From Nitrospirota bacterium (GTDB lineage: Bacteria > Nitrospirota > UBA9217): a stretch of 64,000 nt of DNA. Made by a program: the position numbers and the translations under genes. Under the pieces are notes generated by a model. The model saw only the letters and a program-made list of their open reading frames with translations. It was not told where the DNA came from and did no database searches. Location of the stretch: contig OY760142.1 of NCBI GenBank assembly GCA_963663225.1, positions 2,592,001-2,656,000 on the forward strand, in the 5' to 3' direction. Shown piece after piece: positions 1 to 64,000 of this stretch (position 1 is its first letter; each line of letters starts with the position of its first letter).

Positions 1-99
1 CAGTGGGGTGCGCAGGAAATGGCACTGCAGGACCAGGATTTCCGCTCTATTTTATCGCATTATTATCCCGGTACAGTACTCGCCCGGTTGAAAGAATGA
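1..99 (+). CDS. 3' end of SpoIID/LytB domain protein (partial)
   Basis: Frame 1 reads QWGAQEMALQDQDFRSILSHYYPGTVL...*, matching the SQxGA..MA..G......IL.HYYPG C-terminal motif of SpoIID/LytB. Confidence 0.8.
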   Translation, partial: QWGAQEMALQDQDFRSILSHYYPGTVLARLKE

Positions 100-150
100 C
101 GTATTCATTCTCCTGTCATGGATAATATCTTTGCTAAATCATGTTTTTTC

Positions 151-180
151 TTGACAGAAAAGCAGACTGGGTTATAGAAT
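151..180 (+). promoter_or_regulatory. sigma70-like promoter
   Basis: TTGACA (151-156), 18 nt spacer, TAGAAT (175-180). Confidence 0.5.
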
Positions 181-185
181 AAATC

Positions 186-935
186 ATGAAAAAAAGCATG
201 CAAAGACAGAAACCTTCTTTTCTCCTCGCCGTGACCGCAATATTCCTCCTGCTCATCGGAGTATTAACATTTCTTGCATATAAGAGAAACGGCATCTACC
301 TGACTCATGTTACGCTCTGGGCTGATATTGTGAAGCAGTCGCCTGAAAAACGCAGGGCACATGAGAATTATGGACAGGCGCTTTCAACTGCCGGCTACTA
401 CCCAGAAGCATTGCATGAATTCCAGACGGTGATGGCATTAAAGGATGATGGGAGTGTTCCTCCCCGCGATTTGTATCGCGAGATCGGGGTGGTTTACTAC
501 CGATTGGAACGATATGATGACGCAGTAACAGCGTGGAGGCAGGGATTAAAAGATTCCCCTTATGATCCCAGTCTTTTAAACAACCTGTCAGTCGTGATGC
601 TGCAAAAGGGCCGTTATGATGAAGCGGCAAAATACGCCCAGCAGGCGCTTGAAGGCTCGCCCGGGATGCCTCAGGCCCTTAATACCATGGCGCAAGTGTA
701 TCTTGCAAAACATGACTACGAGAAAGCCGCACGTTTTTTCCTGATGGCATTAGAACAGGATCCGGATGTGCCGCAGCGATACTGGAATGCTGCTCTTGCT
801 CTTGAAAAAATAAAAAATTATGAAAAAGCTTTTCAGTATGCAAATAGATACTTGTCGATGGAGAGAGAGCCCGAGGCCCGTCAGCGTGCATTGAGTTACT
901 TGCAACATCTTAGGAAGATCATGGGCAAGCAGTAG
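186..935 (+). CDS. Membrane-anchored TPR protein
   Basis: N-terminal TM helix, RN...LW.D.V..SP.K.RAH.N.G segment, then multiple TPR repeats. Confidence 0.85.
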   Translation: MKKSMQRQKPSFLLAVTAIFLLLIGVLTFLAYKRNGIYLTHVTLWADIVKQSPEKRRAHENYGQALSTAGYYPEALHEFQTVMALKDDGSVPPRDLYREIGVVYYRLERYDDAVTAWRQGLKDSPYDPSLLNNLSVVMLQKGRYDEAAKYAQQALEGSPGMPQALNTMAQVYLAKHDYEKAARFFLMALEQDPDVPQRYWNAALALEKIKNYEKAFQYANRYLSMEREPEARQRALSYLQHLRKIMGKQ

Positions 936-985
936 CATTAAGATCAGAATCGATCTTTTCCTTAAGCCGCGGTACGAGCTGTAAT

Positions 986-1023
986 AAAAAAGCCCCGAGA
1001 CATTTTTTTCTCGGGGCTTTTTT
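986..1023. terminator. Bidirectional intrinsic terminator
   Basis: aaaaaaGCCCCGAGA-catttttt-TCTCGGGGCtttttt between convergent genes. Confidence 0.85.
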
Positions 1024-1039
1024 ATCAGAGTAGATTGTT

Positions 1040-1885
1040 TTACTTCTGCTGGGCAGGTTTTGCTGGAGTTGGTTTCGGTTGCACCTGTGAAGCCGGTGCT
1101 GTCGTGGACGGTGCAGAAGATGTCGCTTTTATCGTCGAAGTTTGGCTTGACTGCGGTTGTTGCGCAGATGAAGAGGCGGCTGAAGCTGTCGTGCTTTGTT
1201 TTGATTGGGGTTCCGGAACTTGTTTTGCTGCAAGTTGTGCTGTTAAAGTGTTTTCTATAATTATCATTGCCTTACGGTCTTTCAGTTTAAAACCGGCATC
1301 AACCTGCTTTGATGAATACGCAGTTGCAATAAGGGCATCCTGGTTCACATTTCTTTTTTCGAGATACTTTATTAACTCCATCGACCGGTCAGCAGCAAGC
1401 AACCGCGCGTCCTTTGCAGGTATTTTCTTCTTTCCTGATCCTTGCGCCGAAACCGCTTGGGTCACATTGCCAATAGAGATATTTTTGTCTTTTAGGTTTT
1501 CGTTTTTGAGCAGCGATTCAAGCTTTAGAAGGAGCTGGGGGCTTTCTTTCGTGAATGTTTTCGACCCCGGCATATAAAGCGCATGCTCTGCAATATTGAC
1601 CACCACTTTGTTCCCGATAACGGAAACTTCCGCATTTCCGGCTTTTATCTCGTCATTAAGTCCGGAGGTGATTGCCTCTGCGATAGGTTTTGTCCAGGAC
1701 TTATCTTTGTTTTCCTGGTCCTTATATTTTTTCAACTCCAGCCTGGTTTTCTCCAGTTCAGATTTTCCGGATTGCAAACCGGCATACTCAGTGCTCATGG
1801 GCTGGTACAAAGAAACATAGAAAAATGCCGCACCACCCAAACAGACGAGAAGTAGTGCACTTAATACTATTACAAGTATCCTCAT
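1040..1885 (-). CDS. OmpA/MotB-like membrane protein with P/Q/S/T-rich tail
   Basis: TM anchor, coiled coil, MotB-like domain (EIKAGNAEVS...LY.PGS...LAADRS), low-complexity C-terminus. Confidence 0.7.
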   Translation of the reverse strand: MRILVIVLSALLLVCLGGAAFFYVSLYQPMSTEYAGLQSGKSELEKTRLELKKYKDQENKDKSWTKPIAEAITSGLNDEIKAGNAEVSVIGNKVVVNIAEHALYMPGSKTFTKESPQLLLKLESLLKNENLKDKNISIGNVTQAVSAQGSGKKKIPAKDARLLAADRSMELIKYLEKRNVNQDALIATAYSSKQVDAGFKLKDRKAMIIIENTLTAQLAAKQVPEPQSKQSTTASAASSSAQQPQSSQTSTIKATSSAPSTTAPASQVQPKPTPAKPAQQK

Positions 1886-2297
1886 AACTCCTCCTGGTCA
1901 ATTTTTATGAAGTATAACGTTTTTTTCAGCATGATGCCGAATGTATAAACCGAATATTTGTTGATCAAGACAAAAAATAATAGCTGTTCTTTTTATCACA
2001 GAAAACGTGTAAAGTCAATGAGTTTGTTGGATTAGATATATGGTGCATAGTTAGCATATAGCGAGTGGAACCGCTGATTTTGCCGATTAGTAATAATTTG
2101 AACTTTTTTTATCGGTGCGATAGGTATTTTCTAAAAATAATTGCGTTAAAGTATGAAAGACCTTGATTTTTAAACATTTTTTAAAGTATACTAATTGTAT
2201 TAGCACGATGAATTTTTTTGTTTTATATTTGTAGCTGTATTCGTTAGATCAGGCATTCACTATTATGTAGAATGCTGGCGGAGAAGGAGTGTATACA

Positions 2298-2636
2298 ATG
2301 ACAAAAAATAAGCATGTTGCGGATTTGGAGTTGCTCACACAGGAACTAACTAGAATGCGTGAAGACTTTGCTGCCCTTGCGACAACGGTAAAAGAACACA
2401 TAAATGCTAAAACAGAAGCAACTTTCAGTGATGAACATCAGGATGCGCATAGAGAAAACGGTCATCTCGGATGGTCAGATGTCCAGAAGGCTTTTGAAGA
2501 AACGAAAATTCGCAGTGAAAAAATGCTCAAAGATCTTGTGTCGGAAGTAGAACGTCATCCTATCAGAAGCGTTGTCACTGCAATGGGTATTGGTTTTATT
2601 CTTGCAAAAATTTTCGGTCGGGGGAGGAACAGCTGA
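2298..2636 (+). CDS. DUF883/ElaB/YqjD-like tail-anchored protein
   Basis: C-terminal VERHPIRSVVTAMGIGFILAKIFGR motif; RBS AAGGAG upstream. Confidence 0.75.
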   Translation: MTKNKHVADLELLTQELTRMREDFAALATTVKEHINAKTEATFSDEHQDAHRENGHLGWSDVQKAFEETKIRSEKMLKDLVSEVERHPIRSVVTAMGIGFILAKIFGRGRNS

Positions 2637-2637
2637 T

Positions 2638-2913
2638 ATGAAAGTCTTGGCAGATTTCATTATCGCTTTTTTTGATCTTTTGGAGGCTGAAGGGAGAACG
2701 TTGAGAAGAGCAGTGATGCAGGTAGTCTTGTGTATGGTTTTGTTGCTTATTGCTGCTTTGCTCTCGCTTGCAGCCGCAGGGTTCTTTCTGGTCGGGATGT
2801 ATCAGTATCTCTCCTTGTACATTGCTCCGCCGTTTGCAGCGCTGGTGTTGGCCTGTGTGTCTTTGTTGCTTGGGCTCATTGTTGCTGGCATCGCCCATTG
2901 GAGGACCCGATGA
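2638..2913 (+). CDS. Two-TM YqjE/holin-like membrane protein
   Basis: DLLEAEGR followed by two TM helices; directly follows the DUF883-like gene. Confidence 0.65.
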   Translation: MKVLADFIIAFFDLLEAEGRTLRRAVMQVVLCMVLLLIAALLSLAAAGFFLVGMYQYLSLYIAPPFAALVLACVSLLLGLIVAGIAHWRTR

Positions 2914-3266
2914 ATCAGAGGGAAGAAGTCAGAGAGCAATTTCGGTCCGCCGCAAAGGGAAGAACCGGTGCCCCTGTGGATGGTGCGGTTGAAGAAGCAA
3001 AAAGAAGGTTTCGTGAATCTGCCGCTGACCTCGACCGGAAAATCGGTTTGGAAAATATTACGCAACTCTCTTTGCGAGGCGGCATTCCGTTTTTTTTGAT
3101 GCTATTCAGCATGATAAAAGCACAACACTGGCTTGTGCCGATTTTCTCCGGTTTTTTGCATTTTGGCGGGAAAACGGTTGAAAGCGTCATCAGCATGCTG
3201 ACGCCCCACCGAAGAAAAAACGCTGTGCGTACAGCCGGTAAATCACAGAAAAAAAATCGAAGTTAA
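2910..3266 (+). CDS. Hypothetical protein, third gene of DUF883 operon
   Basis: ATGA overlap with the previous stop; GGAGG RBS. Confidence 0.55.
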   Translation: MNQREEVREQFRSAAKGRTGAPVDGAVEEAKRRFRESAADLDRKIGLENITQLSLRGGIPFFLMLFSMIKAQHWLVPIFSGFLHFGGKTVESVISMLTPHRRKNAVRTAGKSQKKNRS

Positions 3267-3350
3267 TTTTTGTTACTTGGACGTTCTGAACTCGGTTTCT
3301 CTATTTTGCTCTGCGGTACATACAGCAACCTGCCTGTTCTGAGAAAGATG

Positions 3351-3674
3351 TTACTGTACTCCGACAACGCTATTGTAAGTTCCATAGGGATTTGGGACCT
3401 TATCAGAACAGGACGGCTCCATGATCCAGACGCCGTCAACGATATATTTATACTCGTGATGTCCTGGCGGCAGATTTATGGTAATTTTCCAGAGGCCGCT
3501 TGCATCTTTTTTCATGGGTAGAGACCTGGCGTTCCATGCATTAAATGCTCCGGCCAGAAAAACTTTATCCGCACGCGGTGCGTAAAATGAGAATTCAACA
3601 GCGCGTTCATCAGGTCTTGCGTCAAGCCGTGCATAAGACGGCTGCATTTTTTTTATTTTTTTGAACATTCCCAT
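3351..3674 (-). CDS. CBM48/AMPK-beta-like glycogen-binding domain protein
   Basis: VFLAGAFNAW...PM.K...G.W...L.PG.HEYKYIVDG.W...NPYG..NS motif. Confidence 0.9.
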   Translation of the reverse strand: MGMFKKIKKMQPSYARLDARPDERAVEFSFYAPRADKVFLAGAFNAWNARSLPMKKDASGLWKITINLPPGHHEYKYIVDGVWIMEPSCSDKVPNPYGTYNSVVGVQ

Positions 3675-3943
3675 ATTTTGACCTCCTTTAAAGCTTTCTC
3701 ATACCAAGAGTGCTCTCGCATCCAAAAACGTCAGACGCACGTTTGTAATTCTTTTGCTTCTTCTCAAGCATCTGGCGGATTGTTTATGCAGTCAATGCTC
3801 AAGCAGTAATTCATCTTAAATTTAGCACAAGTCTTTTTTTTTACAATAGCACTTTATTCGTATTTCTGTGGATAATACACGGATTTATGAGGGAAACAGC
3901 AGGCAGGGAAGAGATGAATGAAGGGAGGTGAAAGAGAAGTATC

Positions 3944-6900
3944 CTAGTGATACGATACAGTCCCCGCACCGAGCACGGACTCGATTTCGCCTATAAGTTC
4001 ATCGTTCGGATTTACCCGGATCTCACGTCCCAGAGATATGAGTGATTCTTTGCGTGATGGATTTTGGAGCCGAAGATAAACAGGAATATCCCCTTTGTAT
4101 TGCAGAAGGATATTTTTAACCTTAAGGAGGTCATCCTGAGTAAGTCCGGTGGAATTTAGTTTGATATCCATCCGTTTTGTTCCTTTCTTTTTTACTTCGG
4201 TCAGGAGATGGATCCGTACAGCCTTGATTTTATTTCCCTGCTCACTTTTATCAAGCTGTCCGGCTATGATAAGCGGTGCGTCGGTAAGCAGCATGGAATT
4301 GGCCGTTTTATACAACTCGGGGAACACGATGACTTCCACGGTGCCGGTAAGGTCCTCAAGATTCATGATCGCCATCTTGTCGCCTTTTTTGGTTACTTTT
4401 TGCTTTAATCCTGCAATGATGCCGCAGATTGTCACTTCTTTGCCGTCCGGAATCTGTTCCAGCGTTTCTGTGGTGGACGACGTATAGCGTTTTATATCAT
4501 CCTGAAAAGCCGCCAAGGGATGGCCTGAAATATAAAATCCCATACTTTCTTTTTCATATGCAAGGAGCTGGCTTTCTTTCCATTCGCGGGTGTCCGGTAA
4601 AACCGCTTCTCTGTGAGTGTCAATAGTATCAAAAATACTGAACTGGCCGATCGCTTCCTGCTCCTGATGCTTTGCCGCGTGGTTCATCATCATATCAATG
4701 CCGTCCATCATCTGGGCTCTGCGGCTCCCGGTCCCATCCAGAGCGCCGCATTTAATCAAGGCTTCGATTACGCGACGGTTGACTCTTCGCTGGTCCACTT
4801 TATTGCAGAAATCTGCAAAGGACGAGAAAGGTCCTTTATTCTCCCGAGCTTCTATGATTGCATCAATTGCAGAAATGCCTACATTCTTTACAGCTGCGAG
4901 GCCGAAACGGATGGTGCCGATGGTGCTCCCTGGTTCGATATTGTCCCGATCATGCGCTTCGACAACGGTAAAATCCCAGCGGCTTTCGTTCACATCAGGC
5001 GGCAGAATATTGATGCCCATTTGACGGGCTTCGTAGATATATTTTACCACCTTGTCCGTGTCCTGGACTTCGCTGGTGAGCAGGGCGGCCATATATTCGA
5101 CAGGATAGTGGGCTTTGAGGAAAGCGGTCTGGTACGAAATAAGTGCATATGCCGCACTGTGAGATTTGTTAAAGCCATATTCTGCGAATTTGGCCATAAG
5201 GTCGAAAATTTTCTCAGCCTTGCCTTTGGGGATTTTATTTTTTTCCGCTCCGCTCATGAACCGCTCTTTTTGTTTTGCCATTTCCTCCGGCTTCTTTTTC
5301 CCCATTGCCCTGCGCAGAAGGTCAGCTTCTCCCAGGGTATAGCCGGCAAGAATACTAGAAATCTGCATAACCTGTTCCTGGTAAACAATAACACCATACG
5401 TATCTTTCAGAATCGATTCGAGCTGGGGAAGCTCATATACAATCTTGGTGGATCCTTTTTTTCGTTTTATAAAATCATCCACCATACCGCTTCCCAGAGG
5501 ACCGGGCCGGTAAAGAGCCACAAGGGCTATGAGGTCTTCAAAACACTGCGGTTTCATTTTGAGAATGATATCGCGCATTCCGGACGACTCAAGCTGAAAA
5601 ATTCCCTGATTATCACCGCGTCCAAGAAGTTCAAAGGCTCGTGCATCGTCAAGAGGAATGCGGCTCACGGAAAAAGCTTCCGTCTCGGCGATGGGGGCCT
5701 GTTGCTGTCGTTGATTGATCAGGTCTTCGGCTTTGCGGATTACTGTGAGGTTTCTCAAACCGAGGAAATCGAATTTTACAAGACCGATTTTCTCGACACC
5801 GTTCATATCGAACTGGGTCGTAATTTCATCTTTGGGAGTTTTGAAAAGCGGCAGGTATTCCGTCAGCGGTTCCTGAGAGATGACAACGCCTGCGGCATGT
5901 TTTGATGCGTGGCGTACTTGTCCTTCAAGATTAAGGGCAATATCCAGAAGCTCTGCCATGCGTGCATCTTGCCTGGATATTTCCTTGAATTTTGGTTCCT
6001 GTTCCATGGCTTCTTTGAGCGTGATATTAAGCTTGTTCGGAACAAGTTTGGCAAGTTTGTCGCACTCAGAATAAGGAATGTCCAGGACTCGTCCTACGTC
6101 CCGTATGACCCCTTTGGCCAGCATGGTTCCATACGTAATGATCTGGGTGACATGGTCCTGACCGTATTTTTCCGTTACATATTTGATGACTTCATCGCGG
6201 CGATCCTGGCAGAAATCCACGTCGATATCAGGCATACTGATACGTTCGGGGTTCAGAAAACGTTCAAACAGAAGATTATATGGCAGGGGATCAAGGTCAG
6301 TGATCCTGAGTGCATAGGCCACCAGGCTCCCCGCAGCTGATCCTCGGCCGGGTCCGACGGGAATGCCTTGCTCCTTGGCATGCCGAATAAAGTCTGAGAC
6401 GATGAGCATATAGCCGGCAAAGCCCATCTTCTCAATTGTTTGGATTTCGAACTCCAGTCTTTTTTGATATTTAGCGCGGTCTACGCTGTCGGATCCGCGT
6501 ACGGCGGCTATCTCTGCGAAGCGTTCCTCAAGTCCTTTACGCGCCAGTTCGGCCATAAAAGATTCTTTTGTGTAGCCTGCCGGCACGGGAAAATGAGGCA
6601 AGTGGAATTTGCCCAATTCAAGCTCAAGATTGCAGCGTTCGGCGATTTTGATGGTATTGGCGATTGCTTCAGGGAACTGAGAAAACGCTTTTTTCATTTC
6701 TTCCGGCGTTTTCATGTAAAATGTTTCAGAAGAAAACCTGAGTCGGTTCGCATCTTTTACAATCTTGCCGGTCTGAATGCAAAGCAATGCGTCGTGGGCC
6801 TTGTGGTCTTGCTTGTCCAGATAATGGCAGTCGTTTGTGGCTACCAGGGGAATTCCGGTTTCCTTGCTCAGTTTAACCAATTCCCGGTTCACTATTTCCT

Positions 6901-7462
6901 GCTCAGGAATGCCATTGTCCTGAAGTTCGAGATAGAAATCTTCTTTTCCAAAAATATTTTGGTAGTGGAGAGCCGTCTTCTTCGCTTCTTCATAGCGGTT
7001 CTGAATCAGAAGAGAGGGGATTTCGCCTCCCAGACAGGCAGAAAGGCCTATGAGACCCTCGCTGTGACCGGCAAGCAGCTCTTTGTCTATTCGTGGCTTG
7101 TAGTAGAAACCTTCGAGATATGCCGCCGTAACAAGTTTGACGAGGTTTTTGTAACCCTGCCTGTTTCGGGCGAGCAAAATGAGATGATAGGAGGCCTCTT
7201 CATTTTGGCCTGCTGGTGCTGTTTTGTCGAAGCGGGAGCCCGGGGCCACATAAATTTCACAACCGAGGATGGGCTTAATTCCCGCTTTCAGCGCTTTTTG
7301 ATAAAAATCAAGTGCGGAGAATACATTGCCGTGGTCTGTGACAGCGACGGCGGGCATTTTAAGCTCGACTGCCTTGTTAATTAATTTATCGATGCCTATC
7401 GCGCCATCTAAAAGGCTGTATTCCGTGTGGAGATGCAGGTGAACAAAATCGGCATGACGCAT
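3944..7462 (-). CDS. dnaE: DNA polymerase III alpha subunit
   Basis: PHP domain HLHLHTEYSLLDG, GPGRGSAAGS, PDIDVDF catalytic motif, FNKSHS, OB fold. Confidence 0.99.
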   Translation of the reverse strand: MRHADFVHLHLHTEYSLLDGAIGIDKLINKAVELKMPAVAVTDHGNVFSALDFYQKALKAGIKPILGCEIYVAPGSRFDKTAPAGQNEEASYHLILLARNRQGYKNLVKLVTAAYLEGFYYKPRIDKELLAGHSEGLIGLSACLGGEIPSLLIQNRYEEAKKTALHYQNIFGKEDFYLELQDNGIPEQEIVNRELVKLSKETGIPLVATNDCHYLDKQDHKAHDALLCIQTGKIVKDANRLRFSSETFYMKTPEEMKKAFSQFPEAIANTIKIAERCNLELELGKFHLPHFPVPAGYTKESFMAELARKGLEERFAEIAAVRGSDSVDRAKYQKRLEFEIQTIEKMGFAGYMLIVSDFIRHAKEQGIPVGPGRGSAAGSLVAYALRITDLDPLPYNLLFERFLNPERISMPDIDVDFCQDRRDEVIKYVTEKYGQDHVTQIITYGTMLAKGVIRDVGRVLDIPYSECDKLAKLVPNKLNITLKEAMEQEPKFKEISRQDARMAELLDIALNLEGQVRHASKHAAGVVISQEPLTEYLPLFKTPKDEITTQFDMNGVEKIGLVKFDFLGLRNLTVIRKAEDLINQRQQQAPIAETEAFSVSRIPLDDARAFELLGRGDNQGIFQLESSGMRDIILKMKPQCFEDLIALVALYRPGPLGSGMVDDFIKRKKGSTKIVYELPQLESILKDTYGVIVYQEQVMQISSILAGYTLGEADLLRRAMGKKKPEEMAKQKERFMSGAEKNKIPKGKAEKIFDLMAKFAEYGFNKSHSAAYALISYQTAFLKAHYPVEYMAALLTSEVQDTDKVVKYIYEARQMGINILPPDVNESRWDFTVVEAHDRDNIEPGSTIGTIRFGLAAVKNVGISAIDAIIEARENKGPFSSFADFCNKVDQRRVNRRVIEALIKCGALDGTGSRRAQMMDGIDMMMNHAAKHQEQEAIGQFSIFDTIDTHREAVLPDTREWKESQLLAYEKESMGFYISGHPLAAFQDDIKRYTSSTTETLEQIPDGKEVTICGIIAGLKQKVTKKGDKMAIMNLEDLTGTVEVIVFPELYKTANSMLLTDAPLIIAGQLDKSEQGNKIKAVRIHLLTEVKKKGTKRMDIKLNSTGLTQDDLLKVKNILLQYKGDIPVYLRLQNPSRKESLISLGREIRVNPNDELIGEIESVLGAGTVSYH

Positions 7463-7542
7463 AGATAGATTGAACCGGGTTGCTGCGGGGTGACGATTAG
7501 CAAAGCGACACTAGGGAGATCGCTTTACATTTTGGATTAAAA

Positions 7543-7618
7543 TGGAGGCGGCGATCGGATTTGAACCGATGAATGAAGGTTTTGCAGACCTCTGCCTTAG
7601 CCACTTGGCTACGCCGCC
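7543..7618 (-). tRNA. tRNA-Cys(GCA)
   Basis: Reverse complement GGCGGCGTAGCCAAGTGGCTAAGGCAGAGGTCTGCAAAACCTTC...GGTTCAAATCC...GCCGCCTCCA; cloverleaf with encoded CCA. Confidence 0.97.
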
Positions 7619-7699
7619 TTAAAACAAAAAAAGTTAAAAGCTAAAAGTTCGCGTATAGGCCGTGCCAAAACTTTTACCTTTTAACTTTTCGCGAGAACT

Positions 7700-7745
7700 A
7701 TGGAGCGGGTGGCGGGACTCGAACCCGTGACCCCAACCTTGGCAA
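7700..7745. repeat. att direct repeat: duplicated 3' half of tRNA-Gly(GCC)
   Basis: 46-bp exact match to 23461-23506; identity ends at the anticodon loop. Confidence 0.97.
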
Positions 7746-7863
7746 ACAAGCCGTAATAACGTTTAACCATTCCCCGCCTTGACCTTTCCTTGTCTTTTCA
7801 TGCCTTTAGTGTGCAATAGGTGATAAAGGCATTACCTTCTTTTGTCCTTTATTATACCCCTCT

Positions 7864-7896
7864 ACTAACACAGTTACTAGCACACCAACTGTCACG
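7864..7896 (+). repeat. Putative integrase arm-type sites (3 x 9 bp)
   Basis: ACTAACACA/ACTAGCACA/ACTGTCACG at 12-bp period; matched by ACTAGCACA/ACTGACACA at 23381-23400. Confidence 0.65.
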
Positions 7897-7904
7897 GAGA
7901 GCTA

Positions 7905-7933
7905 ATAATAAGAAACTTCACTGATTTTGTCAA
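7905..7933 (-). promoter_or_regulatory. Outward-facing sigma70 promoter at the left end of the element
   Basis: Minus strand TTGACA-N17-TATTAT. Confidence 0.7.
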
Positions 7934-7974
7934 GTTATTTGAAAATGAAAACGAAAAGGAAAAGGAGACTGAAA

Positions 7975-8298
7975 ATGAAAACGAAATTAAAAGTCAGTAA
8001 TCCCACCGAGCTATATAAATCCATTCAATCCAGCGTTAAACGCAGCTGTGTCAAGCATAAGAGCTTAATCAAAGAAATAAACCGCTACAAGTTGAATATA
8101 GAAGATGTCGATATTCTTTTTCAGACTATCGGAGACGATGAAGAGATAAGGTACAACCGTCTACAAAGAGGAAAAGAAAACCGGATCAGTGTCATTGTAG
8201 CTATGAAGCAGAGCCGTTTTGAGCCGGTTCAGCTCATTATTGATACTGGACTGATAAAAGAATTAGATAAACTAGATAAAGCAGGGACACCTGCTTAG
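7975..8298 (+). CDS. Hypothetical protein
   Basis: ORF with AAGGAG RBS before ATG 7975. Confidence 0.6.
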   Translation: MKTKLKVSNPTELYKSIQSSVKRSCVKHKSLIKEINRYKLNIEDVDILFQTIGDDEEIRYNRLQRGKENRISVIVAMKQSRFEPVQLIIDTGLIKELDKLDKAGTPA

Positions 8299-8327
8299 CA
8301 ACCAAATACTAAAAGGAGGGTAAAAAC

Positions 8328-8630
8328 ATGGAAAAGCTATTGAAAATAGACACTAGCAAAGACACTGGTGATGGAATGAAAGAAGCGAACAAAAGTCTAC
8401 TGGACGCAACCGATGAAATTGTCAAGGCACGTACAAAAATTGCGTTCTTGCTTAATGCAATATCTGGCGGAGAGCATGTTGATAGAGATTATTTCTTTAC
8501 AATAGACAATCCAGACGGACAGGAAGGTTTATGCTTTATTCTAATGGAAATTCACGAGCATCTTTGCCAGGCGATTAAACCACACTGGCTAGAAGGTGAC
8601 AGTAAACCAGAAGAGACAGTAACATTGTAG
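8328..8630 (+). CDS. Hypothetical protein
   Basis: AGGAGG RBS, 100 aa ORF. Confidence 0.7.
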   Translation: MEKLLKIDTSKDTGDGMKEANKSLLDATDEIVKARTKIAFLLNAISGGEHVDRDYFFTIDNPDGQEGLCFILMEIHEHLCQAIKPHWLEGDSKPEETVTL

Positions 8631-8637
8631 GCACTCG

Positions 8638-8672
8638 GCCCCCTGGGTGCGCAACCGGGGGGCTTTACTTTT
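8638..8672 (+). terminator. Intrinsic terminator
   Basis: GC-rich hairpin followed by TTTACTTTT. Confidence 0.65.
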
Positions 8673-8882
8673 CGAATAAGGAAGAGTAGACTTTTGAAGA
8701 CCGTATTAATAAACTAAAAGCCCATTTAGTAAAGCACCGAGACCAGCGCTTCATCTGGTTTGAACCAGACTCCCTTCATTCCTGGGACTAAAAAGGCTTT
8801 TACTTTAGTCCGGCGTGGCGTGTCAGTCGACACGCTTCACGCTGGATAGTTATATTATATCACTATAGATTAGGAGAAATAA

Positions 8883-9104
8883 ATGCCAAAACTTTCTGAA
8901 AAATTAGCAAAAGCACGAAAGGGGAAAAACTTATCAATGAGCGACGTAGAGCGTCTGTCTAGAAAGATTGCTACTGATTATCGAGGAAAGATAACGCAGG
9001 GTTATATATCGAGGCTTGAATCTGGCAGTGAAACAAACCCATCTTATCAGAAGATAATGACACTATCAAAAATATATAAAATTAAACCCGGCAGCTTATT
9101 TTGA
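8883..9104 (+). CDS. XRE/Cro-C1-type HTH regulator
   Basis: L..ARK.K.LS...V.....ITQGYISRLESG..NPS...I..LS..Y pattern. Confidence 0.9.
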   Translation: MPKLSEKLAKARKGKNLSMSDVERLSRKIATDYRGKITQGYISRLESGSETNPSYQKIMTLSKIYKIKPGSLF

Positions 9105-9177
9105 CATCAGTAAATTTTAAACTAAAACGGTATTTTCCTTATCTTCTTAGGACTGCTAAAGAAAAGGAGGCAAAAAA

Positions 9178-9678
9178 ATGAAAATATTTTTTATATACTG
9201 CTCGCTCTTATTGTTTTTATCTGCATGTGCTAACTGCAAACAAATGCATTCTCTGCAAATTGGCATGTCAGAGCAAGAGGTTGTGAAAATTATGGATCGT
9301 TCACCAAGTAAAGTTAGTGCATCTAGTAACTCTAAAATTATTTATTATTCATGCCGAGGGTCTATGCCAGATTCTGGTATGAAATTTATTGATAATAAGC
9401 TGGTTGCTTATGGGCCCGAAAGTCAAGTCAACGCAGACGCTTCCACGAGCCTTGTAGCACTAACACAAAATTCTTGGTCAAAAGAAGGAAGCACAGATGC
9501 TAATCAATTTAATAAAGATAAATATGATTGTGCAAAACAAGCAGAACGATCATATGCTACAGGAGGAAGTGGATTAGTTGGCATGATGAAGGCAAGTCAG
9601 TTCGAAGAAAAACAAGATAAAAAAGAATATGATTTTTTCGTTATGTGTATGGAATCGAAGGGTTATAAGAAAAAGTAG
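9178..9678 (+). CDS. Lipoprotein with SmpA/BamE-like N-terminal region
   Basis: Lipobox LSAC, LQIGMSEQEV..IM..P motif, C-terminal D.YDC...CMESKGY module. Confidence 0.75.
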   Translation: MKIFFIYCSLLLFLSACANCKQMHSLQIGMSEQEVVKIMDRSPSKVSASSNSKIIYYSCRGSMPDSGMKFIDNKLVAYGPESQVNADASTSLVALTQNSWSKEGSTDANQFNKDKYDCAKQAERSYATGGSGLVGMMKASQFEEKQDKKEYDFFVMCMESKGYKKK

Positions 9679-9739
9679 TTTCGCGAATGTTTCAGAAGGT
9701 TTCGGGTAGTGTTTGTGGATATGACGAAAGGAGAATAGC

Positions 9740-10285
9740 ATGACAAAGTTGATAAAGCTACTTCTACTTTTAGCATCCCTGTGTTTTTCTTGTACGCAAC
9801 AGAACCAAACCACAGCGCTGCAAATAACAAAACTAGAAAAAGAGATTGAAGTATTAAAATCAGCAATTGCTGAGTTAAAGCAGGATAGGTCTTGGGATGA
9901 ATTTGTTAAATCACTAGAGTCAACGGCATATCTCACACCCGGTGCGGGCGGATATTCTGTTATACAATGCGATCTAGGGCGTATGACTGTGCAGCTTAAT
10001 GACGTTAAGCCGTATGCTAACGGAAGTAAGATAACGCTTCGTATAGGGAACTTGACGACAGCTACCGTGAACGGTGCTAAAGCAAAGATAGAATGGGGCT
10101 CTGTAAACGAAAAGGGAATTCCTATTAATGAAAGTGCTAAAAACCGTGATTTTAATTTTAACAAACCACTTAGACCCGGTACTTGGAATCATGTGACTGT
10201 TATACTTGAGGGCGTACCACCGGTGCAATTAGGATTTGTTCGTATACGAGAAATGACTCATACAGGAATTGTTTTAAAACTTTAA
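9740..10285 (+). CDS. DUF3251/YajI-like lipoprotein
   Basis: Lipobox-like signal, coiled coil, AYLTPG..GYS.....G...V....V.PYANGS...L.IGN motif. Confidence 0.7.
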   Translation: MTKLIKLLLLLASLCFSCTQQNQTTALQITKLEKEIEVLKSAIAELKQDRSWDEFVKSLESTAYLTPGAGGYSVIQCDLGRMTVQLNDVKPYANGSKITLRIGNLTTATVNGAKAKIEWGSVNEKGIPINESAKNRDFNFNKPLRPGTWNHVTVILEGVPPVQLGFVRIREMTHTGIVLKL

Positions 10286-10329
10286 AAATATCTCTAAGGA
10301 ACAATTAAATATGCTGAGAAAGGTTGCTA

Positions 10330-11016
10330 ATGAATAAATTTATTTTAACTTTTGTCGTGACCGTGACACTCTTTGTCACTCCCTCCTACGCTTGGCACGA
10401 TAAAACCCATATAGCAGTTGCTGAGGTCGCCGGTTACGAATGTTGGTACAATGCTGCCGGTGCAGATATTACTAAAACCAAGGCTGGTGCAATAGAGGAA
10501 AAGAACCATTACTTTAATAACTATGAAAATGAAACTATTACCGACAAAACGGTTCTTAGTCAGGTTAAGGCGTATAACAGCCCTACAGATAATGAGGGAC
10601 ACCTTTACGGGGCTATTATTGCCTCTTTGAGAGACTACCGAAAGAAGAAAGCTTCAGGTAAATACGCCGAGTACAATATGGCCTTTGCTGTTCATTATAT
10701 AGGGGATTTATCGCAGCCATTGCACAATGTTCGTTATGATCAATTCAATAAATCACATCACTCAGCGAATGACGGCATTGTAGATGACGAAGTCTTAGAT
10801 AATCTCAAGTCAATTGAAAAGAATATGTACGAGATTAAGCTGAATAAAGAAAGCTTTGAAGAAGACTTGGCAAAGGAGATCGCCCGAATAGCAAATATTT
10901 CACGTCAGCTTGCGGAGAAAATCAAAACAGAGAAGAGAAATATGACCAAAGAAGAGGCGTATATCCAATTGGGGCATAGTGCATCACTGTTAAAAGCCAT
11001 ACTCATGAATCATTGA
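10330..11016 (+). CDS. Secreted S1/P1 nuclease / zinc phospholipase C superfamily enzyme
   Basis: Signal peptide ending SYA, mature N-terminus WHDKTH, AD, HYF, HYIGDLSQPLH and H...D trinuclear Zn ligands. Confidence 0.85.
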   Translation: MNKFILTFVVTVTLFVTPSYAWHDKTHIAVAEVAGYECWYNAAGADITKTKAGAIEEKNHYFNNYENETITDKTVLSQVKAYNSPTDNEGHLYGAIIASLRDYRKKKASGKYAEYNMAFAVHYIGDLSQPLHNVRYDQFNKSHHSANDGIVDDEVLDNLKSIEKNMYEIKLNKESFEEDLAKEIARIANISRQLAEKIKTEKRNMTKEEAYIQLGHSASLLKAILMNH

Positions 11017-11048
11017 GAATAATTTTAATGGATAAATGGGAGGGCATT

Positions 11049-12218
11049 ATGAAAAAGAGTTGTCTAGTCTTGGTATTTCTCTTCATCCCGGCCCTTGTGG
11101 TTGCTTCTGAGTCAATTTCTCAAAGTACATCAACGCATGTTCTTCCGGATGCTGACTTCAAAACAAATAGTACTAATACCAGCGTTATTAATCCTACAGA
11201 AATTAAATGGGAGGAAATCGATAAAGCAGAAGAACATTTTCAAAATGCTCTTTCGGCAGATTCGTTCGACGATTCAATTAAAGAAATAACTCGCGCTATT
11301 TTACTAAAGCCTGACAGAGCAAAGTACTATTCTTTTAGAGGTGATAAATACTATTTAAAAAGATCATTAGATGATTTTAAAAAAGATAAAAAACTATCTT
11401 TAAAAGCATTAAATGATTACAATGCTTGCCTTAAATTAAGTCAAAATGACCTAGATACAAACCTAGATTGTTCTATGGCAAAAGGAGAAATTCTTTGTAA
11501 TATAGGACGCTATAAAGAAGGGATAGCTGAATTAAGTAATAGTATTAATAAAATACACGATCAACATTTAAATACTTATGTGCAGGCAAGATTTTATGAA
11601 TTAAGAGCTTTATGCTATCAAGAGACGAAGCAATTCAACAAAGCAATAACTGATATATCTAAGGCTATTAATTTAAAAAAGGACAATAACTTTTATACTT
11701 TGATATCAAGAGCAGCTATGTATCAGCATATGAATTTGTTAAATGAATCTCTGCGCGACCTTCAAGCCGCGTGTAAAATGTGTAAAAACATAAAAGGATG
11801 CAAAGAATACCCCTGCTTATCAGCATTTAATTTAAAACGTACTATAAATAGAGGTGATAAATATCAGTACATAGGCTCGGTAGAAGATTATGATTGGTAT
11901 TATGATAAGCAAAGCATAGTACAAAAAAAACACCAAAACCTGAAAGTATGGTTGCGTCTAGAGCCAATAACTCAATTAAACTCAGGTGGAATATTGCTTG
12001 ATGAGAATTATTCTTATAAACTTTTACTATGGCACATTGACTGCCTAAATCGTGAACTTGCGGCAGAGTCCAGCGTTGAGTACGACACTAATGGGAAATT
12101 AGTAAAAAACTATCATTTTGACCCTAGTTCTAGTTACACAAAAGCCACTGTTGTGCCTGATAGTATGGGAGATGTTGTTGCAAATCACCTATGCAAAGTT
12201 CGCCGCAGCAAACACTAA
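11049..12218 (+). CDS. Secreted TPR protein with C-terminal surface-adhesin-E-like domain
   Basis: Signal peptide, TPR repeats, YYDKQSI...VW...IDC....YD.NG...VPDS...C motif. Confidence 0.75.
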   Translation: MKKSCLVLVFLFIPALVVASESISQSTSTHVLPDADFKTNSTNTSVINPTEIKWEEIDKAEEHFQNALSADSFDDSIKEITRAILLKPDRAKYYSFRGDKYYLKRSLDDFKKDKKLSLKALNDYNACLKLSQNDLDTNLDCSMAKGEILCNIGRYKEGIAELSNSINKIHDQHLNTYVQARFYELRALCYQETKQFNKAITDISKAINLKKDNNFYTLISRAAMYQHMNLLNESLRDLQAACKMCKNIKGCKEYPCLSAFNLKRTINRGDKYQYIGSVEDYDWYYDKQSIVQKKHQNLKVWLRLEPITQLNSGGILLDENYSYKLLLWHIDCLNRELAAESSVEYDTNGKLVKNYHFDPSSSYTKATVVPDSMGDVVANHLCKVRRSKH

Positions 12219-12305
12219 TCAACTCATTTTTTGATTAGTGCAAAGCATTTTTTCTTATTTTTAATCCATTTAAAAACAGTTAATAGAAGGCTAATTGGTG
12301 ATAAA

Positions 12306-12461
12306 GTGGCAAACAAGGACGACCAGAAAGAAGTTGTTACTTTTGAAGAACTTTTGTTGAGCAACACAATTCAACAAGAAGCCATAGTCAATTTGCTAGT
12401 TAAAAAGGGCATAATAAGCAAAATAGAGCTACTTGAAGAGATTAAAAGAATTAGTACGTAG
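12306..12461 (+). CDS. Small hypothetical protein
   Basis: GTG start; EELLLSN...EA.VNLL.KKGII...ELLEEIK helical pattern. Confidence 0.6.
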   Translation: MANKDDQKEVVTFEELLLSNTIQQEAIVNLLVKKGIISKIELLEEIKRIST

Positions 12462-12557
12462 CAAATGTAAATTATTTGATAAACCACGTATTAATCATTT
12501 GTGGATTGGAATTTAATAGGACATTATATAGATATTCTATCTAAGGAGGGTACTTAA

Positions 12558-13664
12558 ATGGGTTTTTATATCCGAAAAAGTATCAGTCTTGGTCCTTTTA
12601 GGTTCAATCTTTCCAAATCAGGGATAGGTGTATCTGCTGGAATCAAAGGTTTGCGATTTGGAACCGGCCCTAAAGGCAACTATGTTCACATGGGAAGAGG
12701 AGGTATTTATTTTAGACAAACCTTAACTCCATCAGGAAAACAAAACCTACCTAGGATCCCTGATAATCAAAATAGGACTTCTCCTCCACAAAACAGCTTA
12801 TCAATACCGCATGATCCGACCGTGGGTGAATTTAAAGAAATAGATAGTACCTCAGTATTTCAGATGACAAGTAGCTCATCAGAAAAACTTCTTAAAGAGA
12901 TCAATGAGAAACACCAAAAACCTCGAGCTGTCCCTATTGTGGCAATTTTTGTAGGATGTTTGGTGATGCTGCTATGGTATGCAAAAATTCCATCCTGGGC
13001 ACTAGCTTTATCAGTATTCATTGCAGTTGTCGGTATTCTCTTGGCCCATTGGAGGGACCAAATAAATAAAAATGTAGTTATTTTTTATGAATTTGATTCT
13101 GAACTGGAAAAAGCATACCAATCCTTATTGGATGCTTTTGCTAATATAACAAAATGTCAACGGATTAAACACGTAGAGGGCGCAGCAGAAGTTCTAGATA
13201 AAAAATATCATGCTGGCGCTAACAAGTTGGTTAGTATCAAATCTATTACGTTACAATCTGGCGATTTACCTTTTTTAAAAACCAATATTCCAGTACCTTT
13301 AATTCCTGCTGGAAGACAAAAGCTAGCTTTCCTTCCGGATCGGTTACTGGTTGTTGAATCTGGTGGAGTTGGTGCGGTGGAGTATGCAAATCTAAAATTT
13401 ACAATCTCTGCGGAAAATTTTATAGAGGAAGATGGCGTACCCAGTGATTCCGTCGTAGTCGGTCATACATGGAAATATGTAAATAAGAAGGGTGGTCCCG
13501 ATAAACGATTTAAGGATAATAGAGAGCTACCAATAGTTCGATATGAACAAATTGCTTTTTCAAGCGACACAGGTCTAAATGAAGTAATTCAGTGCTCACG
13601 AGTAGGAGTAGGCGCTTCTCTTGAAGCATCAGTACGGAAAATACAAAAAAACATAAAAATATAA
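12558..13664 (+). CDS. DUF4236 domain membrane protein
   Basis: MGFYIRKSISLGPFRFNLSKSG.G.S.G..G N-terminus, two TM helices, TW.YVNK.GGPD.RFKDN. Confidence 0.85.
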   Translation: MGFYIRKSISLGPFRFNLSKSGIGVSAGIKGLRFGTGPKGNYVHMGRGGIYFRQTLTPSGKQNLPRIPDNQNRTSPPQNSLSIPHDPTVGEFKEIDSTSVFQMTSSSSEKLLKEINEKHQKPRAVPIVAIFVGCLVMLLWYAKIPSWALALSVFIAVVGILLAHWRDQINKNVVIFYEFDSELEKAYQSLLDAFANITKCQRIKHVEGAAEVLDKKYHAGANKLVSIKSITLQSGDLPFLKTNIPVPLIPAGRQKLAFLPDRLLVVESGGVGAVEYANLKFTISAENFIEEDGVPSDSVVVGHTWKYVNKKGGPDKRFKDNRELPIVRYEQIAFSSDTGLNEVIQCSRVGVGASLEASVRKIQKNIKI

Positions 13665-13692
13665 TTGATAGTTTAGGGTATATGAGGGGCAA

Positions 13693-14130
13693 ATGAAAAT
13701 TATTTTTTTAATTATTGGAATATTTTTGTTTATGACCAATCTGTCTTTTACTGCCGACCATAAGCTTGATAGAAAGCAGATTTATGAGTTGAAAGAAAAA
13801 TGCAGTAAACGAGCAGAAGAAGTTTTTAAAAGAGATTATAATTCATCATCTTGGCAGGAAGAAGACGGCTCACATGTGACTGTTAATTTCAGAAATCATT
13901 ATAATAGAAAAGTAAATAAATGTTTTATGTTAACAGCATATTCTTCATTTAATGTAAAAGAAAAAACACTTATTCGCACAGAAGATTTGATCGATATTAA
14001 TGAAAACAGAAAATATGGTACTTCTACAATATTGAACCATAATAAACCAATTGAATGCGTAATTCTGGATAAAATATGTAATTCGAAAAATGAATGGAAT
14101 CGTTTAATTAAACCATATATGGAAGAATAG
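13693..14130 (+). CDS. Secreted hypothetical protein
   Basis: Signal peptide, four Cys, HYN...NKCF motif. Confidence 0.7.
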   Translation: MKIIFLIIGIFLFMTNLSFTADHKLDRKQIYELKEKCSKRAEEVFKRDYNSSSWQEEDGSHVTVNFRNHYNRKVNKCFMLTAYSSFNVKEKTLIRTEDLIDINENRKYGTSTILNHNKPIECVILDKICNSKNEWNRLIKPYMEE

Positions 14131-14214
14131 GTTTAAAAAAAATGGGTGAGCTCCCGAAAAGAGCAACTTCGCGGCATAATTTGAGTAGCTTGAAGAAATG
14201 CAAGGAAAAGAAAA

Positions 14215-15198
14215 ATGAAAAAAGAATTGGATTTAAAAGCGTTAACAATGGGCAGCTTGTATTGGGATAGGCCTTCTTCTTATCTCCAAAAAAAGAAAGA
14301 TTTGATGTATCGAGACCCTTTGCTTCTTGAACTTGCAAAACTTATTGATTCATACGATATCAAACATAAATGTCCACCAGAAGATAAAATAACAGATTTA
14401 AAGAATCGCATTGAAGCTAAATGGAATGTTAGCCTTATTATTACTGGATATGCTCAGCCGAATGTCAATGGAGTTGAAATAGTAGAATCATTTAAACCTG
14501 ACTTGCCTCTTTCTCCTATAAAAGTTAAAGAAATCGACTTGAAAGGCAAAGAAGTTATTAAGGAAGCAGAAGTATTTCTTATTTACAATAGGGTTAAGGG
14601 CTTTCCTCTTTCGTCGTTTCCTGTTCTCTCCAGCGAAATGCTTATATCTACACAAGCACCCATATTGACGATTCAAGTAGACCTTGATTGCATAACTTTG
14701 AATGATAGTGCTTTCATGAGGAAGGCCATGTGGGAGATAATTAAGCGCAATCTTATGGAAAGACGAAATGCTAAACGTCCAGTAGCAAAGAGGTCAAAAG
14801 GAATTATCTTAAACGACCATGCAGAATTAGACTTTGTTTATACTAGCAAGGATGACATTTTTAAGAATTACCTTCGCTGGTATGATATGCATATAAGAGA
14901 AAAGTTAAGCTTTAGACTTATTGCACTTTACGAGAAAACGAAACCAGAACAGCAATCTTTTCTTCTTGAATGCATTAAAACACAAAAAAGCAGATATGGA
15001 ATATCTATCAAAGGAGAAGACAAAATAGAAAAAGGTATCAGACTTATCTATAAAGCTATTCACAGAGCAAACTATTCGAGGAATGCAGTTACCCCGACAC
15101 TTGAGGTTTATGATTGCCCGAAACATGGCAACCAGTGCCCTGTTTCTTGTACCTATTATAAAGAATGGCTTGCTAGATTCAATCGATTAACACCATAA
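14215..15198 (+). CDS. Hypothetical protein with C-terminal Cys/His cluster
   Basis: 327 aa ORF ending CPKHGNQCPVSC. Confidence 0.7.
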   Translation: MKKELDLKALTMGSLYWDRPSSYLQKKKDLMYRDPLLLELAKLIDSYDIKHKCPPEDKITDLKNRIEAKWNVSLIITGYAQPNVNGVEIVESFKPDLPLSPIKVKEIDLKGKEVIKEAEVFLIYNRVKGFPLSSFPVLSSEMLISTQAPILTIQVDLDCITLNDSAFMRKAMWEIIKRNLMERRNAKRPVAKRSKGIILNDHAELDFVYTSKDDIFKNYLRWYDMHIREKLSFRLIALYEKTKPEQQSFLLECIKTQKSRYGISIKGEDKIEKGIRLIYKAIHRANYSRNAVTPTLEVYDCPKHGNQCPVSCTYYKEWLARFNRLTP

Positions 15199-15317
15199 AC
15201 CCTCCCGTACCAATCTTTTTCATTTAAAGAAAAAAGATACACCTACCTTTTTTCGGATTTCCTAGGGTAGAAGGGATTTTACTTCTGCAATCTTGAAATC
15301 TGAAAAGAGATACGAAA

Positions 15318-15563
15318 ATGAAAAAGAACATTGAATCATTCATCACATCGTCTAATCAATTAGCAGCCTTCCTCATTACTCAAAAGTTCACATATCACCC
15401 CATAAAAATAGACGGAACCATCAAGATTGAGCTGCAAGGCCGTGATTTAACACAGGCCGTTGAAAAGTTCTATCATAATGCAGATGTTCCTGTGCAGTCG
15501 TATTTGGCCGCGTTTGATACATTGAGGGGAGCTGTCGCGCTTGCGCGTAGTAAACATGAATAA
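15318..15563 (+). CDS. DUF5659-like small protein
   Basis: F.T....LAAFL...F....F....V.V..Y pattern; paralogue of 17380..17628. Confidence 0.7.
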   Translation: MKKNIESFITSSNQLAAFLITQKFTYHPIKIDGTIKIELQGRDLTQAVEKFYHNADVPVQSYLAAFDTLRGAVALARSKHE

Positions 15564-16065
15564 ACATACTGCTGAGGATTGCATAGACAATAAAGTAGAG
15601 GCTTTGACACCTCGTGACATCCAAATAGCCGGTCTAAGGGCAGCAGGCCTGAACTATCGGGCTATAGGGCAGGAGGTAGGGGTTTCCAGGCAGACAGTCT
15701 GTACCACTCTAAAAGATGACTGTGTACGAGATATCGTAGAAAGCTGTAGACAACGATTTGCCTTAGAAGGCTTTGAGAAGGCAGTTACAAATATTTTAAA
15801 TCTTATCAAAGATTATGAATCTCCTGTTCTTCCTGATAAAGATGGGAAGCTTACCGGTGATCAATATCAGCGTAAAGAACACGGATACCGCGCTTCCATG
15901 AAAGCACTTGAATCGTTAGGCATCGTACCTGCACACACACCGACTTTTTTGCAAAACGTATTCAATGTTAACCAGTCTAACCATATTAATCCGATTGTTG
16001 ACAAGATTTTAACGATACATCTTTCTAGTGATCTAATGATGGAAGAGCCTCAAGAGGAGAAGTAG
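15556..16065 (+). CDS. HTH protein, terminase small subunit-like
   Basis: N-terminal HTH (GLNYRAIGQEVGVSRQTV), helical core, extended N/Q-rich tail. Confidence 0.6.
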   Translation: MNKHTAEDCIDNKVEALTPRDIQIAGLRAAGLNYRAIGQEVGVSRQTVCTTLKDDCVRDIVESCRQRFALEGFEKAVTNILNLIKDYESPVLPDKDGKLTGDQYQRKEHGYRASMKALESLGIVPAHTPTFLQNVFNVNQSNHINPIVDKILTIHLSSDLMMEEPQEEK

Positions 16066-16293
16066 ACCACAACATAATGAAGGTTGTGACCTATGGGTAA
16101 AGACCAATTAAATCAATTAGTTAAAGTGGTATGTGTTAGTAAATTGTGCACTTGAAACTTATTGTAAAATGTTTTTTCTAGGGGGAGGGGGAGACCGGGA
16201 GACGGGAGTCCTCTTGGTGTTGGTGACAGTTATCCTCCCTTCACATAAATAGATTTTTTGGAATTATGAGCTACCAAGGCCCAGGAGGAAATC

Positions 16294-17337
16294 ATGCCAG
16301 AGTATACAGATCCATATTATTGGAGCAAGGATTTAATGAGAACCCAGTCTCAGCAGAAGGCTTTGGGGCAGACTCAAGGACTTTCTGCGCAAGCACTAAC
16401 AAACGTAGTGGCTGCCAATTACCAGGCTCAAGCACAAGAAGAATCTAGCCAAAGAAACTACGACCTAGCCGTCAGGCAGCAGACCCTTCAAGAGTCAGCT
16501 ACTAAGAGACAATTAGACCTAAAAGAACGTGAAAGTAATCAGCAAGCGGTAAGTAGTGCTGTGTCGGCACCGCTGGAGGGCCTCATGACATACAGACTAG
16601 GGGAACAAGCGGGTCTATGGGGCACAAAAGCGGCAGGTGATGCTACGATAACGGCCTTAGATACAGCTACGACACTACAAACCCCATCATTAGCGGTGGG
16701 TTCTCTTTATGGTACAACTTCAGCAGGATTGGGATTAGCAAGCACCCAAGCATTACCAGCCCTGTCAAGCTATGGGATTGGGGCTGAAGGTGTGCTGAGC
16801 TCTACTCCTGCATTAAGTACAGCATTACCTACTACATACACCGCTGGTGGGTTAGCCACAGACGTTACCGCTGGAACTGGTATGTGGTCTGCTATCGGTA
16901 GTGGCATATCCACAGCAGGAGAAGCCGTAGCCGGAGCTGCTACAGCGGCTTGGGAATGGCTTGCGGATATAGTTGTAGGTGTTGCCGCCTGGGTTCTTTG
17001 CTCAGAACTCGTAAGACAGGGATTACTTGAAAAAGAAATAGTAGATCAGGAATGGGAATATATCAAACCGCGTCTTACTACGGAAGTCTATTGGGGATAC
17101 AGACTATTAGCCGATCCTTTAGTAAGGATCATGCAAAGAAGTAAATTATTTACCAAGTGTATAGCTCCTTTTATCAGGGCTTTTGCTTATGAGATGGCTT
17201 CGAGGGTAAACCCTAATATCAAGGGAAGCCGTTTAGGTTCGTTTATTTTGTTTGTTGGATGTCCTATTTGCAAGGCTGTTTACATAGCCAAATACCGGAG
17301 GAAATCATGGCTCAAGCAAGTTTTCAGCTATAGATAG
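16294..17337 (+). CDS. Virion internal/DNA-ejection-like protein
   Basis: Q-rich coiled coil, long G/A/T/S-rich region, C-terminal VLCSEL..QG....YWGY...A.PLV..M domain of a type seen in phage virion proteins. Confidence 0.55.
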   Translation: MPEYTDPYYWSKDLMRTQSQQKALGQTQGLSAQALTNVVAANYQAQAQEESSQRNYDLAVRQQTLQESATKRQLDLKERESNQQAVSSAVSAPLEGLMTYRLGEQAGLWGTKAAGDATITALDTATTLQTPSLAVGSLYGTTSAGLGLASTQALPALSSYGIGAEGVLSSTPALSTALPTTYTAGGLATDVTAGTGMWSAIGSGISTAGEAVAGAATAAWEWLADIVVGVAAWVLCSELVRQGLLEKEIVDQEWEYIKPRLTTEVYWGYRLLADPLVRIMQRSKLFTKCIAPFIRAFAYEMASRVNPNIKGSRLGSFILFVGCPICKAVYIAKYRRKSWLKQVFSYR

Positions 17338-17379
17338 TATCGCGTAATTCGAAATAGAAAAAAAGAGAAGGAGACTGAG

Positions 17380-17628
17380 ATGGAGAAGAAAAGATTCGAA
17401 ACACAAGATATTTGGCTTTCAACTTTCCTGTATATGTGCGGATTAGTGCCTATCCTCAAAATGCGACAAGATACGGTCGTTTTTGCATTTCCTGCCTCAT
17501 CCGATCTAGACCGCCTGATAGTAAATTTCAATAACAATGTATCTGTACCTTCCTTGGACTTTGTAAACGCTCACAAGCTGGTTAGAGGGAGAATGCATGA
17601 CCTAAAACACGGTCGGGATCGAGTATGA
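17380..17628 (+). CDS. DUF5659-like small protein
   Basis: FETQDIWLSTFL...G....VVFAF.......F.....V...F. Confidence 0.75.
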   Translation: MEKKRFETQDIWLSTFLYMCGLVPILKMRQDTVVFAFPASSDLDRLIVNFNNNVSVPSLDFVNAHKLVRGRMHDLKHGRDRV

Positions 17629-17631
17629 GCT

Positions 17632-18864
17632 ATGCTAGTTGAAAAACCGAAAATCTACCCTATAGAAGAGTTTATTATCAATTTTGAAAATGTCCGTAAT
17701 CGGGAGAATATTTTTATTTCCGGAGATGATCAAGTCTTCGAGCAGCTTAAAAAAAATGGTTTCCCTGCTGTTACAACGGCCTTTACGGATTTAAATGGTG
17801 ACAAGGAATGGAAAGAAAAGTTTAACAATTATTTTATCGGTAAGGGAGTTTTCATTGTTCCAGGCGATGAACCTAATTATGCTAAGACGGTAGCTAATAA
17901 TCTTTATGGTCTTGCAAAGGGAATCAAGATACTTGATGTTGATGATGCTGAAGACAAAGAGGTGATTAAAGCATTGTCGATATCTACCCTGAATTGGAAA
18001 CCAGCAGGTGAGGATAAAACGGCTATTCCTGAAGCCTCAGAGGATAAAAAGGAGCCACCAGCGTCAGCAGATGTTGAGGATAGCGCCAGTCCACAGCTTA
18101 AAGATGGCTACACCAGGTTAGCAAATGAAATTTTAGACGCATTCGCCATGACTAAGCTTAGCGGTTATGGATTTCGCATTATCGCGGCTGTTGTCAGAAA
18201 AACATATGGATATAGAAAGAAAACGGATTGGATATCAAATAGTCAATTTGTCAAGATGACAGGAATATTAAAACCGCATGTCTCCCGGACTGTTAAAGAG
18301 CTCTGCACTAGAAATATACTGATACGGGATGGTTACAAGGTCGGTCTTCAGAAAGACTATAAACAATGGCTGTTACCAAAATCGGTAACTCTTAAAAAGA
18401 CGAAGTTGCCTAAAAAGGTAACAGTTACCGAAAATGGTAACTCAAAAAAAGGAAAGGGAGTAGAGTTACCGAAAATGGATAAAAAGTTACCATCGGCGGG
18501 GCACACAAAAGAAACTATACAAAAGAAAAAAGATTGCGTTTCGCCTAAAGGCTCACCGCCTTCTAGTCCTGACAGTAAAAGGAAATTAGTAAATCCCGGG
18601 GTCAAACAGATTGTCGATCACTTTTACAACCTATGCCAAGAGAGAAAAGGCTTTGCGCCTAGGATTACCGTGAAAGATGGAAAGCTGGTAAAGAATGTTC
18701 TGGCAGAGATGTCATTGAATGAGGTTCGAGCGTGCATTGATTTTTTCTTGAAACATCCAAAATCCGAGGAACACACCACTTTGGCGGCAGCGGTATCAGC
18801 GGATACGATTAATCTTTATCTCAAGAGCAAAGCACGGAAAGAATCAGAGGGTATTTTTCTATGA
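17632..18864 (+). CDS. Replication initiator: degenerate TOPRIM fused to lambda O-type domain
   Basis: GYTRLANEILDA......RKTYGY.KKTDWISNSQF..MTG (phage replication protein O N-terminal domain). Confidence 0.85.
   Translation: MLVEKPKIYPIEEFIINFENVRNRENIFISGDDQVFEQLKKNGFPAVTTAFTDLNGDKEWKEKFNNYFIGKGVFIVPGDEPNYAKTVANNLYGLAKGIKILDVDDAEDKEVIKALSISTLNWKPAGEDKTAIPEASEDKKEPPASADVEDSASPQLKDGYTRLANEILDAFAMTKLSGYGFRIIAAVVRKTYGYRKKTDWISNSQFVKMTGILKPHVSRTVKELCTRNILIRDGYKVGLQKDYKQWLLPKSVTLKKTKLPKKVTVTENGNSKKGKGVELPKMDKKLPSAGHTKETIQKKKDCVSPKGSPPSSPDSKRKLVNPGVKQIVDHFYNLCQERKGFAPRITVKDGKLVKNVLAEMSLNEVRACIDFFLKHPKSEEHTTLAAAVSADTINLYLKSKARKESEGIFL
18372..18491. repeat. Palindromic iterons GTTACC-N6-GGTAAC (putative origin)
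   Basis: 18-bp copies at 18372, 18405, 18424 and 18465, half-site at 18486, followed by an A-rich tract. Confidence 0.8.
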
Positions 18865-19754
18865 GCGATGAATGGGACGTACTGGCCGAGGAAATTAAAA
18901 ATAATGACAAGGGTAGTGAAAGCAAGCTATATCGACCATCCGATGTGCGGACAATTGCCGAAGAGGTGAGAAAATGGTGGTCAGGCATTAAAGATGGCAC
19001 CATTAAATTCATAAAAGCCTTACCGCTGTTGATTGATTATCTTCCTGCGTACATTGCGGGGCACATAATTATTATTTCTGGCTATACCTCTGCTGGTAAA
19101 TCACAGCTTGTCTCCCAGATCGTTGCATGGGCTGCTGGCGTAGAAAACAGCCCGGTGCTACTAATTAGCGTCGAGGATTCCCGTATGGAGAAGCTAATTT
19201 CTTTAGTTTCTGTCCTAACGGAGAAGGTACACAGGAAAAAAATGCTCCTGGGCAATATCGAGGATGATAAAGAGAAAATCGAAGCCGCTATGGAAAACAT
19301 CTCTTATTGGCCACTCCATATTTACGATGATGTCTATACCTTGGATGAAATAGAGCTATTAATACAAAAGCACAAACCTAAGTTACTGGTGATTGATTAC
19401 GTTCAAAATCTGGTGGTTAATAAAGAGGGTATATACGAGCGGATGTCATATGTGGCGCAAAGAATACAAAAGATGGCGGTTGAATATAATCTAACAATTA
19501 TTGCAGCCTCGCAGGTATCAAACGAGGGCGCTAAAAATGATAGCGAGGTGATAAGTCTTAAAGGTGCCGGTGAACTGGCAGCCGTGGCTCATACGGTAAT
19601 ACAACTTAAAAAAGGAAGGGAGGAGAAAAATAGACATCAGGTCAAAATACAGATAAAGAAGAACAAGGCATTCGGGAATTGTGGGGAAGTGGAAGGTGAA
19701 TTTAACGAGTATTGGACAATTATTCAAAAAGCAGGTGACAGATGGAGTGTTTAG
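18861..19754 (+). CDS. DnaB-like (SF4) helicase ATPase domain
   Basis: Walker A SGYTSAGKS, VIDYVQ, SQVSN, K.K arginine-finger region; lacks the DnaB N-terminal domain. Confidence 0.88.
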   Translation: MSDEWDVLAEEIKNNDKGSESKLYRPSDVRTIAEEVRKWWSGIKDGTIKFIKALPLLIDYLPAYIAGHIIIISGYTSAGKSQLVSQIVAWAAGVENSPVLLISVEDSRMEKLISLVSVLTEKVHRKKMLLGNIEDDKEKIEAAMENISYWPLHIYDDVYTLDEIELLIQKHKPKLLVIDYVQNLVVNKEGIYERMSYVAQRIQKMAVEYNLTIIAASQVSNEGAKNDSEVISLKGAGELAAVAHTVIQLKKGREEKNRHQVKIQIKKNKAFGNCGEVEGEFNEYWTIIQKAGDRWSV

Positions 19755-20275
19755 CAGAGACCAAGAGTACGCAAGAGAATATAAGAGATCACATTGTTGA
19801 GATGGGTGCAGCTGGTAGGTTAATGAGATCGCGGGCAGTCGAAGAACAGATAAAGGATATTGAGCAGGAACTTAGAGAAAGACGCGAACGGCTGAATGTT
19901 CAGGAAGAAGGAGTAGGTAAAAAATTAAATGAAAAATCAATACTGGCCCTTATCGCGCAGCGGAAGAAACTGTTACGTGAATTTGATTATGCGTTGTCCT
20001 GTTTGATAATGACTGCAACCAAGACCGATAACAGCGGGGTGAGTCGTGAAGAGATAGATCGGGCAAGAACCTATCCTATAGAATCATTAATAGAAGTGAG
20101 GCGGGATAAGATGGCCCGATGTGTGAGCGGTCAGCACTCAGACAACAGCCCATCTATGGATACGAGAAATAACTTTTGTTACTGCTACTCGTGTGGATGG
20201 ACAGGTGATGTTATTACCGTTTATCAAAAACTATACGGAGTAACATTTCCGGAAGCTGTGAGGGCTTTACAATGA
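19742..20275 (+). CDS. CHC2 zinc-finger protein (primase zinc-binding-domain-like)
   Basis: C....H.D..PS......CYSCG..GD.I.......F.EAV..L. Confidence 0.88.
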   Translation: MECLAETKSTQENIRDHIVEMGAAGRLMRSRAVEEQIKDIEQELRERRERLNVQEEGVGKKLNEKSILALIAQRKKLLREFDYALSCLIMTATKTDNSGVSREEIDRARTYPIESLIEVRRDKMARCVSGQHSDNSPSMDTRNNFCYCYSCGWTGDVITVYQKLYGVTFPEAVRALQ

Positions 20276-20451
20276 TGACCTTTAAAAGTACCGCATGGGA
20301 TTACCATATTCAGTGTCTACTAAAAGTTCAGAATAATCTTCTGAAGGTTAAGGCCAGTTGTTTTGAACTCCCGGACAGGGCGGCTTATGAGATTCAATCG
20401 GTAATGGATAAAATACCGGCAATTATCGAGATGATTGAAAAAGATAATTAA
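20272..20451 (+). CDS. Small hypothetical protein (59 aa, not in ORF track)
   Basis: ATGA overlap with the CHC2 stop; reads MMTFKSTAWDYHIQC...EKDN*. Confidence 0.5.
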   Translation: MMTFKSTAWDYHIQCLLKVQNNLLKVKASCFELPDRAAYEIQSVMDKIPAIIEMIEKDN

Positions 20452-20499
20452 ATGATAGTAACGGGAACGAGGATAAGAAGTTTAAGGAGATTTGAATAG

Positions 20500-20769
20500 G
20501 TGAAGCTAGAGCTAGAACAGGAAGATATAGATAGCTTAACTTTAAGGATAACACAGGAAGTTATAAAAGGCTTGCTCCCTACCTTGTTGAGTCAAGATCA
20601 AGCAGGGGATACTATCTATACTGTTGAAGCTTTAGCTAAATACCTGCAAACAACCCCTAAATGGGTTTATAATCATATCCATGAGTTGCCGCATTTTAAA
20701 AAAGAGGGACTGATTCGATTTAGAAAGAGTGATATAGATAAACTTTTTGAAGAGAAAAATTTGCGTTAA
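20500..20769 (+). CDS. Excisionase-like HTH_17 protein
   Basis: YTVEALAKYL.....WVY......LPHFK..G.IRF.KSDID. Confidence 0.88.
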   Translation: MKLELEQEDIDSLTLRITQEVIKGLLPTLLSQDQAGDTIYTVEALAKYLQTTPKWVYNHIHELPHFKKEGLIRFRKSDIDKLFEEKNLR

Positions 20770-20796
20770 TCTAATTCATATTACAGAGGAAAATTA

Positions 20797-21054
20797 CTAG
20801 AAGTGGAACGGGAAAATTGAAAAAAGTAGCTGTAATAGAGTTAATAGCACTCCAACGATTGCAGCCCCGGCTGCTATTCTACTCCAGAAAATTGATTTCC
20901 TAAACTGCGTTGTTGTTGAGATTTTATCTGCTTTTTCTCTTTTGGCGAGCTCTGATAATATTGTTTTATAAGTGGGATGCATGTGGCCATATAGTGGAAG
21001 CATATGCAGTAGCTCAGTCTGGGAGAGTTTAGATAAGTCTAGATTATTAGACAT
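20797..21054 (-). CDS. Small membrane protein
   Basis: Single C-terminal TM helix. Confidence 0.6.
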   Translation of the reverse strand: MSNNLDLSKLSQTELLHMLPLYGHMHPTYKTILSELAKREKADKISTTTQFRKSIFWSRIAAGAAIVGVLLTLLQLLFSIFPFHF

Positions 21055-21080
21055 ATTACATCCCTTTTGCTTCAATCTAC

Positions 21081-21782
21081 TCAATTGAGTGGCTTGAAAT
21101 TCGATACTGAAAATTTATTTTCGTTTGTTACATTAACTGTAATCTGGGCTTTATATGGTAAACAACTGCCTTCTGCTCGTACAGTTAATACATGGTTGCC
21201 CGGAGGTATCAGGCGGTGACCTTTTGCATACGTGAGGGCGGGACGTATAAAAATAGGGTCGATAGCATAACCTGTGTTTATTGGTATGCCTTCAATAACA
21301 TCTACCCATACTGTTGATCTAGCGGATATATCGAATGTAGAATTTTTATACTCCATAACTCTTAAACTATGATCGGGGAGGAAATCATTCCATGATTGTG
21401 ATTCAACTGATTCCAAAACAACACGAGTCCCTTTCACGGTAACATTACTATCATTAATGACAGCAAGACGATATAAGTCATTCTCTTTTTGGTATTCAGG
21501 TCTAATCATGGTGCCCTTGTAATCTAGTCTCAGTTTAGGTTTAGCTTCTTCTTCTAGCTTGATGCATCGCTTATTTTCATCTTCCCATTTGTTATGTTCA
21601 TCAAGCCATGTGTAATAGGAAGCGATAATGATCACGGCAAGGGTTATAAAACTAAAAATTTCCCAAGGGAGTGCTTTTTCACTCATATGCTCATAGATGG
21701 TAATTAGAACGATTCCGATTCCACCACTAAGGAAAGATACCCAGTGGCGAAATAGGTTTTTTGTAAATATCACTATATTCAT
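21081..21782 (-). CDS. Membrane protein (2 TM plus beta-rich domain)
   Basis: AGGAGGG RBS, two N-terminal TMs, coiled segment, Ig-like-looking C-terminus. Confidence 0.7.
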   Translation of the reverse strand: MNIVIFTKNLFRHWVSFLSGGIGIVLITIYEHMSEKALPWEIFSFITLAVIIIASYYTWLDEHNKWEDENKRCIKLEEEAKPKLRLDYKGTMIRPEYQKENDLYRLAVINDSNVTVKGTRVVLESVESQSWNDFLPDHSLRVMEYKNSTFDISARSTVWVDVIEGIPINTGYAIDPIFIRPALTYAKGHRLIPPGNHVLTVRAEGSCLPYKAQITVNVTNENKFSVSNFKPLN

Positions 21783-21845
21783 AATATTATTCCCTCCTAG
21801 GTAAGTATAGTCAAAATATAGATTACGGTAAAGAAAAAAACAAGC

Positions 21846-21874
21846 TTTAAAATAGGGTTAAAATACCCTATAAT
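21846..21874 (+). promoter_or_regulatory. Promoter with overlapping palindrome upstream of phd-int
   Basis: TTTAAA-N17-TATAAT; ATAGGGT-N6-ACCCTAT at 21852-21871. Confidence 0.5.
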
Positions 21875-21901
21875 TGCTTTAGGCGGAAAGGAGGTGAATA
21901 G

Positions 21902-22207
21902 ATGACCGGCGTTAAATTTGTTACTGTGTCAGACATTGATAGGAGGGCAACGTCGATAGTCACTGAGGTAGAGCACGGTAATCTTAAGGTAGCAATTACA
22001 AAAAATGGTTATCCTGTTGCTCTTCTTCAAAAATCAACTGGTACAGAAACAGGCCGGAGAGAGACGGTATCCAACCTGAAAAACCATGCAGCACAGATCA
22101 TATCGGAGCTTGTAAGTACAGGGAAGAAGATAATCATTACCAAGGATACCGAGCCTGTAGTAGTGATTCAGAAGATTTCGGATACAGTTTTTAGCATCGA
22201 GGAATGA
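21902..22207 (+). CDS. Tandem Phd/YefM-domain protein
   Basis: Two repeats: VTVSDI.....IV.EV......AITKNG.PVALL and TVSNLKN....II.EL...G..IIITK..EPVVVI. Confidence 0.8.
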   Translation: MTGVKFVTVSDIDRRATSIVTEVEHGNLKVAITKNGYPVALLQKSTGTETGRRETVSNLKNHAAQIISELVSTGKKIIITKDTEPVVVIQKISDTVFSIEE

Positions 22208-22228
22208 AAACGAGAAAGGAGGGAACCG

Positions 22229-23446
22229 ATGGCAAAATATCGCGGAGTTTATAAGCGTGGCGGGGTTTGGTGGTATCGCTATCCAGATCACTTAGGGAAG
22301 ATGATTAGAAAATCGTCTTTCTCTGTCAGGCAGTCGGATGCAGTAGACGCAAGAGCTAAAGCGGTAGCAGCCATACGGGAAGGTAAGGAGCCGGAAGAGA
22401 CAAAGAAGATAGCCACATATACCTTCAATGATCTTGCGGAGAAGTATTCTGCTTGGATCGAAGGTCGGCAAGCCTCTTCAGAAGTAAAGGGATATATTAT
22501 TAACAGGCTCAAAGAACGCTTAATTTTGTTGTCTGGTGAGACTGGTAATCCTATTTATGTAAAGCTTGGGCCTCTTCCCTTGCGACGATTTAACACTTAC
22601 CTGATTGAACAACTACAGAGTGACCTTAAAAAGAAAGGCCTAAGCAAACCAAAAACTGACAAGAACGGTAAGATTATAGAAGCGGGGCCGCTTCAAGACT
22701 CAAGCTCTAACAGAATCCTGAACACCTTGAAGCATATGTTCACAAAAGCCGTAGAATGGGAGATGGTAGAAGAAACGATCTTAAAGAAAATACGTAAGGT
22801 CAAATTACCGAAAGAAGTTGGAAGGCTACGGTATCTGTCCGCTAAGGAAGCCCAAGCCCTTGTAAGTGTATGTGACGATCATTTAAAGCCTATAGTGATT
22901 ACTGCTCTCCATACAGGAATGAGGAAAGGGGAGATACTAGGTCTTAAATGGGACAACTTAGACTTGGAGCATGGGTTTATTCTCCTGGATAAAACGAAAA
23001 ATGGGGAGCGGCGAGAAATACCGATTAATAAGACGCTCAGAGAAGTATTTAATAAATTGCCCAGACGTTTTACAGGAGAAGGAGAAGACAGGCAGCTTAT
23101 ACCGTATGTATTTCACAATGTAAGAACTCTAAATTTTTACGGTAATGTGAAACGGAGCTTCAAGACAGCTGCTAAAACCGCAGGGCTAACAGACTTGCAT
23201 TTTCATGATCTGAGGCACACCTATGCTAGCCTTGCTATGATGAGTGGTAAAATAGACATTGCCACGCTGTCGAAGCTCTTAGGTCATAAAAATTTGAAGA
23301 TGACGATGAAGTATGCTCACCTCGCACCAACACACCTCACCAAAGCAGCCCACGTCATGGATGAAGTATACGACCTCTCAACTAGCACAAAACTGACACA
23401 GTCAGCCCATTTAGAAACAAAAAAGGAGTTAGCCTATGTTAGCTAA
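22229..23446 (+). CDS. Tyrosine recombinase / phage integrase
   Basis: N-terminal arm-binding domain, TGMRKGEI, HDLRH, LGH, Y; ends 15 bp from att. Confidence 0.97.
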   Translation: MAKYRGVYKRGGVWWYRYPDHLGKMIRKSSFSVRQSDAVDARAKAVAAIREGKEPEETKKIATYTFNDLAEKYSAWIEGRQASSEVKGYIINRLKERLILLSGETGNPIYVKLGPLPLRRFNTYLIEQLQSDLKKKGLSKPKTDKNGKIIEAGPLQDSSSNRILNTLKHMFTKAVEWEMVEETILKKIRKVKLPKEVGRLRYLSAKEAQALVSVCDDHLKPIVITALHTGMRKGEILGLKWDNLDLEHGFILLDKTKNGERREIPINKTLREVFNKLPRRFTGEGEDRQLIPYVFHNVRTLNFYGNVKRSFKTAAKTAGLTDLHFHDLRHTYASLAMMSGKIDIATLSKLLGHKNLKMTMKYAHLAPTHLTKAAHVMDEVYDLSTSTKLTQSAHLETKKELAYVS

Positions 23447-23461
23447 CCCCTTGTTTATAAA

Positions 23462-23537
23462 TGGAGCGGGTGGCGGGACTCGAACCCGTGACCCCAACCT
23501 TGGCAAGGTTGTGCTCTACCAACTGAGCTACACCCGC
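23462..23537 (-). tRNA. tRNA-Gly(GCC), integration target
   Basis: Reverse complement GCGGGTGTAGCTCAGTTGGTAGAGCACAACCTTGCCAAGGTTGGGGTCACGGGTTCGAGTCCCGCCACCCGCTCCA. Confidence 0.97.
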
Positions 23538-23570
23538 AGTAGAAAAAATATGATACGCTTTGGACGATGA

Positions 23571-23599
23571 AATATAACAAAGTGGTATTTTCTTGTCAA
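23571..23599 (-). promoter_or_regulatory. tRNA-Gly promoter
   Basis: Minus strand TTGACA-N17-TATATT with extended TG. Confidence 0.7.
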
Positions 23600-23654
23600 C
23601 CAAAAACTGTCGTATGTAATTATAATTCCTGAACATCCGTTCTGCCCGATTTAC

Positions 23655-23683
23655 TTGACGGAGTAGGGTAAGTGTGGTAATTT
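23655..23683 (+). promoter_or_regulatory. htpX promoter candidate
   Basis: TTGACG-N17-TAATTT with TG extension. Confidence 0.45.
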
Positions 23684-23733
23684 ATTATCAAATACTTCTC
23701 AAAGATAAATATTTATGGAGGGAACTATTTCCT

Positions 23734-24585
23734 ATGAATACTGTAAAAACAGTTGGTTTAATGGTTTTTATGACATTACTGCTGATGCTGGTCGGGAGTG
23801 CTCTTGGCGGCAGAAGCGGCATGATAATTGCTTTTGGTATGGCAGTGGTCATGAACTTTGGAACCTACTGGTTTAGTGATAAGATTGTCCTCCGCATGTA
23901 TGGAGCTCAGCCGGTGAGTGAAGCGGAAGCTCCAGAACTGTATTCGATAGTGCGAACATTGGTCCAGAAGGCCGGTTTGCCCATGCCGAAGGTCTATATC
24001 ATTCCGGAAGAGACGCCAAATGCTTTTGCAACTGGAAGAAATCCCGAGCATGCAGTGGTTGCGGTCACGCATGGAATAATGCGGATATTATCCCGGGAAG
24101 AGCTTGCCGGTGTTGTTGCTCATGAACTCGCCCACATAAAACACCGCGATATGCTTACCGGCACCATTGTGGCGACCATTGCAGGGGCTATCAGCATGCT
24201 TGCTCAGATGGCGCAGTGGGCAATGATCTTCGGCGGCCGGCGGGATGACAATGAAGAGGGCACAAGCCCGGTGGTGGGAATCGTGATGATGATTGTGGCT
24301 CCTATTGCTGCGATGCTTGTTCAGATGGCAATATCGCGTACGCGCGAATATGAGGCCGACAAAGGTGGCGCGCAAATCGCCGGAAATCCTGGTGGACTTG
24401 CAAATGCACTCCTAAAACTGGAGAGAGGATCGCAAATTGTACCGATGACGGATGCGAAACCTGCCACGGCACATATGTTTATCGTCAATCCTCTCACAGG
24501 CGGCGGTTTGATGAACCTGTTCAGTACTCATCCTCCGATTGCGGAGAGAGTGAAACGGTTGAATGAAATGGTGCGGGGAAGATAA
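23734..24585 (+). CDS. htpX: Zinc metalloprotease HtpX
   Basis: [26 protein letters not shown]. Confidence 0.96.
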
Positions 24586-24624
24586 CAGATAACTCTGTGA
24601 AGTGTATTACAATCAGATCAACAG

Positions 24625-24659
24625 AAGCCCGCCTTCCTTGTTGGGGAGGCGGGCTTTTT
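24625..24659 (+). terminator. Intrinsic terminator
   Basis: AAGCCCGCCTTCC...GGGAGGCGGGCTTTTT. Confidence 0.8.
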
Positions 24660-24660
24660 A

Positions 24661-25224
24661 TTAAACTGAATTATGCTGTTTATTGAGTGTTTTTTTTGCC
24701 AATTCAATGAGACCAAAGACTTTCAAATCTACGAGCATTCCCTGAAGCTGTTCATTTCTAAGGTATGCGAGAGCGTGCTCAAGCGGAGCCTCGATAACTT
24801 CAATGATTTCATTGTCATCGCCGCCGTTTTTTCCTATATGTTCAAGATCGGTACATAAGTAGGCCCTGAGCGCTTCAGTTGACGCTCCTGTAGAAATAGG
24901 TCCTTCGGCCAAAAATTCAAGTTTTTTCGCACTCCAGCCGGTTTCTTCAATTAATTCACGCCGCGCAGCATCTTCCATTGATTCGCCAGGCTCGACAAGC
25001 CCGGCAGGAAGTTCAATGACTTCACGTCCAAGTGGCGGCCTAAACTGTTTTTCGAGCAGGATATTGCCGGCAGGAGTCACAGCCACCATGACAACAATGC
25101 CGGAGATACCTATCCGTTCAAGCGCTTCCCATGTACGGACGGCGCCGTGAGCATCGCGGTAGGTTATCTCCACTGCGCTCATGAAACTGCCTTTCCATAC
25201 TGTTTTTCTGCGAATGATTTCCAT
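24661..25224 (-). CDS. NUDIX hydrolase (ADP-ribose pyrophosphatase-like)
   Basis: QFRPP....IELPAGL...GE....AARRELIEETG. Confidence 0.92.
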   Translation of the reverse strand: MEIIRRKTVWKGSFMSAVEITYRDAHGAVRTWEALERIGISGIVVMVAVTPAGNILLEKQFRPPLGREVIELPAGLVEPGESMEDAARRELIEETGWSAKKLEFLAEGPISTGASTEALRAYLCTDLEHIGKNGGDDNEIIEVIEAPLEHALAYLRNEQLQGMLVDLKVFGLIELAKKTLNKQHNSV

Positions 25225-25257
25225 CAATAGATCTTGTGCAGTGCTTTGCAATATGAT

Positions 25258-25872
25258 TCACAACCACTTTTTCATATCCAGGGTCAGGGCAGCAGGGATG
25301 ATAGTATCAACCTCGCGAACCCGTTTGCGTCCAGCCTTTGTAAACATTTTCTTGAGCAGAACATCTTCCTCTTTGTAATTGCTGAGTATATCAAAATCCG
25401 AGTCAGGAATATCACGTTTGAAGTATCCGCAACCCTCAAGCCGTACGGCACGACGATGGCCGCGGATTGTGGGGCCAAAGAGGCGGCAGATATGAGGCCT
25501 GTGTTTATAGATTAAACAAGCGCCTTTGTCATCAAGTGCCGGACAGCTCATTTTGGCTGATCTGCGAGAAATCGAATCGATGGACGCGAGCGTTTTAAGA
25601 AGCGGATCCTTGCGTGAGAATGCGCCTTTTTTTTCGAGAGCATCGAGCTGCTCGTTTGCTTTTGCAATAATTTTGCTTCTTATTGCGGATGGAACCTGCT
25701 TTAAGCTTGCTCGGAGATGGAGCGCATCGAGCAGAGTGATATCAAAAAAACCGGATGCGCAGCATTCATAACAGCCTTTTTTGCACTTTACGGAATGTTT
25801 TTTTGCCGCAGTGGTAAGCTGATCCGTGGTTTTTTCAAGAAAATGAGAATACTTCTTAACGATTTTATTCAA
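25258..25872 (-). CDS. YkgJ/CxxCxxCC cysteine-cluster protein
   Basis: CKKGCYECC...CPAL....CLIY..RP.ICR. Confidence 0.9.
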   Translation of the reverse strand: MNKIVKKYSHFLEKTTDQLTTAAKKHSVKCKKGCYECCASGFFDITLLDALHLRASLKQVPSAIRSKIIAKANEQLDALEKKGAFSRKDPLLKTLASIDSISRRSAKMSCPALDDKGACLIYKHRPHICRLFGPTIRGHRRAVRLEGCGYFKRDIPDSDFDILSNYKEEDVLLKKMFTKAGRKRVREVDTIIPAALTLDMKKWL

Positions 25873-25974
25873 TTGATAATGCCGCCTTTCATAAAGCAGC
25901 GTGATTATACGGTTTTCTCAAGTCATTTGTCAACATGAGGTTGAAAGAGAAGATTGAAAGGGAAGTGATATGAT

Positions 25975-26011
25975 AAGAAAAGGAGGAGCAAATGTTGCTC
26001 CTCCTTTTCTT
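25975..26011. terminator. Hairpin terminator of the ECF operon
   Basis: AAGAAAAGGAGGAGCAA-atg-TTGCTCCTCCTTTTCTT perfect inverted repeat. Confidence 0.7.
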
Positions 26012-26058
26012 CTTGAAGTTACAAGTGTTCGTAATCTGTTTGCTCAGCATTATTCTGA

Positions 26059-26646
26059 TTATTGGTTTTGAGCGTGTCCGCTAACAGGTCCTTTCCCGTG
26101 CTCGGTTCCTCGTGCGCTGGAAATCATTTTTTGAATGTCACGTCTGAAATCCTGCTGAAAGATAACAAAGCGTGCTTGCTGTTCCGTGTTAAGAATTCCC
26201 TGCAAACTTTTCCATTCTATCTCCGTCAGCTCCTGGGTTGAGCGATGGTTTGTTTCGAGCTGATCGAGCAAGGTCTGAAGTTTTGCTTCGTCTGGCTTTT
26301 TGGATGTGACAGCAGTTCGTAACGCGCGCATAGTTTCGCGTCGTTCTCGAAAAAGGTTGCCTCGCTGCCGGTCATGGGAGCTGAGAATTGAAGCAAGTTT
26401 TGCGCTGCTTTCGGAATCAAGTTTCAGTGTTTCTGTAAGCCGCCAGATTCTGAGCGTATCCACTTTTTTTCTGATTTGTTCCTGTTTTTCCGGTGACAGC
26501 TGAGGGCCGGTTCTAGATGGATTGTCATATCCTCTGATATCAGCATTCTGGTTTTTTGAAGAACTTTGCTGAGCAAAGGTATTAGAGGTTGTCAAGCAGA
26601 ACAGTGCGGCAACCGCGAATACCAGAATTTTTTTTGACGATAACAT
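26059..26646 (-). CDS. Spy/CpxP-like periplasmic protein
   Basis: Signal peptide, helical, LTxxQ-like ILNTEQQARF. Confidence 0.7.
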   Translation of the reverse strand: MLSSKKILVFAVAALFCLTTSNTFAQQSSSKNQNADIRGYDNPSRTGPQLSPEKQEQIRKKVDTLRIWRLTETLKLDSESSAKLASILSSHDRQRGNLFRERRETMRALRTAVTSKKPDEAKLQTLLDQLETNHRSTQELTEIEWKSLQGILNTEQQARFVIFQQDFRRDIQKMISSARGTEHGKGPVSGHAQNQ

Positions 26647-26651
26647 TGTGT

Positions 26652-27290
26652 CTAGCCCTCCTCTTTCCAATGTTTCAGAATATCATCGGAGAATCGCTCT
26701 GTTTCGTTGATATTGAGCTCCGCAATCTCATCGGAAATTTCAGCGTCCGTGCTGGTTGCAAGGACAGGAGACACTTCCGCGCCGATAGAATCCAGTTGTT
26801 TGGTGGCCCAAGTGTTGACAGCATCTGCCTGTTCCGAGCTGATATCAGCCGAGGTGAAGAAATATTCACCGGTAGAACTTTCAGAGACCAGGTATTCCTG
26901 CGGGAGAGATGTTTCTCGTTCATGCTGGTACGTGTTGAGCGATGTTGTCGCAAGAGCTGAAATAATCAGAATGATACCTGCTGTTGCTGAGGTGAAGACC
27001 CAGCGGGGCATTGTAATGCGTTCCACAAACCACGAAAAATCGAAAAATTTTTTGGATTTTTTCTCCTGTTGGACAGCGCGGTAAATCCGGTCCGGCATCG
27101 CAGTCCAGAATGCCTCTCCCGGATCGGGCACGGTTTCTTCGGACAAAGCACGAAGAAGCAGAAGCTCTCGTGAACAATCTGCACATGATGCAATATGGTT
27201 CTCTACCTTCTGGTGGTCTTCGGAATTAAGCTCCCGGGCAAGGAAAGCGGGCAGGGTTTCCTGTATGTCTTTCTTATTACAGCGCTTCAT
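26652..27290 (-). CDS. zf-HC2 anti-sigma factor
   Basis: H...C..C (HIASCADC), TM helix, adjacent to ECF sigma. Confidence 0.88.
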   Translation of the reverse strand: MKRCNKKDIQETLPAFLARELNSEDHQKVENHIASCADCSRELLLLRALSEETVPDPGEAFWTAMPDRIYRAVQQEKKSKKFFDFSWFVERITMPRWVFTSATAGIILIISALATTSLNTYQHERETSLPQEYLVSESSTGEYFFTSADISSEQADAVNTWATKQLDSIGAEVSPVLATSTDAEISDEIAELNINETERFSDDILKHWKEEG

Positions 27291-27314
27291 TGTAAATATC
27301 CTTAGGATAGTACA

Positions 27315-27872
27315 TTATTTTTCCCCGGCGGTTAATTCTCCGGGTTCATGCTTCATAAGTATTTTCAGTTTCTGTACTGCATGGTGGTAATTTGCCTTGG
27401 CTGTGCCGATTGAACAGTCCATGAGTTCAGCAATTTCCTCAAATTTTTTTGCTTCCTGAATCCTGAACAGTAGTGTCAGACGTTGCTTTTCAGGAAGCTT
27501 TCCAAGGGCGTTTCTCAGCAGCAGCCTGTCTTCATTTTTAATCAGAGTTTCTAGTGTTCGTGGATTCCTTTTGATAACAATATCATCGATATTCACCTGC
27601 TCGAACCTGGCGCGGTCGCGATAAACGTTTTTTGCCAGATTGATCCCTATCTGGTAAAGCCAGGTTTTGAAACTAGACCGCCGCTCGAACAACCTGATTC
27701 CGGTAAAGGCTTTGATGAAGGTCTTCTGCAGCAGATCTGATGCATCTTCGTGGTTGCTTACCATGCGATACAACATCGCATAGAGAGGCTTCTGATACTT
27801 CCTCACCAACTCGTCGAAGGCATCTCGTTCGCCGGCCTCGGTTCTGATGACTAAATCGATATCTTGGTCCAT
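27315..27872 (-). CDS. ECF RNA polymerase sigma factor
   Basis: AFDELV..Y, DLLQ.TF.KA, SFKTWLY.I..N, region 4 EEIAE.M.C.IGT.K. Confidence 0.95.
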   Translation of the reverse strand: MDQDIDLVIRTEAGERDAFDELVRKYQKPLYAMLYRMVSNHEDASDLLQKTFIKAFTGIRLFERRSSFKTWLYQIGINLAKNVYRDRARFEQVNIDDIVIKRNPRTLETLIKNEDRLLLRNALGKLPEKQRLTLLFRIQEAKKFEEIAELMDCSIGTAKANYHHAVQKLKILMKHEPGELTAGEK

Positions 27873-27979
27873 ACGCGCGTTATATTTGTTTATTTTGACA
27901 CCAATTCTTTAAAAAGGTTGAGTTGCAAACAGGCTTTCTGGAATCAGTTTTAATGTGTTGTCGGCATAACGGCATAATG

Positions 27980-30085
27980 TTACGAGTCCATTTTCGGTTG
28001 TGCGTCAAGGGCTTTGCAATCTTTGTATAAACAGACTTGATTTCTGCCTGTTCGTTTCGCTTGATAAAGTGCCAGATCTGAAAAGCCGATAAGGTCTTCA
28101 AATTTATTGGTATCAACCGGGTATGAGGCAACTCCGATGCTGAGCGTTACGTTGAACGCCGTCTTGCCGACGGTGATAGTCGTGCGTTCGACGATTTTTC
28201 TGACTCTTTCGGCCATTTGTTGCGCGCCAACGTATTTCGTATCTACCAATCCTACGGAAAATTCTTCACCGCCGTATCGCGCCACAAAATCAGAACCCCG
28301 CACCACGTCTTTGAGGACTCCGGCCACGCGGGTGAGCGCTATGTCGCCGACAGGGTGGCCATAGGTATCATTAACCTTCTTAAAAAAATCAATGTCCACG
28401 AGCAGAATGGAAAAGGGGCGTGGATCACGGTCGAGGCGTTTATATTCCTCGGACAGTTTTTCCATGAATGTCCGGTGGTTCAAGAGGCCGGTAAGTCCAT
28501 CCGTGCGCGCCAGGTCTCTGATATCGCGGTGGAGAAGGCTGTTGTCTATTACCATGGATACCTGGTTCGACAATGTGTCTACAAAACTGCGGTGATATTC
28601 GGTGAAAATATTTGAGCTGAGTGAACTGAGAATCACCGCGCCGATGAACTTATTGCCTGCTACAAGCGGCCTGCCGATCAGGGATTTTATGGGTTGTTGC
28701 AGTTCTTTGAAGGGGAAAAGGCTGATCTCTCTCCCGCGTTCTCCGAGATCGGGATCGTGATAGATATTTACCGTGCTGTGGTCGTGCCATTGTTTATGCA
28801 TTAAGGAGAGAATAGCACTTTGCCCCAGGGGAAAGCGGTTGCCGATGAATTTTATATCATATCCTTTGAGTGCCGCTATTATTACGGCGCCGTTTTTTTC
28901 TTCATAGAATAAAAATGCACAGAAATCAAAGGGAACAACGGGCCTGAGCTGCGGTATCAATTTATCCAGGACTTCGGATATTTCAAGGCTGCCGTTTAAC
29001 GTCGCGCTCATTTCGTGGAGAGCGGCAAAGTTTTTCGCCCGGATATCCAGCTCAAGCGAGATTTTCATATTTTCAATGACTTGTATGAAAAAAGGAGTAA
29101 ATCTGAATAAAATGTCCTGGATTTGAGGAGGGAACGCATTCACTTCCAGGCTGTCCAGAGCGAGAACTCCTACGACACGGCTGTTCTGTGCAATCGGAAA
29201 GGAAAGAAAGGACTTTATAGGAATGTCCTGAGTATAATAACCAAGGCTTCTGGAAGACAGGACCATATCCTGAATGTATTGAGTCTGATTCTGTAAGGCG
29301 CTGATGCCGACAAGTCCGCTTCCTTTTGCGTATTCTACTGCAGATGAGGTGATGAACCGGCTTTGGCTTTGGATTGCCCGGAGTGAAAGTGTTCCATCAG
29401 CACGGTCATCCAGAAAAAGCGCATAGGTATGGGCGGGGAGAAGCAGTGAGATCATCTCGATAAGCGCGTTGAATGTGCCTTCCCGTTCGCGAGCCATGCT
29501 GACATGTTTTGCTTGTCGTTTTTCTTCTGTCAGCGCTTCAATATTTGCGCCTCCTGCAAGGGGATCAACAGCACGTGCATCGGAAATCAGCTTTTGATAA
29601 TTATTCTGCGCAGTTTTTGCTTCGTTTTGGATACGGCCTGCCAAAAAGGTGGCCATAAGAGAAACCCCGGCAAGCGATGCGGAAAACCCGGCAAAAAAAT
29701 GCCACTGATCCATAGTAATATTGGCGGAAAGGTATCTATTGAGAGCTTCAATAGCAAGGATGAGAGCGGTTATTTGAAACGACCAGGTACGATGCAAAAA
29801 TGCCGCAAGTATCACGGGCAGAACGTAAAATGGAAAAAGGGGAGAAGAAATGCCGCCGGTAATCTGGACGAGAAAGTTGAATCCGATAATGACGAGCGCA
29901 AAAAAAGTAAATCCCTGAATTTTTTTTTTGGAAAAAAGCGCTTGATATGAAACAGTAAAGACGAGAAATGAGAACCCTGCGACCCAGTAGTTGAGATAGG
30001 GGGTGGATAGGCCCTGGCGCAGAAATAATCCCAAGCCGGAACAAACAATAAAAAATATAAGGCTGGAGATGATAAAAGCGTTCAA
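27980..30085 (-). CDS. Membrane GAF-GAF-GGDEF diguanylate cyclase
   Basis: N-terminal TMs, two GAF domains, RGSD I-site, RYGGEEF; likely TTG start at 30085 with AGGAG RBS. Confidence 0.92.
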   Translation of the reverse strand: MNAFIISSLIFFIVCSGLGLFLRQGLSTPYLNYWVAGFSFLVFTVSYQALFSKKKIQGFTFFALVIIGFNFLVQITGGISSPLFPFYVLPVILAAFLHRTWSFQITALILAIEALNRYLSANITMDQWHFFAGFSASLAGVSLMATFLAGRIQNEAKTAQNNYQKLISDARAVDPLAGGANIEALTEEKRQAKHVSMAREREGTFNALIEMISLLLPAHTYALFLDDRADGTLSLRAIQSQSRFITSSAVEYAKGSGLVGISALQNQTQYIQDMVLSSRSLGYYTQDIPIKSFLSFPIAQNSRVVGVLALDSLEVNAFPPQIQDILFRFTPFFIQVIENMKISLELDIRAKNFAALHEMSATLNGSLEISEVLDKLIPQLRPVVPFDFCAFLFYEEKNGAVIIAALKGYDIKFIGNRFPLGQSAILSLMHKQWHDHSTVNIYHDPDLGERGREISLFPFKELQQPIKSLIGRPLVAGNKFIGAVILSSLSSNIFTEYHRSFVDTLSNQVSMVIDNSLLHRDIRDLARTDGLTGLLNHRTFMEKLSEEYKRLDRDPRPFSILLVDIDFFKKVNDTYGHPVGDIALTRVAGVLKDVVRGSDFVARYGGEEFSVGLVDTKYVGAQQMAERVRKIVERTTITVGKTAFNVTLSIGVASYPVDTNKFEDLIGFSDLALYQAKRTGRNQVCLYKDCKALDAQPKMDS

Positions 30086-30360
30086 ACTTTTTTTCTCCTG
30101 GCCAGTTGCTCTTCCCTGTATTTGTGATAGAGGACGTCCCATTCACGGCTGCCTTCAGGGATTTTCCGGGAAAGCGATAGGATAGTGCGGCGGGCAGCTG
30201 CATCAGCATCGTCTTCGAACTGAAGTTCGGAAATAATAATTCGCCTGATTTCACGCAGCAGCTTTTCTTCCGGCTGAAACGGCTCTACGTTCTTGTTGTG
30301 CTCCAGAGCGTTCAAAATCAAATGGGAAAGATGGGATATCCTGTCTTCGCTGAGTCGCAT
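30082..30360 (-). CDS. DUF507 family protein
   Basis: MRLS.DRI..L......IPEGS.EWDVLY.KY. Confidence 0.8.
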   Translation of the reverse strand: MRLSEDRISHLSHLILNALEHNKNVEPFQPEEKLLREIRRIIISELQFEDDADAAARRTILSLSRKIPEGSREWDVLYHKYREEQLARRKKV

Positions 30361-30403
30361 ATTTTTCCTTGGGGTATTCTGGTCAGATCGTTGCCGAAGC
30401 ACA

Positions 30404-30685
30404 TTAGAGAATTATTCCGCGTTCTTTAGCGAGTTTTTGCTTCGTCAGTTCAAATACTTTGCGGTAGTCCATCTGTCCTTTGGCAATTACAGCTTCATGC
30501 GCCGAGAGGATTTTTTCAACTTCTTTATTGAGCCGGTCCTCTGCTACCATATTATCTGCAATTACGTCAGCAATCGTTGTGGAAATTGCAGCCTTCGGTG
30601 CAGCATACTTGACCATTTCTTTATTTTCGAGTTCCGCGGTAATGGTATCTGCAATGTGGGTGATAAGCTCTTTTGGCAAGCGCAT
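30404..30685 (-). CDS. DUF507 family protein
   Basis: MRL....ED.LN.EV.......DY..VF...K.KLAKERG. Confidence 0.8.
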   Translation of the reverse strand: MRLPKELITHIADTITAELENKEMVKYAAPKAAISTTIADVIADNMVAEDRLNKEVEKILSAHEAVIAKGQMDYRKVFELTKQKLAKERGIIL

Positions 30686-30789
30686 GAGAACTCCTTACCG
30701 TTGAATTATATCAGAAAAAGCACGTGGAGGGGAGAGAAAGTAGCAATGCCCTTTATGCAATATTGTCCTGCTGCGATGAGATAAAAAAA

Positions 30790-31719
30790 TTACGGTATCG
30801 CAGGTTTCCGGAGTTTGCGGAAATCGGCCCAAACATCAATAATGCCGAAGACAATTGTGCCCGCGATAAGCGGCGGCAAAGCCAGAACGACAATATAGAT
30901 CAGTATTCGTGCAAACGGACGTATATGCAGTTTCAACTTCAGGAAATAATCCACAAGAGCAGCACCCTGTATAAAATAGACAATTGCAAAGAGAACAACA
31001 ATGTTCCAGCCGAGGAGAAACCTCGCCAACTCGTTTGGCATCATGATGCAGACCAAGGCGCCGATCAGACCCCATATCCACGCGTCCGGAGCATACCATA
31101 AGGCAAGGGGAGTGGACTCAATCCTCGGGCCTGCTCCCGGATTTCGTACGATGATGACTTTTGCTGTTGCATAAGAGCATGCTGCTATTGTGGCCACTAT
31201 CAAGATCAGCAAACAAGGGAGCATCAATGAAAAATAATGAAAAGATACGGCCGGAATAGAAGAAATTGCTGCTGTTATTTCATTGAAACCATGGCTGCTG
31301 TATAATTTAACTGCTTCATCGCGCTGCTCCAGAATAAAACGTTCAATAACGGGAAGAGGGCTTTCTCCGATATGTACAAAATAATATCCTGCTACGGAAC
31401 CTATCGCCAGAACAGACAGGAGCGCGCTTCCTGCAATGGAGAGCTCTGGTTTCCACTGCCGTAATAGACCTTCTCCAATGCTAATAGCTATCAAATTAAA
31501 AATAAAGAGAAAGAAAAAGAGTATATACCACCCGCCGAGAAGGGAAATAATAAGACACGCAATGCCGAGTACGGTCAAGCCTTCCATTTTGCTGTTTCTC
31601 ACATAGATAAGAATGAGGGGGACCGGTGTGAACAGCCATGGGAGCAGAGGGATGAAAATGCCGGACAAAAAAAGGCCCACCATCTGAACTATAGCAATGA
31701 ATATGGGACGAAAATTCAT
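30790..31719 (-). CDS. YybS/DUF2232 membrane protein
   Basis: Multi-TM, YF.QG...., G..D.W.DFRK C-terminus; conserved position after rpsR. Confidence 0.85.
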   Translation of the reverse strand: MNFRPIFIAIVQMVGLFLSGIFIPLLPWLFTPVPLILIYVRNSKMEGLTVLGIACLIISLLGGWYILFFFLFIFNLIAISIGEGLLRQWKPELSIAGSALLSVLAIGSVAGYYFVHIGESPLPVIERFILEQRDEAVKLYSSHGFNEITAAISSIPAVSFHYFSLMLPCLLILIVATIAACSYATAKVIIVRNPGAGPRIESTPLALWYAPDAWIWGLIGALVCIMMPNELARFLLGWNIVVLFAIVYFIQGAALVDYFLKLKLHIRPFARILIYIVVLALPPLIAGTIVFGIIDVWADFRKLRKPAIP

Positions 31720-31824
31720 GTTCTTTCTCCAAAAAAAAGGGAAGCCCGCGGTTTTTTCTTTCCAGCCGCGAACTTCCCTTGTTCAAAGCAGTCAGCTGAT
31801 GCAGTGCTGTCTCTTATTCAACAA

Positions 31825-32133
31825 CTATTTTTCTCCGGAGAACGGTATTAAAGAAATGTTTCTGCACCGTTGTACAGCTACCGTAACTTCGCGTTGATGC
31901 CTTGCGCAATTGCCGGAAATACGTCTGGGCAGAATCTTACCACGTTCAGTAATAAAAAATCTTAATGTTTTTACGTCTTTATAGTCAATAAAAGGCGTCT
32001 TGTCGACGCAAAACCGACAGACTTTTTTTCTAACTTGAAATCTTCTTTTTCTGTCCGGTCCTTTACCGTCCCTATCTCTGTCTCTGTTTCTTGAGTCAGG
32101 GGGACGCTCTGTTCTTGCTGGATATTCTGCCAT
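31825..32133 (-). CDS. rpsR: 30S ribosomal protein S18
   Basis: CRFC...IDYKD...[23 protein letters not shown]. Confidence 0.98.
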
Positions 32134-32187
32134 AATCGTGTACTCCTCATAATAAAGGGTAAAATGTGCGAATCAGGAGTGGAAGAG

Positions 32188-32598
32188 TTAAAAGGGAATA
32201 TCTCCTTCGTCAATCGGTGGTTCGGGAGCGGGTTCCGGATGGTTGTGACCGCCTCCTTGGCCGGCTGATGAGCGTTTTGGCATAAAATTAACCGATTGCG
32301 CTACCACTTCAAGTTTATTGCGTTTTTGACCTTCTTCAGTTTCCCACCGTCGCTGTTGAAGTCTGCCGTCTATCAAAACAGAGTCTCCTTTTCCGATATA
32401 TTGGCCGCAAGATTCAGCCTGCTTACCGAAAACGACGATGTCAATGTAGCTGACTTCATCTTTTGTTTCGTCACCCTGCTTATATTTACGATTGACAGCA
32501 ATGGCAAAACTTGCCACAGCTATACCATTGGGGGTGTAGCGTACTTCCGGATCGCGAGTAAGGTTCCCAAGTAGAATAACTTTATTGTAGCTTGTCAT
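32188..32598 (-). CDS. ssb: Single-stranded DNA-binding protein
   Basis: NKVILLGNLTRDPE.RY, C-terminal DIPF. Confidence 0.98.
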   Translation of the reverse strand: MTSYNKVILLGNLTRDPEVRYTPNGIAVASFAIAVNRKYKQGDETKDEVSYIDIVVFGKQAESCGQYIGKGDSVLIDGRLQQRRWETEEGQKRNKLEVVAQSVNFMPKRSSAGQGGGHNHPEPAPEPPIDEGDIPF

Positions 32599-32681
32599 GG
32601 CATTACCTCATCGTCCCGGTTATTATTGCTTCAATTGCTGTTTCGCCTGCATTTCTACAAAACAACTGTCTCCGCTATGCC

Positions 32682-33047
32682 TCACGCTTGAGGTTGTTCG
32701 GTTCCTGTTGCCTTGGCGGCGTCCTTCTTCTTCGGCTTGGGCGGTTGTTTAGTGCGCAATTCTTTCTCAAGTTTGACGGTCAGGAATTTAATGATCGTAT
32801 CGGTAAGCTTATACGTACGTTCCAACTCACTTACAACCGTCGGCGCAGACTTAAATTGAAAGAAAGCATAGTGCCCGCGCTTCTGTTTCCTGATTTCATA
32901 GGCAAGCTTCTTTTTGCCCCAATCCTCGAACTTGAGCATTTCCCCGCCCTGTTTAGCGATTACATCCTGCATTTTTTTGATTATGCCTGCAGTTTCATCA
33001 TCCGAAAGATTGGGGTTAATGATAAAAATAGATTCGTAAATCGGCAT
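32682..33047 (-). CDS. rpsF: 30S ribosomal protein S6
   Basis: YESIFII.P....WG.KKLAYEI.K...G.Y. Confidence 0.97.
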   Translation of the reverse strand: MPIYESIFIINPNLSDDETAGIIKKMQDVIAKQGGEMLKFEDWGKKKLAYEIRKQKRGHYAFFQFKSAPTVVSELERTYKLTDTIIKFLTVKLEKELRTKQPPKPKKKDAAKATGTEQPQA

Positions 33048-33054
33048 TGTTTCT

Positions 33055-33106
33055 GCCTCCTTATGGGTTATAGCCCCCTGTAATATACTTGCAGGGAGCA
33101 AGGAGT
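33055..33106 (-). promoter_or_regulatory. S6:S18-binding ribosomal leader RNA
   Basis: Minus strand CTCCTTGCTCCCTG...CAGGGGGCTATAACCCATAAGGAGG: the 5' CTCCTT pairs with the SD and a CCC lies just before it, as in the known rpsF leader. Confidence 0.7.
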
Positions 33107-33279
33107 AATCCCGAACAGTGTAGTAGCGGGAATCGACCTTACTCATTTTTTAAAGATTGAAAATAGCACAGGCTGTTTGAAAAATCAAGCCTTTTCTCTT
33201 TATTTGGCGCCAAAAGTGTATTGAGAACGCATATATCGGGCATAATTGCGCATATCGATAATTCTACGAGTATTTTGTA

Positions 33280-33308
33280 TTGACAAAAAAACTACAGTGT
33301 TTTATTAT
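33280..33308 (+). promoter_or_regulatory. sigma70 promoter of alaC-hom operon
   Basis: TTGACA-N17-TATTAT. Confidence 0.7.
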
Positions 33309-33340
33309 CAATTTTACGTTTTAAATTGAATGGTTAGAAG

Positions 33341-34546
33341 ATGAAATTTATGACAAAGAAGGGATTCCGTATGCCCGAGCAGTTTGGCAGAATAAAACGA
33401 TTACCACCCTATGTATTTGCTATTGTCAATGCCATGAAGATTGATGCACGCAGAAAGGGTGAGGATATTATTGATCTGGGCATGGGAAATCCTGATCAAG
33501 GCACGCCTCAACATATAGTTGATAAGCTCATAGAAGCCGCTCAAAACCCCAAAAATCATCGCTACTCGGCTTCCAAAGGCATAACAAAACTGCGTTCCGC
33601 CATATGTGACTGGTACAAAAGAAACCATAATGTCGACCTCGATCCTGAGTCTGAAGCCGTAGTGACCATGGGGTCCAAGGAAGGGTTGTCTCATCTCGCA
33701 TTAGCCACAATCGAGCCGGGAGATGTGGTTTTCACGACCACACCGGCGTATCCTATCCATCCCTATGCGGTAATCATCGCCGGCGGGGAGGTGCGCTCTA
33801 TTCCACTCAGGAAAGACAGAGATTTTTTTGCTGATATGCTGGAAGCATATAAAAACACATGGCCCCGCCCCAAAATGCTTATTATCAATTTCCCGAACAA
33901 TCCGACTACCATGGTTGTCAATATCGATTTTTTCCAGAAAATTGCCGATTTCGCCCGGGAAAATAATATTATTGTGGTGCACGATCTGGCATATGCAGAT
34001 CTCAATTTCGATGGATACCGCGCGCCAAGTTTTTTGGAGGCAACGGGCGCAAAAGACATTGGAGTTGAATTCTACAGCCTGACCAAAAGCTACAACATGG
34101 CAGGCTGGCGTGTGGGCTTTTGCGTGGGGAACAGGGACATTGTGGCCGCACTGATCAAGATTAAAAGCTACCTGGATTATGGAATGTTCCAACCTGTTCA
34201 AATAGCGTCAATTATTGCTCTGAACGGACCACAGGAGTGTGTGAAAGAAATTTGCACTATGTATCAGTCTCGCAGGGACGCGCTGATCGAAGGACTTGGT
34301 AAAGCCGGCTGGAACATTGAAAAACCGAAGGGGACCATGTTTGTCTGGGCAGAGATTCCGGAACCGTTCAAAAAAATGGGTTCGCTGGAATTTTCAAAGC
34401 TTCTTATCAAGGACGCGAAAGTGGCCGTTTCTCCCGGCATAGGTTTCGGTGAGCACGGCGAGGGATATGTACGTTTCGCGCTGGTGGAGAATGAGCATCG
34501 GATACGACAGGCGGCTAAAGGAATAAAACAGGCGTTGCAGAAATGA
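33341..34546 (+). CDS. alaC: Class I PLP aminotransferase (AlaC-like)
   Basis: [37 protein letters not shown]; start may be 33371. Confidence 0.85.
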
Positions 34547-34613
34547 CCCCTTTAAAGATCATGGAGCATGAGGATGCCTCCCTGCCCATAATCCGAAATC
34601 ATACGGAGATGTC

Positions 34614-35927
34614 ATGACAGCCAAGAAAACAATCAATGTTGGCATTATCGGTTTGGGTACCGTCGGAACAGGAACGGCGCGTATTCTTATTGAAAATGCG
34701 GATATCATTCAACGCAGACTCGGTGCGCGCGTCATCCTCAGCAAAGTAGCAGATATTGACATTCGGCGCGACCGCGGTCTGGATCTTGCCGGGGTGAAGC
34801 TTACGGCAGATGCCAATGATGTCATACAGGATCCCACTATTGATATCGTCATAGAGCTTATCGGAGGCTATAAGCCCGCGAAAGAGTTTATCCTGGACGC
34901 GATTAAGCAGCATAAGCATGTGGTTACTGCAAATAAAGCGCTTCTCGCCGTTCATGGAGAAGAACTGTATGCTGCAGCTGAGAAAACAGGGGCTATGCTC
35001 GGGTATGAAGCTTCCGTGGCAGGCGGCATCCCGATTCTTGCAGCTCTCAAAGACGGACTCGCCGCAAATAATATCAAGTCTATCTATGCTATTGTAAATG
35101 GTACCTGCAATTATATTCTGACTCAAATGACGAATGAGGGGAGAAAATTCGACGAAGTCCTGAGAGAGGCACAGTCGAAAGGTTATGCAGAAGCGGATCC
35201 GACTTTCGATATTGAAGGCATCGATTCGGCTCACAAATTGGCAATTCTTGCCATGCTTTCTTATGGGACGCCCGTATCTTTTAAAGACATTTATACGGAA
35301 GGCATTTCGAAAATAACGCCCCTCGACATCGATTTCGCGCGCGATCTGGGTTATAAAATCAAGCTTCTTGCAATTACGAAAACCGTAAATGGTGAAATCG
35401 AAGCGAGAGTGCATCCTACCATGCTCCCGAAGGATTTTCCGATAGCAACAGTTGATGGCGTCTATAATGCCCTCTCCGTCGTGGGAGATGCCGTAGGTTC
35501 CACTCTTTTTTACGGCAGAGGTGCAGGAGACATGCCCACAGGAAGCGCCGTGGTGAGCGACGTTATTAACATCAGCAAAGATATCCTGGCAGGATGTACA
35601 AACCGTTCGCCGATAGCCGCTTTCAGAGAACGGTCTTCACTTGCAATACGCAAAATGGACGATATCACATCCTGTTATTATCTGCGCTTCACCGCCATGG
35701 ACAAGCCCGGCGTCCTCTCGCGGATATCAGGAGTGCTCGGCAGGAATAACATCAGCATCGAATCGGTCATTCAAAAAGGCCGAGGATCTGCAGAAGCTGT
35801 TCCGCTGGTGATGATGAGTCACGAAGCCGTGGAGCGAGATGTGCGCACTGCTCTTGAAGAGATCAATAATATGGATTGTGTTGCTGGCCCGACGATGGTA
35901 ATCCGGGTGGAAGATGAGAAGAAATAG
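34614..35927 (+). CDS. hom: Homoserine dehydrogenase with ACT domain
   Basis: GLGTVG, VVTANK, YEASVAGGIP, NGTCNYIL, GYAEADP. Confidence 0.97.
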   Translation: MTAKKTINVGIIGLGTVGTGTARILIENADIIQRRLGARVILSKVADIDIRRDRGLDLAGVKLTADANDVIQDPTIDIVIELIGGYKPAKEFILDAIKQHKHVVTANKALLAVHGEELYAAAEKTGAMLGYEASVAGGIPILAALKDGLAANNIKSIYAIVNGTCNYILTQMTNEGRKFDEVLREAQSKGYAEADPTFDIEGIDSAHKLAILAMLSYGTPVSFKDIYTEGISKITPLDIDFARDLGYKIKLLAITKTVNGEIEARVHPTMLPKDFPIATVDGVYNALSVVGDAVGSTLFYGRGAGDMPTGSAVVSDVINISKDILAGCTNRSPIAAFRERSSLAIRKMDDITSCYYLRFTAMDKPGVLSRISGVLGRNNISIESVIQKGRGSAEAVPLVMMSHEAVERDVRTALEEINNMDCVAGPTMVIRVEDEKK

Positions 35928-36002
35928 CACGATAGAATGCTGCTGATGTTTTGCTGCTGGATCGAATCCATTGTACTGCATTGACGACATCAAAGCCGAA
36001 TC

Positions 36003-36266
36003 ATGATCGGTGATCAAAAATCTGATATTACGCTCGATATAAAAGGAGAGGTCTGTCCTTATACGTTTGTCCGCTCCAAACTGGCTCTCGAAAAAATGAA
36101 CGTGGGAGAAGTCCTCGAAATCATTACGGATTATAACCAGGCTCGGGAGGATATCCCCAGGAATTTTTCAAATGAGGGGCAGCAGATTATCGCAATTGAG
36201 CAGACCGCTGCGGATGAATGGCATATTTTTATCCGAAAAGCAGCGAAAAAACCGGAACAAAAGTAA
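36003..36266 (+). CDS. TusA/SirA-like sulfurtransferase
   Basis: LDIKGEVCPY.FV..KLALE motif. Confidence 0.9.
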   Translation: MIGDQKSDITLDIKGEVCPYTFVRSKLALEKMNVGEVLEIITDYNQAREDIPRNFSNEGQQIIAIEQTAADEWHIFIRKAAKKPEQK

Positions 36267-36315
36267 AAGCTCAGATTCTGAAATTGCTTTTGTGCGAGAA
36301 CTTTGAACTGCAATT

Positions 36316-37113
36316 ATGGATTTTACAGAAGATCAGATACTACGATATAGCAGACACATTCTGCTTCCAGAGGTCGGCGGCGAGGGACAGGAAAAGCTCC
36401 TGAAGGCTAGGGTCGCACTGGTAGGTGCAGGTGGTCTCGGTTCTGTTGCCGGCTACTATCTTGCTGCTGCAGGCGTCGGTATGATCGGCCTCATCGACGA
36501 CGATAGAGTGGAGATATCAAATCTTCAGCGACAGATCGCACACAATATGAAAAGAGTAGGGATGTTCAAAACCGATTCAGCCAAAGAAACCTACGAAACG
36601 CTGAATCCTGATGTGGCGATAACAACATGGAAGGAACGGTTGACGGCGCGGAATATTAAAAGCATTTTTTCCGAATACGACATTGTCGTCGATGGGAGCG
36701 ATAATTTCCCTACCCGCTATCTTGTTAATGATGCATGTGTTATGCTCAAAAAACCGCTGGTAAGTGCGGCGGTTTTTCGCTTTGAAGGGCAGGTAATGAC
36801 CATTTTCCCGGGAGAAGGGCCCTGCTATCGGTGCCTTTTCGAAAGCCCTCCACCGCCTGGAATGGTTCCTTCATGCCAGGAAGCCGGAGTTTTAGGTGTG
36901 GTTCCCGGCATTATTGGAACGATACAGGCAGCGGAGGTCATTAAGGTTATTTTGGGCATCGGCCATCCGCTCGCGGGAGCTCTTCTGCTTTTTAATGCGC
37001 TTGAGATGAGCTTTCGAAGAATAAAAATTCCGCGCAATCGAGAATGCGTGATGTGCGGTGATCATCCAACCATTACGGACTTGATTGATTCTGAACAAGT
37101 TTGCTCATTGTAA
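36316..37113 (+). CDS. moeB: MoeB/ThiF adenylyltransferase
   Basis: RYSRH, GAGGLG, SNLQRQ, DNF..RY, two CxxC motifs. Confidence 0.93.
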   Translation: MDFTEDQILRYSRHILLPEVGGEGQEKLLKARVALVGAGGLGSVAGYYLAAAGVGMIGLIDDDRVEISNLQRQIAHNMKRVGMFKTDSAKETYETLNPDVAITTWKERLTARNIKSIFSEYDIVVDGSDNFPTRYLVNDACVMLKKPLVSAAVFRFEGQVMTIFPGEGPCYRCLFESPPPPGMVPSCQEAGVLGVVPGIIGTIQAAEVIKVILGIGHPLAGALLLFNALEMSFRRIKIPRNRECVMCGDHPTITDLIDSEQVCSL

Positions 37114-37197
37114 CTGAATCACGGCAGTCAGTTGCTGATATAAAATTTCCCGGTATTTTCTGCTTGAGAGGAAACATCATACTGTTTTTATTGTCGG

Positions 37198-37605
37198 ATG
37201 CTGACTATTTCGAGTTCTGATGTTCAGAAGATTTTTTCACATTGCAGCAGCGCACTCCCCAATGAGGCGTGTGGAATTCTTGCCGGGCATGCGGGAAACG
37301 TCGAACGCGTATATCGCATGACAAACGCGGAGGCAAGTCCGAATTTTTATCGCATGGATTCGGCGGAGCAGTTTAAGGTACTGCGGGAAATATATCACAC
37401 TGGTCTGGATCTTGTCGGCATTTATCACTCACACACGGACAGCCGGGCGTATCCGTCACCTGTTGATATAGAGTTGGCATACTATCCCGAGGCAGTTTAT
37501 ATGATTATTGCAGGAGACGGCAAAAACTCTTTTCTGGCTAAAGGATATAATATAGTTGAGGGAACAGTCACCGAGGTCCCTCTGAATATTCTAGAGGCAC
37601 GATAG
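37198..37605 (+). CDS. JAB/Mov34 (Mec-like) metalloprotease
   Basis: PNEACGILAG...YHSH....AYPS..D JAMM motif. Confidence 0.93.
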   Translation: MLTISSSDVQKIFSHCSSALPNEACGILAGHAGNVERVYRMTNAEASPNFYRMDSAEQFKVLREIYHTGLDLVGIYHSHTDSRAYPSPVDIELAYYPEAVYMIIAGDGKNSFLAKGYNIVEGTVTEVPLNILEAR

Positions 37606-37608
37606 CAG

Positions 37609-38841
37609 ATGAGTTATGTGAAATGCTTGCGATGCATGGAATGCGGCAGGGAATATGTGGTAGGCCCACTGTACGTATGCGACTTCTGCTTCGGTCCTCT
37701 TGAAGTTGCGTACGATTACGAAGCCATTAAAGCTGATATGACAAAGCGGGAGATTGAGTCGCGGCGGCATACTATGTGGCGCTACCGTGAATTACTGCCG
37801 CTCGAAGGGGAGCCTGTTACAGGCGTGGATACCGGATTTACCCCGCTTGTGAATGCCGGTAATCTTGCAAAAGAATGGGGTGTCAAAGAGATCTTTTTAA
37901 AAGACGATTCGGTAAATCATCCAACCCTTTCATTCAAAGACCGTGTCGCAGCCGTTGCAATTACCAAGGCCAAGGAGTTTGGATTCGACACCGTCGCGTG
38001 TGCGTCGACCGGCAATCTGGCAAATTCCGTTGCGGCTCAGTCTGCCCGGGCTGGGATGAAATGTTTTATTTTCACCCCATCCGACATCGAACTTTCAAAG
38101 ACCATCAATTCTCTGATCTATGATCCTTATCTTGTACGCATTGATGGCACGTATGACGATGTCAACCGGCTTTGTTCTGAAATTGCGAACAAACACCATT
38201 GGGCGTTTATGAATATCAATATCCGCCCGTTCTACGGCGAAGGATCAAAATCCCTTGGCTTTGAGATCGCGGAGCAGCTCGGCTGGAATACACCGCATAG
38301 CATTGTCGTCCCCTGTGCCGGGGGGTCGCTGCTGACCAAAATATGGAAATCTTTTAAAGAGCTGGAAAGGCTTGCTTTTGTCGCACCGGTAAAAACAAAA
38401 ATGTTTGCAGCGCAAGCCGAAGGGTGTAATCCGATCGTTGCGGCTATCAAGGACGGAAATGAGATTATCAAGCCCGTAAAACCAAGGACCATCGCCAAGT
38501 CCCTTGCCATCGGGAATCCGGCTGATGGATATTATGCGGCCAAAGTTGCGCGAAACACAGGCGGTTTCGGCGAGGACGCATCCGATCAGGAGATTATTGA
38601 TGCGATAAAGCTTCTGGCGCGAACAGAAGGCATTTTTACGGAAACCGCCGGTGGTGTAACTATTGCTGCCGCAAAAAAACTGATAGAGTCCGGTATGATT
38701 CACAACGATGAAACACTGGTCCTTTGCATTACCGGAAACGGACTGAAAACGACCGAAGCGGTCATGAACAGTCTTGCCAAGCCATTTTTAATCAAACCGG
38801 ACATAGAGTCGTTTGAAGATATTCTCAAACACGTGCTCTAA
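37609..38841 (+). CDS. thrC: Threonine synthase-family PLP enzyme
   Basis: N-terminal Zn ribbon, PT.SFKDR, ASTGN, EG.K, ITGNGLK; exact activity uncertain (see findings). Confidence 0.8.
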   Translation: MSYVKCLRCMECGREYVVGPLYVCDFCFGPLEVAYDYEAIKADMTKREIESRRHTMWRYRELLPLEGEPVTGVDTGFTPLVNAGNLAKEWGVKEIFLKDDSVNHPTLSFKDRVAAVAITKAKEFGFDTVACASTGNLANSVAAQSARAGMKCFIFTPSDIELSKTINSLIYDPYLVRIDGTYDDVNRLCSEIANKHHWAFMNINIRPFYGEGSKSLGFEIAEQLGWNTPHSIVVPCAGGSLLTKIWKSFKELERLAFVAPVKTKMFAAQAEGCNPIVAAIKDGNEIIKPVKPRTIAKSLAIGNPADGYYAAKVARNTGGFGEDASDQEIIDAIKLLARTEGIFTETAGGVTIAAAKKLIESGMIHNDETLVLCITGNGLKTTEAVMNSLAKPFLIKPDIESFEDILKHVL

Positions 38842-38887
38842 TTTTCTTGTTTCAAGCAGCATTCGGACATTTCCGGGAGCGTGATCG

Positions 38888-39259
38888 ATGTCAGTAAAAG
38901 TAAGAATACCCACTCCATTGCAAAAACTCGCGAATGGAAGCCATGAAGTGGAATGCAGTGCCAAAAATATTCAGGAACTTGTGGATTCCCTTGAGAAGAG
39001 TTTTCCCGGAATGAAGGACCGTCTAATGGAAACCGGTAAAATCAGACGGTTTGTTAATATTTATGTGAACGACGAAGACATCCGTTTTATGAATAAAGAA
39101 GAAACCCTCCTGCATGAGGGAGATGTCGTTTCTATCGTACCTGCGATTGCAGGAGGAAGCATGGCATTTCTAATTACTCTTGAAAAGGACCGTAGTATGC
39201 TTGTTTCAAGATGTGCCTTGCAAAAGCAGAGGAGATTGCATGACTATAAAAAGGATTAA
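38888..39259 (+). CDS. MoaD/ThiS/CysO ubiquitin-like sulfur carrier with C-terminal extension
   Basis: VRIPTPL, RRFVNIYVNDEDIRF, IVPAIAGG followed by 33 extra residues. Confidence 0.9.
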   Translation: MSVKVRIPTPLQKLANGSHEVECSAKNIQELVDSLEKSFPGMKDRLMETGKIRRFVNIYVNDEDIRFMNKEETLLHEGDVVSIVPAIAGGSMAFLITLEKDRSMLVSRCALQKQRRLHDYKKD

Positions 39260-39482
39260 ATTGATTTTCCCACAGGAATTGATAAAACAACCGGTAATCT
39301 TTACAATGGCCAGGGAATTCGACGTGATGCCGAATATCCGAAGCGCACGGGTGACCGAAGATACCGGAGAAGTGGTATTGGAGCTTGAAGGGACTGCAAA
39401 AAATCTCGAAGACGGCATTGCTTACCTCAAAAGGAAAGGGGTCCGAGTCGAACCTGTTGAAGGCGACATCATAACATCCTGA
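39240..39482 (+). CDS. NIL domain protein
   Basis: L.FP...I..P.I.......F....NI..A.V....G...LELEG. Confidence 0.85.
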   Translation: MTIKRIKLIFPQELIKQPVIFTMAREFDVMPNIRSARVTEDTGEVVLELEGTAKNLEDGIAYLKRKGVRVEPVEGDIITS

Positions 39483-39570
39483 TGTCCGGCAGGCAGGATC
39501 GCTAATCTCAGATAAGGAGTCCGATAGGCAACCAGAGTCTGCGGCAAATGCTCAGGTTGCTTGAAAAAAT

Positions 39571-40800
39571 ATGAAATATATTATTTTGCTTGGGGATGGT
39601 ATGGCGGACAGGCCCCATAAAGACTTGAACGGCATGACTTGCCTGATGGCGGCAAAGACGCCAAACCTTGATAAACTGGCGACGATCGGAACGGTCGGCA
39701 TGGTGCATACGATACCAACTGGTTTTCCTCCCGGCAGCGATGTCGCAAATCTGAGCGTCATGGGCTATGACCCACGAAAATATTATAGTGGCAGATCGCC
39801 TCTCGAGGCCGCTAGTATCGGGGTAAATCTTGATCCCGATGATGTTGCATACCGGTGCAATCTTGTGACACTTCGCATCGCGGGGACAAAAGCACCATTT
39901 TTAAGTTCCGGACGCTCTGTGATCCTGGAAGATTTCAGCGCAGATCATATTACAACCGATGAGGCACGGCTGCTTATTGAAGAAATAGATGATAAGCTTG
40001 GCAGCGATCGCATCCGCTTCTATCCCGGGGTAAGCTATCGACACCTCATGGTATGGAAGGGCGGTAAAGACAAGATTGAGTGTACGCCTCCTCATGATAT
40101 TCAGGACAAAATTATTCAGGATTATTTGCCGTGCGGTGAAGGAGACGACGTCATCAAATCTCTTATGGAAGAATCCATAGACCTTCTCCAGAATCATCCG
40201 GTTAATAAAAAGAGGCAGGAAACCGGAAAACGGATCGCGAACAGCATCTGGCTCTGGGGACAGGGAAAACGTCCCGCCATGCCGACATTCAGAGAAAAAT
40301 ACGGTTTAGAAGGCGCTATGATATCAGCGGTTGATCTTACCAAAGGTATTGGCATTTATGCGGGATTTGAAGTTATCAATGTTCCTGGTGCGACTGGATG
40401 GATAGATACCAATTACATCGGAAAAGCAGAGCACGCGCTTTGGGCGCTTAAAACAAAAGACATTGCGTATGTTCACGTTGAAGCCCCCGACGAAGCAGGA
40501 CACGCCGGAGATTTAAAAAATAAAATCAAGGCAATTGAAGACTTTGATGAACTGCTTGTCGGAAATATCATGCATGGAATGAAACAGTTTGATGAATACC
40601 GGATTCTAGTCCTTCCGGACCATCCTACACCCATAGAAATCAGAACACATTCTAATGAAGCGGTTCCCTTTGTCTTGTATGATAGTAAGTCGGAGCGTAA
40701 AGATGGTCCTGTGTTGTATGATGAACATATCGCTGACCGTTCGGATGCACTGGTGTTTAAAGAAGGGCATACTCTTATGGACCATTTTTTGAAAAAATAA
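39571..40800 (+). CDS. apgM: ApgM-family cofactor-independent phosphoglycerate mutase / proposed homoserine kinase
   Basis: GDGMAD, PGSD.ANL, HVEAPDEAGH, PDH.TP...TH. Confidence 0.9.
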   Translation: MKYIILLGDGMADRPHKDLNGMTCLMAAKTPNLDKLATIGTVGMVHTIPTGFPPGSDVANLSVMGYDPRKYYSGRSPLEAASIGVNLDPDDVAYRCNLVTLRIAGTKAPFLSSGRSVILEDFSADHITTDEARLLIEEIDDKLGSDRIRFYPGVSYRHLMVWKGGKDKIECTPPHDIQDKIIQDYLPCGEGDDVIKSLMEESIDLLQNHPVNKKRQETGKRIANSIWLWGQGKRPAMPTFREKYGLEGAMISAVDLTKGIGIYAGFEVINVPGATGWIDTNYIGKAEHALWALKTKDIAYVHVEAPDEAGHAGDLKNKIKAIEDFDELLVGNIMHGMKQFDEYRILVLPDHPTPIEIRTHSNEAVPFVLYDSKSERKDGPVLYDEHIADRSDALVFKEGHTLMDHFLKK

Positions 40801-40903
40801 CGCTGAAAGGATGGAGGTGCAGTTTTTTTGCTTACCGATCTTCCTGGCAGATATCTCACAAATATCAAAAAAGTTTTATTTTAGGAAATAGGGGGGATAA
40901 CAA

Positions 40904-42121
40904 TTGCTTATAGTCCAAAAATACGGCGGCACGTCCGTGGGAAATCCCGAACGGATCAAGAATGTGGCGAAGCGCGTCGTACGTGCCAAAGAGCAGGGGC
41001 ACCAGGTGGTGGTCGTTGTTTCGGCCATGAGTGGAGAAACGGACAAACTTATTAATCTTGCGGCGCAGGTCAACGATAATCCTGATCCGCGTGAAATGGA
41101 CATGCTTGTGTCAACGGGTGAACGGGTGACGATTGCCTTGCTGGCCATGGCTATACAGGCATTGGGGTACAAAGCTCAATCGTTCACCGGCCGTCAGGCA
41201 GGAATCATTTCAGACAGCATTCATACCAAAGCGAGAATTGAAAGAATACATGCGGATCGGCTTACGAAAGCAATTCAGGAAGATAACATTGCGGTCGTGG
41301 CGGGATTTCAGGGGATTAACGAGAAGTCTGATGTAACGACTCTGGGACGCGGAGGATCAGACCTGACCGCAGTAGCTATCGCGGCTGCATTAAAAGCTGA
41401 TTTCTGCGATATTTATACCGACGTGGACGGCGTCTATACAACGGATCCGAACATGGTGCCACAGGCTAGAAAGCTCAACAAAATATCTTATGATGAAATG
41501 CTTGAAATGGCGAGTTCCGGCGCGAAAGTGCTTCAGAGTCGTTCGGTAGAGTTTGCAAAAAAATATAACGTTCCCGTGCGGGTGCTTTCCAGCTTCAATG
41601 ACAACCCCGGTACACTGGTGACAAAGGAGGATTCGGAAATGGAAAATGTTGTGGTGTCCGGAGTTGCGTATGACAAAAATCAAGTGAAGGTGACCGTATC
41701 CGGTGTTCCAGACAAACCGGGCGTTGCTGCGAAAATTTTCGGCGAGATAGCGGACAATTCCATTGTCGTTGATATGATTATCCAAAATATCGGTGAGGGC
41801 GGATTGACGGACATGTCCTTTACGGTCACCAGAACGGACGTCAAAAAATGTATGGATGTTATGAAGAAAGTCGTGTCCGAGATTGGAGCAAAAGGCGTGA
41901 GCTTTAAGGAGGAAATCGCAAAAATTTCGATCATCGGCGTGGGCATGCGGTCCCATTCCGGAGTGGCTGCGCAGATGTTTTCTGCTCTTGCGAAAGAGGG
42001 GATCAATATTATGATGATCAGCACTTCGGAAATCAAAATATCCTGTGTAATTGATGCGAAATATACGGAACTTGCGGTTCGGGTATTGCATGAAACGTTC
42101 CATATGGATAAGGCAGCATAA
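40904..42121 (+). CDS. lysC: Aspartate kinase
   Basis: [22 protein letters not shown]...DP, two ACT domains; TTG start. Confidence 0.97.
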
Positions 42122-42192
42122 AGCGCAAAACAGGACTGCTCTCAATAGCAATCCGTAATTATTAGACACGAAATAATCGCACAGTTTCTTTT

Positions 42193-43782
42193 ATGAAAAC
42201 TACTGTCAAGTTATATGATATTACGCTTCGTGATGGTGCGCAGGCAGAAGATATAAATTTTTCTGCTGAAGACAAGATGCGCGTTGCAATGAAGCTGGAT
42301 CAGTTCGGGGTCCATTACATTGAAGGCGGCTGGCCTGGCTCCAACCCGCGCGACGCTGTCTTCTTTGCGGAAATGCGCCATGCCAAACTCAAACAAGCCA
42401 AGCTTGCCGCATTCGGGTCAACACGCCGGGCAGGAATCAAGGCTTCCAATGATAAAAATATGAAAGCGTTGATTGAGTCCGGGACAACCGTTGCAACTAT
42501 TTTCGGAAAGGCGTGGGATTTACACGTTCTGAAAGCCCTAAAAACAACACTTGGCGAAAATACCGCCATGATCAGAGATTCCATCGCTTTTCTGAAAAGG
42601 CATATGGAAGAAGTTTTTTTTGATGCCGAGCATTTTTTCGACGGCTATAAAGCAAATCCTGCATATGCGTTGGAAACCATCCTGGCCGCAGAAAACGCAG
42701 GTGCAGATTGCCTTGTTTTGTGTGATACAAACGGCGGTACACTGCCCTGTGATATAGAAAAAATCATCAACGAGATAAAAACCAGGATCAACGTACCGTT
42801 TGGCATTCATACGCATAATGATGCTGAACTCGCAGTTGCCAATACCCTTGCGGCGGTTAAAGAAGGAGCCACCCTTGTGCAAGGGACTATTAATGGATAT
42901 GGGGAACGATGCGGTAATGCAAATCTTTGTTCCATAATTCCCAATCTTAAACTGAAGATGGGGATCGCATGTATTTCCGATGCAAATTTGGCGCGGCTTC
43001 GCGACGTTTCGCGATACGTGGATGAGCTTGCCAACATGCAGCATAGAAAATGGCAGCCATATGTTGGAGACAGCGCTTTTGCCCATAAGGGCGGAGTGCA
43101 TGTCGATGCGGTGGCGAAAAGCTCCATAACATATGAACACGTGTCTCCCGTCCAGGTCGGAAACAGAAGGCGTATTCTGGTCTCTGATATGTCGGGACAG
43201 AGCAATATCTTTCAGAAGGCGCAAGAGCTGGGCTTTTCTCTCTCCAAAAAAGGCCCTGAACTCCTGCAGATTTTGCGAAAAGTCAAGGAACTTGAGAATG
43301 AGGGATATGAGTTTGAAGGAGCTGAAGCCTCTCTCGAATTGCTGATGTTGCGTGCCGCCAAAAATTACGAGTCGGTTTTCAATATCTTCGACCGGATTGA
43401 TTATCGAATCCTTACGGAAAAAAGAAAGGTCGATCCGCACTCCGAAAGTGAAGCCACTGTTACGGTTAAAGTCGGCGGAAATGTGGAACATACCGCCGCA
43501 TGGGGAAACGGACCGGTAAATGCTTTAGACAAAGCTATCAGAAAAGTGCTTCCAAAATATTTTCCCGGAAAAGGTCTTGAAACAATCAAACTGCTGGATT
43601 ATAAAGTACGGGTTCTGACCGCGGCTGAAGGTACAGCCGCAAAAGTCAGGGTGTTGATAGAATCCGGCGACGGCAAAAACAAATGGGGGACGGTTGGCGT
43701 TTCCGAGAACGTGATCGAAGCCAGCTGGCAGGCTCTTGTTGATAGCATCGAATATAAACTGCTTCATATAAAAAAGAATTAA
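42193..43782 (+). CDS. cimA: Citramalate synthase
   Basis: TLRDGAQ.E, EGGWPGSNP, DAEHFFDGY, GYGERCGN, WGTVGVS.N.IEASW. Confidence 0.93.
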   Translation: MKTTVKLYDITLRDGAQAEDINFSAEDKMRVAMKLDQFGVHYIEGGWPGSNPRDAVFFAEMRHAKLKQAKLAAFGSTRRAGIKASNDKNMKALIESGTTVATIFGKAWDLHVLKALKTTLGENTAMIRDSIAFLKRHMEEVFFDAEHFFDGYKANPAYALETILAAENAGADCLVLCDTNGGTLPCDIEKIINEIKTRINVPFGIHTHNDAELAVANTLAAVKEGATLVQGTINGYGERCGNANLCSIIPNLKLKMGIACISDANLARLRDVSRYVDELANMQHRKWQPYVGDSAFAHKGGVHVDAVAKSSITYEHVSPVQVGNRRRILVSDMSGQSNIFQKAQELGFSLSKKGPELLQILRKVKELENEGYEFEGAEASLELLMLRAAKNYESVFNIFDRIDYRILTEKRKVDPHSESEATVTVKVGGNVEHTAAWGNGPVNALDKAIRKVLPKYFPGKGLETIKLLDYKVRVLTAAEGTAAKVRVLIESGDGKNKWGTVGVSENVIEASWQALVDSIEYKLLHIKKN

Positions 43783-43857
43783 TAACATGTACCGAAATCT
43801 CAAATTCGGAAAATTTTTTCGTGTTGTAGGTGTGCCTAACCAGGAGATGCTGATATA

Positions 43858-44310
43858 GTGATTGAAGAAGAAGGCGTCGTGGTCGGTATATCAGGCGGGA
43901 ATGCGACAGTTGAAATTCTGAGAAAGAGCGCCTGCGAATCCTGCGCCGCAGCCGGAATATGCCATCCACGGGACGCAAACAAATCTTTTATGGAGGCTGC
44001 AAATCCGCTGAGAGCGGTACCGGGACAGAAAGTGCGGGTTGCGCTCAAACCGCAGTCATATTTGCAGATGGCTATTGTTCTGTATGGTGTTCCCCTGGCA
44101 GCGCTGGTAACCGGTGCAATCGTAGCCAAAAACCTGTCTTTATATACATCCGGCGGAGAGCATTCCGACCGTTGGGCTTTTTACACAGGGATCGTTTGTA
44201 TGATCGTTTCCTTTGTCAGCATTCGATTGTATGCCAAAAAAGTAATGAAGAAGCCTCAATATAAACCGGTCATCCGTGAAATACTTTCTGAACGGGAATT
44301 TCGACCATAG
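43858..44310 (+). CDS. RseC/MucC family protein
   Basis: SAC.SC....C motif, LYG.PL, two TMs. Confidence 0.88.
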   Translation: MIEEEGVVVGISGGNATVEILRKSACESCAAAGICHPRDANKSFMEAANPLRAVPGQKVRVALKPQSYLQMAIVLYGVPLAALVTGAIVAKNLSLYTSGGEHSDRWAFYTGIVCMIVSFVSIRLYAKKVMKKPQYKPVIREILSEREFRP

Positions 44311-44324
44311 CTGGAGTTTGTCGT

Positions 44325-44591
44325 ATGCGATTAATTACAAGCCTGGATGAAGCAAAAAGACTCGCGAGGACGATTCTGTCGGATATTGTACTGTATAATC
44401 AGGCAAAAGTGAAGGAGGGTATTGAAAAAGACACTTTATTTGACATCTTGACGGAAGAGTTAAATGAAGGGAAAAAATATTATGAAACCATGGTAGATGA
44501 AGAAATCCGCAATCGTACCAATTTTTTCAGTGAAGCTGTAGTTGACGTGCTGATCAAGCAAGGAGGCAAGATTCGGTCTGAGATCTGGTAG
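44325..44591 (+). CDS. Conserved hypothetical protein
   Basis: AKRLARTI.SDI.LYN helical protein. Confidence 0.7.
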   Translation: MRLITSLDEAKRLARTILSDIVLYNQAKVKEGIEKDTLFDILTEELNEGKKYYETMVDEEIRNRTNFFSEAVVDVLIKQGGKIRSEIW

Positions 44592-44633
44592 CTCATAAGA
44601 TATAAAAAATCCCCCACACTAAAGGAGTGTCTT

Positions 44634-46754
44634 ATGAAGAATACTGATGTCAAGGAAGTCCGTAACATTGCAATTCTCTCGCATGGTGCAGCAGGAAAGA
44701 CCTCTCTTTCAGATGCAATGGTGTTTGCCGGAGGTGCCGTAGACACTCAGGGCAGCGTCGACAACGACAATTCAATATTCATGCATGAACCTGAAGAAAT
44801 CGCACGAAAGATTACCATCACCGCAGCAGTCGGTTTTACAGATTGGAAAGGTGTGCGGATTAATATTATTGACACTCCCGGGTACATTAATTTCCTCGAA
44901 GAAACCAAAGGGACTCTTCGTGCCGCTGACGGCGCTGTTCTGATTATATCTGCCATTTCCGGAGTAAAAGCCGAAACTGAAAAAATTTACAAATTCGCCT
45001 GCGATTATGAAATCCCCCGCATCGCTTTTGTAAGCAAGCTGGATAAGGAACGCGCTGATTTTTTTCGTGCAGTAGGGGACATGGAAAAATCTTTCTGCAA
45101 AGGCGCTCTGGTGCTCCAGCTTCCTATTGGCCTGGAGGACAACTTCCGGGGGGTGATCGACCTTATTAAAATGAAAGCGTTTTATTTTGCAAATGACAAC
45201 ACCGGCAAAATGGAAGAAAAAGATATTCCGGAAGATATGCGGCAGGATGCAGAAACGTACCGAAAAAAACTTCTCGAGCAGATAGCGGAAACAGATGACG
45301 TCCTTCTTGAAAAGTATCTGGAAAAAAGCGATCTCTCGCTTGATGATCTTATGGCCGGCATTAAGCACGGCACGCTCGGAGGAGGGCTGTTGCCTATTGT
45401 CTGCGGATCGCCGGTAAAGAATATGGGCATCCAGCAGCTCATGGACATGGTTATCATGTGTATTCCCTCTCCTCAAGAACGCGCTGGAATTGTGGCAATC
45501 AGGGGCATGGATCCAAAAACTAACCAGGAAACGATAAGAAAACCTTCTCCTGAAGAACCGCTTGCCGCTCTGGTGTTCAAAACTGTTATTGATCCTTTTG
45601 CAGGCAAGCTTTCCCTGGTCCGGGTGTTCTCCGGAGTGCTGAAAGCCGACTCAACGGTTCTGAATGCGTCAAAACAGGCGAAAGAAAAAATTGGATCCTT
45701 ATTTCATATTCAGGGCAAGAAGCAGATTTCCGTCCAGACATTGTCGGCCGGTCAGATCGGTGCGGTCGCAAAACTGAAAGAAACGCTTACGGGTGACACG
45801 CTCTGTGCAGAAACTCATCCAATTCTGCTTGATTTTGCAAAATTCATCGACCCGGTCATGTCGTTTGCCATTGAGCCGAAATCACGCGGTGATGAAGACA
45901 AGGTGAGCATCGGTATTCATAAACTGCTGGATGAAGATCCCACGCTTCGCTTCGTCTTTGATGATCAGACCAAAGAAATGATTCTTTCCGGCATGGGCCA
46001 GGTGCACCTTGAAGTGACGCTTGAAAAACTCAAAAGAAAATTCGGCGTAGATGTGAAAATGAAAACTCCGAAGGTTCCTTATAAAGAAACAATCAAATTG
46101 AAGGCAAGCGCACAGGGCAAATACAAGAAACAGACCGGCGGTCACGGGCAGTATGGTGATGCCTGGCTCGAGATCGAACCATTGCCGAGAGGCAGCGGAT
46201 TCGTATTTGAGGACAAGATCGTCGGCGGTGTAATTCCCCGGCAATATATTCCTGCTGTTGAGAAAGGCGTCGTGGAAGCCATGCAGGAAGGTTCTCTCGC
46301 GGGATATCCGATGGTTGATATTAAAGTAAAATTGTTCGATGGCTCATACCATACGGTTGATTCCTCAGAAATGGCGTTTAAAGTTGCAGCATCAATGGGA
46401 TTCAAGAAGGCCGTAGAAGCGGCAAAACCGGTTTTGCTTGAGCCGATCATGAATGTCGAAGTGGTTTCGCCTGATGATACGCTTGGCGCAGTTATCGGCG
46501 ATCTCAATTCACGCCGGGGAAAAGTTCAGGGCGTGGTTCCCCAGGCAAACGGCCAGGTGATCAAAGCCATGGTTCCGATGTCGGAAATGTTGACATATGC
46601 GCCTACACTGAATTCTCTTACGAGCGGTAGGGCCATGTATACGATGGAATTCTCGGGATACGAAGACATTCCAAGCCATTTGTCGCTGAAAATCATCCAG
46701 GAACGGGCGGCGCAGCAGCAAACACACGGTGTTCAAAATCAGAAAGAAAAATAA
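44634..46754 (+). CDS. Elongation factor G-like paralogue
   Basis: Full EF-G domain order, DTPG, GMG..HLE, KKQTGG.GQY, DSSEMAF; divergent G1 SHGAAGKTS. Confidence 0.93.
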   Translation: MKNTDVKEVRNIAILSHGAAGKTSLSDAMVFAGGAVDTQGSVDNDNSIFMHEPEEIARKITITAAVGFTDWKGVRINIIDTPGYINFLEETKGTLRAADGAVLIISAISGVKAETEKIYKFACDYEIPRIAFVSKLDKERADFFRAVGDMEKSFCKGALVLQLPIGLEDNFRGVIDLIKMKAFYFANDNTGKMEEKDIPEDMRQDAETYRKKLLEQIAETDDVLLEKYLEKSDLSLDDLMAGIKHGTLGGGLLPIVCGSPVKNMGIQQLMDMVIMCIPSPQERAGIVAIRGMDPKTNQETIRKPSPEEPLAALVFKTVIDPFAGKLSLVRVFSGVLKADSTVLNASKQAKEKIGSLFHIQGKKQISVQTLSAGQIGAVAKLKETLTGDTLCAETHPILLDFAKFIDPVMSFAIEPKSRGDEDKVSIGIHKLLDEDPTLRFVFDDQTKEMILSGMGQVHLEVTLEKLKRKFGVDVKMKTPKVPYKETIKLKASAQGKYKKQTGGHGQYGDAWLEIEPLPRGSGFVFEDKIVGGVIPRQYIPAVEKGVVEAMQEGSLAGYPMVDIKVKLFDGSYHTVDSSEMAFKVAASMGFKKAVEAAKPVLLEPIMNVEVVSPDDTLGAVIGDLNSRRGKVQGVVPQANGQVIKAMVPMSEMLTYAPTLNSLTSGRAMYTMEFSGYEDIPSHLSLKIIQERAAQQQTHGVQNQKEK

Positions 46755-46852
46755 TTTTATGTGAAGGTACCAGGATACGAAAAACGAGTATGACATTTAT
46801 TTAGTTTTATCGTGTCCTGGCGCCTTTCTTGTCCAGACAGGAATTCAAGATT

Positions 46853-48109
46853 ATGTACAGAAAAGATACCCTTTGCAACGGAATACGGGTGGTGTCAGAG
46901 ACACTACCGAAATCACGCTCGGTGTCCATCGGCGTCTGGGTAAAAGTAGGTTCGCGTCATGAGCCTCAGAATATCGGCGGCATCTCTCATTTTATCGAAC
47001 ATTTATTTTTTAAAGGAACTGAAAAACGCACTGCGAAAGATATAGCAATTGAAATAGACTCTCTTGGCGGCACCTTGAACGCCTTCACCACGCAGGAAAC
47101 CACAACATACTATGCAAAAGTTGTGGATGAACATCTACCGATTGCCATTGATATCCTTTCAGATATTCTGCTCGGCTCCCGGTTCGATCCGAAAGAAATG
47201 GAAAAAGAACGAAAGGTTATCCTTGAAGAGATAAAGAGCGTCGAGGACACTCCGGATGATTTTATTCATGAAATCTTTACTAACGCCGTCTGGCCAAACA
47301 GCGCTTTGGGCCGACCAATTCTCGGAACCAAGGAAACCATCAAGGCTCTTAAACATGAAAACATTATTTCTTATATAACCCAGTACTACAACCCCAGAGA
47401 GATCGTCATTTCAGCGGCTGGAAATTTTGACCACTCGCGGCTTCTGGAACTGCTCAACGGCAGCTTCGGAAAACTTGCTCGCACGGGCATCCCTAAAAAA
47501 GAAGTACCTCCTCTTTTTACCCCGGGCGTGGTGGTAAAGAAAAAACAACTTGAGCAGGTACAGATCTGCGTCGGCTCTAAAGGATTGCATTATACTCACG
47601 AAGACCGTTATGTCTTGTCAGCGCTTAACACCGTCCTCGGGAACAGTATGAGCTCCCGCCTGTTTCAGGAAGTGCGCGAACAGCACGCATTGGCATATTC
47701 CATCTATTCATACCTTACCGCATACCGCGACACAGGTCTCCTGACGGTGTATGCAGCCACTGATCCCGCTAATGCCCTGGAAGCGGTTCGCCTTGTGCTG
47801 AAAGAATTGAGAAAAATCAAGGAAGAGGGAATCACATCTGCAGAAGAAACACGGGTAAAAAACCAGATAAAAGGCAACCTGGTTTTGTCTCTGGAAAGCA
47901 GCAATAGTCATATGACCCGTCTTGCCCGACAGGAAATTTATTATGGTAAATACCTGTCCATGGACGATATCATCGAGGGTGTTGAAAACGTAAAAAAAGA
48001 ACAGATTCAGCGGTTGGCGCAGCAGTTGTTTACACCGGAAAACATAGCGCTTGCCGTGCTCGGTCCTCTATCTAAAGCCGATTTGCCAGGCACATTATTG
48101 GAAATTTAA
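46853..48109 (+). CDS. M16 family zinc peptidase (cytoplasmic)
   Basis: HFIEH (HxxEH), NAFT..E.T.Y, SRLFQEVRE...LAY. Confidence 0.93.
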   Translation: MYRKDTLCNGIRVVSETLPKSRSVSIGVWVKVGSRHEPQNIGGISHFIEHLFFKGTEKRTAKDIAIEIDSLGGTLNAFTTQETTTYYAKVVDEHLPIAIDILSDILLGSRFDPKEMEKERKVILEEIKSVEDTPDDFIHEIFTNAVWPNSALGRPILGTKETIKALKHENIISYITQYYNPREIVISAAGNFDHSRLLELLNGSFGKLARTGIPKKEVPPLFTPGVVVKKKQLEQVQICVGSKGLHYTHEDRYVLSALNTVLGNSMSSRLFQEVREQHALAYSIYSYLTAYRDTGLLTVYAATDPANALEAVRLVLKELRKIKEEGITSAEETRVKNQIKGNLVLSLESSNSHMTRLARQEIYYGKYLSMDDIIEGVENVKKEQIQRLAQQLFTPENIALAVLGPLSKADLPGTLLEI

Positions 48110-48124
48110 TGGAGTCAGGTGCAT

Positions 48125-48592
48125 ATGATTGATCACAAAACAGAATATCTTACCGTGCAAATTACCACACTCGAAAATTCAAAAGGGCTTCCAGTTCCTC
48201 ACTATCAAACAGATCATTCAGCCGGTGTGGATTTATATGCGGCCGTAAGTCATGACACTGTCATCGAAGCCGGAACGTGGAAACTTATTCCAACCGGCAT
48301 TGCAGTGGCTATTCCTGAAGGATTTGAAGGCCAGGTGAGGCCCCGCAGCGGTTTAGCGCTTAAATATGGTATCGGCATGCTGAATGCTCCCGGTACTATC
48401 GACGCCGACTACCGGGGGGAGATCGGTATTATTCTTTTTAACTTCAGCGATGATGCCTACACGGTAAAAAGGGGCGACCGTGTCGCTCAACTCGTTTTTG
48501 CGAAACTCGTGAGAACAGTATTTGCCTGTGTGGAGAAACTTCCGGAAACAAAACGCGGTGCGGGTGGGTTTGGCCATACCGGAATAAAGTAA
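48125..48592 (+). CDS. dut: dUTP diphosphatase
   Basis: AG.DL, RPRSGLA, GTIDADYRGE, RGAGGFGHTG. Confidence 0.97.
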   Translation: MIDHKTEYLTVQITTLENSKGLPVPHYQTDHSAGVDLYAAVSHDTVIEAGTWKLIPTGIAVAIPEGFEGQVRPRSGLALKYGIGMLNAPGTIDADYRGEIGIILFNFSDDAYTVKRGDRVAQLVFAKLVRTVFACVEKLPETKRGAGGFGHTGIK

Positions 48593-48642
48593 AAGTGCGA
48601 CGCTGCACTGCAAGCATAACTGAGAATAGATGGAGCAAGAGC

Positions 48643-49962
48643 ATGACTGTTATCAAAACAATAGCTGTAATTTGCACGTGGATATTGTGTGCAGCAACAG
48701 TGACTTTCGCAAGTGGAGATAACGTTACTGAAAAAATTCTGCCGAACGGACTTAAGGTACTGCTTAAAGAAGAACATAAGGCTCCAGTGGTAACGTTTCA
48801 GATATGGTATAAAGTTGGTTCCCGTAATGAACGTCTCGGGAAAACGGGACTTTCGCATATGCTTGAACATATGATGTTTAAAGGCACGAAAAACCATGGC
48901 TTAAAACAGTTTTCACAGACGATCCAAAGAAACGGTGGAAATGACAACGCTTTTACGTCGCACGATTACACGGCGTATTTTGAAAATTTTTCAGCTGACC
49001 GCATCGGGATAGCATTGGAGCTTGAATCGGACCGAATGCAGAATCTGCTGCTCGACGCAAAAGAATTCCTTTCTGAACGGGCAGTAGTGAAAGAAGAACG
49101 CCGGATGCGTTACGAAAATGATCCCGTCAGAACAATGCAGGAGCAGATGATGGCGGTGGCGTTCAGCGCGCACCCATACCAGTGGCCGGTTATCGGCTGG
49201 ATGGCTGATATTGAGAGCTTTACCCGTGACGATTTGTTTAATTACTACAGCATTTATTATGTGCCGAACAATGCGACGATCGTCGTAGCAGGGGATTTTA
49301 ATACGGCACAAATGCTCCTGCAAATTGAAAAATATTTCGACAATATACCGAAGGGCAAAGATGTGCCTGCCGTGTCTGCGGTTGAACCAAGGCAGATCGG
49401 CGAGCGCAGACTGATCGTAAAAAAGCAGACTGAACTCCCTGCAATATCTATCGGATATAAAGTTCCGACGATCCGGGATCAAGATTCATTTGCGTTAAAT
49501 GTGCTTCAAGGGATTTTGGGGTCTGGAAAAAGTTCGCGTTTATACAAAGCGCTCGTTTATGAAAAACAGATCGCACTATATGTCGGCTGTGATTATGACG
49601 ATGTCTCCGCGGATCCGAACATCTTTACAATCTCTGCCGGTGTTATGCCGGGTAAAACGCCGGAAGAAGTGGAAAAAAGCATTTACACTGAACTTGACAG
49701 ATTTAAAACAGAACTTGTTGCCGATAACGAATTGCAGAAGGCTAAAAATCAAATAACGGCTTCTTTTGTCATGGGCCAGGATTCAATTTTTAATCAAGCC
49801 ATGCTTCTTGGTCAGTTTGAATCCGTATCGAGCTGGAAGCTGCTTGATACATATCTGGATAACATAAATGCAGTAACCAAGGAGGATATCCTCCGTGTGG
49901 CAAAGAAATATTTTTCCGAAGATGACAGAACTGTAGGGATTCTTATTCCGATAAAAAAATAA
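48643..49962 (+). CDS. M16 peptidase, exported catalytic subunit
   Basis: Signal peptide, HMLEH, NAFT..DYT.Y, LESDRM. Confidence 0.92.
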   Translation: MTVIKTIAVICTWILCAATVTFASGDNVTEKILPNGLKVLLKEEHKAPVVTFQIWYKVGSRNERLGKTGLSHMLEHMMFKGTKNHGLKQFSQTIQRNGGNDNAFTSHDYTAYFENFSADRIGIALELESDRMQNLLLDAKEFLSERAVVKEERRMRYENDPVRTMQEQMMAVAFSAHPYQWPVIGWMADIESFTRDDLFNYYSIYYVPNNATIVVAGDFNTAQMLLQIEKYFDNIPKGKDVPAVSAVEPRQIGERRLIVKKQTELPAISIGYKVPTIRDQDSFALNVLQGILGSGKSSRLYKALVYEKQIALYVGCDYDDVSADPNIFTISAGVMPGKTPEEVEKSIYTELDRFKTELVADNELQKAKNQITASFVMGQDSIFNQAMLLGQFESVSSWKLLDTYLDNINAVTKEDILRVAKKYFSEDDRTVGILIPIKK

Positions 49963-49976
49963 AATTGTAAGCGGAG

Positions 49977-51335
49977 TTGATGATGCGGAGCTGTATTAAA
50001 AAACAAGCGAAAATAGTTTCTTTAGCATTCTTTACGCTGTTGCTGCTGACACCGGTCAGATCATATCCCGCCGAGCCGGTAGGAAAAAGGATAGTACTCA
50101 ACAACGGTATGGTGCTTTTACTGTCCGAAAAACACGATATCCCGATGATAACAATGAACGTCGTGGTCAAAGCGGGGAATACGGCGGCGCCGAATGACAA
50201 ACCTGGGCTTGCCTCTGTCACCGCCTCACTCCTTATGCAAGGGACAAAAAATCGCACTGCAGACCAAATCAGCGAAAAAATTGATTTCATTGGCGCTTCA
50301 CTGACAACTGCTGGTGGTGACGATTTTTCATCGGCAAGCCTGCGAGTCCTAAAAAAAGATCTTCGAACCGGCCTGGAATTACTTTCAGATATCCTTATAA
50401 ATCCGCTTTTTGAGCAAAAAGAAATAGACCGTAAGGTTAGATCCATGCTCGCCGAAATACAACGTCAGAAAGATGAACCCGCCATCCTTACAAGGGAACT
50501 ATTTGAAAAAACAGTTTTCGGCAGACATCCGTATGGGATTATCGGTGATGACATGGCCGCGTACCTGTCAAAACTTACGCGAAATGATCTTTTGTCGTTC
50601 CATGCCTCACAGTACTGCCCAAATAACACAATTGTTGCCGTTGTTGGTGATGTAACTGAACGAGAAATTATAAAACTTCTGAATGATTCTTTTAAACAGT
50701 GGCAGATAAAAAAGCAAACTCCACGCAAAAATCCCCAACCTCCGGTCATAGATGCAGTGGTTGTAAAAAAAATTGATAAAAACATTACCCAAGCAAATAT
50801 TATTCTCGGACATTTGGGAACCACGAGAACCGACCCGGATTACTATGCTCTTCTGGTCATGAATTATATTCTCGGCGGCGGAGGCTTCTCCTCCCGGCTT
50901 ATGGACAACATTCGCGACAATAAAGGACTGGCTTACGATGTGCACAGCGCTCTGTCTGCACAAAAAGAGCCCGGTGATTTCGCCATCACCATTCAAACAA
51001 AGAATGAATCAGCTAATCTTGTAATTGAGGAATCACTCAAGGAAATGTATAGGATGCAGAATTCTCCTGTCTCAGAGAAAGAACTTGCTGATGCAAAAGC
51101 ATACCTCACTGGAAGCTTTCCGTTGAGAATGGATACGTATGCAAAAATCGCCGGTATCCTCGCATCCATTGAAATATACAATCTAGGGCTTGATTATCCA
51201 TCAAAATATCAAACCTTGATCAATTCAATATCGAAAGACGATATTCTCCGTGTTGCAAAAAAATATCTTCACCCGGACAAGATTGTTATCGTTGTTGTCG
51301 CGAAGCAAGATGAAGCAAAACTGCACGCCTTCTAA
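49977..51335 (+). CDS. M16 peptidase, non-catalytic partner subunit
   Basis: Signal peptide, no HxxEH, GGGGFSSRL...IR...GLAY. Confidence 0.9.
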   Translation: MMMRSCIKKQAKIVSLAFFTLLLLTPVRSYPAEPVGKRIVLNNGMVLLLSEKHDIPMITMNVVVKAGNTAAPNDKPGLASVTASLLMQGTKNRTADQISEKIDFIGASLTTAGGDDFSSASLRVLKKDLRTGLELLSDILINPLFEQKEIDRKVRSMLAEIQRQKDEPAILTRELFEKTVFGRHPYGIIGDDMAAYLSKLTRNDLLSFHASQYCPNNTIVAVVGDVTEREIIKLLNDSFKQWQIKKQTPRKNPQPPVIDAVVVKKIDKNITQANIILGHLGTTRTDPDYYALLVMNYILGGGGFSSRLMDNIRDNKGLAYDVHSALSAQKEPGDFAITIQTKNESANLVIEESLKEMYRMQNSPVSEKELADAKAYLTGSFPLRMDTYAKIAGILASIEIYNLGLDYPSKYQTLINSISKDDILRVAKKYLHPDKIVIVVVAKQDEAKLHAF

Positions 51336-51549
51336 CTGGTCATTTTATTCTTGAGTGTAAACCCAATCGTCGATTTAACAGGTTGTTCTCCGCTATATTT
51401 AACGCAAAAATTGTTACGCCAAAACTCTAAGCGACAAAAAGCTTAAAGAAGCCGGTAGTGTGCAATATCTACAATCCTTGTGTGTCAGCTAGGTGAGTAA
51501 TACTGACTTTATAATTTTATGCTATAATTACCACATTTTAGGGGGATTA

Positions 51550-52449
51550 ATGCGTTCATTTAAAGAAATCAAACAAAATTATCGTTTTACTGATGAAGAT
51601 GCGCAACGGCTGGCACGATTGAAGCCGCTCATGGAAGAGCATGTAGACACGGTCATGACAGCACTTGACCATTGGATAGGAGGAACGAAAGGGGCAGCAA
51701 AGTTTTTTGTAGAAGAGACCCGAAAGCAGCATATCAACAAGGCTCTTCGTGAATGGTTCTTGGGCCTTTTTGCAGGCAAATACGACAGCAGATACAATGA
51801 TAAACTTATCCGCATCGGTGCCGTTCATGTAAAATACCGTGTGGATAGCCATTATATGAACAGAGCCTTCAACCTCATCAAAAATTCGTGCATTGGAATC
51901 TTGCAGCAGTCGGATGAAGAAAGAGAAGAGGTGACGAGCAACATTATTTCTCTTGAAAAAATTCTCGATATCAGTCTTGATGTAATTACTGCTTCGTATA
52001 TCGAGGAAGAGCTGAAAGCATACTCGCCGGTGTATAAAGTCAGGAGCCTGCTTATTAACTTTTCAGAACGTTTTTCTCAAGCCACGAATCTTCTACTCGT
52101 GATTGCGCTCATAGGCCTTACCATAGGCGTCGTTTGGCTTTTCATACTGGACGTAAAACAGCTTTTCTCCGGTGACATCGAACGCGGCATTATTTCGGCA
52201 CTGGGTTCTATGCTTCTTCTCTGGCTCATGATTGAACTCATGAATAATGAGATATCTCACCTCAAGGGCGGGAAATTCCATATCAGTATATTTGTCGGGG
52301 TTGCATTGGTTACCATGATTCGGGAAACCATGATTGCCACTCTCAAACATGAACGGCCAGAGTCTATTTATTATCTTATTGCTGCAATTCTGGTTATCGG
52401 TTTTGTCTATTGGATAGTCACCAGAGCGGAAGACAGGACAAAGCTTTAG
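51550..52449 (+). CDS. Protoglobin-type sensor globin fused to PsiE-like membrane domain
   Basis: FT.ED...L, W...LF.G.YD..Y.....IG..H, K.LD; four C-terminal TMs. Confidence 0.82.
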   Translation: MRSFKEIKQNYRFTDEDAQRLARLKPLMEEHVDTVMTALDHWIGGTKGAAKFFVEETRKQHINKALREWFLGLFAGKYDSRYNDKLIRIGAVHVKYRVDSHYMNRAFNLIKNSCIGILQQSDEEREEVTSNIISLEKILDISLDVITASYIEEELKAYSPVYKVRSLLINFSERFSQATNLLLVIALIGLTIGVVWLFILDVKQLFSGDIERGIISALGSMLLLWLMIELMNNEISHLKGGKFHISIFVGVALVTMIRETMIATLKHERPESIYYLIAAILVIGFVYWIVTRAEDRTKL

Positions 52450-52650
52450 ATACAAACGTTTAAATATTCAGCACCAGCCCATGATTATTCATAGATAAGT
52501 CTGTTGTTTTATAGTGTAAAATGGGCTTGTTCGCTTTTATTTGAGAATGATGTGGTAGATGAATCGTAAAAGCAGATCGTTTTTAGAAACGCGGGAATAC
52601 TAAGCAGTGAAGGGTTAAAATTGTTGCATTAGTTTTTTTACTGTTTATTG

Positions 52651-52689
52651 AGGAATCCTTTTCCAGCAGAAGCAGGAAAAGGATTCCTC
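52651..52689. terminator. Hairpin downstream of acs
   Basis: GAGGAATCCTTTTCC...GGAAAAGGATTCCTC. Confidence 0.65.
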
Positions 52690-52696
52690 TGATTTG

Positions 52697-54763
52697 TTAC
52701 AGCCGTCCTTTTACGATGGTATCAACTATTGTTGGGTCGGCGAGTGTTGATATATCACCGAGATTTTCCAACTCTCCGTACGCGACTTTTCGAAGAATTC
52801 TCCGCATGATTTTTCCACTGCGTGTTTTTGGCAAGCTTGGTGCGAACTGAATCTTCTCCGGGCTTGCAAGCGGACCGATTATTTCTCTTACATGACTTCT
52901 CAAATCTTTGACGAGAGTGGGATTCGGTTCGTTCTCACCTTTCAGAACTATGTATGCGTAAATACCTTCACCCTTGATTTCATGAGGGAATCCCACGACT
53001 GCCGATTCAGCTACTAACGGATGGCTTACCAGAGCGGATTCTACTTCAGCCGTGGCAATGCGGTGCCCGGAAACACTCAAGACATCGTCGATTCTGCCTA
53101 ACAGCCAGAAATCGCCGTTTTCGTCCACTCGTGCACCGTCTCCGGTGAAGTATTTCCCAGGGAATCTTGAAAAATATTCATCTTTGACACGTTTATTTCC
53201 TGGATCGCCGTAGGTGCCTCTGAGCATACCGGGCCAGGGTTTTTCAATTACAAGATAACCGCCTTCATTGACTGCGGCCGGTGTGCCGTCTTCCTTGAGC
53301 ACTTTGGGTACGACTCCCGGAAATGGCTTGTTTGCTGATCCGGGCTTAAGGCTCATCGCACCCGGCAGGGGAGCAATCATAAAACCGCCTGTTTCTGTTT
53401 GCCACCAGGTGTCTACAATCGGTATCTTTCTTTTGCCGATTTTTTCATAATACCATTCCCATGCTTCAGGGTTAATCGGTTCTCCAACAGAGCCGAGTAT
53501 GCGCAAGGATGATAAATCGTAGTTTTTTACCCAGCCATCTCCTTCCTTCATTAAAGCCCGTATGGCTGTAGGTGCAGTGTAAAAAGTATTAACTCTGTGT
53601 TTTTCAACGATGTCCCAATATCTTCCGGGGTTTGGATACGTTGGGATGCCTTCATACATAACACTTGTTGTTCCACATGCGAGCGGTCCATACACAATAT
53701 AGCTATGCCCTGTTATCCAACCGATATCAGCAGTACAGAAATAGATGTCTTCCGGATGATAGTCGAAAACCCATTTAAAGGAAAGAGTCGCATGAAGGAG
53801 ATATCCAGCCGTTGTATGCAGAACTCCTTTCGGTTTTCCTGTTGAACCGGAGGTATAGAGGATAAAGAGCGGATCTTCGGCATCCATAATTTCCGGTGCG
53901 CAATAATTCTCAATGCTTCTTGCAGATATTTCCTGATGCCACCAGAAATCTCTTCCGGAGATCATATTTACATCGCCATCACACCGTCTTACTACGATTA
54001 CTTCTCTGACCGCAGGACAGTTTAAGAGCGCTTCATCAAGATTGGCTTTTAAAGGCACTTTTTTGTTGCCCCGTATTCCTTCATCGGCAGTGATTACGAG
54101 TTTTGATTCGCAATGATTAATTCTGTCTCTCAGAGATTTAGGTGCAAAACCGGCAAATACTATGTTGTGGATCGCGCCGATGCGTGCGCAAGCCAGCATT
54201 GCGATGGTCAGCTCCGGAATCATCGGGAGATATAGAGTAACGCGGTCACCTTTCCCGATACCGTGTTTTTTAAGAACATTGGCAAATCTGTTTACTTCAT
54301 AATACAGTTGTTGGTACGTAAATGTTTTATAGTCGCCGTTGTCGGACTCCCAGATAAGCGCAGCCTTATTTTTATTAATTCCCGTCAAATGTCTGTCCAG
54401 ACAGTTGTAGCTAGCGTTCAGTTTCCCGCCGATAAACCACTGAGCAGACGGCTCGACGAAGTTGTACTCCAGTACTTTGTCCCATTTCTTATACCAAGAG
54501 AGAGTTTCTTCGGCCATTTTCGACCAGAATTCTTCCGGTTTTTCAGCAGCATATTTATATAATGCGTTGTATTCCTCTATGCTCTTAATGTGTGCGTTCC
54601 TGCTGAACTCCTCGGAAGGAGGATACACCGTTCCTTCTGCTGAAAGCACCTGAATGGATTCGGATGACACATTATGGTCGCCATTTCCATTATTGCCGGT
54701 ATTGTTATTTAATCCGTTTACAAAGACCTCATCGGTTATTTTAGTCTGTATCGCTGTGTTCAT
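52697..54763 (-). CDS. acs: Acetyl-CoA synthetase
   Basis: [50 protein letters not shown]. Confidence 0.98.
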
Positions 54764-54880
54764 TTGATCCTCCTGATCCTAAGACTTATGGCCATAACCA
54801 GCAGTTTTAGAATATTAGTTAACGGTGTTTCGTGTTCGCACGTAATGCTCTAGCCTTTGATGTTTTACTACTATATGTAT

Positions 54881-54897
54881 AGCACAAGGTGTGCCAG
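54881..54897 (-). promoter_or_regulatory. sigma54 -24/-12 promoter of acs
   Basis: Minus strand CTGGCACACCTTGTGCT (GG-N10-GC). Confidence 0.75.
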
Positions 54898-55156
54898 TTG
54901 TTATTTTTCAATGTGTTACTGATTATTTGATGAGATTCGTCGGGATAAGTGCGTATTTTTTCTACGTGCTATGATGTTTTTTGCATCATTTTTATTGTAT
55001 TTTGCGCTGGTTGCCGGGAATAGATTGAGTAAAGGTGTTGTATCGCACAATTAAGGAAGGGTACAGTTAAATTATTTGAACCTTTCAGAACCGACGCAAG
55101 GAAAATGGGCGTGGACGTTTTTATCCTGAGGAATACTTGCTGACAAGAGTGTTCTG

Positions 55157-56818
55157 TTATCGGGTTATGATAAGATCAACACGTTTATCAATAGAATATA
55201 TGGGGTAGATCTTGAAATTTTTCACCCAAGGTTGAACAACGAAATAATCTGCTTTGTGCCACATAAAAGCCCAAGGCGCATTCTTGATGACGCGGTCTTC
55301 AGCCAGACGGTAAAGAGTGTAGCGTTGTTTTTCATCGATAGTCCTTTGCGCTGTCTCTATCAACCGATCAAGTTCCGGATCGATACACCGCGTGCGATTG
55401 CCGCCTGAGCCAATGCTGGCAGAATGGAAAAGTGGAAAAAGAAAATCTTCAGGATCCGGATAGTCTGCCCACCAGGAAAGCCAGAATGCATCAGGCTCTC
55501 CTTCATTGATTGCCTGTTTCAACGCACTCCAATCAAGTTGGATGATGCTTGTCTTCAGACCGACTTTTTCGAGATAGCTGCTTATTACTTCAATAATATC
55601 AAGGACCTCAGGTTCTTCAGCCGTTATATAAACCTTTATTGTTTTACCGGTTGCTCCTGCTTCATGGATTAACACAGACGCTTTTTGTGGATCGTATTCA
55701 TATCCTTGCAGTGTGCGTGACCATGCTTTGCTCTTCCACAGCCCCGGCGGTATGGGACCATTTGCCAGCACGCCGCGTTTTTCCAAAATGGTATTCAGAA
55801 TTTTTTTTCGGTCGATTGCAAGATTAACCGCCTGCCTCACCCGTAAATCATTCAACGGCGGGCGGGTGCAGTTAAAGCCAAGATAATAGGTATTGAGTCC
55901 GATTCTACCGTGGACCAGATCGCGCCATGCCGGATCGGTTGTGTACCGGCGGTATTCCGACGATGGAATGAGCAGTACATCAAGCCGACCCGTTTCAAAC
56001 TCCATCACTGCTGTAAGATTCTCCGGAATAACGCGATAATAGATACCATTCAGTTTTGGTTTCCCTTCAAAATAATCTTCCCGTGCTTTAAGTCGCAGGT
56101 ACTGGCCGTGCTTCCATTCGGCAAGGACATAGGGACCGCTGCCGATAGGGTGCATTCCGAAATCCTGGCCTAACCGTATCGCTTCTTCACGGGGAACAAT
56201 GTATGCCGTATCCATGGCGAGGAGAGACAGGAACGGGCCGAATGGTTCTGTAAGCTTTAAAATGATTGTATGATCGTTTACAATTTGGATGCCGGATACG
56301 GTATTTGCTTTTCCGGATATAAAATCAGTCGCACCTTCGAGCCTGTCCAGCACCCATGTCAAGGGCGCCTTTACGGCCGGGTTCAGGACTCGTTCGAATG
56401 AGTACTTAACATCATGTGCAGTGACCTTTTTGCCGTTGCTGAAACTGACATCCCGCCTCAAACGGAACGTATAGGTACGATGGTCATCCGAGAGTTTCCA
56501 TGATAATGCAATATCCGGCACAATATCAAGATTTTCATTGAAACGAACAAGGCCGTTAAAAATTTTGGCAGCAATTCCGCCGCCCTGGACATCAGTTATC
56601 AGTGCCGGATCAAGTGTAGTTGGATTACTGCTGAGGCGAAGGTAAAGGTAATTGCTTAATCGTCCATCATTGGCTTTTTGGCATCCGGTCACCGGTATGC
56701 AAAGCAGAAGAGCGAGGGATAATAAAAAAAAAGAGAATGTCAATTTTGCTGAAAATTGACGACTATCTTTTAGAAGCGTTGATGAATGCTTTGAAAATTT
56801 TCTTTGTATATTGGTCAT
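55157..56818 (-). CDS. ABC transporter substrate-binding protein (family 5, peptide/nickel)
   Basis: Lipobox VTGC, P.TLDP, PD.A.SW, PIGSGPY, W.ADYPDP; true start probably downstream of 56818. Confidence 0.92.
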   Translation of the reverse strand: MTNIQRKFSKHSSTLLKDSRQFSAKLTFSFFLLSLALLLCIPVTGCQKANDGRLSNYLYLRLSSNPTTLDPALITDVQGGGIAAKIFNGLVRFNENLDIVPDIALSWKLSDDHRTYTFRLRRDVSFSNGKKVTAHDVKYSFERVLNPAVKAPLTWVLDRLEGATDFISGKANTVSGIQIVNDHTIILKLTEPFGPFLSLLAMDTAYIVPREEAIRLGQDFGMHPIGSGPYVLAEWKHGQYLRLKAREDYFEGKPKLNGIYYRVIPENLTAVMEFETGRLDVLLIPSSEYRRYTTDPAWRDLVHGRIGLNTYYLGFNCTRPPLNDLRVRQAVNLAIDRKKILNTILEKRGVLANGPIPPGLWKSKAWSRTLQGYEYDPQKASVLIHEAGATGKTIKVYITAEEPEVLDIIEVISSYLEKVGLKTSIIQLDWSALKQAINEGEPDAFWLSWWADYPDPEDFLFPLFHSASIGSGGNRTRCIDPELDRLIETAQRTIDEKQRYTLYRLAEDRVIKNAPWAFMWHKADYFVVQPWVKNFKIYPIYSIDKRVDLIITR

Positions 56819-57470
56819 GAGGCGTTTTTTCCGGATGCCACTGCAGCGCTATAAGAAAATCATTTTTTTTTAGTTCAAAAGCCTCGATTACGCCATCAGA
56901 GCTTTGTGCGGAAGGTTTAAACAGTGTTCCAAGAACCTTTACACTTTGATGATGCGCACTGCGTACCAGAATCCTTGATGCCCCGGTGATGCGACGCAGG
57001 AGTGTTCCGGGAAAAACATCAACGTAATGAAAAACTGGTTTCCCTGAGCGGATTGGGCTATGCCTGATTGTTCCGGGAATCTGGAGAGTAATATCCTGAA
57101 AAAGAGTTCCTCCGAGCGCAACATTTACCAGCTGTTCTCCGCAGCATATGGCCAGAACCGGTTTTTTTATTTTATGCACCGCTTTGAAAAGACTGATTTC
57201 GAAACAGGTGCGGTCATCCGGCGAAATTGTTAACCGCGCTCCTGAAATTTGTTTTTCGTTGTAATACCGCGGGTGAATGTCATCTCCGCCGGTAAAGACG
57301 AATCCATCCAGCCGTTTTGCCAGGGAAGAAATGGACTCGTGTATCCCGAGAAGGGGGACAGGAATTCCTCCTGCTTTATACACAGCCTTGCCGTAATCCT
57401 GATCGAGAATGTTCATGCTCCTGGTTGACTGAACATCCAGGTTCATGGTAATACCAATCAAAGGCTTCAT
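56763..57470 (-). CDS. Peptidase C26 / PuuD-like gamma-glutamyl hydrolase
   Basis: GG.DI.P..Y, ICxG.Q..NVALGGTL.QD, QWHPE. Confidence 0.92.
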   Translation of the reverse strand: MKPLIGITMNLDVQSTRSMNILDQDYGKAVYKAGGIPVPLLGIHESISSLAKRLDGFVFTGGDDIHPRYYNEKQISGARLTISPDDRTCFEISLFKAVHKIKKPVLAICCGEQLVNVALGGTLFQDITLQIPGTIRHSPIRSGKPVFHYVDVFPGTLLRRITGASRILVRSAHHQSVKVLGTLFKPSAQSSDGVIEAFELKKNDFLIALQWHPEKTPHDQYTKKIFKAFINASKR

Positions 57471-57630
57471 GAGTGTTTCACCCTACAGGCAACCACATGG
57501 GGTGCCTTGTCGGAACGTATTTCGAAAAAACACAGACGGTGGAAATTGCAATTATACGGAAAACGCCGCTCGATAGAATCAGTCGGATATCTTTTTGCAT
57601 CCGGACCGTTTTCGATCAGCATGGATCGTT

Positions 57631-58551
57631 TTATCCCATCAGTATTTCCATGATTGCCTTTTGCACATGCATGCGGTTTTCAGCTTCATCAAAGATCACG
57701 GAGCAGGGGCCGTCTATTACTTCCGCAGTTACCTCCTCATCGCGGTGCGCCGGGAGGCAGTGCATGAAGACAGCGTTTTTCCCGGCAGATTTCATGAGGT
57801 CAGCATTCACCTGGAATCCCTGGAAATCATTGATACGTTTAGCACGTTCACCTTCTTGTCCCATACTGGCCCATACGTCGGTATAGACAACGTCGGCATC
57901 CTTGACTGCCTGGAGAGGAACAGCTGTGGTTTCAATAGTTGATCCGGTTTGCAGTGCTTCGGCACGCACACCGTCGATAATATCGGGGTTTAATGCATAT
58001 CCGGCGGGAGACGCAATGGAAAAATGCATGCCTGTTTTAACGCAGGCCTGAAGAAGGGAATTCGCCACATTGTTGCCGTCCCCGATAAAGGCGAGCTTAA
58101 GACCGTTCAGTTTTCCTTTTTTTTCCTGCAGGGTGAACAAGTCGGCGAGTGCCTGACAGGGATGGTGGAGATCAGTAAGTCCGTTTATGACCGGGATTGC
58201 GGCAAAAGACGCCAGTTCTTCAACAGTTTCCTGTGCAAAAGTCCGTATCATAATTCCGTCTAGATAGCGGGAAATGGTGCGCGCCGTGTCTGCAATTGTC
58301 TCACCACGTCCCATTTGCAAATCATCGGGCGACAGGAACAACGCTTGGCCTCCCAGTTGATACATGCCGACTTCGAATGATACCCGTGTCCTGGTAGAGG
58401 ATTTTTCGAAAATCATGCCGAGAGACTTGCCCTTCAAAGGTTGATGTTTTTTGCCGAGCATCAGCAATTTTTTGATTGCTTTCGTTCGTCTGAATATGGT
58501 TTCGACGTCTTTGAGTGTCAGATCGGAAATGGCCAGCAAATCCTTTTTCAT
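57631..58551 (-). CDS. argF: Ornithine carbamoyltransferase
   Basis: STRTR, HPCQ, DVWASMG, HCLP. Confidence 0.97.
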   Translation of the reverse strand: MKKDLLAISDLTLKDVETIFRRTKAIKKLLMLGKKHQPLKGKSLGMIFEKSSTRTRVSFEVGMYQLGGQALFLSPDDLQMGRGETIADTARTISRYLDGIMIRTFAQETVEELASFAAIPVINGLTDLHHPCQALADLFTLQEKKGKLNGLKLAFIGDGNNVANSLLQACVKTGMHFSIASPAGYALNPDIIDGVRAEALQTGSTIETTAVPLQAVKDADVVYTDVWASMGQEGERAKRINDFQGFQVNADLMKSAGKNAVFMHCLPAHRDEEVTAEVIDGPCSVIFDEAENRMHVQKAIMEILMG

Positions 58552-58620
58552 TGTGCTCTCCAAAAAAGAATCGGCGGCAGGGTGGTGCCGCCTCATACAG
58601 GGATAACCAGACTTGCCGTA

Positions 58621-59814
58621 TCAGCGATGAGCAAAAATTTTGCCCAGTGTAGCGATAAGCTGGTCGATTTCTTCTTCGCTGATAATGAGCGGTGGAATAA
58701 AACGCAGCACCGTATTTACAGTGCAGTTAATTAACAATCCATCTTTGAGGCAGGCGGTAACGATGTCTTTTCCCTCAAAGTTGAGCTCCATGCCAATGAG
58801 CAGCCCTCTGCCGCGCACATCTTTTATGAAGGGATGTTTTTGCTGGAGGCTTCTCAGGCCCTGCGTGAAGTAGGCGCCGAGATGTTCAACGGACTGGATG
58901 ATGATATTATCTTCAAGAAGCGCTTCAATTGTTGCGATGGCGGCAGCGCAGGCAAGCGGATTGCCGCCGAAGGTTGAACCATGCGAACCGGGAGTAAAGG
59001 CCTGTGCTATTTTATCCGTAGCCAGGAGAGCTCCGATCGGCATTCCTCCTGCCAGCCCTTTGGCAAGAGCAGCTATATCCGGCGTTATTCCCTCGTGTTC
59101 GTATCCAAAAAACCTGCCTGTACGACCCATCCCTGTTTGGATCTCATCAAGAATGAGCAGGACTTTGTGCTGGTCGCAGAGTTCTCGAAGTGCTTTCAGA
59201 TATCCAGGGGCCGGTAAAATAACTCCTCCTTCCCCTTGGAGAGGTTCTACCAATATGGCGCACGTGTGTTCATTTATGGCGTGCTCGACGGCTTCTATAT
59301 CGTTATAAGGCACATATCGGAAACCTGGAAGAACCGGCTCGAATCCTTTGTGGAATTTTTCCTGGGCAGTGGCAGCGAGCGCGCCCATGGTCCGGCCGTG
59401 AAATGAACCCTGCATGGTTATAATTTCATACCGGTCTTTTTTGAGAATTTCCCTATTATATCTCCGGGCGAGTTTGATGGCCGCCTCAATCGCCTCGGTG
59501 CCTGAATTGCAGAAAAACACTTTGTCCGCAAACGAGTTTTTAACGAGCAGTTTTGCGAGGTTGACCTGCGGCTCAATGTGAAAATGATTGGAGATATGCA
59601 TGAGCCGCTGCGCCTGTTTTTGCAGCGCGACGACAATGCGCGGATGACAGTGTCCCAGGTTGTTGACAGCGACGCCGGAGACAAAATCGATATATTCCCT
59701 GCCATCGGAATCGTAAACCTTTGTACCCCGGCCCTTCACAAGCACGATTGGCTGCCGGCTGTACGTGTTCATGATAAATTTTTGTGAATCGGCAATAATA
59801 TCACTCGTAATCAT
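58621..59814 (-). CDS. argD: Acetylornithine aminotransferase
   Basis: NSGTEA, SFHGRT, EPLQGEGG, DEIQTG, AKGL, HGSTFGGNP. Confidence 0.96.
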   Translation of the reverse strand: MITSDIIADSQKFIMNTYSRQPIVLVKGRGTKVYDSDGREYIDFVSGVAVNNLGHCHPRIVVALQKQAQRLMHISNHFHIEPQVNLAKLLVKNSFADKVFFCNSGTEAIEAAIKLARRYNREILKKDRYEIITMQGSFHGRTMGALAATAQEKFHKGFEPVLPGFRYVPYNDIEAVEHAINEHTCAILVEPLQGEGGVILPAPGYLKALRELCDQHKVLLILDEIQTGMGRTGRFFGYEHEGITPDIAALAKGLAGGMPIGALLATDKIAQAFTPGSHGSTFGGNPLACAAAIATIEALLEDNIIIQSVEHLGAYFTQGLRSLQQKHPFIKDVRGRGLLIGMELNFEGKDIVTACLKDGLLINCTVNTVLRFIPPLIISEEEIDQLIATLGKIFAHR

Positions 59815-60007
59815 GTGATGAAAAGTATCATAATCGATTTGAAAAATCAAATAAAAATAATGATGAGGGGAATTTAGAAAGCGCGTGCGAGGATTTTAGT
59901 AACTCAGGGAGAATGGTCACGAAGGTTGCGTTTCCTCTGAGAGAACGGCAACAGATTGCTGAGAGAGCAGGGGGAGAATCTTTCGGAACCAGGGAACTGC
60001 AGACAAG

Positions 60008-60775
60008 TTATCGTATGTACCCTTCATTCATGTAAAAAATGACGGCTGCGCGAATTGAGTAGCGATCCATATTCCATTCTTCCGGAAGGGGCTGAAAGGG
60101 CGCAGAATCCCTGATCGAGCGCAGTGCTTCATCGTCAAGAATTTTGTAACCGGAGGATTTCAGAAGTTCAACATCTCCGAGTGATCCGTTTTTCAGGATG
60201 TCGAACTTAATGTACAAGGTACCCTGATAACCGGATATCGCAGCGAGTTCGGGGTAGCGAAGCACGCTTTCCACTTTGATTTTGAGCCAGCGGTTATACG
60301 ACATGAATTTAAATTCATCAGTATCAAGAGTTACTGATTCATCACCGGGCTTTTTTGCCGGCATCCCTTTGCGCGCAAGCTCGTCAATATCCCGTTGTGT
60401 CAGGAAAGGAAGCGGACCGGTTTCTTTGTTCGATTTTGTTTTACCGCTGGTGTCTGTTTTTCCCTGGTCTGTACCGTCAGGCTTGCCGGAATGTGGGAGC
60501 ATTTTCGGCAGTTTTATTTCATTGCTTGTTCCGAATTTTTTGGGTATGGGCACTTCATCCGGAGGCCGCCGCTTTTCTGAAACAACAGGGGGACGCTGCT
60601 GGATCGGAGGCAGTTTTTTAATATCCTGCTGCGGAAGATTTACGATTTGGACCGGCGTAAACACAGATTCTTCCTTTTGCGTACTATGGGCCATGAACAA
60701 GACAAGGGCGAGCATCATCGCGTGAAGCGTGATCGAGATGATAAGGGATATTGAGAATTGTAAACGCCGTCCCAT
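60008..60775 (-). CDS. TonB family protein
   Basis: SITLH TM motif, Pro-rich linker, YP..A...G.QG...SSG..ILD.EA. Confidence 0.9.
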   Translation of the reverse strand: MGRRLQFSISLIISITLHAMMLALVLFMAHSTQKEESVFTPVQIVNLPQQDIKKLPPIQQRPPVVSEKRRPPDEVPIPKKFGTSNEIKLPKMLPHSGKPDGTDQGKTDTSGKTKSNKETGPLPFLTQRDIDELARKGMPAKKPGDESVTLDTDEFKFMSYNRWLKIKVESVLRYPELAAISGYQGTLYIKFDILKNGSLGDVELLKSSGYKILDDEALRSIRDSAPFQPLPEEWNMDRYSIRAAVIFYMNEGYIR

Positions 60776-60912
60776 GAGTGGAAATCCAAAAAAAAGGACA
60801 CGGATTAATTATTTGAAGCGTGGATTAATACAGGTTTTCAGTTTTAATCCCGCATTCAGGTGGATCCGTGTCCTGCATTTTTATCTGATATTTTGGCCGG
60901 ATTGCTCCGCGA

Positions 60913-61956
60913 TTAAACATTTTTTTGCATTGTATCTGAAACTTCTCTCAATAATCTCAGAATTGCTTCGGCCTGTTCGGGCGAGAGACTGCCCATGCCG
61001 CATGAAGGAGTTATAAGGCATTGCCGGAGTATGGTCTTCCGGTCAATAGTTGCTTTTTCCAACCGCTTCATGCCGGCCTCAAGCTCTGCCACCAGAGAAT
61101 CTGCCGTTTCAGTGCCCGTATAGGCGCCAGTTGGCACTATGCCCCAGGCCAAGGATCCGCCGCGATCATAGAATTTTTTGATATCATCCGGATAGAGAAG
61201 TACTTTATCCATATATCCGAAAGCGTCGAAATTCACAATATCGATTCGGGTGTTATAGAGCATCGGCCAATCCGCATTGCCACAACAATGGATACCTGCA
61301 ATGCCACCCATTTCGTGAATGACATCGATGATTTCATTCAACTTTTCAGCCACCGTTTCAGTGGAAACCGCCGAAAAAGCCGAACCCAGGGATTCCATGG
61401 CTGGTTCATCGATGAAGATAATGACGGGTTTGTTGAATTGTTTGAGCTCCTGAATTTGCCATGCCGCCTTCATGGCAAGCCCTTTGACGATTGCGTCAAA
61501 AATCATTTCGTTATGAATTATATCTTTGCCGGTTTCATCTTTAAAGGACATACCAGCGGTAAGCGGGCCGGTAATGTGTCCTTTAATAAATCGTACGGAG
61601 CGGGGTACGCCATTTTTCAAGGCATGTAACAAGCCGTAGAATCCTGCTGCATATTCTTCGGTAATTTTAAAATAGCCGTAGTCCTTTTCGAGATATCGCT
61701 CAAAAAATTTCTCAAAATCCGGAGTAAGGTCGTGACTGGTATCAAAAAAGAACCGTTGCTTTGCTTCGTCCAGTTTCAGACCTGGCAACGTTTCACTATA
61801 TTGCCCACCCATGTGCTCGCGAAAACCACGTTGTGGCAGCTGAGGCCAGATAGGCGCCTCGGACAGATAGTGGAGCGAGAGGTCGGCAGCCTTGTCAGGG
61901 TCGGAAAGCGGCAGACTGCCGATGCCGGTTGCAATGCAGTTGAAGGCAAGTACCAT
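60913..61956 (-). CDS. Single-domain cobalamin-independent methionine synthase-like protein
   Basis: TGIGSLP, KG.ITGP.T, DEP, GIHCC, WGIVPT, TPSCG Zn ligands. Confidence 0.8.
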   Translation of the reverse strand: MVLAFNCIATGIGSLPLSDPDKAADLSLHYLSEAPIWPQLPQRGFREHMGGQYSETLPGLKLDEAKQRFFFDTSHDLTPDFEKFFERYLEKDYGYFKITEEYAAGFYGLLHALKNGVPRSVRFIKGHITGPLTAGMSFKDETGKDIIHNEMIFDAIVKGLAMKAAWQIQELKQFNKPVIIFIDEPAMESLGSAFSAVSTETVAEKLNEIIDVIHEMGGIAGIHCCGNADWPMLYNTRIDIVNFDAFGYMDKVLLYPDDIKKFYDRGGSLAWGIVPTGAYTGTETADSLVAELEAGMKRLEKATIDRKTILRQCLITPSCGMGSLSPEQAEAILRLLREVSDTMQKNV

Positions 61957-62159
61957 GATAGTGTCCTTTTTTGCTGAGCTGATTAGAAAATCTGATTTAG
62001 TTTCTGAATTATAGCCACAAGAGACAGAAAACACAACTGAAATTACCCTCAGGATCGTTTCTCGGTGTTCTGTTCAGAGTATGTCGCGCGATTTGACTCT
62101 CTGAGCTTAATTTGATATTCTAAAACAAAAATACTTCCTCTGCTGTTATCGAGGTCATT

Positions 62160-62786
62160 ATGGATATCCGCAAAGATTTTTTAATGGAAAATGAAACTCT
62201 GCGAAGCATCAAAGAGCGAAGAAGCATCAGGAATTTTACAAAAGATGACATATCAGATGAAAAAGTTCACATTCTGCTTCAGGCTGCAAATGAGGCGCCG
62301 TCTGCCCATAATCAGCAGTCCTGGCGCTTTATTGTGCTCAGAGGGGAAAAGAAGCAGGGCCTCGCAGAACTGGTCAGTCATGGCGCTTTACGGTTTCCGA
62401 GACCTGCTCAGGCCCTTCTCCGGATGTCGGCCAGGAGCATTGCCAGCGCGCCAATCGTCATTGCAGTGGCAAATACCGGCGATTTGATTAATCATGGAAC
62501 AGAACTTTTCAAAGTCGAAAAAGAAATGGCGTATGATTTTTTCAGGACGATGGAAATTCAAAGTTCCGCCGCGGCGGTGGAGAATCTTTTGCTGGCAGCA
62601 ACATCGCTTGGGCTCGCCACTGTTTGGCTTGGCATCATGTTTCTCATGAAGGATGAAGTGTTACAGTATCTTGGAGAGCCTCTTGGGGAGTTCATGGCAG
62701 TGGTTCCTGTCGGCTATGCTTCCCGTGAAGCGGGCAGCGGTCCAAAAAAACAACCTCTTGAAATGAAAGTCAAATTCCTCGACTAG
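62160..62786 (+). CDS. Nitroreductase family protein
   Basis: RRSIR.F, APSA.N.Q.W.F, ENL.LAA..LGL..VW. Confidence 0.92.
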   Translation: MDIRKDFLMENETLRSIKERRSIRNFTKDDISDEKVHILLQAANEAPSAHNQQSWRFIVLRGEKKQGLAELVSHGALRFPRPAQALLRMSARSIASAPIVIAVANTGDLINHGTELFKVEKEMAYDFFRTMEIQSSAAAVENLLLAATSLGLATVWLGIMFLMKDEVLQYLGEPLGEFMAVVPVGYASREAGSGPKKQPLEMKVKFLD

Positions 62787-62870
62787 TTTTTTTGCAGTAT
62801 GTTGCCTTCATGATTATTCTGGCGCTACTTCCATCTTTACAGAGTATCGGAAAGCGGGTAATATAAAAAA

Positions 62871-63230
62871 ATGAAATACGGCGCGAAAGCAATAAAACAG
62901 GCAAAACTCGAATTATGGCCGAATCCGAATCCCGACCGTGACTATGTTATTGATATATCGTTTTCTGAATTTACTTGTCTCTGTCCACGGTCCGGCTACC
63001 CCGATTTTGCCACCATACGCATATCCTATACTCCGGACAAACGGGTGGTGGAGCTTAAAAGCCTGAAGCTGTACCTGAATAGTTTTCGGGACCAGTCCGC
63101 ATCGCATGAAGGGGTGACAAATAGTATTTTTGACGAATTGAAAAAAAATCTGAAACCCCGTCATCTCGAAGTAATCGGTGATTTTAATGTGCGCGGCAAT
63201 GTAAAAACTGTTGTTCGTGTTTCTCTTTGA
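62871..63230 (+). CDS. queF: NADPH-dependent 7-cyano-7-deazaguanine reductase (unimodular)
   Basis: [26 protein letters not shown]. Confidence 0.95.
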
Positions 63231-63338
63231 TTCTCAAATCACCCTACAGTCACAACCAAATTTCAATTTGCCATGACAGCATCAGATTTCAGCATCCTTG
63301 GAATTCGAGAACGACTACATTTTTATAGAAAGGACTGT

Positions 63339-63938
63339 ATGAAAAAAATCCTGTTTTGTCTCGTAATCTGCATGAGCGTTTTCCTGTTTAATCATGCTTC
63401 TGCTGAAGTAAAGCGTATTGCGATTCCTCTGGAAGGATCTCCTTCATTTGGACCACAGAATCCTCCGGTTACCCTTGTGGAATTTATCGACTACCAGTGA
63501 CCGCATTGCGTTGCGGCCGGTCCGGCTGTGGAGAAAATTGTAAAAGATTATGCAGACTCCGTGAAACTTGTCATAAAATTCTATCCGTATAAATACCGCG
63601 ACTATTCCCGTATATCAGCCGAGGCGGCTTTGGCGGCCTTTGATCAGGGCAAATTCAGAGAGATGCATCTCCTGTTGCTCAAAAAATCTCCGGACTTGAA
63701 CCGTAATGACCTCATAGGATATGCAAAAGAAATTGGGCTTGATGTGGACAGGTTTATTTCCGCGCTCAATACCCATAAAAATATGGCGACCATTGACCGG
63801 GACGTCAAACTGGCCCAGGATCTCGATCTTTACAACACGCCTACGTTTTTTATAAATGGCCGCAAGATTGTAGGCAATGTGCCTTTCTCATACCTCAAAA
63901 AGATCATCGAGGAGGAACTTCGTGCACAGAAAAAGTAG
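63339..63938 (+). CDS. DsbA/thioredoxin-fold selenoprotein (UxxC)
   Basis: Signal peptide, G...PPVTLVEFIDYQ-TGA-PHC in frame with the downstream AAEAA...QGKF...TPTFFING; Sec at codon 54. Confidence 0.85.
63512..63530 (+). promoter_or_regulatory. Bacterial SECIS-like hairpin
   Basis: TGCGGCC-GGTCC-GGCTGTG stem-loop; loop GGTC begins 18 nt after the TGA. Confidence 0.7.
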
Positions 63939-64000
63939 CCTGATTCTCTGCTCGCTGTGTATTGTTTTTTCTGCTGCTGTTACCCCGGTTTTTGGGGGTG
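63922..64000 (+). CDS. 5' end of next gene (signal peptide, truncated by window)
   Basis: GTG after GAGGA; reads HRKSSLILCSLCIVFSAAVTPVFGG. Confidence 0.4.
   Translation, partial: MHRKSSLILCSLCIVFSAAVTPVFGG

Follow-up and report, generated by a model that had tools for sequence, protein, structure and literature searches.

A PICI-like element in tRNA-Gly of a Nitrospirota genome and a resident podovirus-like prophage as its candidate helper

In the satellite P4, a cis sequence for packaging or late control is homologous to one of its helper P2, the replication module is its own, and the helper is a co-resident temperate prophage. As markers of P4-like satellites, Psu, Delta, Sid, Ash and alpha are given in the accessible part of PMC10085698. 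For PICIs, the core list in the same text comprises an integrase, an AlpA/MerR/Stl regulator, a pri-rep, a capsid-morphogenesis gene and a small terminase with no other structural or lysis genes; SaPI-type PICIs without a capsid-morphogenesis gene are also described there, and the packaging module is placed between replication and cargo. Marine VEIMEs, as portrayed in the accessible part of PMC9618062, are packaged as concatemers in full-size capsids and encode TerS homologues related to those of co-occurring phages. Our literature search returned no satellite described in Nitrospirota. Here, we analyzed a window of 64,000 nucleotides from a Nitrospirota bacterium (contig OY760142.1, positions 2,592,001 to 2,656,000; all coordinates below refer to this window unless stated otherwise), which contains a capsid-less element in tRNA-Gly. 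Judged from its genes and their homologies, it is somewhat probable that this element is a PICI-like satellite of a prophage residing in tRNA-SeC of the same genome, with packaging probably proceeding as concatemers. The candidate helper prophage and three features shared with it are newly found here.

The element is bounded by exact 46-nt direct repeats spaced by 15,761 bp, as had been predicted: attL (7700..7745) is a copy of the tRNA-Gly 3′ end, and attR (23461..23506) is the 3′ part of tRNA-Gly(gcc) itself (23462-23537, minus strand). Twelve loci were returned in a check for empty sites, and two of the five inspected, in the same-genus genomes G001 and G003, are empty, with the window's left flank aligning straight through and a tRNA-Gly to tRNA-Cys distance of 85-115 bp. 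The empty sites show that the element is a true insertion into tRNA-Gly. It encodes 24 ORFs, 22 of them on the plus strand, which bears out the predicted nearly single-strand layout. Coding sequence makes up 91% of the element, in which neither gene fragments nor pseudogenes were found. In Pfam, PHROGs, NCBIfam and PADLOC, none of the 24 ORFs matches a family for capsid, portal, TerL, tail, lysis or conjugation, in agreement with the original prediction, and no mobilization genes were found with Pfam, PHROGs and NCBIfam. Exact att repeats, empty sites, coding density and the lack of other prophage gene fragments together make the mobile unit look intact. The GC content is 41.4% in the element core and 36.2% in its cargo block, compared to 49.4% in the genome. 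In Logan contigs from three runs of one sample, the depth over the element is about that over the flanks, and no attB/attP joint is listed, assembled contigs being unable to reveal rare forms.

The predicted gene set, i.e., integrase, xis, XRE, O-type initiator with iterons, DnaB, CHC2, a TerS-like and a virion-like gene, was recovered. Adjoining attR, a tyrosine integrase of 405 aa is encoded (22229..23446, plus strand; PF00589 5e-31, phrog_1 5e-62), and directly upstream lies a gene for a Phd/YefM-like protein of two tandem half-domains (21902..22207, plus strand; PF02604 1.8e-11). An HTH_17 protein (20500..20769, plus strand; PF12728 1.9e-10) is a candidate excisionase or AlpA-type regulator. 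It matches phrog_66, "excisionase and transcriptional regulator" (5.4e-6), and the search for AlpA/MerR/Stl-type regulators yielded this protein and the XRE protein, with no match of the Pfam AlpA model at E<=0.01. The two minus-strand ORFs (20797..21782; 95 and 233 aa), whose translations contain hydrophobic segments, match no family in Pfam, PHROGs, PADLOC or NCBIfam. At the other end, Pfam and PHROGs delineate a cargo block of 11 plus-strand ORFs (7927..15198). These encode two unassigned proteins, an XRE HTH protein (8883-9104), a lipoprotein-like protein (9178-9678), a DUF3251 protein (9740-10285), an S1/P1-nuclease-like protein (10324-11016), a TPR and Adhesin_E-like protein (11013-12218), a 76-aa protein, a DUF4236 membrane protein (12558-13664) and two further unassigned proteins of 145 and 327 aa; PADLOC detected no defence system in the block.

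The replication module is of the lambdoid O/DnaB kind that had been predicted. Its initiator (17632..18864, plus strand) consists of a Toprim-like N-terminal domain, similar over residues 27-114 to that of a CHC2-Toprim-helicase protein from genome G299, fused to a phage Rep-O domain (PF04492 2e-30, residues 155-246). Inside repO lie the iterons of the presumed origin (18372..18480), three copies of GTTACC-N6-GGTAAC and one degenerate copy. The gene is followed by those for a DnaB_C-type helicase of 297 aa comprising the C-terminal ATPase domain only (18861..19754, plus strand; PF03796 1.7e-22), a CHC2 zinc-finger protein that represents a primase zinc ribbon without catalytic core (19742..20275, plus strand; PF01807 6.7e-7) and a 59-aa protein (20272..20451, plus strand). 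A DUF5659 gene (17380..17628, plus strand; PF18903 9.5e-7) adjoins repO on its other side, and an 81-aa ORF (15318..15563, plus strand) is weakly similar to its product (BLASTP, E 4e-4 in a single comparison).

Two relatives of this backbone were found in other genera, a 12,056-bp element in tRNA-SeC (G249) and a 20,096-bp element in tRNA-Glu (G010). They have DUF5659, RepO, DnaB_C, CHC2, the 59-aa gene, phd and integrase in common with the element. The CHC2 proteins are 36-40% identical, the 59-aa protein is 41-45% identical to the products of the CHC2-gene neighbors and specific to this backbone family, DUF5659 keeps its position beside repO, and the phd-like gene lies just 5′ of a short integrase gene in both. 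Placement of iterons within repO is also kept in both, the G249 gene containing the same iteron. Neither relative carries structural genes, let alone the full structural operon that would have marked the element as a deleted prophage; both are small capsid-less islands in tRNA genes, which argues against a deleted prophage. The TerS-like gene and the virion-type gene described below are absent from both as well, so that belonging to the backbone family does not by itself imply a satellite.

In the same genome, a podovirus-like prophage of 43.6 kb resides in tRNA-SeC, flanked by two 24-bp repeats of the 3′ end of this tRNA gene that lie 43,586 bp apart. In addition to an integrase, a cI/cro-like pair and an HNH endonuclease, its genes specify a Mu-gpT-like capsid protein, a portal and an adaptor of the SU10 type, a DNA-transfer protein and a TerL, for which the Atlas score to Terminase_6N clusters is 0.98; by its gene content it looks complete. 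An IS1-like transposase gene lies just 5′ of its terS, which is a point against the satellite reading. Its GC content of 41.6% and the helper/element size ratio of 2.77 fit a pairing with the element. Three links connect the two, namely a virion gene (g14), a TerS-like gene and an 89-bp site, and these occur nowhere else in the 3.26-Mb genome. When the ORFs of the prophage region were compared to the element by tblastn, they matched the TerS-like gene and the virion gene, with two further matches at chance level only, and the replication and integration backbone of the element has no counterpart in the prophage.

The TerS-like HTH protein of the element (15541..16065, plus strand; 174 aa, HTH_23) is 31% identical to that of the prophage (E 1e-19), which is encoded 646 nt upstream of TerL. 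It belongs to a family of 672 proteins of about 140-200 aa in which long helices follow an HTH at the N-terminus, as in small terminases. The terminase small subunit family phrog_2538 is the commonest named PHROG, matched by 24 of 73 family members (best E 5.6e-12), and a "sigma factor" PHROG is matched by five. The structural model (pLDDT 84.8) has its best solved-structure match, covering 107-121 residues, in 2ao9, a prophage protein and the sole solved chain matching the protein outside the HTH, at scores beneath the levels that the tools call safe (Foldseek probability 1.0 at E 0.035; VIA Z 6.3). The HTH also resembles those of LuxR/GerE and sigma region 4 regulators, and in four related phages the gene lies 3.4-11 kb upstream of TerL and is not adjacent to it. 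Weak homology, fold and gene position together support a small terminase with moderate confidence. The match of the protein itself to phrog_2538 is weak (3.5e-5), and the predicted TerS-like gene is strengthened by family, fold and prophage homologue.

Downstream of this gene, by 113 nt in the element and 125 nt in the prophage, follows a conserved non-coding site of 89 bp (16179..16267, plus strand), which is 84% identical between the two and is a candidate pac/cos site or late-promoter region. It contains a G-rich core, GGGGAGGGGGAGACCGG, at 16182. The 17-nt core GGGGAGGGGNNNACCGG occurs exactly twice in the 3.26-Mb genome, in the element and the prophage, compared to 0.02 expected occurrences. 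It is also present once, 3′ of the terS-like gene, in two of five related phage records and absent from the other three, the reversed-pattern control giving no matches. An ORF begins shortly after the site in every case. No significant RNA fold was detected at the site (z +0.9 and -0.8). Its 3′ part, directly upstream of g14, contains a -35-like TTCACA and a spaced AATTAT, and a promoter scan of the region returned 44 sites vs. 42 expected from shuffled sequence, i.e., no excess. If element and candidate helper share this site, it is not obvious why the element would need a TerS of its own, which counts against the satellite reading.

The third link, g14 (16294..17337, plus strand), is a copy of a podovirus virion gene (prophage homologue G000 3221708-3222754) and matches no family in Pfam or PHROGs. 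The proteins are 86-88% identical, and the homology is gene-precise, extending from about codon 5 to about 10 codons before the stop; in the element, the gene has its own start, its own ribosome-binding site and a remodeled 3′ end. The C-terminal domain is identical to the prophage version and the N-terminal two-thirds have diverged: over codons 211-330 the proteins are 100% identical in spite of 10 synonymous differences, which fits recent gene conversion between co-resident copies. With a dN/dS of 0.15 at a dS of 0.65 between element and prophage, the gene is under purifying selection, indicating a functional copy and not debris. In viral contigs, the g14 family is positioned after the adaptor gene and a gene for a 996-aa protein, making it a candidate internal or ejection protein. 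The original prediction of an ejection-like protein is thus borne out as to the virion-type gene by the prophage match, and the term ejection-like draws on weak homology and gene position.

The sharing of a packaging-type gene, a DNA signal and a virion gene, together with the lack of an own capsid, suggests that the element is most likely a parasite of this prophage. The integrase and the HTH_17 protein would excise a circle of 15,761 bp from tRNA-Gly, Rep-O would bind the iterons inside its own gene, and the circle would be replicated by Rep-O together with the DnaB_C helicase and a primase set split in two, the Toprim-like domain on Rep-O and the CHC2 protein. The element's own TerS-like protein and the cis site, presumably copied from the helper's terS-terL intergenic region, may then steer helper TerL and procapsids to element DNA. 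No capsid-remodeling gene is seen, which argues for packaging as concatemers, at about 2.8 units per helper-sized headful. Moreover, the element may make its own version of the helper's g14, internal or ejection-type by gene position, which presumably is built into the particles. The predicted phage satellite gains from these links a candidate helper in the same genome, tempered by the moderate TerS assignment and by the contigs, in which no excision joint is listed.

Several of the same observations can be read differently. P4 delta and P2 Ogr are known to cross-activate late genes between satellite and helper. The element might likewise be a satellite whose TerS-like protein and 89-bp site serve as a regulatory cassette, an HTH late-gene activator and its target promoter region, element and helper cross-activating their late genes and packaging relying on some other signal. 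The resemblance of the HTH to LuxR/GerE and sigma region 4 domains, the five "sigma factor" matches, the distance from TerL in related phages, the TTCACA/AATTAT before g14 and the ORF that follows the site in every case support this. However, the prevalence of the terminase PHROG, the match to 2ao9 beyond the HTH, the small-terminase architecture of the family and the promoter scan at expectation speak for packaging, and we consider the cassette possible but doubtful. Alternatively, the element might be a self-replicating, helper-independent island, its backbone family moving by other routes and its terS-site-g14 fragment gained from a related phage, through recombination, as a moron or exclusion gene. 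The two backbone relatives without packaging or virion genes are in line with this, as are the DnaB_C and CHC2 module, which is also found in ordinary phage-like contigs, and the lack of an excision or amplification signal in the Logan contigs, which cannot reveal rare forms; a membrane-active virion protein made from an island could furthermore provide superinfection exclusion. Yet the acquired block consists of a recognition protein and the adjoining cis site, exactly what a satellite needs. It lies between replication and cargo, where PICIs keep their packaging module according to the accessible part of PMC10085698, the site is still 84% identical and single-copy, and neither conjugation nor mobilization genes were found, making such an island unlikely.

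A decayed prophage would be a relative of the tRNA-SeC prophage from which the 18.7-kb stretch separating the post-terS site from g14 has disappeared together with its other structural and lysis genes. Site and g14 indeed occur in the same order in both, 18.7 kb apart in the prophage and 36 bp apart in the element, and a single deletion could yield this junction. But fragments and pseudogenes are missing at 91% coding density, and g14, equipped with a start, a ribosome-binding site and a remodeled 3′ end of its own, evolves under purifying selection. It is followed by the replication module and not, as in the prophage, by the virion genes for 481 and 594 aa, and the backbone, without counterpart in the prophage, recurs in capsid-less islands of 12 and 20 kb. 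We regard decay as very improbable.

Compared to the described systems, the satellite reading places the element closest to the PICIs, including SaPIs and Gram-negative PICIs. It shares with them the size of about 15 kb, roughly one third of the helper, the site-specific tyrosine integrase at a tRNA (PF00589, phrog_1), the lack of capsid, tail or lysis genes, and the order of functions, in which an integrase, a candidate regulator, the replication genes with the origin and a packaging module that includes a moderately supported small terminase are followed by accessory cargo. It differs in its replication set, where a lambdoid Rep-O with iterons inside its gene, a DnaB_C helicase encoded separately and the split Toprim/CHC2 set would act as a functional analog of the single pri-rep protein, in that no capsid-morphogenesis gene is present among the 24 ORFs, in that almost all genes point towards the integrase, and in g14, whose family sits in structural operons of podovirus-like contigs. 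As to the predicted, possibly undescribed type, the functional layout is PICI-like and not that of a wholly new type. cfPICIs encode their own capsid, portal and head-assembly genes, whereas Pfam and PHROGs returned no such family for the element, where tblastn of the prophage structural proteins matched only g14 and the TerS-like gene. From the lambda O/P replicon, the element differs by having no P-type helicase loader, its own DnaB_C and the Toprim-like domain on Rep-O, and it shares the N-terminal DNA-binding domain (PF04492) with iterons in the initiator gene just after this domain. As in P4/P2, there is a helper-like cis sequence, an own replication module and a co-resident temperate prophage as candidate helper, which is podovirus-like and not a P2-type myovirus; homologues of Psu, Delta, Sid, Ash or alpha were not found in the element with Pfam and PHROGs. 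Finally, VEIMEs and PICMIs, as far as the accessible descriptions go, are defined by their presence in virions, and their gene sets and hosts differ from those of the element. Within the limits of these descriptions, the element lies at the upper end of their size range and shares with them a TerS-like protein related to that of a co-occurring phage, no capsid-remodeling gene and, likely, concatemers in helper-size heads.

The element is bounded by an exact 46-nt direct repeat (7700-7745 and 23461-23506; 15,761 bp start to start), in agreement with the unit given in the original prediction. The repeat copy at 23461-23506 is the 3' part of a tRNA-Gly(gcc) gene on the minus strand (23462-23537), a tRNA-Cys gene lies directly left of the element (7543-7618), and Rfam matched these two tRNAs and no other family across 7400-23800. 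Empty sites were searched for with the right-flank gene against 41 genomes of the family, and five of the 12 returned loci were looked at. The same-genus genomes G001 and G003 carry empty sites with 85-115 bp between tRNA-Gly and tRNA-Cys, and the left flank of the window aligns across the junction; the insertion is genuine. G004, the closest relative, has another element in the same tRNA-Gly (L208, G004:C24:48100-51547), with an integrase 51% and an HTH_17/excisionase-like protein 43% identical to those of the window element, before the contig stops after 3.4 kb. At the G007 locus the tRNA-Gly alone was seen, and the G021 locus is a paralogue. The GC content of the element is 38.9% compared to 49.4% for the genome. 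In the assembled contigs of three runs from one sample, the element is covered to about the depth of its flanks (16.6/50.7/31.5 and 11.9/42/36.9 compared to 13.2/54.7/41.3 and 15.3/46.6/42.1), all joints listed lie inside the virion gene g14 and fit its paralogous prophage copy, and none of them is an attB or attP joint; a raw-read run contributed a single read.

Altogether 22 of the 24 ORFs are on the plus strand, the nearly single-strand layout that had been foreseen, and the coding density is 91%. Read from the integrase end, Pfam and PHROGs assign a tyrosine integrase, a Phd/YefM-like protein (21902-22207), two membrane-like ORFs on the minus strand, an HTH_17/excisionase-type protein, a 59-aa ORF, a CHC2 zinc-finger protein, a DnaB_C helicase, a Rep-O initiator and a DUF5659 protein, followed by g14 (16294-17337, plus strand; 347 aa), which has no family match in either collection, a TerS-like HTH protein (15541-16065, plus strand), a weak DUF5659-like ORF and 7.3 kb of low-GC cargo (XRE, lipoprotein-like, DUF3251, S1/P1-nuclease-like, TPR plus Adhesin_E-like and DUF4236 genes). 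The family assignments recover the integrase, xis-type, XRE, O-type initiator, DnaB and CHC2 genes originally predicted, and no element ORF matched capsid, portal, TerL, tail, lysis, conjugation or known defence families, the first six of which had been reported as missing. The S1/P1-nuclease-like gene (10324-11016) has a paralogue elsewhere in the genome (2831142-2831825; 74% protein and 75% DNA identity), and 36 bp of the element (8660-8695, with a hairpin at 8637-8664) match 2832769-2832804 beside this paralogue, suggesting cargo common to another locus. A further copy of the XRE protein (8883-9104) is found at 2288459-2288662 (67% identical).

Three iterons, GTTACC-N6-GGTAAC, and a degenerate fourth lie inside repO right behind the DNA-binding domain (18372-18480). 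A 672-aa CHC2-Toprim-helicase protein of the genome G299 has a Toprim domain that matches Rep-O residues 27-114, so that the three domains of a primase-helicase are present in the element, spread across three genes in the order Toprim-RepO, DnaB_C and CHC2 (17632-20275). The Toprim link runs via the G299 protein alone; a BLAST comparison of the RepO N-terminus with the host DnaG gave no match and a PDB sequence search no useful one. Some metagenome relatives (L062, L063) unite the CHC2 finger with a Toprim-like segment in one protein of about 300 aa.

The backbone recurs in the phylum. Of 401 phylum genomes, 22 encode RepO-domain proteins and three the full-length CHC2 protein, namely this genome, G010 and G249; four more genomes match its zinc-finger part only, within 570-678-aa frames. 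The G249 element (12,056 bp in tRNA-SeC) and the G010 element (20,096 bp in tRNA-Glu; L038/L039, G010:C15:708072-728167) are both bounded by tRNA-derived repeats and share with the window element DUF5659, RepO, DnaB_C, CHC2, the 59-aa gene, the phd-like gene and the integrase. Both have iterons inside repO, in G249 with the identical GTTACC-N6-GGTAAC, and their cargo differs: one carries a trypsin-like protease, the other a 1943-aa NACHT/STAND protein. Together the three form a small family of islands, 12-20 kb long and integrated in tRNA genes, in three of 401 phylum genomes, with variable cargo including a NACHT/STAND gene. The 20.1-kb G010 element, which carries the NACHT/STAND NTPase, has two integrases, and a third copy of its att core lies 6.2 kb further on, suggesting elements in tandem. 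In all three backbone elements a Phd/YefM-like gene lacking a toxin partner lies directly upstream of the integrase (window 21902-22207, here as two tandem half-domains; L036:11548-11784; L039:9660-9833), and instead of an antitoxin the protein may be a factor in recombination or regulation. The CHC2 alignment also retrieved 22 metagenome loci, most of them on contigs of 1-4 kb that are too short to be informative; in the longer ones the DnaB_C plus CHC2 module is also found in phage-like early regions, showing that it serves ordinary phages as well, and these loci therefore have no power to separate satellite from phage.

Within the 3.26-Mb genome, g14, the TerS-like protein and an 89-bp non-coding site (16179-16267) recur in one place alone, a complete-looking podovirus-like prophage of 43,586 bp between 24-bp repeats of the tRNA-SeC 3' end, which lies outside the window and runs across the contig origin (G000:C1:3214285-3255001 plus 1-2893). 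It encodes an integrase, a cI/cro-like pair, a CII-like gene, an HNH endonuclease, an SU10-type portal and adaptor, a Mu-gpT-like capsid protein and a phrog_770 DNA-transfer protein. In the Atlas its 564-aa TerL scores 0.98 to Terminase_6N clusters, and the sequence shows Walker-like motifs; the protein has no Pfam or PHROG match, and the own-genome search with Pfam terminase families missed this prophage. Most of its structural proteins, TerL included, lack such matches, and PDB sequence searches with the three largest unassigned proteins gave no useful match. The g14 copies (second copy 3221708-3222754) are 86-88% identical in the own-genome search, the TerS-like protein is 31% identical (E 1e-19) to a 160-aa prophage protein encoded 646 nt upstream of TerL, and the 89-bp site is 84% identical to prophage DNA, located 113 nt downstream of the terS-like gene in the element and 125 nt downstream in the prophage. 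An IS1-like transposase gene (3242719-3243594) lies directly upstream of the prophage terS-like gene. A second prophage (about 3.116-3.166 Mb, outside the window), which has its own TerL (phrog_2), portal, capsid protein (phrog_1357), amidases, RecT and integrase, has a single gene in common with the element, encoding the small XRE-type HTH protein (61% identical to 8883-9104).

The TerS assignment of the original prediction has moderate support. A word-based search with the protein returned itself only, and a profile of the element and prophage proteins retrieved 672 relatives of about 140-200 aa, aligned over nearly their full length. The family phrog_2538, 'terminase small subunit', is matched by 24 of the 73 members aligned, at best with E 5.6e-12, and the remaining matches are generic HTH families. 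The model (pLDDT 84.8) shows an N-terminal HTH followed by long helices, and among solved structures it comes closest to 2ao9, a prophage protein of Bacillus cereus (Foldseek E 0.035, probability 1.0, 121 columns; VIA Z 6.3, 107 aligned residues) that has been discussed as a small-terminase-like oligomer; the Z against the SF6 small-terminase DNA-binding domain is 4.9, and these fold scores fall under the safe levels of the tools. Four related phage records count against adjacency to TerL: there, 3.4-11 kb separate the terS-like gene from a TerL further downstream on the same strand. In one of the IMG/VR records four matched pieces of the TerL homologue are spread along an open frame of 1306 aa (G403:C1:43275-47069, behind L010), which may reflect inteins or other insertions, and in another the terS-like frame contains one in-frame TGA (G401:C1:6235-6666, behind L007).

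The G-rich core of the 89-bp site, GGGGAGGGGNNNACCGG, occurs exactly twice in the genome compared to 0.02 expected. It is found once each in two of five related phage records (G401 and G404), about 180-290 nt downstream of the terS-like gene, and is absent from the other three; a reversed-pattern control gave 0. The 17-nt core has at least 120 stretches in IMG/VR, and among 80 loci examined a terS-like gene in the right orientation accompanies it only in the already known G404 record; a further locus (L122) has a weak terS-like match in opposite orientation, and the remaining loci look like chance. As a single-copy non-coding motif that keeps its place beside the terS-like gene across phages whose proteins are 30-60% identical, the core appears to be a functional cis element, and the site is a candidate pac/cos site or late-promoter region. 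Its RNA folding is no better than that of shuffles, and it has no Rfam family.

The g14 family is rare: a search of 5.8 billion proteins gave 20 members, both copies of this genome included, a profile scan of IMG/VR gave 17 loci, and g14 is present in one of 61 related genomes, namely the element's own. Single-protein scans of genome and viral contigs with g14 and RepO found no relatives. At IMG/VR loci with flanks the gene always comes after homologues of the prophage adaptor and a 996-aa protein (the 996-aa protein in seven loci, the adaptor in six, the capsid protein in four), and the other 23 element proteins match at none of the loci. The prophage copy is followed by 481-aa and 594-aa genes, the latter matching DNA-transfer PHROGs. 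In podoviruses with T7 or P22 layouts, internal and ejection proteins come after the adaptor and nozzle genes. Judged by gene order, g14 would correspond to these proteins and would keep the ejection-like label it had received; the fold searches give no function (uncharacterised Caudovirales proteins in BFVD; generic coiled coils with Z<=6.7 in PDB). In the model, a long N-terminal helix leads into a disordered middle rich in Ala, Gly and Thr and then into a C-terminal helical domain; confidence is confined to this domain and one long helix. Between the copies, dN/dS is 0.15 and dS 0.65; codons 211-330 encode identical protein with 10 synonymous differences in 360 nt, while the first 210 codons hold about 149 nucleotide differences, a pattern that would fit recent gene conversion between co-resident copies. 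The two proteins can be told apart by residues 90-200. The homology extends from about codon 5 to about 10 codons before the stop, and the element copy has a start region and C-terminus of its own. From these comparisons, g14 appears to be a maintained, free-standing gene.

Taken together, the element is probably a satellite of the PICI-like kind, with the tRNA-SeC prophage as its helper. Int and Xis would excise it, its own helicase and split primase would replicate it from the Rep-O iteron origin, and its TerS and the mimic of the helper site would redirect the helper TerL. The helper is 2.77 times larger and the element has no capsid-size gene, and therefore packaging as a concatemer would be expected. 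A less likely reading, still to be taken seriously, keeps the satellite and regards the HTH protein and the 89-bp site as a late-gene activator and promoter cassette; the distance to TerL in the four phages speaks for it, and the phrog_2538 matches and the 2ao9 fold speak for TerS. Beyond the satellite reading itself, we think it unlikely that the hijacking strategy is new and combines an own TerS, a mimic of the helper cis site and an own variant of a helper internal/ejection virion protein. The g14 C-terminal domain, identical to that of the helper, would then dock into the helper particle, and the diverged N-terminal part would alter DNA delivery, favouring satellite transfer or sabotaging helper progeny.

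The syntenic relatives bear on the other two readings. The G249 and G010 elements contain the int, phd, CHC2, DnaB, RepO and DUF5659 part of the synteny sought and no structural, TerS-like or g14 gene, and the backbone family is thus not necessarily made of satellites. A helper-independent replicative island with captured phage genes would accord with this and is improbable. The terS-site-g14 block looks as if it was acquired by a pre-existing type of small island. A decayed prophage is very improbable: the original prediction would have turned to it had relatives carried a full structural operon, and the two available are both capsid-less. Moreover, g14 as a deletion scar was ruled out by the purifying dN/dS and its own ends.

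The preferred satellite reading places a candidate satellite and a candidate helper, linked by the 89-bp site and the virion gene, within one closed genome and thereby offers a concrete, testable pair. Known phage satellites are mostly from Proteobacteria and Firmicutes. Full-text searches yielded no paper on phage satellites in Nitrospirota, with satellite-survey supplements as a place where similar elements could be listed, none joining 'satellite', 'internal virion protein' and 'helper phage', and none mentioning DUF5659. If the new hijacking strategy were true, this would be the first defined satellite-helper pair in Nitrospirota, both in one closed genome. The satellite and helper pair as such would bring the satellite way of life to a phylum of environmental importance, give satellites an O-type or split-primase replicon as a further replication module and raise the possibility that satellites tamper with the helper ejection apparatus besides capsid size and packaging.

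As PICIs are described in PMC10085698, they have five core components. The element shares the integrase and, with moderate support, TerS; its candidate regulator belongs to a related HTH class, its replication module is analogous, not homologous, and a capsid-morphogenesis gene is lacking. With g14 it departs from the rule, as worded there, of 'no other structural genes'. Markers of P4, cfPICI or PLE are absent. The possibly undescribed type that had been proposed is borne out in part, in so far as the element is no clean member of any described family; it would function like a PICI or VEIME. The concatemer packaging proposed here is likewise reported for marine VEIMEs in PMC9618062 and for PICMIs.
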